Shown here: piece after piece, positions 1 to 64,000 of the stretch | Layout: every line of letters starts with the position of its first letter | Position numbering within the stretch: the first letter of the stretch is position 1 | NCBI RefSeq assembly: GCF_004010195.1 | Contig: NC_057710.1 | Span: 148,954,554-149,018,553 of the forward strand | Source: Chiloscyllium plagiosum | Lineage: Eukaryota | Reading direction: 5' to 3' | Length of the DNA stretch: 64,000 nucleotides | Notes under the pieces: model-generated | Database searches by the model: none | What the model was told of the DNA's origin: nothing | Seen by the model: only the letters and a program-made list of their open reading frames with translations | Program-made: the position numbers and the translations under genes

Positions 1-297
1 TCCGACCTGCCTAGCTCCTTTTCCACCTATCCACTCCACCCTCTCCTCCCTGACCTATCACCTTCATCTCCTCCCCCACTCACCCATTGTACTCTATGCT
101 ACTCTCTCCCCACGCCCACCCTCCCTTAGCTTATCTCTCCACGCTTCAGGCTCTCTGCCTTTATTCCTGATGAAGGGCTTTTGCCCGAAACGTCGATTTT
201 GCTGAAGCTCCTCGGATGCTGCCTGAACTGCTGTGTTCTTCCAGCACCATCGATCCAGAATCTGGTTTCCAGCATCTGCAGTCATTGTTTTTACCTC
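1..297 (+). mobile_element. Penelope-like element 3' end (pLTR) with hammerhead motif
   Basis: Pyrimidine-rich tract, then CTGATGAAGGGCTTTTGCCCGAAACGTCGA and a tail ending CAGTCATTGTTTTTACCT, also seen inverted at 44383-44435. Confidence 0.7.
167..196 (+). ncRNA. Minimal hammerhead ribozyme motif
   Basis: CUGAUGA-A-GGGC(UUUU)GCCC-GAAAC-GUC; core intact, palindromic ACGU in place of stem III. Confidence 0.7.
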
Positions 298-1039
298 ACA
301 GACAGTGAAGTAGTCTACTAGTTACATCTTTCCAACCTTAAGACTCATTTGTTCAAAGCCTGTCTTCATTAATCCATGATAATTATCCTCAACATCATGT
401 GTTCCTGAATTCTGCCCATTTTTTACATGGCACCTTATTGAATGTTTTCTGGAAATCCAAATTCACGAGAAGACTTATAAAGAAAAAAGAGGAGGGGAAG
501 GGGCAGGTTGGGCACTGCTGTCTCAGAGCTTATAATCCCACTTGGAAAATCTTTACCTCACTACATGCTGTGTGAAAATATTGATTCTCGTGGCACATTT
601 GCTTCTACTGCAACCTACCCCAATTCTGTACTCTATTGTCCTCTATCCTTTAAGGATTGGGAATAGATTCACCCTATCTATACAGACCAGGCCCCTCATG
701 ATTTTGACTGAATTTTTTTCAATCTATCCTGATCATCTTTGTGATAATCTCTTTTCTCGTTGTTTGTCTTATTCACTCTGGAGGTCTCCGTTCTCTCTCA
801 AACCTAAATGTTATTCTACCACATCTCTAAGATTTAGGAATGCAGCAAAATGGGAAACATGCATGAATTGGTCAGAAAGATGATACAAGAAAAGCATGGG
901 GTTCAGGTAAGGGAGAGCAAAGGGTGAAGCAGCTGTGGCCAGAAAGAAGAGATTAAGATTATTTATGGCAAGGGCAGACAAGACTAGTGAACATGAAACT
1001 ATTTTGACTCTTGTGAAAACCCCTCTCTATTTCATTCAC

Positions 1040-2560
1040 TAAAGTCCTTTAGGGAAAGATGTCTGTTGTCTTTAGCTAGTTTGGCCTACATTTCACCCAA
1101 TGCATATAAGGTTGTTGACTCTCACGTACCCGGTCAAAAGGTATTGCAAGGATCTCCTGAACCTGACTGTTATAGAACCATTAAAAAGGAATGAAACTGG
1201 GTAGATCACTTGGCATCCAGCTAAGCACCGGAAGGAGCAGTGGCACACCATGTCTTGTACTATAAAGACCCCCTTGCTAACAACATCTAGGGACTTATGC
1301 CAAAGATGACAGTCATATTCATGAAATTGTCAATTACTGATAAAGATAGATAATTACAGATACCTCCATTACAATCCCTGGAAATTTCAGTCAAAAGGAC
1401 TGACACATTAGAGGTGGTGACGAAGTACTGTATGATCATGAGGGAACTGATCCTGGAGACCTGAACATCAACTCTGAACCCTGTAATGTTTCAAGGTATC
1501 AGAGAAAACAATAGCAAGGCAAATTCCTCACCATCACCTGAAAAGTTCCCTCAGCTGTTGAGAGTATCCCTCTATACTGAATGTCACTTGAAAGCAATGA
1601 GGGTAACAGAATGTGCTCCACATGGAGGTTTTCAGTATTCATCACTAAGAGTAGTTCAACAGAACCACTACTGACAAAAGGTTACTGAATCCTGAAGCAC
1701 ACATCTTCTGTACTGGGCCTGCAGATAGTGATGAGGGAACCAAGAGGGAAAAAACTCTTACTTGACCTCATCTTCGCCAATTAACCTGTCCACAATACTG
1801 CTAGTAAGAATACTTGTGGAGAAGAAATCCTGCCTTCACAGTGAGATCCAGCATGCTGCATGGCACAATGAACAGTCCACGTTCAATTGCAACAAGATCT
1901 GGACAATATCCAGGCTTTGGCTGATAGGTGCCAAATAACACTCCCACGTCAAAAATGCCAGACTATGACCATCACCAATAAGAGACAGACAATCGAACCA
2001 TTGTCCCTTGGCATTCAATGGTGTTACTATCACTGAATCTTCCACTATCATCATCCTGGGGGTGATTATTGACCAGAAACTCAACTGGACTTACCACTTA
2101 AACACAGTGGCTACAAGAGCAAGTCAGAGGCTGGGAATATTGCAGTGAGTAACTCACATCCCTACTCCTCAAAGTCTATCCACCACTAACAAGGCACAAG
2201 TCAGGAATGTGATGGAATACTCTCCCACTTGCCTGGATGAGTGCTGCTGTAACACTCAACAAGCTTGACACCATCCAGGAGAAAGCAGCTTGCTTGATTG
2301 GTAGTATATCTACAAGCATCCGCTCCCTCAAAACTCATTCAAGTTCCCCTCCAGGCCACTCTCCATCCTGACCTGGAGATACATCGCTATTCCTTCACTG
2401 TCACAGGGTCAAAATCCTGGAATTCCCTCCCTAATGGCATTGTGGGTCAATCCACAGCAGGTGGACTGCAGCAGTTCACCTCCACCTTCTCAAGGGCAAC
2501 TAGGGATGACCAATAAATGCTGGTCAGCCAATAATACCAACATCCCACAAAATGAGCAAA
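1040..2560 (+). mobile_element. Degenerate Deu-type SINE piece followed by LINE (CR1/L2 group) fragments
   Basis: Decayed RT C-terminal sequence (ATCCTGGGGGTGATTATTGACCAGAAACTCAACTGG) and a 3' tail CTCAAGGGCAACTAGGGATG...ATAAATGCTGG recurring at ~10600, 25320, 52130, 60840. Confidence 0.6.
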
Positions 2561-2599
2561 ACAAAAAGGCAGAATAAATCAGAAGATAATGAAGACATG

Positions 2600-3740
2600 T
2601 ACAAAACTCATTAATCATTAGTGACTTTAATTATAATATAGATTGGCAAAATCTAATTAGCAGAAGTAGCTACAAGGAAGAATTCAGAGTGCATTTGGGG
2701 CAGTTTCCCAGAACAATGTATTGTGGATTGAATCAGGGATCAGGTTACTTTGCATATGATCAAGCCTAATAAACGATCTCAGAGTAAAAGATCCCCAAAG
2801 AACAGAGACCATAACATGGTAGAATATAGCATTCAGTTTGACAGCAAGTAACTTGGATTGGAAACAACTGACTAAACTTAAATAACGAGAATTACAAATG
2901 AAGAAGGGAGAATTGGGTGGAGAGGACTGGGAGAGAAGTTCAGCATGATGGCAATTTGTAACTAATGGATCAGTGCTGGACCACAATCAGTTACAATATA
3001 AATCAATGATCTGATGACAGGTGAATGTAGTATAGCCACATTTGTGGATGACAAAAATAGGTGGGAAGGCAAGTAGTGAGGATGACTCAAGGAGTCGACA
3101 GAGGAATATAGATAGGTTAAGTGAGTGGACAAACACGTGGCAGATATAATATGTGGGAAAATGTGCTCTGTGGTAAGAAAAAGTAGAAAAACTGAGTATT
3201 ATTTAAATGGGGAAATACTGCAGAAAGTTCCAGCCTTTGGGATTTAGTAGTTCTGGTCCATAAATCACAAAGTTGGCATCCACGTTCAGCTCATAATAGA
3301 CAAGGTAATGAGACTGCTGACCTTTATTTCAAAGGGAATGGAACAGGAAAAAAGAAAGGGAGGTTTTGCTAAAACTATACAAAGGCACAAGTCAAACTGT
3401 AAAAAGTCTGGTCCTTTTATTTAAGGGATATACTGGAATTGGACACAGTCCCAAAAGTTTCACTGTGTTAATCCTGGACATGGAGTGATTTTCTTATGAG
3501 TAGAGGTTGAATAGATTGGGCTTGTACAAATTAGTGGAGTTAACAGAAAGAGAGGTCTTGTTGAAACAAAAGATTGTCAGGGAGCTAGACAGGGGAGATG
3601 CAGAGAGGCTGTTTCCCCTTGTGGGAGACTGTTGAGCAAGAATGCATAAAATCAGAGTAAGGAGTTGCCCACATGACAGACAAGAAGAATTTTTTCTGAG
3701 AGTTGTGAATCTATTTATTCTTTGCCGCACAGCACATGGT
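2600..3740 (+). mobile_element. CR1 LINE fragment
   Basis: Decayed GSVLGP..., FVDD and CR1 3' coding sequence. Confidence 0.7.
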
Positions 3741-6120
3741 GACAAAAACCATATATTTTAAATATGCTTTAATTTTGGAATTTGGATTTCAAAATAGATG
3801 CAGGTGAACGTTAGTTATTTCTGTGAAGGATTTTCTTTAAACAAAAGTCACAGTGTCCTTACGGAACAATGACCTAATCCAGTGTTTGTCAAGTCAGCAA
3901 GTGACTACAAACCTGTGGCATTAATGAAAAGATGTTTATGCAGTTATGCTAGGAAAGTTAGAGTAAACATGTAGAGCTAGTTTGTTTTTGTTCAGAAGAA
4001 TGTAAGACAAGCAAGCTTTTATTAAAACTGAAGTTCAGTTCAGAAACAAGTTTTTCTTGTTCAGTTCACATTAATGTGTTGAGTTTAGATGTTTAGTCTT
4101 CTTCCTAGTAAGTTGACTAACTTTTTAGGGCAGTTCAGACAAGAGTTTAGTTTGTAAAACTTCCAAACAAGAGTTTGGTTAGAAGTCTACAAGTTATTAG
4201 CACTGAGAAACATTAATTCCTCTGATTTGTGGAAAAGATATTTATCCCAAACTTCTAAATTATGCAGCATCCTGACCAGCATATCGATGAAACTGTAGCT
4301 CCAAATCACGAGCAGAAAAGGCAAAGGCTTCTTTTATCGCAAAACACTCTAGCAGAATTTTTCACTAAAAATTTTCAAAACTATTCAGCCTCTGATACTA
4401 AGTGGAATGGATGCTAGAAATAGAGTTGTACCTTAAGTCTTATGCTAATCTTGAAAATATCTCTCTCCAAGAACAAGCCTATCCACAACGTTCTGCAGTA
4501 AACCTCAAATTATAAGATCAGCTATCCATTTACATCTGAACTTACATGAGCAACCCACCAAATAATTGGTGTGGGAGCTATCGTGGAAGTTATACATTCA
4601 TCACAAGGTGCCTGTTTCAGCCAATGCTTTTCAATTTTCTTTGTATGCTGGGAAACTTTCAACATCAGTTCATAAAAAATCTTCACTACTCCTTGCATGA
4701 AATAGGAGAGAACCTGCGTAAGTGCAACTCTAATGTGCTTGCAGGGCTGAATTATAATTTTGCAGAACACTGGAGAGAATAACTCCAGGGTAACCTGCAG
4801 GGAGCCAAGGAGGTAACAAGGGAACTTTACTGTCAGTTTTCCACTGGTGAGACACACACAGGTCTTTGATCATCAGCAACAGGCAGCTGACAGTGAGAGA
4901 AATGATGATGGTGGAGATGGTTCATCATCATTGCCTCCCAGTAACCTCCTTCAAAATTAAGAGGTAGATAGAGAATAGAAGTAGCACATTTGTGTCAATG
5001 CCAAATAGCTGGAATTAACACTAGGGTTAAAAAAGGATAAATGCAAGTCACAAGATGCCCAACATTACGGCCTAGCAGTTTACTGCCCTAACCTCTGACA
5101 CTTCACAGTTAACAGATTAACAGTTCAAGATGTTCAATGCAGTTGTGACTAGGCACCAGGAGACAACTGGTGAGATTGTAAAGGAAAATCTCTTCAAAAA
5201 CAATAGAGCAGTTTTGCATGGTATCACAACGAGAGAACAAGAATACTTCCCTTTCTTCCCTTGACTACAGTACCTCTTCTAAATCAAAGTCATTGATAGG
5301 TTCAGTTGAAAACCATTTATCCAGCAATGTGATTTAAGATTCACAGTCAGTTACAGAAAAAAATTCTGCTGCTTGGTATATTTCAAAGGAATCCTGAATG
5401 ACAAAAACAAACTGCACACAAGAAAGCAATTGCACCACCAATAAACGGAAAAAACTTAGTATGGCAACTCTCAATTGTACGAAAAAATAACTAACTTCTG
5501 AATTTGGACAATCCAAGCTCCAATGACTTTGACTTTGAAACAACTAATCACGAATAAAGGAGTTGTAATGCAAACCACCGTACAAGATACGTTAACTAAG
5601 TTTGTGCAAGGTGGATTATTATATTAGAAAAAAGTAAATCTTTCTACCACAGAATCAGTTTTTAATGCCTGCATGTGTCGATCTAATTGAATAATGTTTA
5701 CACAGTGAAGGAATAAACGCGTTAAGTCCATAGCAAAGGTCAGTTCACATGTTCAAAATATGGAATACAGGTATATTCTATTTTCTAACAAAATGTCATG
5801 GGTGAACAGAATGTATACCAAATTTTGAAAAGCACTATTTTTTTCAAAGAAGTAAAACTAAATTTAGATTTGCATTTGCAGAGGCTTAGGTAGAAGTGGT
5901 CTCTCATGTCCCGAAGATAGATCTGTGGAGCACAGGCGCATTAAAGAGACGGTAAAATGTGCCTTCGGTATAGAACTACCATTTGAAGAAAACTAAACAT
6001 TTATCTGGTAGCTGCTATTTTATGGGACAGAAATGATGTTTTCCTGTCAGTAAAAAGCATTAAAGTGGTTCAAGAGCAAGTCTAGGAAGGTATGCATTGT
6101 CCACATTTAGCACACATCAC

Positions 6121-6270
6121 CTTTGGCTTCCAGTTCTTTGACCGATAACGCAGCAATTTTAGTGCACTTGTGTATTCAGCTTGCATTCTTCTTGCAGGAA
6201 CAAGGAAGTCTCCATCAGCTTTTGTGATAACAACTAAATCTGCCATCTCTATTATACCACGTTTAATACC
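6121..6270 (-). CDS. MMAA: MMAA coding exon 5 (last exon is outside the window)
   Basis: ctttag|GGT...AAG|gtgatg; [50 protein letters not shown]; 150 nt. Confidence 0.96.
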
Positions 6271-7840
6271 CTAAAGGAACAAAAAAAAATTATTTCACTG
6301 CAGAGAATACTGATATATTTTTAAAGTCCAATCCTATTGTTTAATGATTTTTCTCTATGCCTGTCTTTTGAAGGAACATTCTTAAATATAATCCACCTAT
6401 AGCATACATTCTTAGCTATTAATTATTTGAGAGCTTGGGCAGTGGGACTGACAGGCTACTCAACTAGATGAGACATTATAGCTGAAGATGCATGGCTCAT
6501 GCTTTATAGAAGACACATAATTGATACTGACACGTGCAATTCCTGAATTGCAACTACTGATGGGAACGTTGACCAACTTTCCTATCACCAACTTGGGCAC
6601 AATTTTTATTTTCCACATCATATCAGGTAAGATATGCTAATTTAGGAACCTACAGAAGTCACTTAAACTCAAATTTGGAAGCAAAGCTATTCCTCAATGA
6701 CATGCAACCAAGCAACAGCAGAATGTCTGAGGCTCTGACACAAAGTGTAAAGTTTTTGGAAGCTTCAAATTTAAAGTTTCAATATTTTCCTTTCTTTGTT
6801 TCCCTACCACACCCCAATTTCCAGGAGGGCATGTAATTCTCTTGCCTGAGAATTGTTCTAGTCTGTCAAACACTGCTGTATTCCTTCCTAACAGATTTGT
6901 CTCTTTAGGGCAAGGCTGATTTTACACTATATATGCCCTCTACTCTTTCCCCAGAATTCAAAACATTTTGCCATTTTCCAAAGACAACCAGAGAATCCAA
7001 TATTTGGATAATCGAATGCCGGATAATCGAGCTTCCTCTGTAAACATATTAGCGATATAGTCTAATCAAGCCAGTAAAACACAAGCTTGACATATTTAGT
7101 AAATGTCAATGGGGAAAGAAAATGCTCACACACTACCTCTGGAATGCAAGTGCCCTGACATTTTACAGGTCTTACAAAAATTTTAAGTGTTTACATTAAT
7201 ACCCTACTGCTGAATTAATTTAATCAAAGTTAAATGTGTGCAACTGAAATTATATTTTTATTAGTTTAAAACAATACAGGTCAACATGGATTCATTCTGC
7301 AAGTAGGCAAGTACTACCATACAGTCCAACGAAACTTGGGTTTAAAAAAAAGTTGCGATTGTAATCAAAATTTAAAACAAAAATAACGCAAGAACCAACT
7401 CCACATAAAACCTCCAGCTTTCCAAATGACTTATTTAATTTCAAACTAACCCTACTGAGATACTGCAAGATTAAGTCACAATACATGCCAAGTATCAACC
7501 AAGGCATTTTAGTTAGATCAGAATCCCTCAAAGAAGGAGAAATACATTACAGCAATACAATCCAAGGGAGGATGCCATAACTTAAAAGAAAAGGCATTGG
7601 TGCAATATTGGCACAGTTTTCAACAAAATATCTCAAAATCTCAAGTTTATTCCTGCTCGCTGCCCTTAAATTGCAATCAACCCAAACAATTTTGAAATAT
7701 TTGTTGATAGTAATAATTCAGGTTAAATTTAAATTAAAACTTTAAATTAAAAAAGAATTTGAGACAGTTTCTATTTGATCTAAATTCCACACATCAACCA
7801 TTAATTAATTAAAATATCCAACAAACAGCTTGCATCTTAC

Positions 7841-7926
7841 CTGCAATTCATCTCCTCCTACTGGTGGAATGAATAAAATCAGCATATCCACCATGTCTGC
7901 TACTGCAAATTCTGACTGTCCCACGC
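7841..7926 (-). CDS. MMAA: MMAA coding exon 4
   Basis: ttacag|GC...CAG|gtaag; [29 protein letters not shown]; 86 nt. Confidence 0.96.
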
Positions 7927-8322
7927 CTGTAAAATAAAAACACACCAACATTCAATAGTTCTAGCAAAACTATATTTGGAATAGGATAGGCAATTCAGCC
8001 AGTTGCACTTGCTCCGCCATTTAAAATGATCACTGTGGATCAAATACATCAATGTCTTTTATCCACACCATTTTATAACCTTTTTATGGATTGATCGAAT
8101 ATTTTATCAAACTCTTCATTAAATATGACTAAGCTTCCTCTGGAGTGGAGAATTCCAAAGATTCACTACTGTGTAAAGAAACTCTCATTTGTGCTAAATG
8201 CATCCCCCGATTAACTGCAGGGTAAATATCTTGTCTGTATCCATCCTGTCTATTCTTTTAAGTACTTTGTAGGTTTTAATGACATCACCTATCATTTTTC
8301 AAAACTATAAAGAGAAAACAGG

Positions 8323-8863
8323 TGTAGCATTAAGCTTCAATCAAAATGCATTTTATTCTTCCTAGATTGTTAAAATACAACAAAAAAATTGGTATAGCTT
8401 TACTCTATTGAAATACTTAAGGTGTTATTTAACCACTAATCACCTATTTCAAAAGAGGCAGCATGCCATAAACAAAGCCTTGGCAAAACTTATTATTCTC
8501 ACGTTCTACCTCCTGAATCAAGTAAAAAGAAACACCGAAAGAAATAATCTGCCCTTTTTGATTTTTTTTTAAAAGAGGAAGCCTCTCTGTCTAAGACTTC
8601 ACCCAATCAGAGAACTCAAGCTTTCGGCTCCAGCGGCCAGCAAAAACCTACTCCATTGAAAGCAAAACTAGTCTTCTGAGTCTGAGAGAGCTTGACCCCA
8701 CCCACTCGTGATTCTTTGTCTTACTTTAGAAAAACAAATATCTATGGAGAATTCAAAGCTGTTTACCAACTGCCTGTCTGAAAGAGACATTTTGACACCA
8801 ATGACAACACCCCTCTGCGAAAGAAGCAAGACAGAATACATCTCAAAGGCACAGTATTGTCAC
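8323..8863 (-). mobile_element. Possible solo-LTR fragment inserted in a CR1 remnant
   Basis: Minus strand begins TGTGACAATACTGTGCCTTTGAG with AATAAA near the other end; interrupts CR1-like sequence. No clean TSD. Confidence 0.35.
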
Positions 8864-9221
8864 AAAACTTCGTTTCTGTCCTCTCTGGCAATAATATAAG
8901 TAGACCAGGTGCGATCTACCAAGTTCTGTAGGCACTGAAGCTAAATTTACAACACCTGCTTGGAAATCTTCTTGTAACAAAGACTAATATCTATTAGCAT
9001 TCTTAATAGTTTGCTGCACTAGTATGTCCTTGTAGCACTGCAATAACTATTGTCGGCCAACACAAGAATAACTTTTACTGCTACTATGTTCCGTCAGTTA
9101 GCCAATTGGTAACCCATGTTAGTACGTTACCTCATAGCATCTAGTTTAATTTTACAAATCAACTGCCTGCAGTAGGCCTTATCAAATTCCTTCTGAATGT
9201 CCAATCATACTGTATTTTTAG

Positions 9222-9390
9222 GAGTTGGTTAGTTCAGCTGGCTAGACAGCTAGTTTGCATTGCAGAGCAAGTCAATTCCTACAATGGCCAGTTTACTATA
9301 AAGGACTCTCCTACGCAACCTCTCCAGAGGTAAGTGAATCACCACTAGTTGTGAATCCCTAATGAAACAGCAACTTTCTGGTCTTCTGGG
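9222..9390 (+). mobile_element. tRNA-derived SINE, degenerate
   Basis: Head GTTGGTTAGTTCAGCTGGCTAGA...TTTGCATTGCAGA; related copy inverted at 62560-62770. Confidence 0.55.
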
Positions 9391-11044
9391 ATATTGTAAA
9401 ATTTCTTGGCCTTAAGAGTTTTAGAAGTTTGAATATTCATCTGAACCCCAGTTTAACATCGAAGCTTAAACACAACACTTTTAATAATGCAACTTTTATA
9501 TTTATGCTTACATTAGATAGAAAATTAAAAGTCAAGAACCACCATTAGTTCACAATATTGGCTGCAGAAGTTGATAAATGGAGTCAGCACTCATTCGGAG
9601 GTAGTACTCGCATTGGTAAATCGGAAGGTCAAGCAGCTTGACAAGAAAGATTCATCCACTTTCTAGGGCTTGTGTTTATTTGCACAAGCACAGAAACAAG
9701 GAGCAGCTTCAATTCTGGAATATGAAAACTGCCTGCAACATTCCCTTCATCACAAAAGCAACTATTCTTCAGAAGACTCTGATTGTGAAAGCATCCTGTG
9801 GCACCCTAATGCATTTATCTGCCCATTTCATTGCAAGTTCCTTCTTAATAAAAAGATGGTGGCACTAGCACGGTAGGTAGTGTTTAAGTTGAGCCTGTCC
9901 GCTCCAGGCTGGCCACATTTTCTTTCCTCTCTCCTTTTTTTCATCTTTATGTAGCAGGGAGGCCTGAGCAGTGGTGAGTCCAGCGGTTTGTCGGCAGAGC
10001 GTGGAGTCCATTGGTGGCGAGTCATCGATTGCAGTGATGTCGGTACCCAGAACGAGGATTCCTGGCTATGGTAAGTCTTGCAGAAGGCCTGGAGTCCTGC
10101 TTGTGACCCCAGCCAATGAAGATGAACTCTAAGTACTTCCTTTTTCTTCTTTTGTACCTCAAAGTGGTCCCAAATTGTGACAACAAAACACTATTCATTG
10201 CACCTCCCTAGATATAGGTGACAATAGATAATTCATCCATCAAGTTAATATCAATGGAGAAGATTTTCACAATGTAATTAACAGTGATACATTTTAGAAT
10301 ATTATTTGAACATCAGCTTCATACACAAAAGAATGCAGAAGCTCTCCAGACCCACAAGGATTCACCAAGGCTCCTTCAACAACACCCTCCAAACCCATGA
10401 CAACAACCATTTGAAAAGGCAAGATACATTGAAATACCATCACCTATAATCTCTCCTCCGACCCATTTGCCATCCTGACTTGGCAACATAAGACCGTTCA
10501 TTCATTGTCACCTGGCCAAAATCCTGAAACTTCACTCCTAGAATTACTGTACTTAGTAATGGACTGCAGTGATTCAAAACAAAAACTCATAACCACCTTA
10601 AAGGGCAACTAAGGTCAAGTAATAAATACTGACCAAGCCAAATGACACAGTCAACTTAAAATATTCAGGGAACAGCAAAATTGCTCAATTGTACCTATCA
10701 GAGTTTACAAATAACAGATCTTGGACATCAAGTTTAAACCTTAATATAACAAATAATTTATTAGAACACTGATAAACTACATGGCTACCTAATTAATATC
10801 TACAATATAAGCCCAAATCTCTTGGAATATAAACTTCCATTCTCATACTGACAGACACAGTTAAGGGATAAATCAGAAGTGAAAAATCAAAGATCTTAAT
10901 TTGCCAGTTCGATAACCTTTTCAATTATGATTACCATGCCTTCATGAAATTCTTGGATGATGGGTTGTACTGTAGGCACAAAACTACCTGGACACAGTTT
11001 TATTCCACAATGCACATTGGCTACAACATGATTGATGGATTGTG

Positions 11045-11165
11045 GACTTTTCTTTATATAACACAAACTTCCTGCTGAACGGGTACATTGGGTTTTTCCA
11101 TAGCGCGATTTTCTATAGCGCAAGGTTGCAGAGGAACACAACTCTCTTGTTATAGCAGAACGACC
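11045..11165. mobile_element. Short Tigger/pogo-like MITE remnant
   Basis: End GTTATAGCAGAACGACC resembles the terminal repeat of the element at 29539-30424. Confidence 0.45.
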
Positions 11166-12710
11166 ATTATTTTGCTTGAATTCCAAAGTCACTAGCCAAA
11201 GTAAAAAGATTCTGCAGATCGCGGGACACTTTTTACTTGTGTCTTATGGCAGAGGTGCTTTTCTCAGAACTTTCAACAAGTTGATTACTGAAGAACAACT
11301 AGAGAGAGCAGAATCAAAAACAAAAACCACAGTGTAGTCCTGCAGCTTCCAAAGCCAAATTGTCTCTGCCCAAAAACCCAGTCAGATCCAGTTAACTCTG
11401 TTTACTTTTTTTTAATATTCTTTGCGATTGGTTAGCCAGCTCCAGTCCTCCCTTGATTGATCAAGTCAACATCCAACCTACTACCAGTTCCTGATTCAGT
11501 ACAAATGTATCATCCACACTATAAATCTGCATTATTTTTCCAGACCAATTCCCAAAAGCAAACATTAGCCTTTTGTTCTCTTCTTTTTAAAAAAGCTGCT
11601 GCTTAAAGTTTCAATTTCAACTCATTTCCAGACCTAAAAGAAACACAGATGGTCTGAATACATTGAACCCAAGAATATTTTTTTTAAAAACAATATGGCA
11701 GCTCCAAAATGGAAGCGTTTGGAACAATTCTACAAATTCTCCAGAAAAGCAATATGTATGGATCACTCAATAGAGCAGTGAATCATTCAACTTCAAGCTT
11801 TCTTAAAGTCATAACTAACTAGAACCTTAACTGGAGGAGACATATAAAAACAATGGCTACAAGCAAAGGTCAGAAGCTGAGAATTCTGTGACAAATAACT
11901 TGTCAAAGTTTGTGCGAAGATTTGTAGCTCAGGTGCTCGTTGTTGTGGTTCTGTTCGCCGAGCTGGGAATGTGTGTTGCAGACGTTTTGTCCCCTGTCTA
12001 GGCGACATCCTCAGTGCTTGGGAGTCTCCTGTGAAGCGCTTCTGTGACCTTTCCTCCGGCATTTGTAGCGGTTTGAATCTGCCGCTTCCAGTTGTCAGTT
12101 CCAGCTGTCCGCTGCAGTGGCCAGTATATTGGGTCCAGGTCAATGTGCTTGTTGATTGAATCAGTGGATGAGTGCCATGCCTCTAGGAATTCCCTGGCTG
12201 TTCTCTGTTTGGCTTGTCCTATAACCTCAACACCAAGGAGAGGGAAGCACTAAAAGCACTAAGAAACGATAAGAACATAATCATACTACCAGCAGACAAA
12301 GGCAGAATGACGGTCATCCTGGACAAAGCAGAGTACATTCAGAAAGCGCAACTACTTGCAGATACCAACACCTACCAAAAGAGGGAGTTTGACCCCACCC
12401 CACCACTCACCAATAGGATAAACAACACACTGAGGAACCTACAAAATAAAACAGACAGATAACCAGATTTGACCTACAGAGAATGAAACCTGAAAGCAAC
12501 AACATGCCCAGATTCCATGGACTACCTAAAGTGCACAAACCAGACATCCTGCTCAGACCCATCGTATCACTACCAGGGACACCATCACACAAACTGACTA
12601 AAGAACTACAGCAGAAACTGAAACACCTGATCAGCAGATCCAGACACTATACAGTCAACACAGGAATTCTTGGACATCATCAGAAATATACACATAGACA
12701 AGGAAGAAAC

Positions 12711-13278
12711 NNNNNNNNNNNNNNNNNNNNNNNNNNNNNNNNNNNNNNNNNNNNNNNNNNNNNNNNNNNNNNNNNNNNNNNNNNNNNNNNNNNNNNNNNN
12801 NNNNNNNNNNNNNNNNNNNNNNNNNNNNNNNNNNNNNNNNNNNNNNNNNNNNNNNNNNNNNNNNNNNNNNNNNNNNNNNNNNNNNNNNNNNNNNNNNNNN
12901 NNNNNNNNNNNNNNNNNNNNNNNNNNNNNNNNNNNNNNNNNNNNNNNNNNNNNNNNNNNNNNNNNNNNNNNNNNNNNNNNNNNNNNNNNNNNNNNNNNNN
13001 NNNNNNNNNNNNNNNNNNNNNNNNNNNNNNNNNNNNNNNNNNNNNNNNNNNNNNNNNNNNNNNNNNNNNNNNNNNNNNNNNNNNNNNNNNNNNNNNNNNN
13101 NNNNNNNNNNNNNNNNNNNNNNNNNNNNNNNNNNNNNNNNNNNNNNNNNNNNNNNNNNNNNNNNNNNNNNNNNNNNNNNNNNNNNNNNNNNNNNNNNNNN
13201 NNNNNNNNNNNNNNNNNNNNNNNNNNNNNNNNNNNNNNNNNNNNNNNNNNNNNNNNNNNNNNNNNNNNNNNNNNNNNN
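12711..13278. other. Assembly gap (N run)
   Basis: Run of N. Confidence 1.
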
Positions 13279-13774
13279 TCTGAACTGACAGCCAGACTAC
13301 TACGACCACTAGGACTCATAACAGCACACAAACCAACAGCCACTCTCAGACAACAATTCACCAGGACAAAGGACCCGATACCCAGCATTAGCAAAACCAA
13401 CGTAGTATACAAAATCCCATGTAAGGACTACATAGGACAAACAGGAAGACAGCTAACGATCCGCATCCATGAACACCAACTAGCCACGAAATGACACGAC
13501 CAGCTATCCTTAGTAGCCACACACTCAGATGACAAGCAACATGAGTTCGACTGGGACAACACTATTATTATAGGACAAGCCAAACAGAGAAAGCCAAGGG
13601 AATTCCTAGAGGCATGGCACTCATCCACAGATTCAATCAATAAGCACATCGACCTGGACCCAATATACCGGCCACTGCAGCGGACAGCTGGAACGGGCAA
13701 CCGGAAGCGGCAGATTCAAACCACTACAAATGCCGAAGGAAAGATCACAGAAGCGCTTCACAGGAGACTCCCAA

Positions 13775-13814
13775 GCACTGAGGATGTCACCTAGACAGGG
13801 GACGAAACGTCTGC
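13775..13814 (+). ncRNA. Minimal hammerhead ribozyme motif in PLE pLTR
   Basis: GCA-CUGAGGA-U-GUCACCU(AGAC)AGGGGAC-GAAAC-GUC-UGC: stem I GCA/UGC, stem II, intact core. Confidence 0.75.
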
Positions 13815-14170
13815 AACACAAATTCCCAGCTCGGCGAACAGAACCACAATAATAACTTGTCAAAGCCTGTCCATCATCCCCAAGGCATACATCAGAAGCG
13901 TGAATGAATTCATCCCACCTGCCTAGGTTACGACTCACTGGATCGTAATTTGAACCCCGCTAATCTCAGAGTTGAAAGAAGATAGGCTAATCAAAAAGAA
14001 ATGTCCTCGGAGTATTGAGTTGTCATACACATAATTGCAAGGATATACTGATGTCCTTTTTTTTGTCTTTGGTAATACCCACATGTAAATAACACAAAGT
14101 TGTTCTTCAAAAACTGGCTAAGAAACAATAGTGCTGGTATGATTACATGTGGAGGTTTTCCTACCGTCTC

Positions 14171-14480
14171 GGAGAAAGTGAGGACTGCAGATCAGAGTCA
14201 AGAGTGTGGTGTTGGAAAAGCACAGCAGGTCAGGCAGCATCCGAGGAGCAGGTGAATTGACGTTTCGAGCATATGCCCTTCATCAGGGATGAGGCTTGTG
14301 GGCTGTTGTAGAGAGAGGAGGAGAACTTCTTCAAGGCAGGCATCCTTGGAAGAGGCTTTGCACGAAGGTTGAAATAAACTAGGAGTAAGTGAGGACTGCA
14401 GATGCTGGAGGTCAGAATCGACAGTGTGCTGCTGGAAAAGCACAGCAGCATCCTTGGAAAGGACTTTGCAGTAGGGTTGA
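14171..14480 (-). mobile_element. Tandem PLE pLTR fragments with hammerhead motif (14259-14286)
   Basis: Two copies of GGAG(A/T)AAGTGAGGACTGCAGAT...GGAAAAGCACAGCAG; minus-strand CTGATGAAGGGCATATGCTCGAAACGTC. Confidence 0.7.
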
Positions 14481-15819
14481 GGTATCCTTGGAACATGTGA
14501 TGCAGTTCTATAAAACATGTTAATGAAGTCCTGGCCATGTAAAATAACTATTTATTGATATCTATGGTTTCTGTATTTTATACACCCTGCTGTAGGAACT
14601 CCACATGCTTCTTACAATATCTCTTTACAATATTCCTGGCAATACCACCATTTGATGAACAAGCAAAACCTAAGTCCATTCTTCATCCACAAGTCTTTGA
14701 GAATGTCTCCACTTCCTCACTATGGAACCCTTTTAGCCTCAGCTTTAGGGTGAGCAATCTTTCCTAACTTAATTAACTCTGGATCTACTTCTGGAGCTTC
14801 AATAGATGAAAGAATGTCCAAAATCTCTTGAATATCCTTAAACAGAGCATCTGCTTGTGGCATTGTGACCTCGAGAGACTTTGTTTAGCCACTGCTCTGG
14901 TCACAACATATGATAAAAAATACCCAGAATCTGTTAGTATTTCTAGACTCAAATGGGTTTTCCATGATTATAGCTAAAGGTATGATTTCTACTCCTGCCA
15001 GGCCATCACTTCATAGTAAATCAATTCCAACTGTAGGCATTTTCTTTACAACCCTGATTACTACTAGCATAGAAAAGAAGTCATCATCCACTGTACAACA
15101 GAACTGGGATATATCTCTGCCTAGCCTATTCCATTTACCAATATTTTAAATTTCAACAAATTCTCTGGAAGAAAAACTAAATCCTTCTCCAGAAAGAATC
15201 AGAGTTAACTCATCAAGGGATGCAGAGGCATGTACTTGAAGTCTTCCTTTGAAGAAAAGGGACCAAGAGCCCTCTAACTTTGTTAGAGTCCACTGGATTG
15301 TTTGCCATGAATTAAGCCCTCCTACTGTGGAATCATACTAAATATAACATTTATTTTTAGGTGAACAGAGTACCCAAAATTACCTGACTTTCAGACCAAG
15401 GTTTCTGCACTAAACAACAAAATGTTATTTATTAGAATTTGCTTATTTGTCAGAAATAATTAGACTATAGCTATCGGGTATCGGGTATATCGGGTATCTG
15501 GTATAGCTATCGAGACAAACTATCGGGTATATAACAATACCAACTAAAACACTAATCGCCTTATAAACTTACCCTTACACATACAAAGAGAAAAATAATT
15601 AGGGAAAATAGACTACTGCTGAGGTTAAAAAACTGGAAAGTGAGTTGTGGTGTTTGCTTCCCAACTCTGATGTTAGATAATCCTATTTCAGCTAACTATA
15701 CCCTTGGTGTTCAGTTGTCTCTTTCTGGAAGCTCCCACTGGTTTGTAAGGAGTACAGAATGACTGATTCACTTGAAAAATGTCAGATTATTCAATTCAAA
15801 AAGTCACAGCTCACAGGAA

Positions 15820-16702
15820 CAGCTGCTAGAAATGTATGACAGTATTTTGGCACACTGGTACACTCATTACTCCCAGAAATATTGTAAATGATGCCACTAA
15901 TAATATGGCAAGGGGAATACAGATGAGTCAGGCAGCACACCTCCAACCCCAAAGACCTTTTGAACATTTACAGATGGATTTTATTGAACTTAACACCCAG
16001 CAAAAGGAAAAGGTATTGTCTGGTAATAGTTGATATGTTTTCCAAATGAGTGGAAGCATTCCCACGTCTAAACAGGATGCCAATGCAGTAGCCAAGGCTT
16101 TGCTAACTGAAATAATTGTGAGATGGGGCATCCCTAAAAGGCTTAGTAGTGACAATGGGACACCATTTGTCAATAATGCCTTGCAGCACATCAGTAATTA
16201 CTTGGGAATAAACATGAGACAACACTGTACCTACCACCCAGCAAGCAGTGGGGCAGTGGAAAGAGAAAATGCTATCCTAAAAATAAATTGACAAAATGTT
16301 GAGAGGAACTGGGGGTGACATGGACAAAGGCACTTCTGATTATGCTAATGTATATAGATCTAGGAGGAGAGGAAGAGCTAATCCTAGCCTGTTTGAGATT
16401 TTGTTTGGTAGGCCGCCTAATACAGAAATTGGCCCAAGACCTAAGGTAAGACAGATAACAGACCGCTGTGAGGATGCAATGTTGTATTACTTATAAAACT
16501 CTCGACACTTTTGTCTCAAATACAGAATCAACTGAAAGCAGTACTACCCCTACCTTCAGAAGGGAAGCTGCATAATCTAGAACCTGGAGACTGGATAGTG
16601 GTGAAAGACTTCAGGAGGGAAAGCTGGAAGGCGAAGAGGTGGTTGGGACCGTTTCAAGTGCTCCTTACAACACAGACAGCTGTTAAGATCGCCGATGTAT
16701 AG
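15820..16702 (+). mobile_element. Class I (gamma/epsilon-like) endogenous retrovirus integrase, frameshifted
   Basis: PFEHLQMDFIEL, WGIPKRLSSDNGTPF, YHPASSGAVEREN (D,D,E) and C-terminal WLGPFQVLLTTQTAVK across several frames. Confidence 0.88.
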
Positions 16703-16758
16703 CTATCTGGCTCTATTTTTTTTATCCTTATTGTCATAAAATGACAAAAGTGGGGAAA

Positions 16759-17185
16759 TGTAATGGAAAATTAACAAAATTAACATTTACTGTGAAATCT
16801 GAAAGAGAATACTTTGCTAAATCTAATTCTTTACTAAATCTTTAGGTAGACTGCCTGACTTTGCTGAATTTTGCAAGCAGCCTGGCCTTGCAAGACTTGC
16901 AAGCAGTCGAATTCAGCAGAGTCAGGGAAAACATAAGGGCAGTAAGCAATTATATCAACAGCAAAGGAATGAGAAAAACAACTCCATATGTGGAAAGGAG
17001 GTCGAATGTTCCTTGACCATGTGATAAGGATAAGCGAAGTATAGTATAAAGAGAATGTGAAAGCTGTTCAGGGCCCTTACATGAGGCATTTTGCCAAGTG
17101 TGTTGGGTCCCCTGCAGAGGTTACAATAAAGCTTTTTCTTTGCTTTTGCTAGTATTTGAGTTGAGTCGATTTAATTTCCATGACA
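16759..17185 (+). mobile_element. ERV 3' LTR
   Basis: Preceded by polypurine tract AAAAGTGGGGAAA; TGTAATGGAAAATTAA...TTAATTTCCATGACA inverted termini; TATAAA 17045, AATAAA 17125. Confidence 0.85.
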
Positions 17186-17994
17186 GGTAACTGGCTTGCT
17201 TCAATTTTAAACTGTTGCAGCGAACAGCTTCTGCGTAGAGAACAACAGTACAACCTTCTATATCTTTCTGTGTGTCTACGCCTCTAACTTGTTTCCAGCC
17301 CCAAATTGCTCAGTTCACGAAGAACCCAGCCATGTTCACTTGTGACCAAGTCCTTGACTCCTCATTGTCTGCACATTGCAGGAATCCAGTCACAAAAAGT
17401 TCATAACAGGTACGTAATTTCTTGCTGTGAAATTATGCAGCCATCCCAACAAATTCACGGTTTTTAAACAATTAGTTGTCCTTGAAGACCACAGTTTTTA
17501 AATACACAAAAATAAAATGACTCTTCTTTGCACCTACATGAGTGTTGCCTCAAAACAAGCAGCATGACACCTTCCAGAGCAAACTAGCCTATTTGATTAG
17601 CACTATATCCATTCCTCTACAATGCTGTAGATTGCACCATCTACAAGATACCATGCAGAACTTGCCAAGATTCCCATGGCAGCACTTTTAAAAGCCCACA
17701 TCTATCACCTAGAGCAAGGACAGAAGCCATATGAACCGCCAACTACATGTTAGCCTCAGAGTGATGCAGCATTTTGATGGCATTTATGCAATGTCACTGC
17801 ATCAAACTAATTACTCTGTCCATCTCATCCTCTCTAAGCAACTGGTCAACATTAGCACCCCAGTTCTGCAGAATCACTTATGTAGCCAATGAGGATCAGA
17901 AAACAAATATTCAAACCTCCAACTTTTACTCCCATTAAAGGCAGTTCATAAATACAAGTTCAGATTATTGATGGAAGGCATGAAATAATCTTGG

Positions 17995-18114
17995 AGAAAG
18001 TGAATATTGCAGATCTTGGAGATCAGAGTCAATAAGTGTGGAGCTGGAAAAGCACAGCAGGTCAGGCAGCATTTGAGGAGGAGGAGGATTTTGGGCATAA
18101 GCCCTTCATCAGGG
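17995..18114 (-). mobile_element. Miniature PLE pLTR insertion
   Basis: Decayed hammerhead plus tail; TSD ATGAAATAATC(T/C)TGG at 17980-17994 and 18115-18129. Confidence 0.78.
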
Positions 18115-18171
18115 ATGAAATAATCCTGGGCAGGCACTATGATTATCCCAGGAGTGACTTTAAAAAAGTTA

Positions 18172-18215
18172 AACTTTCGAGGGATATGAATGCTTATATC
18201 TGTCTGTCATCAACT
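18172..18215 (+). other. Inverted intronic copy of part of MMAA coding exon 3
   Basis: 39/44 identity to the reverse complement of 26389-26432; reads LSRDMNAYI on the + strand. Confidence 0.85.
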
Positions 18216-19224
18216 CTGTACCGTGTAATACACTGAGCAACAGTCTCTCTCATTGCCCAGTAAACCAAAAATGCAATGAGAACACTGATTGACCTCCCAA
18301 GGGCCAAAACTGGGTCATGGGTAGGCTAGGCAACCCATCCAATGTTGCCTCCACTGTTCATAAAATTGCAGCAAAGGCAGTCAGGCAAGCAGGCCACAGG
18401 TAGTATGTCTCCCTAATTTATGGATTCACCTTCAGGTTTTCACATTCACTCGCAGTTCAAGATTACTTGTAATGTTCAAAGCTAACATGACAAACAATGC
18501 AGCTAAGACAAAATGCTCTATTTCCACTAGTAACAAAACAGGCATGTTTCTCTCTTCTAAATCTCTGCAATTGTTTCTGAGCTTCCAATTTTTTTTTATT
18601 GTTGGTTCTTATTTTAGCCAAATTTTGGAAACATATTTAAACAGGATATTAAATTGTTGCTGTTCATACATAATCAATAGCTGCGCCAGTAAGACCATTT
18701 TTGTCACTCTCCAAAGCTATGGCAAAATTTCAAACCAGAATTTCTTTACTTTTAATATTGTCACCAATAAACCCATCTGCACATCACCACTGCTCACAAA
18801 GAACAAGTAGTTTCCAATTAGGTTGAGTAAATGAAGTAAAGCAAGGATAAGACTGAATCTAAAGGTAAGAACTGTAAAATCAAAGCGTTGCTCAAACAGG
18901 AACCAATGTGTGCCAGTGAAAACACTGTTGATGGTTAAAACAAGACTTGGTAGGAGCTAGAACATGACCAGAAGGGCTCTGCACAGCCTCAAACTTACAT
19001 AAGGTACAACATGGAAAACCAGTCAGAACGGTATTGGAATAGTCAAGTCGAGAGGTAATAAATGCATGGATGAGAAAAAAAGTAGGGTGAATTTTTTCTA
19101 CTCTGGGTTGGTCATCTGCAGATGCAGATCTAAAGTACTCAATGAACCAGAGAAAATGCTACGAATTAGATGCCACTGCCTGAAAGCAAATTAAATATTA
19201 AATTTCAATACGGACTGAATTAAA

Positions 19225-19712
19225 ACATAGAACATAGTACAGTACAGATCTTTCAACCCTCGATGTTGTGCCAGCCTTTTATCGCACTCTAAGATCAGAC
19301 TAACCTACATACCCTTCATTTTATTATCATCCACATGCCTATCCAAGCATCGCTTAAATGTACCTAATATGTCTGACTAACACTGACACCAATGGCAGTG
19401 CATTCCACGCACCCATCAATTAAAGAACCTATCTCCCCTAAACCTTCCTCCAATTACCTTAAAATGATGCCCCTCATGATACACATTTCCACCATGGCAA
19501 AAAGTCTCCAGCTATCCACTCTATCTATGCCTCTCAACCTCTTGTACACCTCTATCAAGTCACCTCTCCTACTTCTTTGCTTCAATGAGAAAGGCCCTAG
19601 CTCCCTCAACCTTTCTTCATAAGACATGTCCTCCTGTGCAGGCAGCATCCTGGGAAATCTCATCTGCACCCTCTCTAAAGCTTCCACATCTTTCCTTTAA
19701 TGAGGTGACCAG
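19225..19712 (-). mobile_element. CR1 LINE 3' fragment
   Basis: MEALERVQMRFPRMLP...YEERLRELG...RGDLIEVYK; (AACATAG)n tail. Confidence 0.85.
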
Positions 19713-20239
19713 TTCTTTGAGGAGGTAATTAAGACTTGAAAGGGGAATAAATTGTGGGGAATAGGCAATTTGGATAACTCTCTAAAACAAAATAGGGGTA
19801 CAATTGGTTTAGTAGTCTTCTTCTGACCTGTCAATGCTATCATCCATTGTGCAACATCTTCAGCTTTCATCTTACAAATGCAAGCAGTAAAATGATCAGT
19901 TTAAAGAGCAAGTGAAGTTCATTAATAATGGCAAGGTATGAACTGAGTTATTTAAAGTTTTATTCCATTGTAGAATGAGAGCATCTGTCACTCACCCTAA
20001 CTCCCCTCAAGAAGCTGGTGGACAGACATCATCTTGAACTGCTAAAGTCATCTGGTATAGAAACAACTGCAGCACTGTGATGAAAGAACTTCCAGATTTG
20101 TGGTCCAGTGAAGTGAAGGTACAGCAACATAGTTCTGAGTCAAAAACAGTGTGCGCTTTAAGGAGAACATGGAGGTGGTGGCACCTGATGCCACTGATCT
20201 TCAGGATAGTAGAGTATTAGACTTGGAAGGTAGGAAAGG

Positions 20240-21600
20240 ACAGCTTAATTTCTGTCATGCAGGGAAGATGTTAGAAATTATGAATGCTACAGGAGGACAC
20301 TTGGACAAATTCAAGATAATCAGGCAGATTCAACATGGCTTTGTGAAAGAGAAATCATGTTTAACCAAATTACTTCAAGTTCTTTGAGGAGGTAACATTT
20401 GCTGTGAATAAAGGGTACCAGAGGACATGACACTGACGTCTCTAGAAGGCATTTGACAAGGTGTCACATCAAAGGTTATGCAGAAAATGAAAACACCTGG
20501 TGTAATGGACAGCATTTGGCACAGATAGAATATTGCTTGCCTAACAGGAATCAGGGAGATGGTGTACATAGAACACTATGTGATGATGTAAATGGATCTT
20601 TTTCAGATTGGCAAGATGTAATAAATAGTGCACCATTGTGATCAGTACTGGGAACTCAATAGTTCACAATTAGATAAAACAGACAAAGAGACAAAAGGAA
20701 TGGTATCCAAAATTTGATGACCACACAAAGATAGGCTGTAAACTAACTTGTGGAAGACGACATAAGGACGTTAAAAAAAAAAGGTGGATAGGTTAAGTAA
20801 GCTGGCAAATGGGATTTAATGTGGAAAAATGTGAAATTGTTCATGTTGGCAGGAAGGATAAAAATGCAAACCATCTAAATGGTGAAAGAATGCAGGAAAA
20901 CACAGGGATCTGGGTGTCATCATGCATGAATTGCAAAAAAATTAGGATGCAGATACAACAAGGCGGCTAATAGAATTATATTGATTACCGAGAGAGGAAT
21001 TGAATACAAAAGGGAGGCTATGCTTCAGTTATACAGAGCATTGTAAAACTGCAACTAGAGTACTGTGCACAGTATTTGTTACCTTATTTAAGGAAAATAT
21101 GTAAATGTTTTGGAGTCAATTCAGGGCAAGTTTACTTTGAATGAGTGAGTTGTCTTATAAGAAAAGTTTGGACAGGCCAGGCTTGTGTCCAGTGGAGTTC
21201 AGAAATGTATGAAGTGATTTGACTGAAACAGATAAAATCCTGAGGGGTCTTAACAGGTAGATGTGGAGAGGGTGTTTCCTCTTCTGCAAGAATCTAGATT
21301 TGGGGGTCACTATTTCAATAATCAGGGATCTTCTATTAAACAGAGAGTAGGTGAAAAATAATTCTGAGTGGATTGAGTATCTTTGGAATCCTCTTCCTGA
21401 AAAGGAAGCAGGTCCCTTGAATAATTTGAAGGCAGAAGTAAATAGATTCTTGTTCAGCAAAGGTTGGAAGATTATTGAGGTAGGCAGGAATGCGGATTTG
21501 AGGCTACAATCAGATCAGCCATAAGCTTATTAAATAGCAGAGCAGGCTAGAGGAGCTGACTGACTTACTCTGACTTCTTATTCATAATTTCATATGTATG
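20240..21600 (+). mobile_element. CR1 LINE RT fragment
   Basis: QHGFVKEKSCLTKLL, AFDKV and downstream decayed RT. Confidence 0.8.
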
Positions 21601-22558
21601 GAGCCTTAGCGGGCTGAGGCAGTTCATACTACTGCCAATGTGGTTCAGCAGAGTAAAGGTTTAAGTTCATGAATAAGTTGGTGATCAAACTGGCTAATTT
21701 GCCCTGGATGACTGAAGTTTCAATGCTGTTGGAGCAGCACTCATCCAGATAAGGGTAAAGTGTTCTATGACAATGTTGACTTTTGCCATGTCGATGGCAA
21801 AATGCTTTTTGGAGTCAGAAACTGAATAACTTGGTGCAGAATTTTCAGCCTCCTTACAGGTCTGCTAGACAGTAATTTTATGGCGAGGCAGGTTCAGCAC
21901 TGATACTACAATGGAATGCTAAGGACAGATGGTTAAATTTGGTCTTGTTGGAAACATCATTGCTTAACTCATGGTCAAAATGAAACACAGTTAACAAATG
22001 TTCAAACATGTAAATTTACTTACAGGTACATGGTATTTTTAAATTTATTTAAAAAGCAAAACTCAAGTTTGTCAGTGTATGTTTGATTTTAAAAAAAACT
22101 TGAAAAATTCTGACATGTTTTACAATTCATTTTTGTTTCTAGTTCTCATTTTAAAAGAAAAATGCGAAACCAGAACTCACTGAACCAACAGAAGCAACAA
22201 CAGAAGCAATATTAATGTGTAAAGCAATCAGCAGTACGTGGTGAGGAAGACAGACATGTGAATTGCAAATTTTCAGGTTGCTGGCTAGCTCAAGCTGCTC
22301 TGTTTTTAACGGAAGGAAAATAGTATTTCAGTCTTCACTTGCACTTCTGGAAGTTGGTATAATTTCACATTAATTGTCCATTAAACTTCCACAACGTTTA
22401 TTCTTGTAATTAACAATGCAAGTATCTTTTTGAACTTTGTTGCAAGGGTTCATAATACAATCAAGTATTCACATCTGAAAATAAACAACTAAAAGTAAAG
22501 AATTGTATTTCAAAAGTATTAAAAATGTGAAACCTTTATTCTTTTGCTTACTTTCCCT

Positions 22559-22877
22559 GGGGCGGCACGGTGGCTCAGTGGTTAGCACTGCTGCCTCACA
22601 GCACCAGGGACCCAGGTTCGATTCCTGCCTTGGGCGACTGACTGTGTGGAGTTTGCACATTATCCCCATGTCTGCGTGGATTTCCTCTGGGTGCTCCGGT
22701 TTCCTCCCACACTCCAAAGATATGCAGGTTAGGTGAATTGGTCATTCTAAATTGCCCATAGTCATGGGTAAATATGGGGAAGGGGAATGGGTCTGGGTGG
22801 GTTACTCTTCGGAGGGTCAGTGTGGACTTGTTGAGCTGAGGGGCCTGTTTCCGTACTGTAGGGAATCTAATCTAATC
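22559..22877 (+). mobile_element. HE1-like V-SINE
   Basis: tRNA-like head with A/B boxes (TGGCTCAGTGG, GGTTCGATTCC), V-domain TGTGTGGAGTTTGCAC, (AATCT)n tail. Confidence 0.88.
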
Positions 22878-23267
22878 ATTGGATTCAGCTGCTACATTGC
22901 ACCTTTATTATTCCTGAAATCTCAACAGTTAAAGAAATACACAGTTCTCCCATGACTCATTAAGATTTCAGATAGTGTTGCCCTTGGTGTACTAATATTA
23001 GCTCCAACTTCGAGCTATTGTGTAAGCATCTTTAAAATACCTCAATGTGCATAACGACACATGTGCAAAATGCTCCTTTCTAAAATTATAGGGACAAAGA
23101 GTCTGCTGGCTAGACAGCTGTTATGCCAGCATAGATATAAAAAATTGAATTTTCCTCTGGGTAATTTTTCTACACCTAAAACCCTCTGAAAATCTCCATA
23201 ACAAATCATAAAGTGTTAGACTATTAACTACAAAGTCTAATTCTTGAGTCACTTTTAAACTGACCCA

Positions 23268-23598
23268 ACATCAGACAACAAAGACCCCTCTCACCCCAGT
23301 TATACTCTCCTCCAACATCTTCCACCAGGCAGAAGACGCAGAAGCTTAAACACATGTATCAACAGGTTCAAAAATAGCTTCTTCCCTGATGTTAAAAGAC
23401 TGCTGAACAGATCTCTCTAGTTTCAAATCTAATGCTGATCTTGCTTTCGTACAGCCATAACCTTGTATGCTTCGCTCTGTCTAAAGCACTCTACAATCTT
23501 TATGTCTTTTATGTTATGATCTGCCTGTGCTACACACAAAACAAAAAACTTTTCACTGTACTTAGGTACGTAACAATAATAAATCAAAGAAAATCAAT
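23268..23598 (+). mobile_element. Rex1/Babar-type LINE 3' end
   Basis: Translates DPSHPSYTLLQHLPPGRRRRSLNTCINRFKNSFFP, resembling the Rex1 C-terminal motif. Confidence 0.65.
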
Positions 23599-24599
23599 GC
23601 TTACATCACCCCCAGACCGTGTACACTTCCTAGTCTCTGACCGGATGCCCCTGTTGACTCACTAAGTTCCAGACCACGCCAAAGTTTCATTAACCTCGTT
23701 ATTTTAGCTTAGCTGGCAAGAGGTCCGGAGCCAACACCAGAGTAGCAGTCAAGCTCTCACTTGATGGACTCTCATCAGACCTCTGTGTATAGTATAAAAA
23801 CATAACAGTTTTTAGCCCTCATATCTCTCAACCCATACTTTTCACGAGTCATAAACAGATAAGCAGCACAGTTAACAATGCTCCATTGAATAGAGGAAGC
23901 AGCCCAAGCCATAGCTGCAGCCTTCAGCTGGTGCAGACAGACACACATTTTAAAATTTATGGTACATCGTTCCATAAACTTTCAACGATTGCTTCCCCAA
24001 TTCTCTATCACCCTCAGGATCCAACATCCTCCTCCACCATGGGACCCAACAGCCCCAACTCAGACACATGACCACAGTCCCAGAGATCGGACATGCTTGC
24101 CCTGTAACCAGACCCAAAACCACCTGCTGCTACTAAACCAGATCTCCACAATGCTGGCCACCAGATCAAACCCCCACACAGTACTACTGGACATGAATCA
24201 ACACCCCACCCAAAGACAGGAACTGTCAAAGTGGCTTTGGGAACCTTTAAGTTTTAAAATACAGCAGCCGACTGCTGCAAAAAGGGTCCGTGGGTTGCCT
24301 TCCTCTGACTGTCCTACACTAATGAAAGATCCATTGGAATGGAATTACGGGTCCACATTTTTTGTGGGTAACTCAAGTGGAATATGCTCTTAAATGCATA
24401 GCTCTCCTCTTCTGCAAAAAAAAGAACAGGAGTGTCAAACTGTAGAAACTGCCACTTCATGGAAAATCTGGCCCACATTTGTCTTCTTGTGCTGGCCTCA
24501 AATACTGGAAATATGCAGATAATGTGACAGTTGCTAACTCTAGACTGTGCGATCCTTGAAACTCAGAGTTAGTAAATGCAGTAGGATTAACAGCATAAA

Positions 24600-25385
24600 A
24601 TTAAATTCTCATAAGTGTACTGCCATGCAAAAAGACTGACAAATGAGTGCATGCCCTTGATATGAAGCTAGGCAAATACACCGAAGCAGTCCATGTCCAA
24701 ATGCAGTAAGATCTGGACAATTCCAAGTTTGGGTTGATAAGTGGTGTTTAACATTTATGCCATACAAGTACCAGGCAATGACCATCTCCACAAGACAGAA
24801 TGCAACTTTCTCTTGACATTTAATGGCATTATCACTGAATCCTCCACTGTCTTCCTAGGGTTTTGCCATTGACCAGAAATGGAATTTGACCAGCTATATG
24901 AATGCAGTAGCTACAAGAACAGATCGAAGGTTAGGAATCTTACAGCAAATATCTCACCTCATGACCACCAGCTACAAGTCACAAGTCAGGAGTGTGATTG
25001 AATATTCCCACTTGCCTGAATGACTACAGCTCCAACAATACTCAAGACACTTGTCACCACTTCCACAAACATTTACTCCTCCATTACTGATGCTCAGTAG
25101 CAGCAATATGTATCACTTGTAAGATGCACTGCAGAAAATTGTCAAGGGTCCTTAGATAGTACATTCCAAACCCACTGCCACTACCATCTAGGTGGTGATA
25201 CATGGCACACCATGGCTTGCAACTTGCCCTTCATGATCACTGGATCAAATTCCTGCAACTCTCTTCCTAATAGTCTAGTTACGCTAAATGGATTGTAGTT
25301 GCTCAAGACTACAGCCTTCTCAAGGACAACTAGGGATGGACATTAAATGCTGACTGAGCCATCACATGCCATTAATGAATAAAAA
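24600..25385 (+). mobile_element. LINE (CR1/L2 group) 3' fragment
   Basis: Homologous to 1880-2540. Confidence 0.65.
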
Positions 25386-26294
25386 ATAATCATCTTGATA
25401 CAGATAAAAAGTCTATGGTATACAGTTTCAGGTCAACTTGCAGCAGGAGGACCAAGTACACAAAAATAGGTTGCAAAACCAATAAATGGATGCTCATTCT
25501 CAGATCCTTCATCTTTCCTTTTCCCAGGCTGTTGCTGATCTACACTGACTTCATCCATCCTTTTGTTGACCATATCCTGATCTCTCAAATGCAAACTGTC
25601 AAACTGAAAGAATACAGATGCAAGTGCTATGATTGATTTTAAGTGTCAATATCACTTGTACTTCAATGCTCTTTATTTACAAGGTTTTGAGTTTTGTGAC
25701 ATGAAAAAGTTAAAATTTGTATGAAGTTTAGAAAGTCTCCATGCAATCTACCCAATTTCAGAACTGATTACCTCCATCCTGAGTAAACAACGCAATTCAG
25801 AAGAACAATTATATTCAACTCCATGCAGGACACAAAGGCACCAATGCAGCCCTATTTGTTAAATGAATCCTCAATTGAATACTTAAATGATAAAACATAC
25901 ATGTACATCTACCTACAATATAGGAAAGATGCAGTAGTTTGAAATAATCAATATAATTTTAATTAGACTTCAATCAATATCCCATCCACCAGTTCAATTA
26001 ACTGTTGAACTTGTCTATTCATTGCTACTACATGATTATCACATTTGTTCATTTTTAAACCAGATTTTATAATCAACTCGTGAATGTTTTTATGAAAATC
26101 ACAATGCATGTATTTGCTGAATGAAGTACGATTTTTACTGTTTGGCCCACTGTAAATACAAAACATTTAATGATAGAAATGTGATACTGCAAGTGGCCAA
26201 TTAAATAGAATGATTAATTCAGTTTCTACCGAAGAAATGACATGCATTTAGTACATGTTAAGATTTTCTAAAACAGTATAAGTATTAAACTTAC

Positions 26295-26465
26295 CTACAG
26301 TCTCTACAAGAACTAGATCATATCCTGCCCCTTCACATAAAATAATAGCTTCATTTGTGGTTCTGGTTACTCCTCCCAACATTCCCGAAGTTGGTGATGG
26401 ACGGATATAAGCATTCATATCCCTTGAAAGTTCAGTCATCCTTGTTTTGTCACCTAAGAGTGATC
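26295..26465 (-). CDS. MMAA: MMAA coding exon 3
   Basis: ttcag|GA...GTA G|gtaag; [58 protein letters not shown]; 171 nt. Confidence 0.97.
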
Positions 26466-27073
26466 CTGAAAGTTGAAATGGCAAAATTAATATCAAATTA
26501 TTCCAAGAAATTTAATAATACCAATATGTTTGACACCATTCCGAGAGTGTGTTGTAATTTTGTAATGTTCCAAATTTGAACATTGTCATTTATTCCCGTA
26601 CAAAAATATTCCACACTTCAGTGTGACTTCATAACTAACAAATTTTAAAAACATCAAAAGTGGATTAAAAAAATTAGTAAAAGACCAGCAAGCTATCAAA
26701 GAAAAACAAACAAATTAACTAAAGGATCTTCTAACACAGGAGGATGATATTTGGCCTGTCAAGCCTCTCTACCAGTTCTTTGAAAACTGCAAATCAGCCC
26801 CATACTCCGTACGTCTCAGAATCCTTACAGTGTAGAAGAGACCATTCACCCATCAAGTCTGCACCAACCCTTCAAATAGCATCCCAACCCTGAATCTAAA
26901 TCACTCTCTCCTTCCAGTGTAAGAACTAACAGAAAATCTCCTGGTGGTTGATTGTAATTCGTCATTTATCTGTAAACTGCTGTCATTGCCAATTTCTTTA
27001 TTGAAAGAAAGAAAGGGAAAAGCACTTTCAGAGACACTGAAATGGGCGAATTCTGACTGAAAGAAAAACAGTA

Positions 27074-27166
27074 ACAAAAACATAAATTGCTGGAAAAGCT
27101 CAGCAGGTCTGGCACTATATGTGGAGAGAAATCAGGTAACGTTTTGGGTTCAATGACCCTTCCTCA
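27074..27166 (-). mobile_element. Miniature PLE pLTR of another family, decayed hammerhead
   Basis: Minus CTGAGGAAGGGTCATTGAACCCAAAACGTTA; imperfect TSD (13/15) at 27059-27073 and 27167-27181. Confidence 0.6.
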
Positions 27167-27559
27167 GAAGGGAAAACAGTATCAGCATGCAAACTATATT
27201 CCCTGATCAGCAAAGAACTGAAAGAGAGCAGAATGAACGGAAAGAAAATTCAATGACATCTGAGATCCCAAGTGGTGCCAGACTTTTCCCTTCCTTACCA
27301 ATTATACTTTGGTCTTGCCTTGTCTCTTTGTATATTGTTTGCATGTGTATAGCAATTTAAAAAAAGGGGGCGGGTAGGGTTTAAGCTCCCAGAGTTCAAT
27401 GTGTAAGCCTAACAGATCAATCTGCAATCAGAAAGCATACTGGAAATTCTTGTTTTATCTTTAAAAATATCAGCTAGTTTCTTTCTTCATGTGCATGAAG
27501 ATTAAAGTGGAACTTCTGAGATTGCTTGTGTCAGACCTCCATATCCACTAAATCTTTTT

Positions 27560-28850
27560 TTAATTCATTCATGGGAAATGAGTAATCGCTGTCTGGGCTA
27601 ACAATTACTGCCCAAAGCAGGTGTTGGCGAGTTACCTTTTTGAACTGAGGAACTTCAGACCTACAATGCCATCATAAAGAAAGTTCCAAGATTTTGACCA
27701 ACACTGAAGAAACGGTATGTATTTACAAGTCAGGAAGGTGAGAGTGGCTAGGAGAGGAACTTGCAGGCAGCACTCCCATGTATCTGCTACCCTCATGCTC
27801 AGATATGTTAGTGGCTATGGCATTGGAAGTTGCTACCTAAAAGTCCTTGAACTGCTCCAGTGCATTTGCAGATATGACAAAGCATGGGTGATGGAAGGAG
27901 TAGATATGGTGCTAATCAAGTGGGCTGCTTTGTTCTGGATGGCATCAAGCCTGTGGAGTGTTGTTGAAGCTGTACTCATCCAATTCATCTGGGCAAGTAG
28001 GGAGTATTCCATCACACTACTGATATATGCCTTATATAGATGGTGAATAGGTTTGGAGACTCAGGTGAGTTACTCACTGCAGGATTCCTAGCTACTTATT
28101 TATTTATTTGGCCAGACTAGCTCAGTTTCTGGTCAATGTCAATGTCAATCCCAGGATATGGACAGTGATTGCTTAGCGACGGTCATGTCACTGAATGTTA
28201 AAAGGCTATCGTTATATTCTCTTGATGGAAATGGTCATTGCCTGACATGCATGGGTCAAGCCCCTGTATGGAACGTGTTCATGTCTCACTGCATTTGGAC
28301 ATGGACTGCTTCAGGATCTGAGGAATTGCAAATGGTGCAGAACATTGCAGTGAACATCCTCCCCTGCTGGCCTTGTAATGGAGGGTAAGTCATTGATAAA
28401 GTAATAGAGGATAATTGGGCCGAGGACACCACCTTGAGGAATTCCTGTATGGACGTCGTGGCGCAGAGATGACTGACCTCAACCATTTTCTTTTGTGCCA
28501 AGTATGACTCCAACTAGGGAGTTTTCTCCCAGATTCCCATTGACTCCAGTGTTGCTATGGCTCCTTGATGTCACACTCTGTCAAAAGTGCCATAATGTCA
28601 CGGACAGTAACTCTCATCTCATCTTTGAAATGTAGTACATTTTCCTCATGTTTAAAACAAGGCAATAATGAACTCAAGAGCTGAGCAGCCCTGTCAGAAC
28701 CGAAACTGAGCATTAGTGAGCAGGGCAAGTGCAGTTTGGAGGCACTGTTAACAACATCATCTATTACCTTACTGAAGATTAAGAGTAGATTGGTGAGGCG
28801 ATAATTAGCCAAACTGAATTTGAACTGCTTTTTGTGTACAAGACACAACT
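27560..28850 (-). mobile_element. LINE (CR1/L2 group) RT fragment
   Basis: LDAIQNKAAHLI, NYRLTNLLLIFSKVI; antisense homolog of 1850-2540. Confidence 0.7.
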
Positions 28851-29371
28851 GGGTACATATGTAGAAATTTGGAGGTAAGAGTCAACCACATTGCTGTGGG
28901 TCTGGAGCCACACAGAACAGGTAAAGACGGCAGATTTTGTAAAAGGACATTAGTGAACAGAATAGGATCTTACAAACAACATCTAATTTCAGATTTTTAT
29001 TGAATTCAAGTTTCACCATCTATAATGGTGGGAGTTGAACCAAGGCCCCCAGAACAATACCTGGTCTCTGGATTACGAGCCCAGTGAAAATACCTCTCCC
29101 TTCTTGATTATACCTTGCATTATGTGAGAAGCAGTACTAATGTATGAGTCTGGCTCTCCCCTGAATTGAAATCATTATTGAGGCGGTAAACATGAACTAT
29201 GAATTTTCATATCATCCCTCCACCTTTCAATTAGCTTCCCACGACCTGGGTAGAATCAGGAATTCCATTACTCAGACAGCATCTTCAACAAGAGCATTGC
29301 CTTATTAAGTCTACACTTCAACTTAATGGATTCCATTCACAAAAGATTAATAAATGCAACTTCACACTTAC

Positions 29372-29494
29372 CACCAGAGGTTCTTGAAGATGGATCAACA
29401 GCTAGAACAGCAACTTTATGACCCTTCCCTGTCAGCATCTTCCCAAACGTTTCAATAAACGTTGACTTTCCAGCACCAGGTGGACCAGACAGGC
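29372..29494 (-). CDS. MMAA: MMAA coding exon 2 (P-loop)
   Basis: cttcag|GC...GGT G|gtaagt; encodes [41 protein letters not shown] (Walker A, DPSS); 123 nt, phase-compatible. Confidence 0.97.
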
Positions 29495-29538
29495 CTGAAG
29501 GGTAATAATTATAGTAAATTAGAAGTGGCTTTCATTCA

Positions 29539-30424
29539 CAGGTAGTTCTCAAATAACGTACGTTTCGGTAGTGCAATTTGCTTTAACATTGCTGAGGAAT
29601 TAAGGACCGGTATTTTTGAGAATGTTTACCTCTATTCGCGATAGCGCGATTCCAGCAGTGAGCATCCTGCACGCTTCATTCTACGCATGCGCTGATGTTG
29701 GCGCTAACATCTCCACGCCATTCTGCGCATGCACAGATGTCAGCGCTGGCCTTGCTGCTGTCCTACACATGTGCCAATGCTCATGCCAAACTCTCCGCAT
29801 ATGTGCCGATTTCAGCACCGGTCTTGATGCCGTTCTGCACATGCGCTGATGTTAGCTACCAACAAAGCAGCTTTCTGTGAGAAGTACTTTACAGAGAGCA
29901 GCTTTCTGAGAGAGATACATTGATCAGCTTCCTATGAAAGGTACACTACTGTGAGATTATCCCTTTTCTTGAAAAAGAAAATGGAGGGGCATAGTGATAA
30001 TAATGTTAGCAAGAAGCATCCTGGTGATAAAATTGCAGGTTGTGAATGCAAAATAAACGCTATAACACTGGAAGAGAAGCTAGATGTTGAAAAGCATTTT
30101 GAGCATAAAGAGAGAATGAGAGATTTAGGTCGCTTAACACGAGTGAGGGAGTCTACCTTACACACCATGATGACCCTCTGTCTCTGCATTAACAATATTT
30201 TTTAAATGTACTATCTTAAGTTTACTTTGTTTCATTGATAAATATGATTTATACTTTCATTCAGGCTGTCCTCCACTTTGTGTCAGACTTGAGTGATTTT
30301 TGAGCGATCGTGACTGATTCTTATTGTTGGTCTGCCTCAACCCCACTTTTCCCATAGGCTCCATTATTTCGTTTAAACAAGGTTTCGCTGGAATGCAACT
30401 ACAGTGTTACAGAAGAACAACTTG
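29539..30424 (+). mobile_element. Tigger/pogo-like DNA transposon, internally deleted
   Basis: Degenerate TIRs CAGGTAGTTCTCAAATAACG / GTTACAGAAGAACAACTTG|TA; ORF remnant AITLEEKLDV...RESTLHT resembles a CENP-B/psq HTH. Confidence 0.72.
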
Positions 30425-31215
30425 TACATCACAAACGTGGATGCAAATGATTGCCTTGAAAGAGCACTAAATACCTGATATATTTGTCAGAGATATACTG
30501 GAAACTAAATTGCACAATCCTTTCAAATAAACCAAGATCCTTACAACTTTTAATTCATTATCCAGAATAAAAATCATGAGGAGGATTAGGGAAAAATAAT
30601 GTTGTTTTCCTCTCGGCTAGGCTAAGTGCTTTAATTGTGATAAGTATGCACTTTGTATAAACCTTTTTACATGAATTAAATTGCACACAAGTCTGGATTA
30701 TCTTTTATGATCAATTGATTTCAAGATATAAAGTTTAAAAAATGGAAACATAATGGCATGCAATTCAAATCTTGCCAATTTCCAAGAAAATCTGACTACA
30801 GAAACAACAATAGATAAGACCCTCATGTTGAAGGAATTGGATTTTAATACTGGAAAATTTCCTGTGGATGTTAGCACATGGAATATATTCACTAATTGTT
30901 AGTGACGTATAAGAACCCAAATATAAGGACATCACAACACATGAGGACAGGTTGAATAGACAATAGTCTAGCAAATGGACCATAAGATGGGAAAATGAGA
31001 AATTGTGTCATGACTAATAAAAATCTCAACAGAAAACAACTGCAAAATTTCAAGATATAGAAGGATCTAGATGTTCTAGAATATTATTCACAAAAGTTAG
31101 TATGCAAATACAAACAATTAAAAAGCTCTTGATTGCACTACATAATACCTTGTATTAAAAGAGGAATTTAATATGAAGTGGAGGATATTATGCTTTAGTT
31201 TTACCAGGGCATTTT

Positions 31216-31590
31216 AGAACATAGAACACTAGAGCGTAGTACTGGCCCTTCAGCCCTCGATGTTGCATCGATCTGTGAAACCAATCTGAAGCCCATCTAA
31301 CCTACACTATTCCATTTTTGTCCATATGTCAATTCAAAGACTACTTAAATGCCGGTAAAGTTGGCAAGTCTACTATTGTTGCAGGCATTGTGTTCCAAGC
31401 CCATACTACCCCGAGTAAACAAACTACCTCTGACATCTGTCCTATATCTATCATCCCTCAATTTAAAGCTATGTCCCCTTCTGTTAGCCATCACCATCTG
31501 AGGAAAGCGGCTCTCACTATCCAGCCTATCTAACCCTCTGATTATCTTATGTCGCAATTAAGTCATCTCTCAACCTTCTTCTCTCTAACC
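31216..31590 (-). mobile_element. CR1 LINE 3' fragment
   Basis: KIIRGLDRLDSESRFP...RGHSFKL; AGAACAT tail. Confidence 0.8.
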
Positions 31591-32131
31591 TAAGAATTCC
31601 TAGGAGAAAAAAGATACACCCAGATACAATCATGAACAGACAAATCAGAAACTAAAAAGTAAATACTTAAAGGATTTGACAGGATGGATACAAAAAGCAT
31701 GTTTCCCCTAGTTGGGACGTCTAGAATCAGAGGTCAGTCTCTCAGAATAAGACAACTGAAACGAGGAGGAATTCCTTCGCTCAGAGAAGGGGGAATTCTT
31801 CATCCAGAGGACAGTAGAAACTCAATCATTATTATTTGCTCTCAAGATTGACATTTCTAGATTTCTAGGTACTAACAACATCAAGAGATACAGTGATTGT
31901 GTGGGATATGATGCTGTGTTCATGATCATCTGTTATCAAAAATGGTGGAGCAGCCTCAAGGGGCTCAATTATCGACTGCTCCTATGTTCCCATGTTTTGG
32001 AGCAGACAATCTGGACAGATGCATCTCCAAAAGGCTTGGACCAATATCTTGATGGAGGGACTTTCTAGTGGATTGGGTAGAATTTAAACGAGATAGTCAG
32101 GTGGATGCATGGAAACCTGAATGTGTATAAA

Positions 32132-33533
32132 CCTTAAAAATGTGTTGCTGGAAAAGCACAGCAGGTCAGGCAGCATCAAAGGAACAGGAGAATTGACGTT
32201 TCGGGCATAAGCCCTTCTTTAGGAATGAGGAGGGTGTGCCAAGCAGGCTAAGATAAAAGGTAGGGAGGAGGGACTTGGGGGGAGGGGCGTTGGGAATACA
32301 ATAGGTGGAAGGAGGTTAAGGTGAGGGTGATAGGCCGGAGAGGGGNNNNNNNNNNNNNNNNNNNNNNNNNNNNNNNNNNNNNNNNNNNNNNNNNNNNNNN
32401 NNNNNNNNNNNNNNNNNNNNNNNNNNNNNNNNNNNNNNNNNNNNNNNNNNNNNNNNNNNNNNNNNNNNNNNNNNNNNNNNNNNNNNNNNNNNNNNNNNNN
32501 NNNNNNNNNNNNNNNNNNNNNNNNNNNNNNNNNNNNNNNNNNNNNNNNNNNNNNNNNNNNNNNNNNNNNNNNNNNNNNNNNNNNNNNNNNNNNNNNNNNN
32601 NNNNNNNNNNNNNNNNNNNNNNNNNNNNNNNNNNNNNNNNNNNNNNNNNNNNNNNNNNNNNNNNNNNNNNNNNNNNNNNNNNNNNNNNNNNNNNNNNNNN
32701 NNNNNNNNNNNNNNNNNNNNNNNNNNNNNNNNNNNNNNNNNNNNNNNNNNNNNNNNNNNNNNNNNNNNNNNNNNNNNNNNNNNNNNNNNNNNNNNNNNNN
32801 NNNNNNNNNNNNNNNNNNNNNNNNNNNNNNNNNNNNNNNNNNNNNNNNNNNNNNNNNNNNNNNNNNNNNNNNNNNNNNNNNNNNNNNNNNNNNNNNNNNN
32901 NNNNNNNNNNNNNNNNNNNNNNNNNNNNNNNNNNNNNNNNNNNNNNNNNNNNNNNNNNNNNNNNNNNNNNNNNNNNNNNNNNNNNNNNNNNNNNNNNNNN
33001 NNNNNNNNNNNNNNNNNNNNNNNNNNNNNNNNNNNNNNNNNNNNNNNNNNNNNNNNNNNNNNNNNNNNNNNNNNNNNNNNNNNNNNNNNNNNNNNNNNNN
33101 NNNNNNNNNNNNNNNNNNNNNNNNNNNNNNNNNNNNNNNNNNNNNNNNNNNNNNNNNNNNNNNNNNNNNNNNNNNNNNNNNNNNNNNNNNNNNNNNNNNN
33201 NNNNNNNNNNNNNNNNNNNNNNNNNNNNNNNNNNNNNNNNNNNNNNNNNNNNNNNNNNNNNNNNNNNNNNNNNNNNNNNNNNNNNNNNNNNNGCCCCCAC
33301 CCCCTCTCCGGCCTATAACCCTCACCTTAACCTCCTTCCACCTATCGTATTCCCAACGCCCCTCCTCCCTACCTTTTATCTTAGCCTGCTTGGCACACCC
33401 TCCTCATTCCTGAAGGGCTTATGCCCGAAACGTCGATTCTCCTGTTCCTTTGATGCTGCCTGACCTGCTGCGCTTTTCCAGCAACACATTTTTAAGCTCT
33501 GATGTCCCAGCATCTGCAGTCCTCACTTTCTCC
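32132..33533. mobile_element. Inverted-pair PLE spanning a gap, 16-bp TSD
   Basis: 32133-32345 is the reverse complement of 33293-33496; CCTGAATGTGTATAAA at 32116-32131 and 33532-33547; ~37-nt tail on the right arm only. Confidence 0.85.
32346..33292. other. Assembly gap (N run)
   Basis: Run of N. Confidence 1.
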
Positions 33534-33689
33534 TGAATGTGTATAAAGAAAGAGAACCAAAGCTGGAACAGAAAACACAAAATTAACAACTGAAAGTGGA
33601 AGATCGATGCTTTAAATGGACAAGAGAGCTTTTTAGTGATTAGTAGTATATTTCAATTCAAGGATTCTTAAAAGTCAGAATGTCCTTTA

Positions 33690-35880
33690 ATGTGGCCATG
33701 GATGGATACTAAAATATATCAAAGCTGTTGTTGAAATGTGGTTCAATAAAGAACAGGAATGGCAATACAAAAATCTTTGTCGCAGAATTCGCAAAAGTGG
33801 TAAAATGCAAGATAAAAAACTGGCAAAATTCATCAAAATAATCATGGGTATGAGAAGAGATGATAAGCTAGAAGGAGCATGAAATAAGTCTGACTTGAAC
33901 TGAGGAACAAAACAAAAAAGAGCAATCACTCTGCTGAGAATATAGAATAGATCTCTAAATAGATTGAGGTACCACAGAAAACATTTAAGCAAATTTCAGA
34001 GAAGTGTAGAAAAGAATGGTCGTAATAGCAGATGATCTCTATCTCACAGATTTGAATTGGGAGAAAATCTGCAGCAAAGTGGAGTGTCCCTCCCCAGTAC
34101 TTGATAGTCAGGGGAAGTGCTTTTACACACAGCCAAACCAATTGAGATATCTCTGGTTAGCCATGTGAAGGAAAGAAAGTTGATTACCAATGCTAGCAAT
34201 AGCTCCAGACTATAACACATGCAGAAGTGCACGTGACATCAGCAATTCAGGCTTCGAAAGATCCATAACACCATTACCAATGTGAACTTGGAAGAATTCT
34301 GTGTAAAAAGGTATTAAGGTGCAGATCTCAAAATACATTGGAGTGAACATTTTCAGCCAGAATACATCAAGCTCATTAGAAGAAAGGGCAGATCCGGATT
34401 TGTTGTGGGGGCAGATAGAAAAGAAAATCAATAGTAGAGTGCTTAGTAAAGGTGATCATAATTCAGTTAGATTTAAATAAAGTTATGGACGAGATAGAAA
34501 TAGGCCAATAGTAAAAAAAACTAAATCGGGGACAGGCCAATTTTATTAAGCTGAAATATGAGGTGATGAACAGCTGGGAACAACTACTTGAAGATAAGCC
34601 TGTTTCAGAATAATAGGGGATATTCAAACATAACATAACAGCATCCCACAATGAAAAGGGGAAACAACCTTTCTGCATCTACCCTGCAGGTAAGACTCTC
34701 AACTTCAGATATGCCTGGATTTTAAAGAATATTTAGAGTAGGGAGAGGCAGGAAAAGAAATTTTGTATCAGTTCCAAAACTTAGAAAGCATAAAGTGTCA
34801 GACTCAAATTAAAAAGAAATTACTAAAATGAAGAGTGGGGGTAAAAAATATTTGGTAAGTAAAATAAATGAAAGCATAAGGTTTTATTAATATAGAGGTA
34901 AAACATAACCAATACAAGAGTACGGCTAATTGGAGACCAAAGGTTAACTTTTATGGAAGAGGTGGGCATTGTTTGTGATAAATAGTTTGTTTCTATTTCT
35001 ACAGAAGACGAGTAAACAGACATTTTAGTTCAGGATAATGAAATGAAATTGAATAAACCTTGCAGGTATATAAACCACCAGAACCAGATGAAATGTATCT
35101 TAAGTTATTAAGGAAAGCATGGAATTAAAAGAAGCTGATCATTATTTTACAGTCCTTTCTAGATATAGGCATGGTGCCAGAGGACTGCTAACAAAATAAA
35201 CAGTGAGAGGGGATTGCCAAACAGTCACAAACCACTCAGCCTAAACCCTGTGACAAAACATTGGAAAGAAAATTCTGAAACAGTAGAATACCCAAATAAT
35301 TAAGGACAGTTAGCACGCATAATAGTTGCTAAAGGATGGGCACACCTAGCTAACTGGATTGGAGCTAACAAAAACAGATGATGATGGCAGTGCATTTAAT
35401 ATGGTATGGTATACATGGACCTTAGCAAGATTTCATCAATGTCCTGCATGGCTAACTAGTCTGAGAAGTACAAGTTCAAAGGATTCAAGAGCAAGTAATT
35501 GTTAATATTTAAATTGGCTCAGGGACAAGAGGTAGTGGAGAGTTATAGTCAACTAACGCTTTGCTTAACTGGAAGATCATTTCCAGTGGAATGCAATACA
35601 GTTTAGAATTGGGTTCCTTCTATTTTGGTAGGTGGATGTGCTTTGGACATAAATGTTGGGGGCAAGATGAACATATTTATTGATTACATGGAAATTGCCC
35701 ACAAGAATGATGGTGAGCAATAAAAAGCAATAGACCACAGCAAATGAGCAATGTACCAATCGGATGGGTAGAACGGTGGCAAATGTATTTCAATCCAGAA
35801 AAGTGAAATTAATGCATTTAAGAGAATATTCAGAGGAAGGGAATAGATTTAAATATGGGACTTCTGAAGAGTGCGAATTA
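33690..35880 (+). mobile_element. Old, heavily decayed CR1 ORF2
   Basis: Purine-rich decayed endonuclease/RT sequence (CCAGAACCAGATGAAATGTATC, GGTGCCAGAGGACTG, TACATGGACCTTAGCAAG). Confidence 0.6.
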
Positions 35881-36284
35881 TGAACTAGTGAATAGAGCAG
35901 ACTGTAAGGAAAGTAAGTGATGATGGCAGTGAGGGAGTCAGCAGCAGAGGTCTAAGTTCAGACTGGAGGGGGAAACGATGTTGCTGCATGTGGTTTGAGA
36001 GGGCAACAGGAAGCTGAAGGAAATAAACAACCAATCATAGGCCAGCTAGCTTACTAGGTTATTGGGAAAATGCCCAATATTAATTTTTAATAGCAGGAAA
36101 TTTCAAAATACATAATGTCAACAGTCAGCATGGCTTCACAAAGGGGAATTCATGCATGACAAATTTAGAAGAATGCTTTGAGATAGTAACAAGCAAGATA
36201 GAAAAAGTGGAAACAACTGAAGGGAATATATTGGAATTTTCAAAAGCATTTTTAAGTGTTGGGATAAGGGGGGCATTTTCAGGA

Positions 36285-36627
36285 TGAGTCGAAAAGGGTG
36301 GAGCTAGAAAAGCACAGCAGGTCAGACAGCATCCGAGGAGGAGAGTCAACGTTTCGGGCATCAAGAATAGCAAAGTGCAAGTAACAGAGAACCACAGGGA
36401 TTTGTGTTAAGGCCCCATTTACTTAAAACATGTGACTTTGATAAGGAAAGTGGAGTACACAAAAATAAATGGAAAAGCAAATGGTAAGGATGACTCAGTC
36501 TGCGGAGTTAAGCAAATGAGCAAAACTGAAAAATGTGTTGCTGGAAAAGCGCAGCAGGTCAGGCAGCATCCGAGGAGCAGGAGAATCGACGTTTCGGGGA
36601 AGAAGGGCTTATGCCCGAAATGTCGAT
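36285..36627. mobile_element. Two short PLE pLTR fragments (36285-36360; inverted 36530-36627)
   Basis: AAAAGC(A/G)CAGCAGGTCAG...CGTTTCGGG repeats; the second flips into GAAGAAGGGCTTATGCCCGAAATGTCGAT. Confidence 0.7.
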
Positions 36628-36629
36628 GA

Positions 36630-38872
36630 ATCTGGGTCGTGAATCTGAGATATTCTTTACTGCAAAGTGCTTTAAAAGCTGGATCATTAATAAGACAGGG
36701 TATGTGACTGAAATGACAGTATGGGAACACTTTGGGTATAATGATCACAATCAATTCTATTTGTTTTAAAACAGTGATGGAGAAGAATAAGCCTTCAATA
36801 AAAATTAAAGATTTTAACGAGTAAGGCAATTTAATGGCATGAGACAAGCACATTCAAAAGTTGACTGGAGTAGACTGTTTGATGGCTGATAAGGGGGAGT
36901 CTTTCAAAAGTATGGTAACGAGAGTTCAGAGTTATTATGTTCCTGTTAGAGTGAAAGGTAAGGCTAGTTGGATTAGAGAACAATGGACGAATAAAGTATT
37001 GAAATTCTAGTCAAGAATAAAAGATTAGATATAGACAGCGATATTCAAATGAGTTTCTTAGAACAGTAGAAAGAGTGTAGGGGAATTCTTAAGAGGGAGA
37101 TCAGGAAGGCAAAGAGAGGATATGATGTAGCCTTTGCAAAGAAGGTTAAGGATAATCCAATAAGATTCAGTAAGTACATTAACAGCGAGCGAGCAGAGAG
37201 GGAGTTGGCCCTCAAAGATCAAAGAGGTCACCTTTGTGTTGAACCTCAGAAGATGGGAGAGATAGTAAATGAATATTTCACATGTGTTTTTACTGCGGAG
37301 AAAGAAATGGAGGCTAGAAACAGTTCACATTACAGAAGTGGCAAAAGCTAGAGTTTTAGAAAATTTAAAAGTGGATAAATCTCAAGGACCGAATCTAGAG
37401 TATCCCAGATATTGTAGGAAATTAAGGAAGAAATTACAGAGCCCTTGCAGAAATATTTGTATTATCTATAACTGAGGGTGAGGTGTTGGAGAACTAGAGA
37501 GTGGCTAATGTTGTGCTTTTAAGCATGAAAGGAGAAGCCTGGGAACTATGGACCTGTGAACTTGACATCGGTGTTGGGTAGGTATTGGTGGCAATTCTGA
37601 AAGATAGGATTTATGCGCATTTGGAGAGGCAAGGAATGATTACGGACAGTCAACATGGTTTTGAGAGAGGGAAATTACATCACACAAACTTAACTGAATT
37701 TTTTTTAAGTAACCAAGATAATGGATGAGGGCAGAGAAATAGGCATTATTTACTTGGACTTTAGTAAAGCATTTGACAAGGTTCTGTATGGTAGACTAAT
37801 TAGTAAAGTTAGATCACATGGGATTCAGGGTGAGGTTGCCAACTGGATACAAAATTGGCTTAATGGCAGGAAACAGGGTGGCGGTGAAGGCCTGTGATCA
37901 GCCGTATTCTACAGGGAACAGTGCTGGGTCCACTTTTGTTTGTCATTCATATAAATGATTTAGATGAGAATATAGAAAGCATGGTTAGTAAGTCTGAAGA
38001 TGATATCAAAATTGGTGGTATAATCGTCAATGAAGGTAGTTATTTAAGATTACAAAGACATCTTGATCAGTTAGGTCAATGAGCTGAAAAGTAGCAGATA
38101 GAGTTTAATTTGGACAAATACAAGGTACTGCATTTTGGTAAACCAAACAAGGACAGGACTTATACAATTAAAAGTAGAGCCTTGGGAACGCTGTAGAACA
38201 GACAGACCTACAGGTTCAGGTCCATAATTCTTTGAAGTTTCCATCACATATAGATAGGGCAGTTAAGAACTGGAGTAGCACACCTGCCTTCCTCACTCAG
38301 ATCTTGGGGTATAGGAGTTAGGATGTTATGTTGAGGTTGTACAGGACATTGGTGAGGTCTCCTCTGGAGTACTGTGTCCAGTTCTGGTCACCCTGTTCTA
38401 GGAAGAATATTAAGTTGGAGAGAGTTCAGAACATATTTACTGGGATGTTACTGGGATTGGGAGAGTCTGAGTTATAAGGAGAGCTGGGACTTTTTTCACT
38501 GGTGCTTAGGAAGTTGAGGGGTGACCTCAACAGGTTTATAAAATCATGAAAGGTATAGATAAAGTGAATGGTAGCTGTCTTTTCCCTTGGCTGAGGGATT
38601 TCAAGACTAGGGTCATGTTTTTAAGGCGAGAGGAAAAAGATTTTAAAAATACATAAGGAGCATCTTTTTACACAGAGTGGTTTGTAAGTGGAATGAATTT
38701 CCAGAGAAATTGGTGGATGTGGCAGTTATAAATTTTTAAAAGCATTTGGATAAAGTAAATGAGTAAGGAATGTTTGGAGGGATATGGGCCAAGCACAGGC
38801 AGGTGGGACTGTTTAGTTTGGGATTATGATGAGCATGGACTGGTTGGGGTGAAGGGTCTGTTTCTATGACTA
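36630..38872 (+). mobile_element. CR1 LINE ORF2 (RT) with 3' end
   Basis: KSQGP, QHGF, LDFSKAFDKV, QGTVLGPLLFVIHINDLD...SKSEDD, LEYCVQFWSP. Confidence 0.9.
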
Positions 38873-39916
38873 ACAGATTTGGACAAAATTTTTAATGAGT
38901 AAGAGAATCAAGGGTTTTCGAAAAAAGGCAGGAAGATGAAGTTTGGATCATCAGATCAATCATGGGCACACTGAATGCCAAAGGAGACTTGATGAGCTGA
39001 ATAGCCTATTTCTGCTACTAGGTCCTGCTGTCTAATACATGAGGGGAGGAGGCCACCTCCAGATGGGCATGTGTGGAAAGGAGGCTGCTGCTAAGCAGGC
39101 ACCAGCAGAGCTGACCGCCATAAGTCTGGCTTGGGCAGAGGAGGCTGCAAGATGGCCGAGAGACAAGTGAGCTACAAAGATGAGAAGAGGCTACTGCAAT
39201 GGGTAGAGAATACTTTTTAAACCCACGAACAAAGGAATGCTGTGCTGTCTGGGTTCCAAGAGAAAAAATTAATCACTAAAATCATGAATTCCTTGCAAAT
39301 AAATATGGAATCTCCAGTTTAGGTTGCATATTTTCAAGTACACTTAGGAAAAAAAAGGCAAAGATCCCATTGTGATTGTTGGTGGTTAAATTCAAATCAA
39401 TGTATGATAAAAAGTCTGTCTGGTTTAAAATGTTCCATCTTTGTGCAAAAGAAATGTGACTTAATTAGCTGTGACCTTACTGGTTTATACAAGGTATGAT
39501 TACTTTGATGGTTTTTTTCCTGTGTTTAACCATATATCAACTATTTGACTAAAAGTCCTTGTTGCTAAGTTATATCTGCTGTTTTGTACCAATTTAAAAA
39601 CTGTAGTATCTAGGAGATTAATGCTTTCATTCTGTGCTGCAGCTTTAAGAGACAATTGATTTATTGGGAATAATATGAATTCCTTCTAATTCTGTTCCTG
39701 TGCAACTCCAAATCCCCTTTAAGTCAGCACAAATACAGAAGGTATCATTACTATATGACTACATCACCTAACAAATGAGTTTGCAACAATGATAAAGGGA
39801 GTCCCTAAAAGATCAAAATCTGAAATCCCAAGAGGAGCCCTCAAAAATAAAAACATTGACCACTTTGTTTTTAATGACAATATTGGCCAGAATCACAATA
39901 GTTGCAAAACAGGACA

Positions 39917-40590
39917 CCATCTTCAATGAGTCTCCGAATGAAGCACTGGTGGTGTAGCCCACTTTCTATTTATACGTTTGAGTTTCCTAGGGTTGGTGAT
40001 ATCAGTTCCTGGGGTGACATCATTTCCTATGGTGATGTTGCTTTTTCCAGTTCTTTTTCTCAGGGGATGGTAAATGGGATCCAAGTCAATATGTTTGTTG
40101 ATAGAGTTCTGGTTGGAATGCCATGCTTCTAGGAATTCTCGTGTGTGTCTCTATTTGGTTTGTCCTAGGATGGATATGTTGTCCCAGTGGTGTCCTTCTT
40201 TATCCGTATGTAAGGATACTAGTGAGAGTGGGTCATGTCTTATTGTGGCTAGTTGATGTTCACGTATCCTGGTGGCTAGTTTTCTGCCTGTTTGTCCAAT
40301 GTAGTGTTTGTTGCAAGGTATTTTGTAAATGACATTAGCTTTGCTTGTTGTCTGTGTAGGGTCTTTCAAGTTCATTAACTGCTGTTTTAGTGTGTTGGTG
40401 GGTTTGTGGGCTACCATGATGCCAAGAAGTCTGAGTAGTCGAGGAGTCTTTTCTGAGATGTCTTTGATGTAGGGGAGAGTGGCTAGGATTTCTAGACATG
40501 TTGTGTCTGCTTGTACGTACCTTCCAGCTCAGAGAACAAACCTACATCCAGAACCTCACCCTGAGCTACAAATCTTCTCAAAGCTCGCTA
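39917..40590 (-). mobile_element. PLE GIY-YIG fragment with short inverted terminal tail
   Basis: VIYKIPCNKHYIGQTGRKLATRIREHQ on minus; 40520-40590 is a plus-strand 3' terminus. Confidence 0.82.
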
Positions 40591-40659
40591 ACAGGAAGCC
40601 ATTTAGGCAATCATATCTGGTGCCACTCCCTGGTTTTCTCCTCATAGCATCTTCATGTT

Positions 40660-41416
40660 ATAAGTCTGCCAACCGAGTGGAGGGATTTGTTCTCAGATGT
40701 TTCGTCACCATACTAGGTAACATCATCAGTGAGTCTCTGATGAAGCGTTGGTGTTCTGTCCTGCTTGCTATTTGTGTGTCTTGGTCTGATGTGGTGGGTG
40801 ATATCACTTCCAGTTCTGAGGGGTTGGTAAATGGGATTCAAACCTATGTTTGTTAATGGAGTTCTGGTATGAATGCCAGGCCTCCAGGAATTCCCATGCA
40901 TGTCTTTGTTTAGTCTGTCCCAGGAAGGATGTATTGTCCCAGTTGAACTGGTGTCCCTCTTTGTCTGAGTGTATGGATACCAGTGATAGTTGGTCATGTT
41001 TTTAGTGGCTAGCCACCAGGATACATGAGTACCAACTGGCCACCAAAAGACATGACCAATTATCACTGGCATCCATACACTCAGACAAAGAGGGACACCA
41101 GTTCAACTGGGACAATACATCCATCCTGGGACAGGCTAAACAAAAACATGCATGGGAATTCCAAGAGGCCTGACATTCAAACCGGGACTCCATTTACCAA
41201 CATCTCAGAAAAAGAACCGGAAGTGATATCACCCACCACAACAGACCAAGACACATAAATAACAAGTGGAACAGAACACCAACGCTTCATTGGTGTCTCA
41301 CTGATGATATTACCAAGTATGGTGACAAACTGTCCGAGAACAAATCCCCCAGTTCAGCAAGCAAACTTACAACCTAAACCACAACCTAAGCTACACATCT
41401 CAAAACAAAAACACAA
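40660..41416. mobile_element. Inverted-pair PLE, 14-bp TSD
   Basis: Arms invert near 41010; AGCATCTT(C/A)ATGTT at 40646-40659 and 41417-41430; hammerhead motif minus 40696-40729, decayed partner at 41301. Confidence 0.82.
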
Positions 41417-43188
41417 AGCATCTTAATGTTTCCTTTTCAGAAAAGAATTCAATTCCTTCAAATGCCTTACTTGAACATGCCTACTCAGTATTCTCTGGAA
41501 ATGATTTTAAGATTCCAACCACTTGCTGCACGAGATTGTAAAAGCAGAAATGAAGTAAGCAATTACAATGAAACATATCCATTTGTTCTCAATCCTTCCT
41601 CAAATAGGAATAGTTTTCCCTATCCATTTTGTCTAAATACCTTACTTTTTTGAATAGTCAGAGTTTTAAAGTATGGAAAAAAGGACGTTCAGTACATATG
41701 TCTATGCTGCTTAGCAAGCAAGAATCTGCTCCATTTTCTAACACTTGGCCATGCCCTGAATTCTATGGCATTTCAGATATTCACCTAAACATTTCACAAG
41801 TGTTCCCACCTATGCCATCCTTTCTGGCAATGAATTCCAAATAATGCTCATCTTCTAGGTGAATTTTTTTCTTCCTCAAAAGCCCCCTCAACATTCTGGC
41901 CCTCACATTAAATCTATGCACCTGGATACTGATCCTTCAGAAAAAGGAAGGCTTCTTCCCATCAGTGTCTCTCATAATTTTCAACACTTCAATCTCAGCC
42001 TTATCTGTTCCAAGGAAAACAAGCACTGTCTATCTACTCTCTCTTCATAGTTGTGACACTACAGCCAAGGTAACATCCTGGTTTACCTGCTCTGCACCCT
42101 CACAACATGTTTTATATACATCTTTAATCTCCTCTGAACATTCTGCACCATGGAAAACAGCCCAAACGTCTGCCATCTTACGTAATTGAAGTTCATCACC
42201 CCAGAATCATTGCTGTTAAGGCTGCAATTATGATCATTACCACTGGATGGAGCAATGAACATGCACACACAGGGATGGAACTGCACTGCAACGAGAATAC
42301 CCAGCAACAGCTACTGATCACAAACATGGGAATATATTGGTCCTTTCACCCAGGGACTCCAGCAAGATAAATGTGTATGTAATGACAAAATGCATAACCT
42401 GGGATCAGATAAATGATACTATTTTATAAGTCGAACTGCAGAACTGCCACATTCTACATAAAAGGTAACCTAGGTAGCACCATTCCTTTACATGATCCAA
42501 TTTGTACTATGTTCTTATTATAGAAACTGGAGAAATAGAAATACAGTGCCATATGTTTAAAAAATCTAAAATAAAGGTATGGTAGTTTGCACTTGTACCA
42601 ATGTCAACAGCAGCATACGTGCACATTAACACCAATGCTTATTACAACCAGCTGACATCAACAGCCCCATCTGCATGTGTCAGTGGTCACTTCAGCAGTC
42701 AAAGTAACAGCTCCACTTTGTGACTCTTTTCTGCATTCTAATGACTTCACATCTTTCCTGAAGTGCGATGCTAGGAGCTGGACACAACATGCTGATTAAG
42801 GTCAAACCAGTATTTTATACATTGTCAGCCTTATCACATCTTTATGACCCTTTTAATGAAGTGCAGAATGCTGAAGCATTTTCAATGCACTCTGATACAT
42901 TATCAAACGACCCAGGTTTCTCTATTTCCGTATGCCCTTTAGAATTGTACTCTGTACTTTACATCCACATTCCTCTGACCAAAATGCATCACTTAACACT
43001 TCTGTGCATTAAACTTTATCTGCCACTGGGTTCACACATTTCACCAGTCAATGTCCTTTTAAAGTTTTAATAATACTTCTTACTGTTCATAATCCTTCCA
43101 ACTGTCATATCTGCAAATTTTGAAATTATGCTATGTACACCAGTTATCTAGATCATTAAACGTATAGGAAGAACAAGGGCCACTAGTA

Positions 43189-43282
43189 TTCCTGATGAAG
43201 GGCTTATGCCTGAAACGTCGACTCTCCTGCTCCTCAGATGCTGCCGACCTGCTGTGCTTTTCCAACACCACACTTTTTGACA
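43189..43282 (+). mobile_element. Miniature PLE pLTR starting at a hammerhead motif with intact core (43192-43221)
   Basis: CTGATGAAGGGCTTATGCCTGAAACGTCGA followed by the family 3' sequence. Confidence 0.72.
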
Positions 43283-43736
43283 CTGTTGCCAGTCATTCAG
43301 CCAATTTTGTATCCGTGACACTACTGTCCTGTTTATTTCAGGACCATAAAGATATAGAATGTTGACCATTTGGCTCACTGAGTCTGATCTGTCATTCATG
43401 GCTGATACGAGAATCCTCAATTCTACTTTTCTGTCTTTTCCTTAATCCTCGCTTCCCTTCCTGACTAAAATCTCAGTTTTGACACTACTGAAATATTCTA
43501 TCTTGACAGCTCTACTTAGTAAAGAATTCCACAGATTCACAAATCTCAAGAAATTCCTCTTCACTTTTATCTCAATTGGGTGACTCTTTACACGGGTTAT
43601 GCTCTCTGGGTTTAGATTCTCCCTCAAAAAGGAGAAAACAACCTCAGTATCTATCTTATCAAGCAAACAAAGAATCTTATATATTTCAGTAAGGTCTTTC
43701 ATCCTTCTAAACTCAAATGAGTATAAGCGCACATAG

Positions 43737-43906
43737 AAGAAAGTGAGGACTGCAGATGCTGGAGATCAGAATCGAAAAGTAAGGCGCTGGAAAAGTACAG
43801 CAGGTCAGGCAGTATCTGAGGAGCAGGAGAGTCAACGTTTCATGTATTAGGAATGATGAGGGGCTTATGCTCAAAACATCAACTCTCCTGCTCCTCGGAT
43901 GCTGCC
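43737..43906. mobile_element. Miniature inverted-pair PLE
   Basis: Tail-bearing left arm on minus, short right arm on plus; degenerate TSD TAAGCGC-ACATAG / TAAGCCCAACATAG. Confidence 0.72.
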
Positions 43907-43920
43907 TAAGCCCAACATAG

Positions 43921-44190
43921 TTGGCACAGTGGCTAGCACTGCTGCCTCACAACACCAGGGTCCCAGGTTCGATTCTAGCCTCAGGCAACTGTCAGTGTGG
44001 AGTGTGCACATTCTCCCATGTCTGCGTGGGTTTCCTCCCATAGTCACAAAGATGTGCAGGCCAGGTGAATTGGCTGTGCTAAATTGCCCAATGTTAGGTG
44101 CATTAGTCAGAGGGAAATAGGTCTGGGTAGGTTACTGTTTGGAGGGTCGGTGTGGACTGCTTGGGCCAAAGTAGGGAATCTAATCTAATA
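43921..44190 (+). mobile_element. HE1-like V-SINE
   Basis: Homologous to 22559-22877, AATCT tail. Confidence 0.82.
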
Positions 44191-44385
44191 ATTGAACTCT
44201 CAAAAAATCTCTTCATTACAATCTAGTAACCTACTTGAGGTGATAACTGTGGTCACAAACCTGTTTCACACAAAATAAAAGATTTTTTAGCTCTGAAGCA
44301 AACAGCCCAGTTCATCCAGTACTTTCTACGTGGAATAAAGGTGCTAAAAAAGGAAACGTAATTGGGCTGTATGAAGCTATGGAGG

Positions 44386-44538
44386 TAAAAACAATGACTG
44401 CAGATGCTGGAAACCAGATTCTGGATTAGTGGTGCTAAAGGAATAAAGTGGATCAGGAATAAAGGATGAAGGGCTTTTGCCCGAAACGTCGAATTCGCTG
44501 CTCCTTGGATGCTGCGCTCTTCCAGCACCGCTAATCCA
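44386..44538. mobile_element. Miniature inverted-pair PLE, 13-bp TSD
   Basis: GAAGCTATGGAGG at 44373-44385 and 44539-44551; arms match the 160-297 family. Confidence 0.82.
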
Positions 44539-44819
44539 GAAGCTATGGAGGGTCCACCCATTTCAGTTACGAGAAATATCAATAACCAGGAAGCAGAGAT
44601 TTAAAGTAATTGAAAGGAAGACTGAAGGAGTGTGGTGCAGGGCCATGATCACGTTGGTAAAGACAGAAAGCCTGGTCACATTTGAAAGCACTTCTGAAAT
44701 CAATAACCTAGAGTCGGGGACCAAGCTTTGGAAAATGAGACTGAGGCTGCGTTATGTTTGCGCCTATTGAAAAAGTAATAATGAGCCTAATGACTTCCTC
44801 CGTGATAAGTTTTTTTTCC

Positions 44820-45600
44820 CGTTTATATTCGCATTCTCCGGCAGCGAAAGGCAGAGAGCGGTACTGACCCACTCTGAAGGACAGCGGCTTCCCTCCATTC
44901 GGTCGCTCTCGCTCCTTCTGACAGGTCAGGACTCTCTGCAGCAGCAGCCGGGCCAAGCACTTCTTGTGTTTGTGAGACGACTCCACCAGGGTGATCGCCT
45001 CCGCCAGGCAGGCTCTCTGCCCGCCCAGCAATCCGTCCAGCAGCCGGTCAAGCAGCTGCCTCTCCCAGTCGGTGAGGGTTTCGGCCAACAGCAGCTGCTC
45101 TCCCGCCAACACGGCTCCGCTGCTCCGGCGCCTGCACTGCGCCCGAGCTGGCTGCCAGCGCGCGGCCTCCGGCTGCTCCCCGGCAGTGCCCATCCGGGAC
45201 ACCGGGTTCAAGCACGCGGAGCCAGCACGCGCCGAACTCAAACTCCTGGGCGCCGCGAGGCTCCAACGGCTCTTGCACAGCAGCCGCGCCGCCGTCAACG
45301 TCAACATCCTTCACAGGAAGGCGGAGACCACCGAGTTCCCGGCTTACATCTCCTCCAGCACGCCTTTGGTTTCCATTTCTTCCCTTACACTTTTGGGTGC
45401 GGTGAAACAACGAGGCCTACGTATCTTAACCCGACTGAACTTTTAACCCCTATTCGGTCACTACATTGGAAAACAATGAAACACCACAGGTCGTTGAAGG
45501 GAAGGTAACCCAGTGTGACCTGTCCGTGAGCGGTTCCGGGGCACGTATTCCACTTCCCTTTACGCGTGCGCACTGGCCAATACTTTTTATCCCGGGATCG
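44820..45600. promoter_or_regulatory. CpG island / MMAA promoter region
   Basis: Main strongly GC/CpG-rich segment of the window; ETS-like CCGGAA (minus, 45534-45539), NRF1-like TGCGCACGCGTA (minus, 45561-45572), CCAAT 45577-45581. Confidence 0.75.
44869..45307 (-). CDS. MMAA: MMAA (methylmalonic aciduria type A GTPase) first coding exon, with mitochondrial targeting peptide
   Basis: ATG at 45307; Arg-rich, acid-poor N-terminus, then GQRACLAEAITLVES...GKPLSFRVG; donor G|GTCAGT at 44868; 439 nt, the length I recall for the first human coding exon. Confidence 0.95.
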
Positions 45601-45752
45601 AATTTTAATTCAGGCAGAAATTGTTTAAAGAAGGGTTGGGAGTGGTGTAAGAGGAGGAGTGCCGTGATTGCTGAGGGAGGTGGAAGGTGAACGGCAATGG
45701 TGGTTGCAGTGATTGTGTTTCCAATAATCGATACAATAGGTAGAAAATACGT

Positions 45753-46115
45753 CATGATTTGGAGATGCCGGTTAAAAATCACACAACACCAGGTTATAGT
45801 CCAACAGGTTTAATTGGAAGCACACCAGCTTTCGGAGCGTCGCTCCTTCATCAGGGCTCAATCCTAACAGAATTTATAGCAAAAATTTAGTGTGATGTAA
45901 CTGAAACTATACATGGAAAAATTGATTGTCTGTTAAGCCTTTCATCTGTTAGAATACAGTGATAGTTTCACTTCTTTCATGTGTAAATCACAAAACCTTT
46001 TTTTAAAAAAGTTGCATTTTCGGGTTAGCTGTTAACAATGGTGATAGCTAGACAATATGTTGAACGTGTCGGTCCCGTGTGTTCTGTCTCTACCATGATG
46101 TTTAGATTGATTCTA
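45753..46115 (-). mobile_element. PLE pLTR of a further family with hammerhead motif (45826-45854)
   Basis: Minus CTGATGAAGGAGCGACGCTCCGAAAGCTG; boundaries approximate. Confidence 0.62.
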
Positions 46116-47077
46116 AGACAATTTTCAGTTATTCTGAATCTGAAGTCAATTAAGTATCCAGTGTAGAAAATAAATTGATCAGGACAATTCTAAGTCTCCA
46201 AGGAAAGTGTGAAATGTGACTGGGTAAAGGAAGGGAAATAAACAAGTTCGAAATTGATTCTGAATCAATATGACCCCTTCCTTCTAAGAGACTAGAACTA
46301 GGAGACTCTCTGAAAAGTGAGCAGTGTCTTAAAAGTCTCCACATGCACTAAATTTGTCTTGCAACTGTTAATATTTGATTTTTTTTTTGTTTTTTAAGAA
46401 ACATAGAAAAGAAACTAGACTATTTTGTTCTCCCCACTTTAAGCAATATTGTGATATTGTTCAAGTACAGGAGCATATTCGGGTGGCTTTGCAATAAGTA
46501 GCCTTAAAAACAGCTATTTGGTGAGACATTGATACGTTCTAGTGCTCTTACCACGAGCTCTGGTACTTCCAAGTCAACATTTTCACTTAAAGGATGCAGG
46601 AAATTGAAGGAAGCTTAAAAACTTCTATAGAAGTTGAATTGGGTTTTCCAAAAGTGTTGTTCAATCACCTGTTGGTTATTTCCACATCGTTCCACTAAAG
46701 ACAATTCTATTCTGAACTGGTCTGCAAGTAGGTTTGCCCAGTCTTTGTTCTCAAGATTCTACAAATCTCCATGAGGTAATATGCAAACACATTTTACATT
46801 GTATGCTTTTGTTTTACAAGTGGAGAATTAATTAAATTTAATTTAAAGCCATAAATACAGATTAAAATTGCTGACACCGAGTTTTAAGGAATTAACAAAC
46901 ATTTCAATTTTCTAAACAATTTGCACATCCAAAGCCATTCTCTATCCAAATTTACCATTAATCACCAAACAGCAAGGATGGCTGCTGCTTAAAATTGCAC
47001 GTGCCAAAATCATACATTTTGCTTTATTTTCCAGAGGATGCTGTCAGGTTCAATCTTTTATAACATAAGGTCCAGTA

Positions 47078-47175
47078 GTGCAGATTAGGAGTCTTTTATG
47101 TGAGACATGATTTAATTGGATTTGTGCAGATTAGGAGTCTTTTATGTGAGACATGATTTAATTGGATTTGTGCAG
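47078..47175 (+). repeat. Perfect 46-bp tandem duplication
   Basis: GTGCAGATTAGGAGTCTTTTATGTGAGACATGATTTAATTGGATTT twice, plus GTGCAG. Confidence 0.95.
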
Positions 47176-48534
47176 CAAGGTTAATATTAATTTCAAAAAT
47201 ATTATAACCTCATTAATTTGGAAACTCTTGTGGTCTTGATTTTATTTTTAATCAAAATTTTGATTCTAGATACTCATCCTGCATTGGCCTAATATCATGC
47301 CTTTCCAAAATATTTTCTGCGTGCGTCAGATGGAGCCATAGCATGGATTGGTGTGTAACCTGTATTATTTTGTCTTCATGTCAACAGGCATTGACAGTGA
47401 AGCAGAAATTGGATGAACCTCGTTTCACTTGAGAACTACATCTGATTGTACAGTGTACAACAGAGGGCTACAGTGTTTGAGGTCATGTTATTGGATTACA
47501 TTAACTTTGTCAACAAGATCTCAGTAGAATTTACTATTTTGTTCAATTTTGCAACCATAAATACAGACAAACTGGCAGAAACATATCAAAGCCAAGCATA
47601 CAACTGTGCGATTATAACTGTGTTTAGCAATCACTTGATAACATACAAATCTTAAAACTCAGACTTAAAAATTTTAGCCCAAAGGCCAAATCAATCTTCA
47701 ATAAACCTAAGGAACTGTATGTTAAAGAAAATGGCTGTCCACATAAATGCAAATTCCTTCACCTGCACCCAACTAAAGTTTGCGAATTTTGCTACATTCA
47801 CATGTATCTTGATGCTAGACCATCAGAGATTTTTGATAACTCATTCATTATGGATTTTGGATTCAGAAAGTCAAAAGTTTTACAGCTAATCTGTACACAG
47901 ATTCTACAAAATAAATGACCAGATAACTAGTTTTCATTGTTTGTTGAGGGATAAATATTGGCCAGGATCAGAATATCCTTTCTCCTCTTCAAGATTTCAT
48001 CTGAAGGTTAGCACTTCTAACAGTGTTAGTATAGAACTAGATTAGGATTATGTCATTTTAACTGCTAAGAGGCAGTTTCTGTTTTGATACCAATGTTGAG
48101 ATGAAAAGGAGGATTCAAAATACGGCATTGAAATAAAAGCTTATACAGTTAATTGTGAACCATAAACAAAATTCTAATGCATATATTTGATGTGAACTTC
48201 CATGTCCACAGTGGCTAGGCCTTCTACTGCCAGTGGAAGTTGGAAGGCTGCAATCTCACAATATTCGTATTTCACAGCCAATATGAATGTCTACGTTTGG
48301 TGTCTGAGAATTATAAAAAGGGGAAACGGAAGATAAAAGCGCATGCAAAAACAGGACATTTTTAAAATTTTTCTTTCCCAAAGTATGGGAGATCAATTCA
48401 TATCACTAATATTGATTACCTCAAAGCCAAAATGTTACATGAAGAAATGGCTTTGGATAATTTATAGAATTTGTATTGAAATATTTCATGCAATTTGATC
48501 ACAGCACTACATAGTACTCAAGAATATGCCATGT

Positions 48535-50692
48535 TTTCTGTTGAATAAAAAGGTTTATTTTGTACACCAATTCTGTAAAATATTTATTTTGTTTTCTCCC
48601 TCAAGTCTACAGATTTCTTGTGATTGTAAATTACAGACTGGTCCATTATGGAATAGAGGAAGAAAAAACAGAACATCATAAGTAGATAAGCCATCATATA
48701 TCATGTTTGAGGATGCTGAATGATATCTAACTGAAGTAATTTTGCATTACAATAGTGTTAAAAATTAAAATCTTTTCAATGATGTGGAAATTTTAGTGAA
48801 CTGCATGATCCAACTGACAACTTCTCATCCCCGTATAGGATGCGGAAAAGCTGTAAAAGAAAAAAGAAAAACTTTTCTAAAAATGAGAATGCTACAGACT
48901 GGTTTCCAACCATCTCTTTTCCACCTGCCTGTTGTTTTCATTTGTTTGCAGGAAGTTTGTATTTCACGAAGACTAAACCACTTGATATTTACAGCGACAA
49001 CAAATGTTGAATGGTACAATATATACAGGTTTGTATTTTTGTATGCCATGATCAAATTTTACCAACATATTGTAACGAACTAACTTTGCTGGCAGCAGTG
49101 AAATTTGTACTAATTCCATCCCCAATTTTTACAAAAATCTCAGCTTTCCCTCCCCTCTTGCCTGTAATTTCTCCTATGTCTAGTTAAGAGTATTTTGAAC
49201 AGGCCTGGGAACAGGGTGGTAAATCTTCAACCTTAGATTAGGAAATTCTAAGGTTTTTATCCTCACACCAAAAGTAAACAGAAAACAAGATCCAAATGGA
49301 TCAAATGAGTTATAAATCAGGGTTAGTTGAATAAAATATTTTTTAAGTCTCTAAAGGTAGAATTTTTAGGGATATAGACTTTGCAGTGGTGCAATTCACA
49401 ATCAGGTTCCCAAATGTCAAAGGAAATCATGCCAGAACAGATTGTTGTTTTTGAAAGACTTACAATCTTTGGAATAAATGTTTCTCCAATTCCACAGCAC
49501 AACAGCAAAGTCTTGTGTAAAAGTGCATATACAACAGTAGAAAAGAAATTAGCACTGTTAAAAACAAATAAAAATATAAAACAAGCTGATTTAACCACTA
49601 GGGAAGTTAAAATTTGTAATGTGTTGCAAGATTCCAGCCAACTGATCTAATCAAGCTGGAAGTAAATGCACAAGAATCTAGTTCTACCAACCTACGAACA
49701 TCCAACCTGTTGGTAGCCACTAATCAGTTGCTCAGAGGATTTATAGAAATCATTTCAAAACAATTCCTTAAACAGACAAACTAGTACAAGGTAACAGAGC
49801 CAGAAGATCTGGTGCAGCAAATACTTTCGGTAAATTTTGCTTGCAAAGTGTTTTTTAAAATATTGAATTAACTATTTCAGAACTGATGTATGGCTACAAG
49901 TAAGAGGACAGTAGCTTCTTACAAAGTACATTTTAAATGCAATAGTTAAAAAATACTGAGTTCACCAAATGCACAGTGGAGAACACGTTGCCCCTTAACC
50001 TACTTCCTTCTAATGTCAGATTGAAAGTCCTTACCTAATTGAAAATGAGGACAAAAGTAATATTTTAAACCTCAACATACATGTAAAACTATACACACCT
50101 TAGAAATCCATCAAGAATGGAGCTGTAACTTGACACTATTACAAAAAAAAAGTCAGCACTGACATTAAGACAGAGCTGCACACAGGGCTCATTTTGTCCA
50201 CTTCCACACTTTTTAAAAACTACAGATGTCAAGTGACCTAATGTGTAGAGGGTTTGTAAGTCATCATTTGTGCAAAATATATTCAACTTCAGCATAACAA
50301 CTGTGCAGCAATTGTGCTCTCTTGGAAAAACAACTTCACTCCTATATTTTGACCACAAACTAGTACTTAAAACACAGCATTTGCAACATTCAAATCTATG
50401 CTTGGTCACCTTTCATCTCTGTATTCTAAAACCATAATTACATAAATTCTTCAGAGTAGGTAGAAATGGAATACCAGTGTAAACTGAACACTTTCACAAG
50501 AACAGCAGTATACTAAAAAAACTGATCATCTTTCTCCAACAATTGGTCACAAAGAATCAAGTGTTTTCCAATTCCCAATCAAGACGGTCCAGAGTGTTTC
50601 CATTCTGTATATCCTTCAAGTGAGATTACAAATTCTTGGAAAACTCAACACTCAAGGATCTATGAGCACTATGAAGCAGCATTAGAGCATTG
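48535..50692 (-). other. SMAD1: Probable SMAD1 3' UTR
   Basis: AU-rich stretch without recognisable repeats after the stop; minus-strand AATAAA at 48583-48588 and 48554-48559. End point inferred. Confidence 0.6.
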
Positions 50693-50860
<168 letters not shown>

Positions 50861-51894
50861 TTACTTTTTTTATAAAATAAAAATAATGCAGAAAGTCCAT
50901 TTTCACCAAAACAGCAAGTAACAAGTTATTGAGATTATATACAAAGCAAAATTTCCCACCTAAATGCACTAATAATTAGCTTGCCTAACTTCAAATGACT
51001 TAAATGCTATTGCTATACTTCATGCATCAGTCATTTTTATGATCAGCACAAATTCTGAAAATATTTAGATTGAACACTTGTAGATTTACAATGTCCCATT
51101 TAATAATCCAAATTGGTATAACATGGAACAGGAGGTAAATTCCAAAAAAGATTTCTCTGGTCCACATTTAATCAAGTTTTCTTTAATTTATTGTAAAAAT
51201 TGTTGTGATCTATGTTTAGCTTTGCCAGACTATCCATATGTCCTTTGACACAGAAGTTATCTATGGTCAAAACAAAGAAAACATCTCCAATGAAAACAAG
51301 GCCAATGCAAGGGCAGTGAAAATCACCTACAATAAACAGCTGGAGATATGGATGAAACGTTACCTTGAGTTGTGTTGTTACTGGAGATGGACTATATACT
51401 ATTGTTATGGAAGAATTGCATATCAATCTACAATAGAGAAGCTGAGCAAAACTATTATCAATTAGTGCATCCCTGCTGAGGGGCTCCAAGATCTTGTTCG
51501 AGTTAATTCAATACCGTTGAATAAAACTACGTCCTGAACTCAAACAAGGATAGAGGCGCTCCTACAGCATCTGTGTCAACTTCTTTGTCACTGCTGGAGG
51601 GAGATGCCTCAGGAAGTGAGAGATGCAAAAATTGTCAAGCCATCAGAACCAATATGTTGCCGCAGAAAATGTAATCGCTATCAAGTAATCTTCTTGCTGA
51701 GATAATAATAGCATTTGTGCATGTTACAACCTTTTGTATTTAGAAGTGTCTCTTACTTTGGGACACACCCACAAATGTTAAAGTCAAAAATCATGGATAA
51801 TTTTGTCCACTTACATATTTGTAACTCTAAGTTACCTAATGGTGTTTGTAAATCGTTATTTGCATAAAATATGTTCAATGTATGTCATATCAGG

Positions 51895-52185
51895 GAGGCA
51901 GCAACATAGTAGTGTAGTTAAGGTAGTGATGTTTCAGCAATTTCACTGTGCTCATAACCCAGAACATTAACATATTCATCTGAACAAATAATGTCCTTCA
52001 GGGAAAGAAATCTGCCACCCTCACCCGGTTCTAGCCTCATGAGGCGACAGAGCTCCAGCAATGTGGTTAACTCTCAACTGCCTTCAAGTGGTCAAACAAG
52101 CCATAGGCATGATGTGGAGGAGTCATTGGCAATTAGGGATGGCATTAAATGGTGGAATGGCCAGTGACATTCACATTACAGGAAC
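51895..52185 (+). mobile_element. Deu-domain-type SINE, degenerate
   Basis: GTCCTTCAGGGAAAGAAATCTGCC core and LINE-derived GGCAATTAGGGATGG tail. Confidence 0.55.
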
Positions 52186-52674
52186 AAATACAGAAGGTCT
52201 TGGATAAACATATCTACCCCACCCTGAATGCCAGTGTGGTTTCAGAACGAGAAGACCTTAATCAAAATCATTTTCTCAGTCAAATAAGCTGCAAGCGAAA
52301 TATGGCGACTGAAGAAGAACACCATTGTCATGAGTTGTAAAGGTGCTTCGACTGTTCATTTTACTTTGGGGCTCGTCAAAAGGATTGTGAAAATTGGGTT
52401 TCATTTGAAATACTGGATCTTTTCAGTCTGAAAGGCTCTCAAAACTACTTACTAAAAGTCAGATGTTTAAACTAAGTAAACAGAAAAGGTTTGTAAACCA
52501 TGGAATTGCTAGGGTTTAGTGGAATTTCCATGTCAGAGAAGCATATGAATTATGAGCAAAAGCAAGCTATTCAGCCCTTTAAACTTGCTCCACCATTCAT
52601 CAAGATCATGGCTGTTATGTCTATGTTCTAAATTTACCATTCATGACTGCCATCACTAACCTTTCATTTCCTTG

Positions 52675-52840
52675 GGGCAGGAGAATCGATGTTTCGGGCA
52701 TAAGCCCTTCTTCAGGAATCCTGAAGGGCTTATGCCCAAAACCTCGATTCTCCTGCTCCTCGGATGCTGCCTGGCCTGCTGTGTTTTTCCAGCACATTTT
52801 TCAACTCTGTTCTCCAGCATCTGCAGTCCTCACTTTCTCC
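52675..52840. mobile_element. Miniature inverted-pair PLE, 15-bp TSD
   Basis: CCTTT(C/T)ATTTCCTTG at 52660-52674 and 52839-52853; two back-to-back hammerhead motifs around 52719. Confidence 0.82.
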
Positions 52841-53565
52841 TTTTATTTCCTTGCCTAACAAGAATCTACCTCGACCTTAAAAATTTTCAAGGACTGTTGC
52901 TCACTCCAGCATTCAATCTAGTAAATCTCCCCTGAACCACCTCCAATATGTGCACATCCTTTCTTAAATAAGGAAACCGAAACTGAACATAACATCTGAA
53001 TTTATTGTTGTTAAAATGTGTGGCTATTTTGATATTGGAATTTATTTGGGTTGTAGTCCTAAACTGAGCCTTTGCCACCCTTCTGGGAAACCTCTTAAGG
53101 ATCTCCTGTCAGAACTGAAAACAGAAACAGGTGTATTCCACTAGAGGACTTACTTTTGACATCTTCTGAATGTATTATTTTTGAAAAGATCCGAGTGGTA
53201 ACTGCATGTGACTAATGACAACCATTTGTATGTGTAGTAACGTCAAACTAAAAGTCACCTTGCACATTTTTTCTTTTATTCTGAGAATCAACAAATATTT
53301 GCCTAATGTCATTTCTCTCCCCAAAGTTAATCTCAGATTTTTTTATTTTTATAAAGTCATAGAGATCTACAGCACAGAAAAAGGCCCTACGGCCCATCAC
53401 ATCCATGTTGGTCAAAAACAACTTCCTAGCTATTCTAAACAAATGTTCATTAACTGATCTATGTTGAGTTGTTTAGAAGAATAAATACTTTTATATTCAT
53501 ACATCAACCAGCCCTGATTAGTCTTACATATCTGTTGAACCAGTTTCAAAATAAATCAAAAAATT

Positions 53566-55312
53566 GAGAGAAGATTTGTAGCTCGGGTGTTCGTTGTTAT
53601 GGTTCTGTTTGCCGAGCTGGGAATTTGTGTTGCAGACGTTTCGTCCCCTGTCTAGGTGACATCCTCAGTGCTTGGGAGCCTCCTGTGAAGCGCTTCTGTG
53701 ATGTTTCCTCTGGCATTTATAGTGGTTTGTCTCTGTCGCTTCCGGTTGTCAGTTCCAGCTGTCCGCTGCAGCGGCCGGTATATTGGGTCCAGGTCGATGT
53801 GTTTGTTGATTGAATCTGTGGATGAGTGCCATGCCTCTAGGAATTCCCTGACTGTCCTATAATAGTAGTGTTGTCCCAGTCGAACTCAGGTTGCTTGCCA
53901 TCTGAATGTATGGCTACTAAGGATAGCTGGTCGTGTCATTTCGTGGCTAGTTGGTGTTCATGGATATGGATCGTTACCTGTCTTTCTGTTTGCCCTATGC
54001 AGTGTTTTGTGCAGTCCTTGCATGGGATTTTATATACTCTGCTGGTTTTGTTCATGCTGGGTATCGGGTCCTTTGTCCTGGTGAGCTGTTGTCTGAGAGT
54101 GGCTGTTGGTTTGTGTGCTGTTATAAGTCCCAGTGGTCGTAGTAGTCTAGCTGTCAGTTCAGAAATGTTCTTGATGTATGGTAACGTGGCTAGTCCTTGG
54201 GTTGTGGCATGTCCTCATTCCATTGTCTTTCCCTTAGGCATCTGTTGATGAAATTGCGGAGGTATCCATTTTTGGCGGATACATTGTAGAGGTGTTCTTC
54301 TTCCTCTTTTTGCAGTTCTGATGTGCTGCAGTGTGTTGTGGCCCTTTTGAACAGTGTCTTGATGCAACTTCTTGTGTGTGTATTGGGGTGGTTGCTTTCG
54401 TACTTTAGGACTTGATCTGTGTGCGTGGCTTTCCTGTATACCTTTGTGGTGAATTCTCCGTTCGGTGTTCTCTGTACCATCACGTCTAGGAATGGGAGTT
54501 GGTTGTCCTTTTCTTCCTCTCTAGTGAATCAGATTCTTGTGAGTGTGGCGTTGATGATCCGGTGTGTGTTTTCTATTTGTCTTTTTAATGATTACAAAGG
54601 TGTCATCTAGATATCTGACCCAGAGTTTGGGTTGAATGTGCAGTAAGACTGTTTGTTCTAATCTTCACTAGAGAGGAAGAAAAGGACAACCAACTCCCAT
54701 TCCTAGACGTGATGGTACAGAGAACACCGAATGGAGAATTCACCACAAAGACTACTCCGACCACTAGGACTGATAACAGCACACAAACCAACAGCCACTC
54801 TCAGACAACTCACCTGGACAAAGGACCCGATACCCAGCATGAGCAAAACCAACGTAGTATACAAAATCCCATGCAAGGACTGCACAAAACACTACATAGG
54901 ACAAACAGGAAGACAGCTAACGATCCGTATCCATGAACACCAACTAGCCACGAAACAACACGACCAGCTATCCTTAGTAGCCACACACACGGATGACAAG
55001 CAACATGAGTTCGACTGGGACAACACTACTATTATAGGACAAGCCAAACAGAGAGCAGTCAGGGAATTCCTAGAGGCATGGCACTCATCCACTGATTCAA
55101 TCAACAAACACATCGACCTGGACCCAATATACCGGCCACTGCAGCGGACAGCTGGAACTGACAACCGGAAGCGGCAGAGACAAACCACTGGAAACCAGAG
55201 GAAACACCACAGAAGCACTTCACAGGAGGCTCCCAAGCACTGAGGATGTCACCTAGACAGGGGACGAAACATCTGCAACACAAATTCCCGGCTTGGCGAA
55301 CAGAACCACAAC
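53566..55312. mobile_element. Inverted-pair PLE (RT C-terminus + GIY-YIG), 15-bp TSD
   Basis: Minus arm 53566-~54660 (TKVYRKATHTDQVL..ESNHP), plus arm ~54662-55312 (VVYKIPCKDCTKHYIGQTGR); ATAAATCAAAA(A/G)ATT at 53551-53565 and 55313-55327. Confidence 0.92.
53632..53671 (-). ncRNA. Minimal hammerhead ribozyme motif, sense to SMAD1
   Basis: GCA-CUGAGGA-U-GUCACCUAGACAGGGGAC-GAAAC-GUC-UGC, intact core. Confidence 0.72.
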
Positions 55313-55599
55313 ATAAATCAAAAGATTTGCTGTTTATTAATGACGCCTGATTGATCGATCTTATTCAGAACCCACTATAGATAAAGTGTATAGCTGGTCT
55401 GTTTGGTAACTGGGAAAAACATTTGAATATATGTTGTGACTAGTGAACTATTGAGACTAGAAATAGTGCATTCCTTAGTTTTAACAGATCATCGATCTCA
55501 TCTAAGCATTTGACCATAGAAGCAGAGGCAGCCTATTTATTTTAAAGAAAACTGGCTGCCTGCCAAGCTGCTCAGTGTGATCTACTCTCCATGAAAGCA

Positions 55600-56220
55600 T
55601 GATGGGCAAGGTCAATTACGGCAGGGCAACATTGGAATCGTTAGAGCTGCACAATGGAGTCAAATATTGCCATCAGTGACATATTTTCTTTTTCCTTGTC
55701 ATATGCCTTCAGGTCGTCTACTGCAGGTACCACTTACAATACAGAATTGACAGGAAGGTAATCAGCCTTCCCGATCAAGATCCAAGACAAATGTTTGCCA
55801 AGTCCCCAGTAAAGAGTTGCTCAGGTCAATAACCTGCACTAGCATTCTACACTGAAGAATATCAGCAGCAAATCTGTAAAATTGTTGCCACGTCACTATC
55901 GATCATCATTGACAATGAGGCAATGAGGTTACGGATAGCTTTACACAGTCAGGCTCCACAGCTATCAGTGATCCATCATTTAATGCTGAAATCTGCACTT
56001 TACTCTGTTTTTATGTCCAAGCTGAGTGACGGTGTGTGAAACAGCAGCACACTAAACACCAAGTCAACAAAGCCCAGCAACACAGGACAAACCCAAGCAA
56101 AAAAGGGTGAACACGTTCCAAAATGTATTGTCCAAGACATGTCCTCAACATTTCTTGACATGATAAAATCACGAAGAGATTCTGAGGTGAGCCAATTCCA
56201 TCAACATACATTATCAAAAG
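55600..56220 (+). mobile_element. Decayed RTE-like LINE fragment
   Basis: Weak resemblance to an RTE RT C-terminal region; many lesions. Confidence 0.4.
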
Positions 56221-56520
56221 CTACAGACCGAGAGGAAGATCAAGTGATAAATTACCATTATCACATTCTTTGAACCTCATTTAGAATTTAACAGCATTTA
56301 GCTTTCGACATTTGTGTAGCATCTAGAATCCCTAAAAAACTGGAGCAAATGGTAATAATGGAGAAAAATCTCCACTGGTTGGAATCATACCAAGTACGAA
56401 AATTAGATGGCTGCCCTTGTTGGTGCCCAACCATCTCAGTCCCAGGTCAATGCTGCAGGAGGTCCTAGATAAACCATCTTCAGCTGGCGCTAAGTTTAAA
56501 AGTGGGAATGTTCAATGATT

Positions 56521-57951
56521 GTTGCAAGGTTTGTAGCTCAGGTTGAGGTTTAGGGTGTAGGTTTGCTCGCTGAGCTGTAGGTTTGATATCCAAACGTTTC
56601 ATTACCTGGCTAGGTAACATCATCAGTGGCGACCTCAAGTAAAGCGAAGCTGTTGTCTCCTGCTTTCTATTTATGTTTGTCCTGGATGGGGTTCCTGGGG
56701 TTTGTGGTGATGTCATTTCCTGTTCGTTTTCTGAGGGGTTGATAGATGGCATCTAGATCTATGTGTTTGTTTATGGCGTTGTGGTTGGAGTGCCAGGCCT
56801 CTAGGAATTCTTTGGCAGGTCTTTGCTTAGCCTGTCCCAGGATAGATGTGTTTTCCCAGTCGAAATGGTGGGTTTTTTTTCATCCGTGTGTAGGGCTACG
56901 AGGGAGAGAGGGTCGTGTCTTTTTGTGATGAGCTGGTGTTCACGTATCCTGGTGGCTAACTTTCTTCTTGTTTGTCCTACGTAGTGTTTGTGGCAGTCCT
57001 TGAATCGAATTTTGTAGATGACGTTGGTTTTGTCCATGGGTTGTACTGGGTCTTTTTAAGTTTGTTAGTTTTTGTTTGGGAGTGTTGGTGGGTTTGTGTG
57101 CTACTAGGATTCCGAGGGGTCTTAGTAGTCTGGCTCTCATTTCTGAAACTTCTTTGATGTACGGTAAGGTGGTTAGGGTTTCTGGCTGTGTTTGGTCTGC
57201 TTGTCGTGGTTTGTTCTTGAGGAATCTGCGCACTGTACTTTTTGAGTATCCGTATTCAAGAAGAACGGATACTCAAAAAAATACAGTCCACAGATTCCTC
57301 CAGAACAAACCACGACAAGCAGACCAAACACAGCCAGAAACCCTAACCACCTTACCATACATCAAAGAAGTTTAAGAAATGACAGCCAGACTACTAAGAC
57401 CCCTCGGAATCCTAGTAGCACACAAACCCACCAACACTCTCAAACAAAAACTAACAAACTTAAAAAGACCCAGTACAACCCATGGACAAAACCAACATCA
57501 TCTACAAAATTCGATTCAAAGACTGCCACAAATACTACGTAGGACAAACAGGAAGAAAGTTGGCCACCAGAATACGTGAACACCTGCTCGCCACAAAAAG
57601 ACATGACCCCCTCTCCCTTGTAGCCCTACACATGGATGGAAAAAACCACCATTTTGACTGGGACAGGCTAAGCAAAGATATGCCAGAGAATTCCTAGAGG
57701 CCTGGCACTCCAACCACAAACGCCATAAACAAACACATAGATCTAGATGCCATCTATCAACCCCTCAGAAAACGAACAGGAAATGACATCACCACAAACC
57801 CCAGGAACCCCATCCAGGACAAACATATAAATAGAAAGCAGGAGACAACAGCTTCGCTTCACTTGGAGGTCGCCACTGATGATGTTACCTAGCCAGGTAA
57901 TGAAACGTCTGGATATCAAACCTACAGCTCAGCGAGCAAACCTAAATTCTA
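56521..57951. mobile_element. Near-perfect ~1.4-kb palindromic PLE, 14-bp TSD
   Basis: ~700-bp arms inverting at ~57258; GIY-YIG in both; AATGTTCAATGATT at 56507-56520 and 57952-57965; tail on the left arm only. Confidence 0.93.
57873..57912 (+). ncRNA. Minimal hammerhead ribozyme motif (partner on minus at 56593-56626)
   Basis: CCA-CUGAUGA-U-GUUACCU(AGCC)AGGUAAU-GAAAC-GUC-UGG. Confidence 0.75.
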
Positions 57952-59101
57952 AATGTTCAATGATTACACAGGTTTTAGTACCACTCATAACACTTCAGAT
58001 ACTGAAGCAGGTTATGCACAGCATGAGTCCGAGGACTCAGGCTTAGACATGTAACATGCTCATCACACAAGCCCTACCTAATAACCACCTTCAACAAGCA
58101 AATCTAACTATCACTCCTCTGATCCCTAGTTGGCTCCAACTGCCTTGAAAGAGCAAGCACTTGTTAATAAATAACACAAGCCTGAAATAAATATCTTGGG
58201 ATTTAAATGTCCAGGTTCTTTCTGGTTTTGATGAAATTTTCATTTTCAAATCCACAAGCATAAGTGGGCAAGTCCATTTATTTTTTCAATTTGCACTGCT
58301 AAATATATTTTACACTAGGAAACTCTACCAAACATTATTTCCAATTAACAGAGTTAAGCACTTTCATTACCATAACACTGGCTAAAGGAAATGCATCCCT
58401 GAAGTTGGCATGGTGATTAGATGAGCTTATGGCAGAATAGAGGATACATCCCTCTTTTAGCAACCCACTGAATTCAATTACAGGAGGGTTATAGTAGAAC
58501 TGTATGGAATATTAGTTGGGCTAGAGCGAAAGTACTGTGCCCAGTTCTCATCACATTACAAAAAGTATGCCATCGTACTAGACAGGGACTTCAATTACTG
58601 TTGCCTGCACTGGAGAAAAGATTGGATAAGCTGGTCTTTGGATGAGATAAGATTCGGGGAGTAGATAATAGAGGTGCATAAAGCTATGACGTCCTAGCTG
58701 GAATATAAATTTTTCTTAGCATTTCAGTCAATATGAGGGGACACAGTTTCAAGTTATTTAGTAGAAAGACAAGAGTTGAAATCTTTCCATCTAGAGGTAG
58801 TGAGGATTTGTAACTTGTTGCCTGAAAGACTGGAGAGAGTAGAAACTCTCATTGCATTTAGAAGTTGCTTGAAGTGCCAAATTGTCAGGATTACAGACCA
58901 AGAGCTGGATAATGGGCTTAGGCTGAATAGCATTTTGTTGACTGGCATAGGTAGTGTGGGCCAATGTCTTCCTTCTGTGCCATAAAATTCCATTACTTAC
59001 AGGTTCCGTTGTGATTTGTTCATTATACAGATCGTATTGTATAACATCAGAGTACCAAATTAAAAATTACTGCTCAAAGTGACACTTATGACCAAACACA
59101 T

Positions 59102-59392
59102 GGGGCGGCACGGTGTCTCAGTGGTTAGCACTGCTGCCTTACAGCACCAAGGTCCCAGATTCAATTCCAGCCTCGGGCGACTGTCTGTGTGGAGTTTGCA
59201 CATTCTCCCCGTGTCTGCGTTTCCTCCCACAGTCCAAAGATGTGCAGGTCAGGTGAATTGGCCATGTTAAATTGCCCATAGTGTTAGGTATATTAGTCAG
59301 AGGGAAATGGGTCAGGGTGGGTTACTCTTCAGAAGGTCGGTGTGGACTTGTTGGGCAGAAGGACCTATTTCCACACTGAAGGGAATCTAATC
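59102..59392 (+). mobile_element. HE1-like V-SINE
   Basis: Homologous to 22559-22877. Confidence 0.85.
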
Positions 59393-60079
59393 ACATAGGA
59401 TATACAGCACAAAAATAAGCCATGCAGCATAACAAGTGCATTCCAGTGATTATGCTCCACTCAAGCCTCATTCCATCATTCTTCATCCAAATTAATCACA
59501 ACCATTTACTCCATTCTCTTAAATTCTGGCTTGTCTGTTTTCCCCTGAAAACAGCTCATCCATGCTATCTGCTTCAACTCCACCCTATGGCAGTGAATTC
59601 CACATCTTTATCATTTCCTGTGGCAAAGACATTTTTGTCTGAATTCCCTATTAAATTCTTGATGATTACCTTATATTGATGTCCCTAGATATGGCCTTCC
59701 CCCCGAAGATGAAACATTCTCCCTGTATCCATTCAATCAAAATCTTTCACTGTTAAAAGTTTCAATCATGCCACACTTTCGGCTTCTTTTCTTCCCCAAG
59801 TAAGAGACCAGACCATCAATTCTTCCTCAATTGTCTAACTATATATTTCTGCTATCATCCTTGTAAATCTTCTCTGCATCCTGTTCAGTGCTTCTAGATC
59901 CGTTTTTATAATATGTAGAATAGAACTGAACTCCAGACTCAAAAGCGAGTTCCAAACAAGATTCAATAACAATTTAGTGTAATTCTCTAGCTCAGTCTAT
60001 ACCAGCAATAATTAAACTAAATATTCCACAAAATGTCTTTTAATCTCTTAACCACCTCCACAGATTGGAATAGGAGGGA

Positions 60080-60700
60080 ATAGAGTCATAGAGTCATGGA
60101 GATGTACAGCATGGAAACAGACCCTTCGGTCCAACCCGTCCATGCCGACCAGATATCCCAACCCAATCTAGTCCCACCTGCCAGCACCTGACCCATATCC
60201 CTCCAAACCCTTCCTATTCATATACCCACCCAAATGCCTCTTAAATCTTGCAATTGTACCAGCCTCCACCACTTTCTCTGGCAGCTCATTCCATACCCAT
60301 AACACCCTCTGTGAAAAGGTTGCCCCTTAGGTCTCTTTTATATATTTCCCCTCTCACCTTAAACCTATGCCCTCTAGTTCTGGACACCACAACCCCAAGG
60401 AAAAGACTTTGCCTATCTACCCTATCCATGCCCCTCATTATTTTATAAACCTTTATAAAGGTCACCCCTCAGCCTCCGACGCTCCAGTGAAAAACAGCCC
60501 CAACCTGTTCAGCATCTCCCTATAGCTCAAATCCTCCAACCCTGGCAACATCCTTGTAAATCTTTTCTGAACCCTTTCAAATTTCACAACATCTTTCCGA
60601 TAGGAAGGAGACCAGAACTGCACGCAATATTCCAAGTAGCCTAACCAATGTTCCGTACAGCTGCAACATGACCTCCTGTACTCAATACTCTGACCAATAA
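60080..60700 (-). mobile_element. CR1 LINE 3' fragment (relatively young)
   Basis: (TAGAGTCA)n tail and CR1 C-terminal coding sequence antisense. Confidence 0.85.
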
Positions 60701-62559
60701 AAATTTAATGCAAATAAGGTACACACTCAATAACATGTTCTGGAGTTGTTTGGGCAAAATCCTGGAACACTGATAGCACTATGGGTGTACATCATGTGGT
60801 CTACAGAAGTTCAAGATGGTGGCATAACACCACTGTCTCAAGAGCAATTAGGAATAGGCATGAAATGCTGACCTCATTAGATATACCTACACTTCAGACA
60901 AGAATGTAACAAAAACAAATGTAATATGTGATTTTAGAGAAATCTATAATTAATCTTCACTAAGGTCATCCCCATTCTAGATGCTAGGTTTTTATTGCAA
61001 CTCTCCTTCGAAAGAGAAATCACTGCAATCATTATCCTCTTGTGAAGCAATCAGTACAGAAGTGGCTGGGGTGAGGGGAGAGGAGGAGGAAGAGACCTCA
61101 TGCATGGTCACAAACCTTCTTATAAATATATAGTTATCTCGACCACTTCATGGGACAAATACAGGTCTCGACTTATCAATTCCATAATTCATGTGCTTTA
61201 GAGGTATTAACCTGCTTTTAGTGGTACATATTTGCGTTAAATACAAGATAAATAAAAACCTGATTGAACAAATGTTTTGGAGTTAATTATGTTTACAACG
61301 TAATAGTGTTAGTGTTACAAGGTCAGAAGCAGAAATGTACAACAACAAATGATCCACCTGAGATTTTAATGGAGACAGAAGGTTTACCTTTTCCTCAATT
61401 AAAACAGTTAAAACACTGATACTGTTCCTAAATGAAAAGCAGGCAGTAGTTCAGATTGCAAAAGGAACACAAGTGATACCTCACAGCGTTTAGTGAGGAG
61501 GCTATTTTTTTCGGATACACAAGATGATTTGCATGATTTAGAGAAATTTTGTCCAAAAGTTGTCAACTCAGATGATCAATTATAGTGAACAGCAAGGAGG
61601 ACACAATGGCAGACAAGGCAGATACAATTTCATGCGGACAACAGATTGGCAAGAAAAATATATGGAATAGACATATACACTGAACTGCAAGATATTTCAG
61701 AACGAACTGTTCAGAAAGCTAGTGCTTGGGATGAATGCGTTAAATGATGTGGCTTGTAAAAATGAAAATCATGAAAATTTATTGGGAATGGTTAAGAGAT
61801 GCTTGTTAATTAAGTACATATAGGCAGAGGGCACTGACTGCATTGTCACTTTAGAACATAAAAAAAATGGGGACAAGGGATCAATTTGGCAAGATGAGAT
61901 ATATTGGAGACAAGAGAGGAACAGAATAAATGGGAAATGAGCATAAGAGAACACATCCTGCCAGTTGTCTTAAATCAGGCACTGATTGATTGTCTTTGAT
62001 CAATCAACCTTCCTGGATTATTCCTCCTCTCCAACCAGCTGACACAGGTTGATCCATCAGGTACAATGCATGACAACAGTCCCACTTGCAGGCGGGCTCA
62101 TCCCAACAGCAGCAAAGGACCTTAAATGACCCTGACTGGTCATAAGGGCCTTGACTAGCGGCAGGACAGGAAGGTCAACCATGGACCTTACCAGCTCAGA
62201 TTTAATTCTCGTACACATAAGTTGGTGACAGAGTTTGGGAATGCCGCCACTCCACCTGTGCACATTCCTACCTCCATGCTCACCTGCTGTGCGCAGGAGG
62301 TTCTGCTTATTTTGACAATATCACTGCCTCCACAATATTTTCTTCCATCTCCCCTCAGTTCCCTCTCTCGTTGATTGACTGGTCTATTCAATAAAGCACA
62401 AAGCAGTGCTACCAATGAGGGGAAATAGTAAAAGCAGAACAGCTACAATGTTAACCTAGTCACCATGAGGAAGAGAGCTGTCCAGAAGCAGTTAAAGCCT
62501 GATATAAGGACTAAGAATGGACATAAGGATATACAGGAAAATACATAAGGTAAAGCAAC

Positions 62560-62770
62560 CATAGGCCTTACCAGACCATAGAGCAGCTCTTTTATCAGAG
62601 ACAGGTGACATGTAGTGGTTTAATTGGAGGGTCAACATGCCTCAGATGAAGGGAGTGGTTGAGAAGAAAAATGCTTCATGGCAACCTCAGCCAGTATATG
62701 AAATAAACCCAGACTGTTGGCATCATTCTGCATTGCAAACTGGCCATCCAGGCAACTGAGCTAGCCAACA
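62560..62770 (-). mobile_element. tRNA-derived SINE
   Basis: Minus head GTTGGCTAGCTCAGTTGCCTGGATGG; homolog at 9222. Confidence 0.55.
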
Positions 62771-63454
62771 TCAGAGAAAGTACATACGGATATGAGAAAG
62801 ACAGCATCGGGGTGAATGACAGGTTGGAGTCCAATTTTTTAATATTAATGCACAGCATATAAAAATTAATTGAATTGCAATCTCAAATACATCCATGCAG
62901 ATATAAAATTTGACTATTAGAGGCATAACTGCAAAATAGTAATAACTAGGAGTAAAATATTTCTTAAATTGGAAGTGGAGGAAGTGTAGCTTATTAATTA
63001 AATATATTTTTACAATAATAGTAGCAGAACAATCAGCACGGACACATGGTTAGAACTGAGGAATAAGTTGGGACTGAATAATTCAATGGGATTTGGTTGC
63101 AGGGTCTTTGATAGCAGCGAAGTGGTAGAATGTTTTACTGCATAAACACATGGCTAAAAGAGTGGTGTGGGGAAAAAGGGGTCTCTTTTCATGGGGCACT
63201 GGCATCAGTATTGGAACAGAAGGATCTGTACTGCTGTGAATGTCTCCACCCAAAACGAGCTGGCCAATGTTCTAGCGAAAAAGAGTAAATAGGCTGGTCA
63301 ACAGACTTTAAACTAGAAAGGTGAGAGGCAACATCCCCCAGCAGAAATCAAAGCAGAAGGTTAACATCTAGAGGGGTGGATTCAACTGCGTGGAAAAATA
63401 TGAAAGGAATGACAGGGAATGAGAACTCAGGAGAGGTTATTAAAGTCTCCAACA

Positions 63455-63657
63455 CAGAGTCGAGAGTGTAGTGCTAGAAAGACACAACAGGTTAGGCAGC
63501 ATCTGAGGAGGAGAATTTATGTTTTGGGCATAAGCCCTTCATCGGGAATGCTGAAACATCAATTCTCATACTCCTCGGATGCTGCCTGACCTGCTGTGTC
63601 TTTCCAGACCAACACACTCTACTCTGATCTCCAACATCTGCTGTCCTCACTTTCTCC
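63455..63657. mobile_element. Miniature inverted-pair PLE
   Basis: Arms invert at ~63548 within decayed hammerhead motifs; tail on the right arm; partial TSD TCTCCAA. Confidence 0.75.
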
Positions 63658-63729
63658 AAATAGGACAGTGCTTGGAAAGGGTCAGCAATCAACTTCAAGC
63701 ACACTGGACAAGCAAATGATAATGAGAAG

Positions 63730-64000
63730 AGGGACAGTTATTACAAGACTGAAGGTGTTATATCTGAATATACGCAGTATAAGGAATAAGGTAAATGAGC
63801 TTGTGACGCAGATCGAAATTGGCAGGTATGATGTGGTGGGCATCACGGAGACGTTGCTGCAAAAGGATCAGGATTGGAAGCTGAATATTAAATGATATTC
63901 TATCAAAAAGACAGGCAGGTGGTCAAAGGGAGTAGAGTTGCCTTATTAGTAAGAAATGAAATTAAATCAATAGTAAGAAATGAAGTAGAGAGACATGGTG
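63730..64000 (+). mobile_element. CR1 ORF2 AP-endonuclease start
   Basis: LKVLYLNIRSIRNKVNEL...YDVVGITET. Confidence 0.82.

Follow-up and report, generated by a model that had tools for sequence, protein, structure and literature searches.

The window analyzed here is the whole 64,000-nucleotide stretch of the bamboo shark genome (Chiloscyllium plagiosum, contig NC_057710.1, positions 148,954,554 to 149,018,553), which includes MMAA introns. It holds 18 insertions of families A, A2, B, C, D, E, F and G, which make up 13.8% of called bases (Table 1); a sequence-only reading had estimated about 17.

Table 1. Repeat insertions and their hammerhead motifs in the window (RT, reverse transcriptase; EN, GIY-YIG endonuclease)
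Feature	Position	Strand	Characteristics
A2 terminal repeat	1-297	+	Truncated by left window edge; consensus-like hammerhead (C3 167, C17 194); tail
B head-to-head pair	11909-13850	both	15-bp perfect target duplication (11894-11908/13851-13865)
B pair, minus arm	11909-12224	-	Tail; hammerhead at 12014 with G12>A
B pair, plus arm		+	RT and EN remnants; N gap; intact hammerhead 13778-13811; no tail
A partial tandem	14171-14490	-	Hammerhead 14286-14259, 12 core bases, broken stem I; second tail 14448-14371
A partial tandem, extension beyond tail	14370-14303	-	Multi-copy
A single-arm stub	17991-18120	-	Tail; decayed core; target duplication ~15-19 bp, 2 mismatches
F stub	27074-27172	-	GGGU/ACCC, G12>A; 3' part akin to A; 9-bp flanking repeat
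A long head-to-head pair	32132-33531	both	N gap hides centre; both cores defective; tail on right arm alone; 16-bp perfect target duplication
A single-arm stub	36286-36370	-	Core's 5' half missing; no tail
A miniature head-to-head pair	36527-36630	both	Junction within hammerhead; no tail on either arm
G pair (C/D relative)	39918-40589	both	Minus arm: EN remnant, decayed core at end; plus arm: tail region only
D head-to-head pair	40660-41416	both	EN remnants; tail on right arm; 14-bp duplication, one mismatch (by eye)
D pair, hammerheads	40729; 41301	-; +	Broken palindrome; decayed
A single-arm stub	43187-43285	+	Starts 4 bases 5' of C3; 12 core bases; closing pair G-U; no tail
A miniature head-to-head pair	43735-43909	both	Tail on left arm; defective cores
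A2 miniature head-to-head pair	44386-44538	both	Tail on left arm; 13-bp perfect target duplication
E copy	45753-46099	-	GGAGC/GCUCC, AGCU, G at position 17; approximate boundaries; sole E copy in window
A miniature head-to-head pair	52675-52838	both	Tail on right arm; 15-bp duplication, one mismatch
B head-to-head pair	53564-55312	both	RT/EN remnants; tail on left arm; target duplication
B pair, hammerheads	53668; 55240	-; +	Intact; broken palindrome
C 1.4-kb palindrome	56521-57951	both	EN remnants; tail on left arm; 14-bp perfect target duplication
C palindrome, hammerheads	56626; 57876		Each with G-U at 10.1-11.1
A miniature head-to-head pair	63453-63652	both	Tail on right arm; defective cores

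Hammerhead motifs and their stems

Both strands were scanned for CUGANGA, stem II and GAAA followed by CGU or GCU, with 10 dinucleotide shuffles as control. The scan yields 8 perfect motifs (none in the shuffles) and 14 with at most one mismatch (0-1 in the shuffles); with two mismatches allowed, the shuffles themselves give 0-4 matches. The motifs lie where the sequence-only reading had placed them (167-194, 13778-13811 and 57876-57909), and the five stem II types it had named all recur, joined by a sixth, GUUACC/GGUGAC, in family D at 40729. The core CUGANGA...GAAA..UH, stems I and II and the base before stem II are all present.

The types differ in quality. GGGU/ACCC and GGAGC/GCUCC with AGCU are each known from a single copy that has a core defect, G12>A in the former and G at position 17 in the latter. 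GUUACCU/AGGUAAU carries a G-U closing pair in place of the conserved G10.1-C11.1, and the family B stem has an A-G mismatch in 4/4 arms. The proposal that a 4-base palindrome replaces helix III holds for A, A2, B, C and F (ACGU) and for E (AGCU); in family D the palindrome is broken in both arms.

Covariation was examined in an alignment of 12 rows (11 distinct), against a lenient control, since the aligned sequences themselves supplied the structure and the families are related: 87.9% of cells are paired, against 57% in shuffled and 25-54% in slid alignments. Both sides change in 5/6 pairs, and stems I and II covary across the six stem II types, as had been claimed for stem II; the pair-count covariation measure did not exceed shuffles (370 of 500). 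An Rfam search returned no hammerhead family at E<=1, only palindrome-derived miRNA-like hairpin matches and one weak lncRNA match. This miss is not disqualifying, because the cited papers define minimal hammerheads by descriptor, not by Rfam. Energy folds of monomers and dimers, which do not model the active state, give hairpins with the core boxes paired together, or other alternatives.

Insertion architecture and protein links

Head-to-head pairs account for 11 of the 18 insertions, and exactly one arm bears a tail in 10 of these 11; the remaining pair is without any tail. One tail-less arm adjoins another repeat. Target duplications of 13-19 bp flank seven insertions. A duplication score of at least 12 occurs in 7/18 intervals and in 0/150 random controls, and the script finds no strong duplication in 10 of the 17 insertions tested. 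The combination of inverted truncated copy, one-sided tail and target duplication is seen in A, A2, B, C and D and partly in G; E and F are single arms. Arms within one pair diverge by 4-10%, and their 3' ends differ.

In B, C and D, RT/GIY-YIG remnants lie directly upstream of the motifs, which are, as proposed, minimal type I hammerheads in the pseudo-LTRs of Penelope-like elements (PLEs). The order of RT followed by C-terminal GIY-YIG upstream of the terminal repeat is found in B, C, D and G, as remnants only: every supposed coding copy of the sequence-only reading turns out to be broken or truncated, and none is intact. The query 54755-55240 shares 92% identity with an RT protein of Chiloscyllium punctatum; a 705-aa protein relative matches RVT_1 and, weakly, the GIY-YIG Pfam model (E 0.008, below cut-off), and the Y[IV]GQT motif is present. 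In all three families B, C and D, a similar frame begins with an ATG where the core meets stem II. The RT-EN linker lacks a Zn-finger in all seven readable sequences among eight database relatives. Such a linker, which sets Penelope/Poseidon apart from Neptune and Nematis, fits that clade in the definition of Craig et al. (2021, PMC8557442).

The idea that the repeats are PLE termini stands for B, C and D; for A, A2, E and F the searches gave no link to an ORF. In family A, a 48-residue frame over the tail and extension found no match in three protein searches, nor did one frame in the region upstream of E, read through stops; Pfam gave no match on the window's short ORFs. Family A DNA patterns had 0 matches in metagenome contigs and prokaryote genomes, collections not expected to contain shark DNA. 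The PLE identity of A, A2, E and F is based on the common insertion architecture, by which they are likely PLE termini. The tail continues into the multi-copy extension at 14370-14303, where the element body may begin.

Core decay, arm starts and the origin of the copies

All 12 core bases are kept in 10/26 arms, four of which also keep G10.1-C11.1 and the palindrome; 3/26 appear fully consensus. Seven rows of the core table were read by eye, none with a full core. Decay often falls on the CG dinucleotides of CGAAACG. The copy at 57873-57912, put forward earlier for a cleavage assay, is without G10.1-C11.1. The window contains no tandem hammerhead arrays, its only partial tandem (14171-14490) having a single core, and therefore no cis-dimers. 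Given that the cores have mostly decayed, that the two arms of a pair are on opposite strands and that tandem arrays are absent, activity of the genomic copies is not supported by their sequence; the motifs are likely inert and usually decayed. Within the MMAA introns, none of the sense-strand copies is fully consensus and the sole intact intronic copy (13778) is antisense, numbers too small for a test.

Family-A-type arms start at -6 to +4 of the core's first base in 9/19 cases and at the cleavage site in 0/19. By scan statistic, the clustering has p<5e-6 over a 211-base range and p = 0.003 over a 77-base range. A 3' splice site was rejected as the cause of the clustered starts: the stubs have no common upstream exon. 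Starting at the front edge and never at the cut site, the arms suggest that their templates were likely uncleaved.

These observations make it highly probable that several retrotransposon families (B, C and D being Penelope-like, A, A2, E and F likely so) carry the motifs in their terminal repeats as minimal type I hammerheads, and that the 18 copies are dead products of 5'-truncated insertion, not functioning ribozymes or a mini-element in its own right. Following the biochemistry published for the lizard Poseidon element PAc, from which the mechanism is borrowed, the GIY-YIG domain would nick both target strands, 13-16 bases apart. Uncleaved element RNA would then be reverse-transcribed from each 3' end, in one case from a far and in the other from a near start site, the two sites bounding the ~35-base tail. 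This would give the product seen here: two arms head to head, flanked by a target duplication, with only one of them tailed. Family-A arms mostly end at the hammerhead front edge, likely because the copied RNA begins there, and the cores then decayed. Real cleavage, if any, would be confined to RNA from an active parent element, either in dimeric form or aided by an element protein. Arkhipova et al. (2013, PMC3846280) explained head-to-head junctions instead by self-priming on antisense RNA.

A more detailed version of this insertion model is speculative and, taken as a whole, rather unlikely. It treats the shark genome as a record of 1e5-1e6 Penelope insertion events that displays the mechanism. 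A family-A RNA initiator would lie 4 bases before the ribozyme, and reverse transcription, primed internally in the first terminal repeat, would run off the RNA 5' end to leave stubs of 100-130 bases. A dimeric protein would hold two uncleaved RNAs, perhaps palindrome-paired, and each target strand would be primed at one of two start sites, giving exactly one tail per pair. On this view, template pairing would be the main role of the minimal hammerhead, and its cutting would follow only later.

Less probable still is that the 100-130 bp copies form an independent non-autonomous family, SINE-like or retrozyme-like, mobilized in trans by PLE proteins. Short A-type insertions do outnumber long ones in the window, their 5' ends cluster, and summed depth drops ~20-fold directly upstream of the family A core; a recent preprint (bioRxiv 10.64898/2026.07.22.740005) also derives non-LTR retrozymes from PLE termini, one chondrichthyan genome included. 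However, subfamilies differ upstream of the core, which accounts for part of the depth drop; the stubs vary between copies in their starts, 3' ends and junctions, the same terminal sequence also occurs in long arms (167, 32222 and 33411), and the window lacks a tandem hammerhead array. The ~100-bp "minis" are truncated ends.

It is very improbable that self-cleavage sets the template 5' end, making the stubs copies of cleaved RNA, and that the motifs in the genome are active ribozymes cutting host transcripts. Such a role would suit the cores and stems, conserved and covarying between families, and the polyA RNA, which contains both repeat strands with family B at ~6:1 toward the likely sense direction; this bias could, however, stem from oligo-dT priming on the A-rich sense strand. 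The stubs retain the entire ribozyme, and besides the starts, the scarcity of consensus arms and the opposite strands of paired arms described above, no site shows a pile-up of read starts or ends among 3,808 reads (a weak test, covering ~2% of one single-cell polyA run). Monomers described in the literature are inactive. Cleavage of PAc requires protein and is dispensable for insertion (Frangieh et al. 2024, PMC11167929). Chance matches or assembly artefacts, to which the N gap at the centre of two large pairs and the shuffle matches at two mismatches might point, can be practically dismissed, as they are already contradicted by the 14 motifs against 0-1 at one mismatch and by the divergence, unlike 3' ends, asymmetry and target duplications of the arms.

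Abundance and comparison with known systems

The window has a density of 160 full-core motifs per Mb, and summed contig depth is ~1e5 times flank depth, a value that is not a true copy number; on this basis the very large genome-wide number that had been predicted is plausible. Perhaps hundreds of thousands of motifs in one vertebrate genome would offer an extensive natural sample for asking how PLEs come to insert as inverted, one-tailed pairs and what function the hammerhead has. Literature searches found no description of shark PLE hammerheads, which may be covered in Lunse et al. or in the supplements of PMC4209133 or of the 2026 preprint.

Non-LTR retrozymes (Li, Clavereau and Pollet, bioRxiv 10.64898/2026.07.22.740005) are likewise non-coding, carry a type I hammerhead and derive from PLE termini, but form head-to-tail tandem arrays with a hammerhead in each unit, an arrangement missing from the shark window. 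The minimal hammerheads of metazoan PLE pseudo-LTRs (Cervera and De la Pena 2014, PMC4209133) share with the shark motifs a type I core without helix III, a palindrome at 15.2-16.2, an additional base before stem II, G10.1-C11.1 and a short helix I. They too comprise multiple covarying families in one genome and mostly single motifs in truncated copies, with some opposite-strand pairs spaced 100-700 bp apart. The host here differs, being the bamboo shark, and 160 full-core motifs per Mb, from one window and under different counting rules, would far exceed the 4,000 of coelacanth and 9,000 of Xenopus.

EN+ PLEs (Arkhipova et al. 2013, PMC3846280, Craig et al. 2021, PMC8557442) share the 5' truncation, inverted truncated copy, 30-40 bp tail at one end, first codons in the terminal repeat and target duplication. 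The duplications are 13-16 bp in the shark window versus 8-10 bp in Adineta, and many shark units are only 100-200 bp, with starts clustered at the ribozyme front edge. PAc of Anolis carolinensis (Frangieh et al. 2024, PMC11167929) has RT with C-terminal GIY-YIG, a start codon where stem II begins and a tail bounded by two 3' ends; both strands are nicked and extended from two start sites on unprocessed, uncleaved RNA. The shark copies, in contrast, are probably dead, and the one-tail-per-pair rule and 13-16 bp duplications are read here from genomic copies. The stub starts at the ribozyme front edge, not the cut site, argue for copying of uncleaved RNA, in agreement with the PAc in vitro data. 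The arrangement as a whole is the published PLE architecture, and only its density is unusual.

Hammerhead motifs, stems and cores

A two-strand scan of the window (vertebrate DNA, 64,000 bases, interrupted by two N gaps) recovered 8 perfect and 14 near-perfect hammerhead motifs versus 0 and 0-1 in 10 shuffles; with two mismatches allowed, it gave 17 motifs versus 0-4. Self-alignment and reading by eye delimit 18 insertions covering 8,599 called bases (13.8%). The observation is real; its kind is ordinary and its density unusual. Among the families of likely Penelope-like element (PLE) repeats, stem II occurs in six types (A/A2, B, C, D, E and F), and the family G core is decayed. An Rfam search of the window matched no hammerhead family.

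In an alignment of 12 motifs (11 distinct; three stem I and three stem II pairs), stem pairing reaches 87.9% versus 57% when shuffled (0/500 reach 87.9%) and 25-54% when slid. Five of the six pairs vary on both sides, a count not above shuffles (370/500). Because the structure was taken from the aligned motifs themselves, and because these come from related families (72-85% mutual similarity among B, C, D and G), this is not a formal test but supportive evidence for hammerhead stems.

Of 26 core-overlapping arms (terminal-repeat copies; 7 core rows read by eye instead of by set anchors), 10 retain all 12 core bases, and four of these also keep G10.1-C11.1 and the palindrome. One of the four, the copy at 14286, has lost the closing pair of stem I, leaving 167, 13778 and 53668. 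In most reads over it, the G of stem I and the GCCC arm are restored (places 14258 and 14268); the majority of the family therefore has intact stems. Families E and F are each represented by one defective copy. Many core defects consist of a C>T or G>A change at CG dinucleotides of CGAAACG, which would fit methyl-C decay.

Full-core motif density is 160 per Mb (10 in 62,485 called bases), and in run X2 the summed depth at A and B motifs exceeds that of the flank (median) by a factor of ~1.3-1.4e5, a ratio that is not a copy number. Together these suggest 1e5 or more motifs per genome, in line with the very large number anticipated from sequence. In ~2% of the single-cell polyA run X21, 3,808 reads lie on 13279-14520, on both strands; most unique flank of this region has none, so the reads come from other copies. 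Their starts and ends pile up at no place in this sample, a result that fits cleavage as well as its absence.

Insertion architecture and arm start points

Head-to-head pairs of inverted arms make up 11 of the 18 insertions. The ~35-base terminal tail is present on exactly one arm in 10 of 11 pairs, on neither in one and on both in none (p about 0.005 under independence, by hand). Flanking duplications scored by script reach at least 12 in seven of the 18 intervals examined, which represent 17 insertions with one entered twice: five of 13-16 bp with 0-1 mismatch and two of 19 bp with 2 mismatches; 0/150 random intervals scored 12 (maximum 11). A family D duplication of 14 bp with one mismatch was read by eye. 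The window holds no tandem arrays of the motif and the two hammerheads of a pair sit on different strands, which excludes a cis-dimer for every insertion in it.

Short insertions all belong to A, A2 or F, and B, C and D arms (8/8) reach ~250 bases or more. Relative to the first core base, the 19 A-type arms (16 aligned, 3 reference) start at -6 to +4 (9), +14 to +20 (4), +55 to +58 (2) or further upstream (4); such clustering arose in 0/200,000 scan-statistic trials over a 211-base range and 640/200,000 over 77 bases. None starts at the cleavage site (+28), and insertion templates were therefore likely uncleaved RNA. YYANWYY is the initiator consensus. Of the four long A-type arms, three have a match that places its A at -4, versus a background of 1.2% per position; the remaining arm is one base off, and most reads restore that base (place 14288). 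Transcription starting at this A would explain the start cluster. Summed contig depth drops ~20-fold immediately upstream of the A core, partly because subfamilies diverge there. The minus arms 36361, 43843 and 44457 seemingly begin just before the core and are missing either a piece of stem II or what follows it, as if the hairpin had been skipped in copying or later deleted.

Coding remnants and host-gene setting

In tblastn with database relatives, reverse transcriptase (RT) and endonuclease remnants fall directly upstream of the terminal repeats in B, C, D and G. All are broken or truncated, including the 'coding copies' of the sequence-only reading. The family B frame shares 92% identity with Chiloscyllium punctatum proteins and 84% with those of Hemiscyllium, making a bamboo shark the likely host. 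A 705-residue relative matches RVT_1 (E 3e-8) and, weakly and below cut-off, GIY-YIG (E 0.008). The linker Zn-finger is absent from the relatives with a readable linker (7/8), which points to the Penelope/Poseidon clade as outlined in PMC8557442. In B, C and D, similar frames run through the tail from an ATG located where core and stem II meet; one D arm has this ATG mutated. Pieces of family B-type endonuclease occur in annotated shark host-gene isoforms (P0003, P0010, P0015, P0018, P0019), suggesting exonisation or annotation read-through.

The terminal repeats of B, C, D and G are thereby tied to PLE coding remnants. For A, A2, E and F, the window contains no ORF. The A tail-plus-extension frame and the E upstream frame were blank in protein searches, and family A DNA patterns were blank in metagenome contigs and prokaryote genomes, which are not expected to hold shark DNA. 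Family A arms extend at least 123-166 bases upstream, one 1.4-kb pair is centred on an N gap, and in contigs of other loci the tail continues into the 14370-14306 extension; these features and the shared architecture favour a PLE identity for family A. The extension's ATG-led frame may mark where the family A ORF begins; it has no protein match.

The host gene is MMAA (methylmalonic aciduria type A GTPase): its exon at 44840-45310 aligns with the human counterpart (E 5e-22), and frames near 29400, 26400, 7900 and 6200 are presumed exons, from peptide motifs. As MMAA exons span the interval, insertions from 11909 to 44538 are intronic. The family E copy shares the strand of the exon frame, sits ~440 bases upstream of it and has CpG o/e 0.65 versus 0.29 for the window average. 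One SINE-like copy adjoins the 43735-43909 pair, and the LINE-like repeats include an endonuclease-like frame beside the 63453-63652 pair.

Features in and around the insertions (window coordinates)
Feature	Position	Strand	Remark
MMAA host gene	44711-45310, ~29350-29490, ~26330-26470, ~7850-7930, ~6100-6270	minus	exon or exon-like frames
CpG island at MMAA	44700-45700		CpG o/e 0.87
Family E copy	45753-46099	minus	
Extension beyond family A tail	14303-14370, 14449-14490	minus	multi-copy; frame starts MPALKKFSSSL
Assembly gaps	12711-13278, 32346-33292		both within inverted-pair insertions
Tandem duplication	47078-47175		46 bp, perfect; no relation to hammerheads
SINE-like repeat, ~300 bp	22558-22881, 43922-44194, 59101-59392		three copies; similar to the shark HE1 SINE
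Older LINE-like repeats	1873-2522, 24683-25352, 27658-28312, 38320-38868, 60110-60677, 63660-63895		presumably CR1-type, by resemblance

Comparison with known elements

The literature searches listed no shark-specific description of PLE hammerheads; the papers' supplements may list chondrichthyan motifs. Coelacanth and Xenopus carry 4,000 and 9,000 motifs versus the 1e5 or more suggested here, under differing counting rules (PMC4209133). Inverted pairs, one-sided tails and duplications match published PLE structure (PMC8557442, PMC3846280). The junction start codon of B, C and D resembles that of PAc, the Poseidon element of Anolis carolinensis (PMC11167929), and a similar start frame is described for Adineta elements (PMC3846280). 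PAc also uses an uncleaved template, as appears likely for the A-type arms, and nicks and extends both strands from the two start sites between which the tail lies, in agreement with the one-tailed pairs seen here (PMC11167929).

Follow-up and report, generated by a model that had tools for sequence, protein, structure and literature searches.

The window, a stretch of 64,000 nucleotides, comes from the bamboo shark Chiloscyllium plagiosum. The host gene on the minus strand is MMAA, which encodes a vitamin B12 chaperone. The 58-residue peptide of the exon treated here was 100% identical to P0123, a protein named as C. plagiosum MMAA; with other shark proteins it shared 97-98% identity. Internal exons of the gene were located at 29494-29372, 26465-26295, 7926-7841 and 6270-6121. 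We take "exon 3" of shark MMAA to be the third coding exon, which corresponds to human exon 4. Within the following intron resides a short inverted copy of this exon, hereafter called the element.

26295-26465, minus strand: third coding exon of MMAA, 171 nt, in frame, with acceptor TTTCAG and donor GTAAGT; its peptide is that of P0123
7927-26294, minus strand: intron with the element, 18.4 kb, followed by exon 7926-7841
18172-18215, plus strand: the element, a 44-nt copy of part of the third coding exon (39/44)
26389-26432, minus strand: donor segment, nucleotides 34-77 of the 171-nt exon
26407-26409, minus strand: UAU codon for Tyr207 of P0123, whose counterpart in human MMAA (2www_A) is likewise a Tyr

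The element reads as exon sense on the plus strand and is therefore antisense within the minus-strand pre-mRNA. It is situated 8.08 kb below the donor site of the 171-nt exon, and another 10 kb separate it from the following acceptor. An ungapped comparison of positions 18172-18215 with the reverse complement of 26389-26432 disclosed 39 identities in 44 positions, the longest run comprising 21 nt, by which the match reported in a first-pass annotation of this DNA was reproduced. The two copies are inverted, have sharp ends and are 8.17 kb (8,174 nt) apart, in agreement with the downstream position of ~8.2 kb given there. The 3.56-Gb genome was searched once with the exon and once with the element plus its flanks, and either query yielded only two matches, the MMAA exon and the element, a copy count that is a lower bound; the respective partner was found with E values of 2.3e-6 (exon as query) and 3.5e-6 (element plus flanks). 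The match is not due to chance. The flanks of the element gave no other matches in the genome search. The donor segment belongs to the coding sequence of the conserved GTPase core and specifies (E) and 14 further residues. Both splice sites of the exon are close to consensus and lie outside the segment and the paired stretch. Residue 207 of P0123 aligned with the Tyr of 2www_A, in line with the earlier statement that the UAU codon is equivalent to human Y207.

The junctions of the element were inspected for traces of its insertion.

18165-18177, no strand: 6-bp fold-back at the left junction, where the first 6 nt of the element recur in the flank in reverse-complemented form
17980-18129, no strand: short dispersed repeat with a 14/15 direct repeat of 15 nt at its edges, resembling a target-site duplication

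The element itself is not bordered by a target-site duplication, the longest word common to both flanks being 4 nt, and no poly-A was detected at its 3' end, while a run of six A is located 4 nt left of its 5' end. Homology does not extend rightward, and the leftward score was matched by 10% of random flanks. The left fold-back may represent a microhomology used for priming. It was kept as a weak scar only, since short hairpins near the insert gave P values of 0.04-0.20 over five settings when compared with 1500 unique sites; in a first hairpin test, one of 83 windows had reached the observed count. Clusters of short inverted repeats with arms of 6-10 bp also flank the element (18120-18154 and 18249-18284) and were borderline over background. 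The dispersed repeat, which ends 42 nt left of the element, is probably SINE-like and likely an insertion separate from it. Several other identities of the element were rejected. A remnant of a longer duplication was dismissed as there is no significant extension of homology past 44 nt, and a processed pseudogene or a member of a repeat family was ruled out by the genome matches being only two. An assembly artifact is unlikely, as the copy differs from the exon by 11% and the differences follow a CpG pattern. A structured RNA of its own was likewise discarded, the fold of the element having a z score of -0.58; Rfam returned two matches (E = 0.57 and 0.72), both below the gathering score and outside the element.

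The five differences between exon and element are all transitions, namely (exon/element) TCA/TCG, CGT/TGT, CCA/CTG with two adjacent changes, and CCA/TCA, and each of them gives an A·C mismatch in the minus-strand pre-mRNA, as had been noted before. Four of the five reside at CpG-capable sites, which make up only 10 of the 44 positions (P = 0.007, post hoc). When one CG decays on opposite strands in two copies, a CA/TG pair is what usually remains. The Arg and both Pro of the segment are invariant in 18 aligned proteins, and for this reason the three C>T changes were assigned to the element. On the exon side two As face C, each at the third position of its codon (TCA for Ser and CCA for Pro), which confirms that they are synonymous; they probably arose by G>A changes at a former TCG and a former CCG. 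Since G>A is the sole silent CpG decay for these codons, the coding constraint would have forced A·C at two of the five mismatched positions. The chance that the remaining three are all A·C and none is G·U is about 1 in 8. These ancestral states were deduced without an outgroup, and at the first site an A>G change in the element is an alternative. Thus, CpG decay under coding constraint may yield the all-A·C pattern, for which no ADAR design is needed, and the A·C bias, the main argument previously advanced for an editing element, is largely explained. Outside CpG sites a single change in 38 positions remained, corresponding to a divergence of 2.6% with a 95% interval of 0.07-14%, by which the age of the element is poorly bounded.

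All five changes break an inferred G-C pair, and neither a compensatory change nor a G·U wobble was found. The calculated energy of the duplex is -52.9 kcal/mol versus -78.2 kcal/mol for a perfect complement. In 3000 random versions, each with five transitions, the mean was -62.4 +/- 4.9 kcal/mol, and only 2.3% of them were as weak as the real duplex. With respect to the helix-keeping changes that characterize an editing complementary sequence (ECS), none of the five changes in this one genome keeps a pair. If the helix were under selection, the opposite of the observed weakening would be expected.

These data bear on the proposal that the antisense patch is a selected element, which guides recoding (e.g., of Tyr207 to Cys) or in-frame skipping of the exon and thereby tunes MMAA activity. 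We regard this as highly improbable. It gains some plausibility from the donor being coding sequence of the conserved GTPase core, from the 171-nt exon being in frame and from all five mismatches being A·C, a type favored by ADAR according to PMC8897444. However, the helix is weakened by each of the five changes without any compensation, the A of the Tyr207 codon faces U, not C, inside the uninterrupted 21-bp helix, and the strong splice sites are both outside the paired stretch. Moreover, Cys was present at the Tyr207 position in none of 23 aligned full-length or isoform proteins, which are gene models and as such cannot show editing, and four Chiloscyllium gene models (three C. punctatum isoforms and one of C. 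plagiosum) keep the 171-nt exon. The sole exception to Tyr among the aligned proteins is the Stegostoma MMAA (P0126), which has Phe at this position. We take Y207C of MMAA to be a cblA allele; a literature search listed no paper on MMAA or methylmalonic aciduria in which Y207C or Tyr207Cys appears. Some other shark MMAA isoform models (P0004, P0009, P0010 and P0011) skip an in-frame exon of the GTPase domain, which has 123 nt (Carcharodon, Scyliorhinus) or 150 nt (Scyliorhinus, Heterodontus).

To see the element against its local background, a self-comparison of 864 kb (the window plus 400 kb on each side) was performed, from which pairs with a third copy in the span were dropped. It revealed 48 two-copy pairs, 21 of which are at most 80 nt long. 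Twelve of these 21 short pairs have their copies within 10 kb, compared with 2.3% of random pairs; this count omits five longer pairs within 10 kb. After removal of one tandem-like pair, 11 local pairs including the element remained (32-68 nt, 79-100% identical, eight inverted and three direct). The spacing is below 1 kb in nine of them and 2.1 kb in another one, while the MMAA element is the farthest from its partner with 8.2 kb. By broad standards the element is a doublet, as it is short, present in two copies, non-tandem, local and sharp-ended. The ten other pairs (G000:C1:148554554-149418553), of which seven are inverted, have spacings of 125-2128 nt, and two of them (35 and 32 nt) are 100% identical. 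Four of the ten were also checked genome-wide: one was unique, one gave no match even to its local partner, one resembled transposon terminal repeats and one overlapped a dispersed repeat. Altogether the ten pairs contain 33 transitions, 11 of which are CpG-type, and 19 transversions. The A·C:G·U splits of the seven other inverted pairs are mixed, the most uneven being 1:5, whereas the element with 5:0 is the most one-sided. By rough extrapolation, doublets of this kind may number ~20,000 in the genome, a few hundred of them having a coding donor, assuming that half are genuine, that the region is typical and that the coding share is 1-2%. Half of the local density is still well above the 0.08-0.65 duplications per Mb of transposon DNA given by Pace, Sen, Batzer and Feschotte (2009; PMC2671141), although the methods differ. 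A similar copy was encountered in a DUOXA gene of the same genome, where an exon end including its GTAAGT donor is present as an inverted copy of 180 nt with 96.7% identity.

L087:4439-4616 and L087:6461-6640 (G000:C40): DUOXA copy pair, the copy lying ~1.8 kb downstream in gene direction

As this copy is younger, longer and closer to its source than the MMAA element, it is the better candidate for a real effect.

On the whole, the 44 nt are best understood as an inverted copy of the MMAA exon, which would have originated by a template switch during germline break repair or replication and has probably been decaying neutrally since. We assign a probability of about 0.72 to this reading. A broken 3' end would have been primed briefly on the nearby exon DNA, extended by a copy of ~44 nt and rejoined. 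Later on, CpG deamination would have hit each copy twice, giving CGT>TGT and CCG>CTG in the element and the silent changes TCG>TCA and CCG>CCA in the exon, while one further C>T change would have occurred in the element. Pairing in the pre-mRNA is predicted to be rare and without a selected effect. We favor a neutral origin because of the CpG-type decay, the lack of compensation, the background of local doublets and the published precedent of ACSBG2. There are also counterpoints: no other of the 11 pairs is spaced as widely, the 5-kb limit of Pace et al. is exceeded, the A·C split is the most one-sided among the inverted pairs, the background is impure, the net pairing energy is still favorable and the ancestral states lack an outgroup. 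Of the two readings offered by the first-pass annotation, the neutral templated insertion is thus supported by the same observations, whereas an editing or splicing element gained no support, the A·C bias to which the annotation appealed being largely accounted for by CpG decay.

The template might also have been RNA. A retroelement enzyme could have reverse-transcribed a fragment of MMAA mRNA or pre-mRNA, and a break in MMAA could have taken up the product. The donor is wholly exonic although exons are a small share of the gene, and retroelement remains are abundant in the window, both of which would suit such an event. Against it stands the element itself, at which no exon-exon junction, poly-A or target-site duplication was detected. 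A genome search, at its sensitivity, found no processed copy of the 171-nt MMAA exon elsewhere. Furthermore, it is hard to see why a copy derived from mRNA should have landed 8 kb from its source, and most of the neighboring doublets are even closer to their partners. An RNA template is therefore quite improbable, and a DNA template switch is retained as the likely source of the element.

We also estimated whether exon and element may pair in the pre-mRNA. Opening of the exon segment would cost 15-18 kcal/mol and that of the element ~9 kcal/mol, to which a crude loop penalty of 14 was added. As the net energy of about -12 to -15 kcal/mol, itself a crude estimate, stays favorable, the model suggests that pairing is thermodynamically possible. 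ADAR is influenced by the neighbors of the edited nucleotide, CAG being a favored context and CAA and CAU not being preferred. The contexts of the exon As opposite C are CAA and CAU, while the intron provides one A in the favored context.

18201, minus strand: intron A facing an exon C, CAG context, non-coding (T>C on the plus strand)

If the duplex forms, position 18201 is predicted to be the best editing site, since it has the CAG context, faces C and adjoins the 21-bp helix. With 44 nt, 89% identity and a distance of 8.2 kb in the same transcript, the element falls within the definition of a putative ECS used by Gabay et al. (2022; PMC8897444), which asks for a length of 30 nt or more, an identity of 70% or more and a spacing of up to 10 kb in the same transcript. 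By geometry only, it is a candidate ECS. Consequently, an element of the same accidental origin could form a duplex on some nascent transcripts and be edited by ADAR incidentally, without adaptive value, mainly at the intron A 18201 and the two silent exon As and perhaps in traces at nearby codons. Besides its conformity with that definition, this notion draws on the uninterrupted 21-bp helix with its favorable net energy and on human ASNS, a precedent for an edited exon-intron duplex described in PMC8897444. In addition, the element is transcribed 10 kb ahead of the intron acceptor, so that the exon should still be attached when the element emerges. However, 17 other inverted pairs of this pre-mRNA score as high as or higher than the exon-element pair, the two exon As lie in contexts that are not preferred, and the Alu decay term at 8174 nt is only ~0.0001% above baseline, a value transferred by analogy from the human Alu average. 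Incidental editing is for these reasons unlikely, yet less so than the other alternatives. The same intron harbors a 286-nt inverted pair with 94% identity (window 11940-12224 and 13568-13852), whose copies are 1.3 kb apart and which adjoins an assembly gap at 12711-13278. This pair is far more likely to be an ADAR substrate than the 44-nt element. The literature search, outside of which most subscription journals lie, found no paper on MMAA and A-to-I editing. Among the matches listed for shark ADAR editing, none concerned MMAA by its title or the start of its abstract. The readable supplementary tables of PMC8897444 had no MMAA row, a blank that carries no information, since one of them had no ASNS row either.

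If neutral, the MMAA element adds a further case to a known class. It then conveys a caution, as CpG decay in constrained codons can leave an exon and its inverted copy with A·C mismatches only, a pattern that does not point to ADAR design. Should editing be found, a guide that originated as a repair accident would act over 8 kb, approximately tenfold the reported decay length of Alu editing, and the origin of recoding sites could then be tested on the similar copies that shark genes contain. The boldest version, by which a repair scar was co-opted in bamboo sharks as an 8-kb guide that recodes the MMAA GTPase core (e.g., Tyr207 to Cys) and the frequent inverted exon copies within introns of sharks give rise to new ADAR recoding sites, would be a long shot.

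Among known systems, the ECSs of the GluA2 Q/R type form imperfect helices that are conserved by selection and in which one particular A is edited. The MMAA element resembles them in being a downstream intronic sequence complementary to an exon but differs by its uncompensated CpG-type decay and the spacing of 8 kb. In human ASNS, according to PMC8897444, a 50-bp duplex of exon and intron is conserved in most primates, and a single G-to-A change in Homininae created an A:C mismatch and brought editing at an intron A and nearby exon sites. That duplex has one mismatch in 50 bp and measured editing, whereas the predicted MMAA duplex has five mismatches in 44 bp. Editing of human Alus decays over a length scale of ~800 nt according to PMC4066801, and the MMAA spacing of 8.2 kb is, by analogy, far past this scale.

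The closest relatives are the repair-mediated duplications of PMC2671141, which arise via capture of proximal DNA; in humans, 824 such cases have their donor within 5 kb. One of them is the inverted copy of exon 7 of ACSBG2 in its own intron, for which no coding constraint was found. The authors also refer to the "doublets" of Thomas et al. Like these duplications, the MMAA element is found at exactly one other genomic place and has no poly-A/T tail. That screen started at 50 bp, and its confident class is confined to donors on the same chromosome, within 5 kb and more than 50 bp away. The MMAA element is shorter (44 nt), and with its donor 8,174 nt away it would come under the unclassified "distant" group of these authors. 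It further lies outside a transposon, so that the empty site is not readable from a consensus, and it is an internal exon fragment without splice sites; the genomes analyzed by these authors included no sharks. Regarding microhomology, filler DNA or a small deletion at the junctions, this site shows the 6-bp left fold-back and the hairpin values reported above. As 44 nt and 8.2 kb miss the cut-offs of Pace et al., we filed the element under the broader group of short two-copy templated duplications. By analogy, it appears to work like a repair-mediated duplication without being a strict member of that class.
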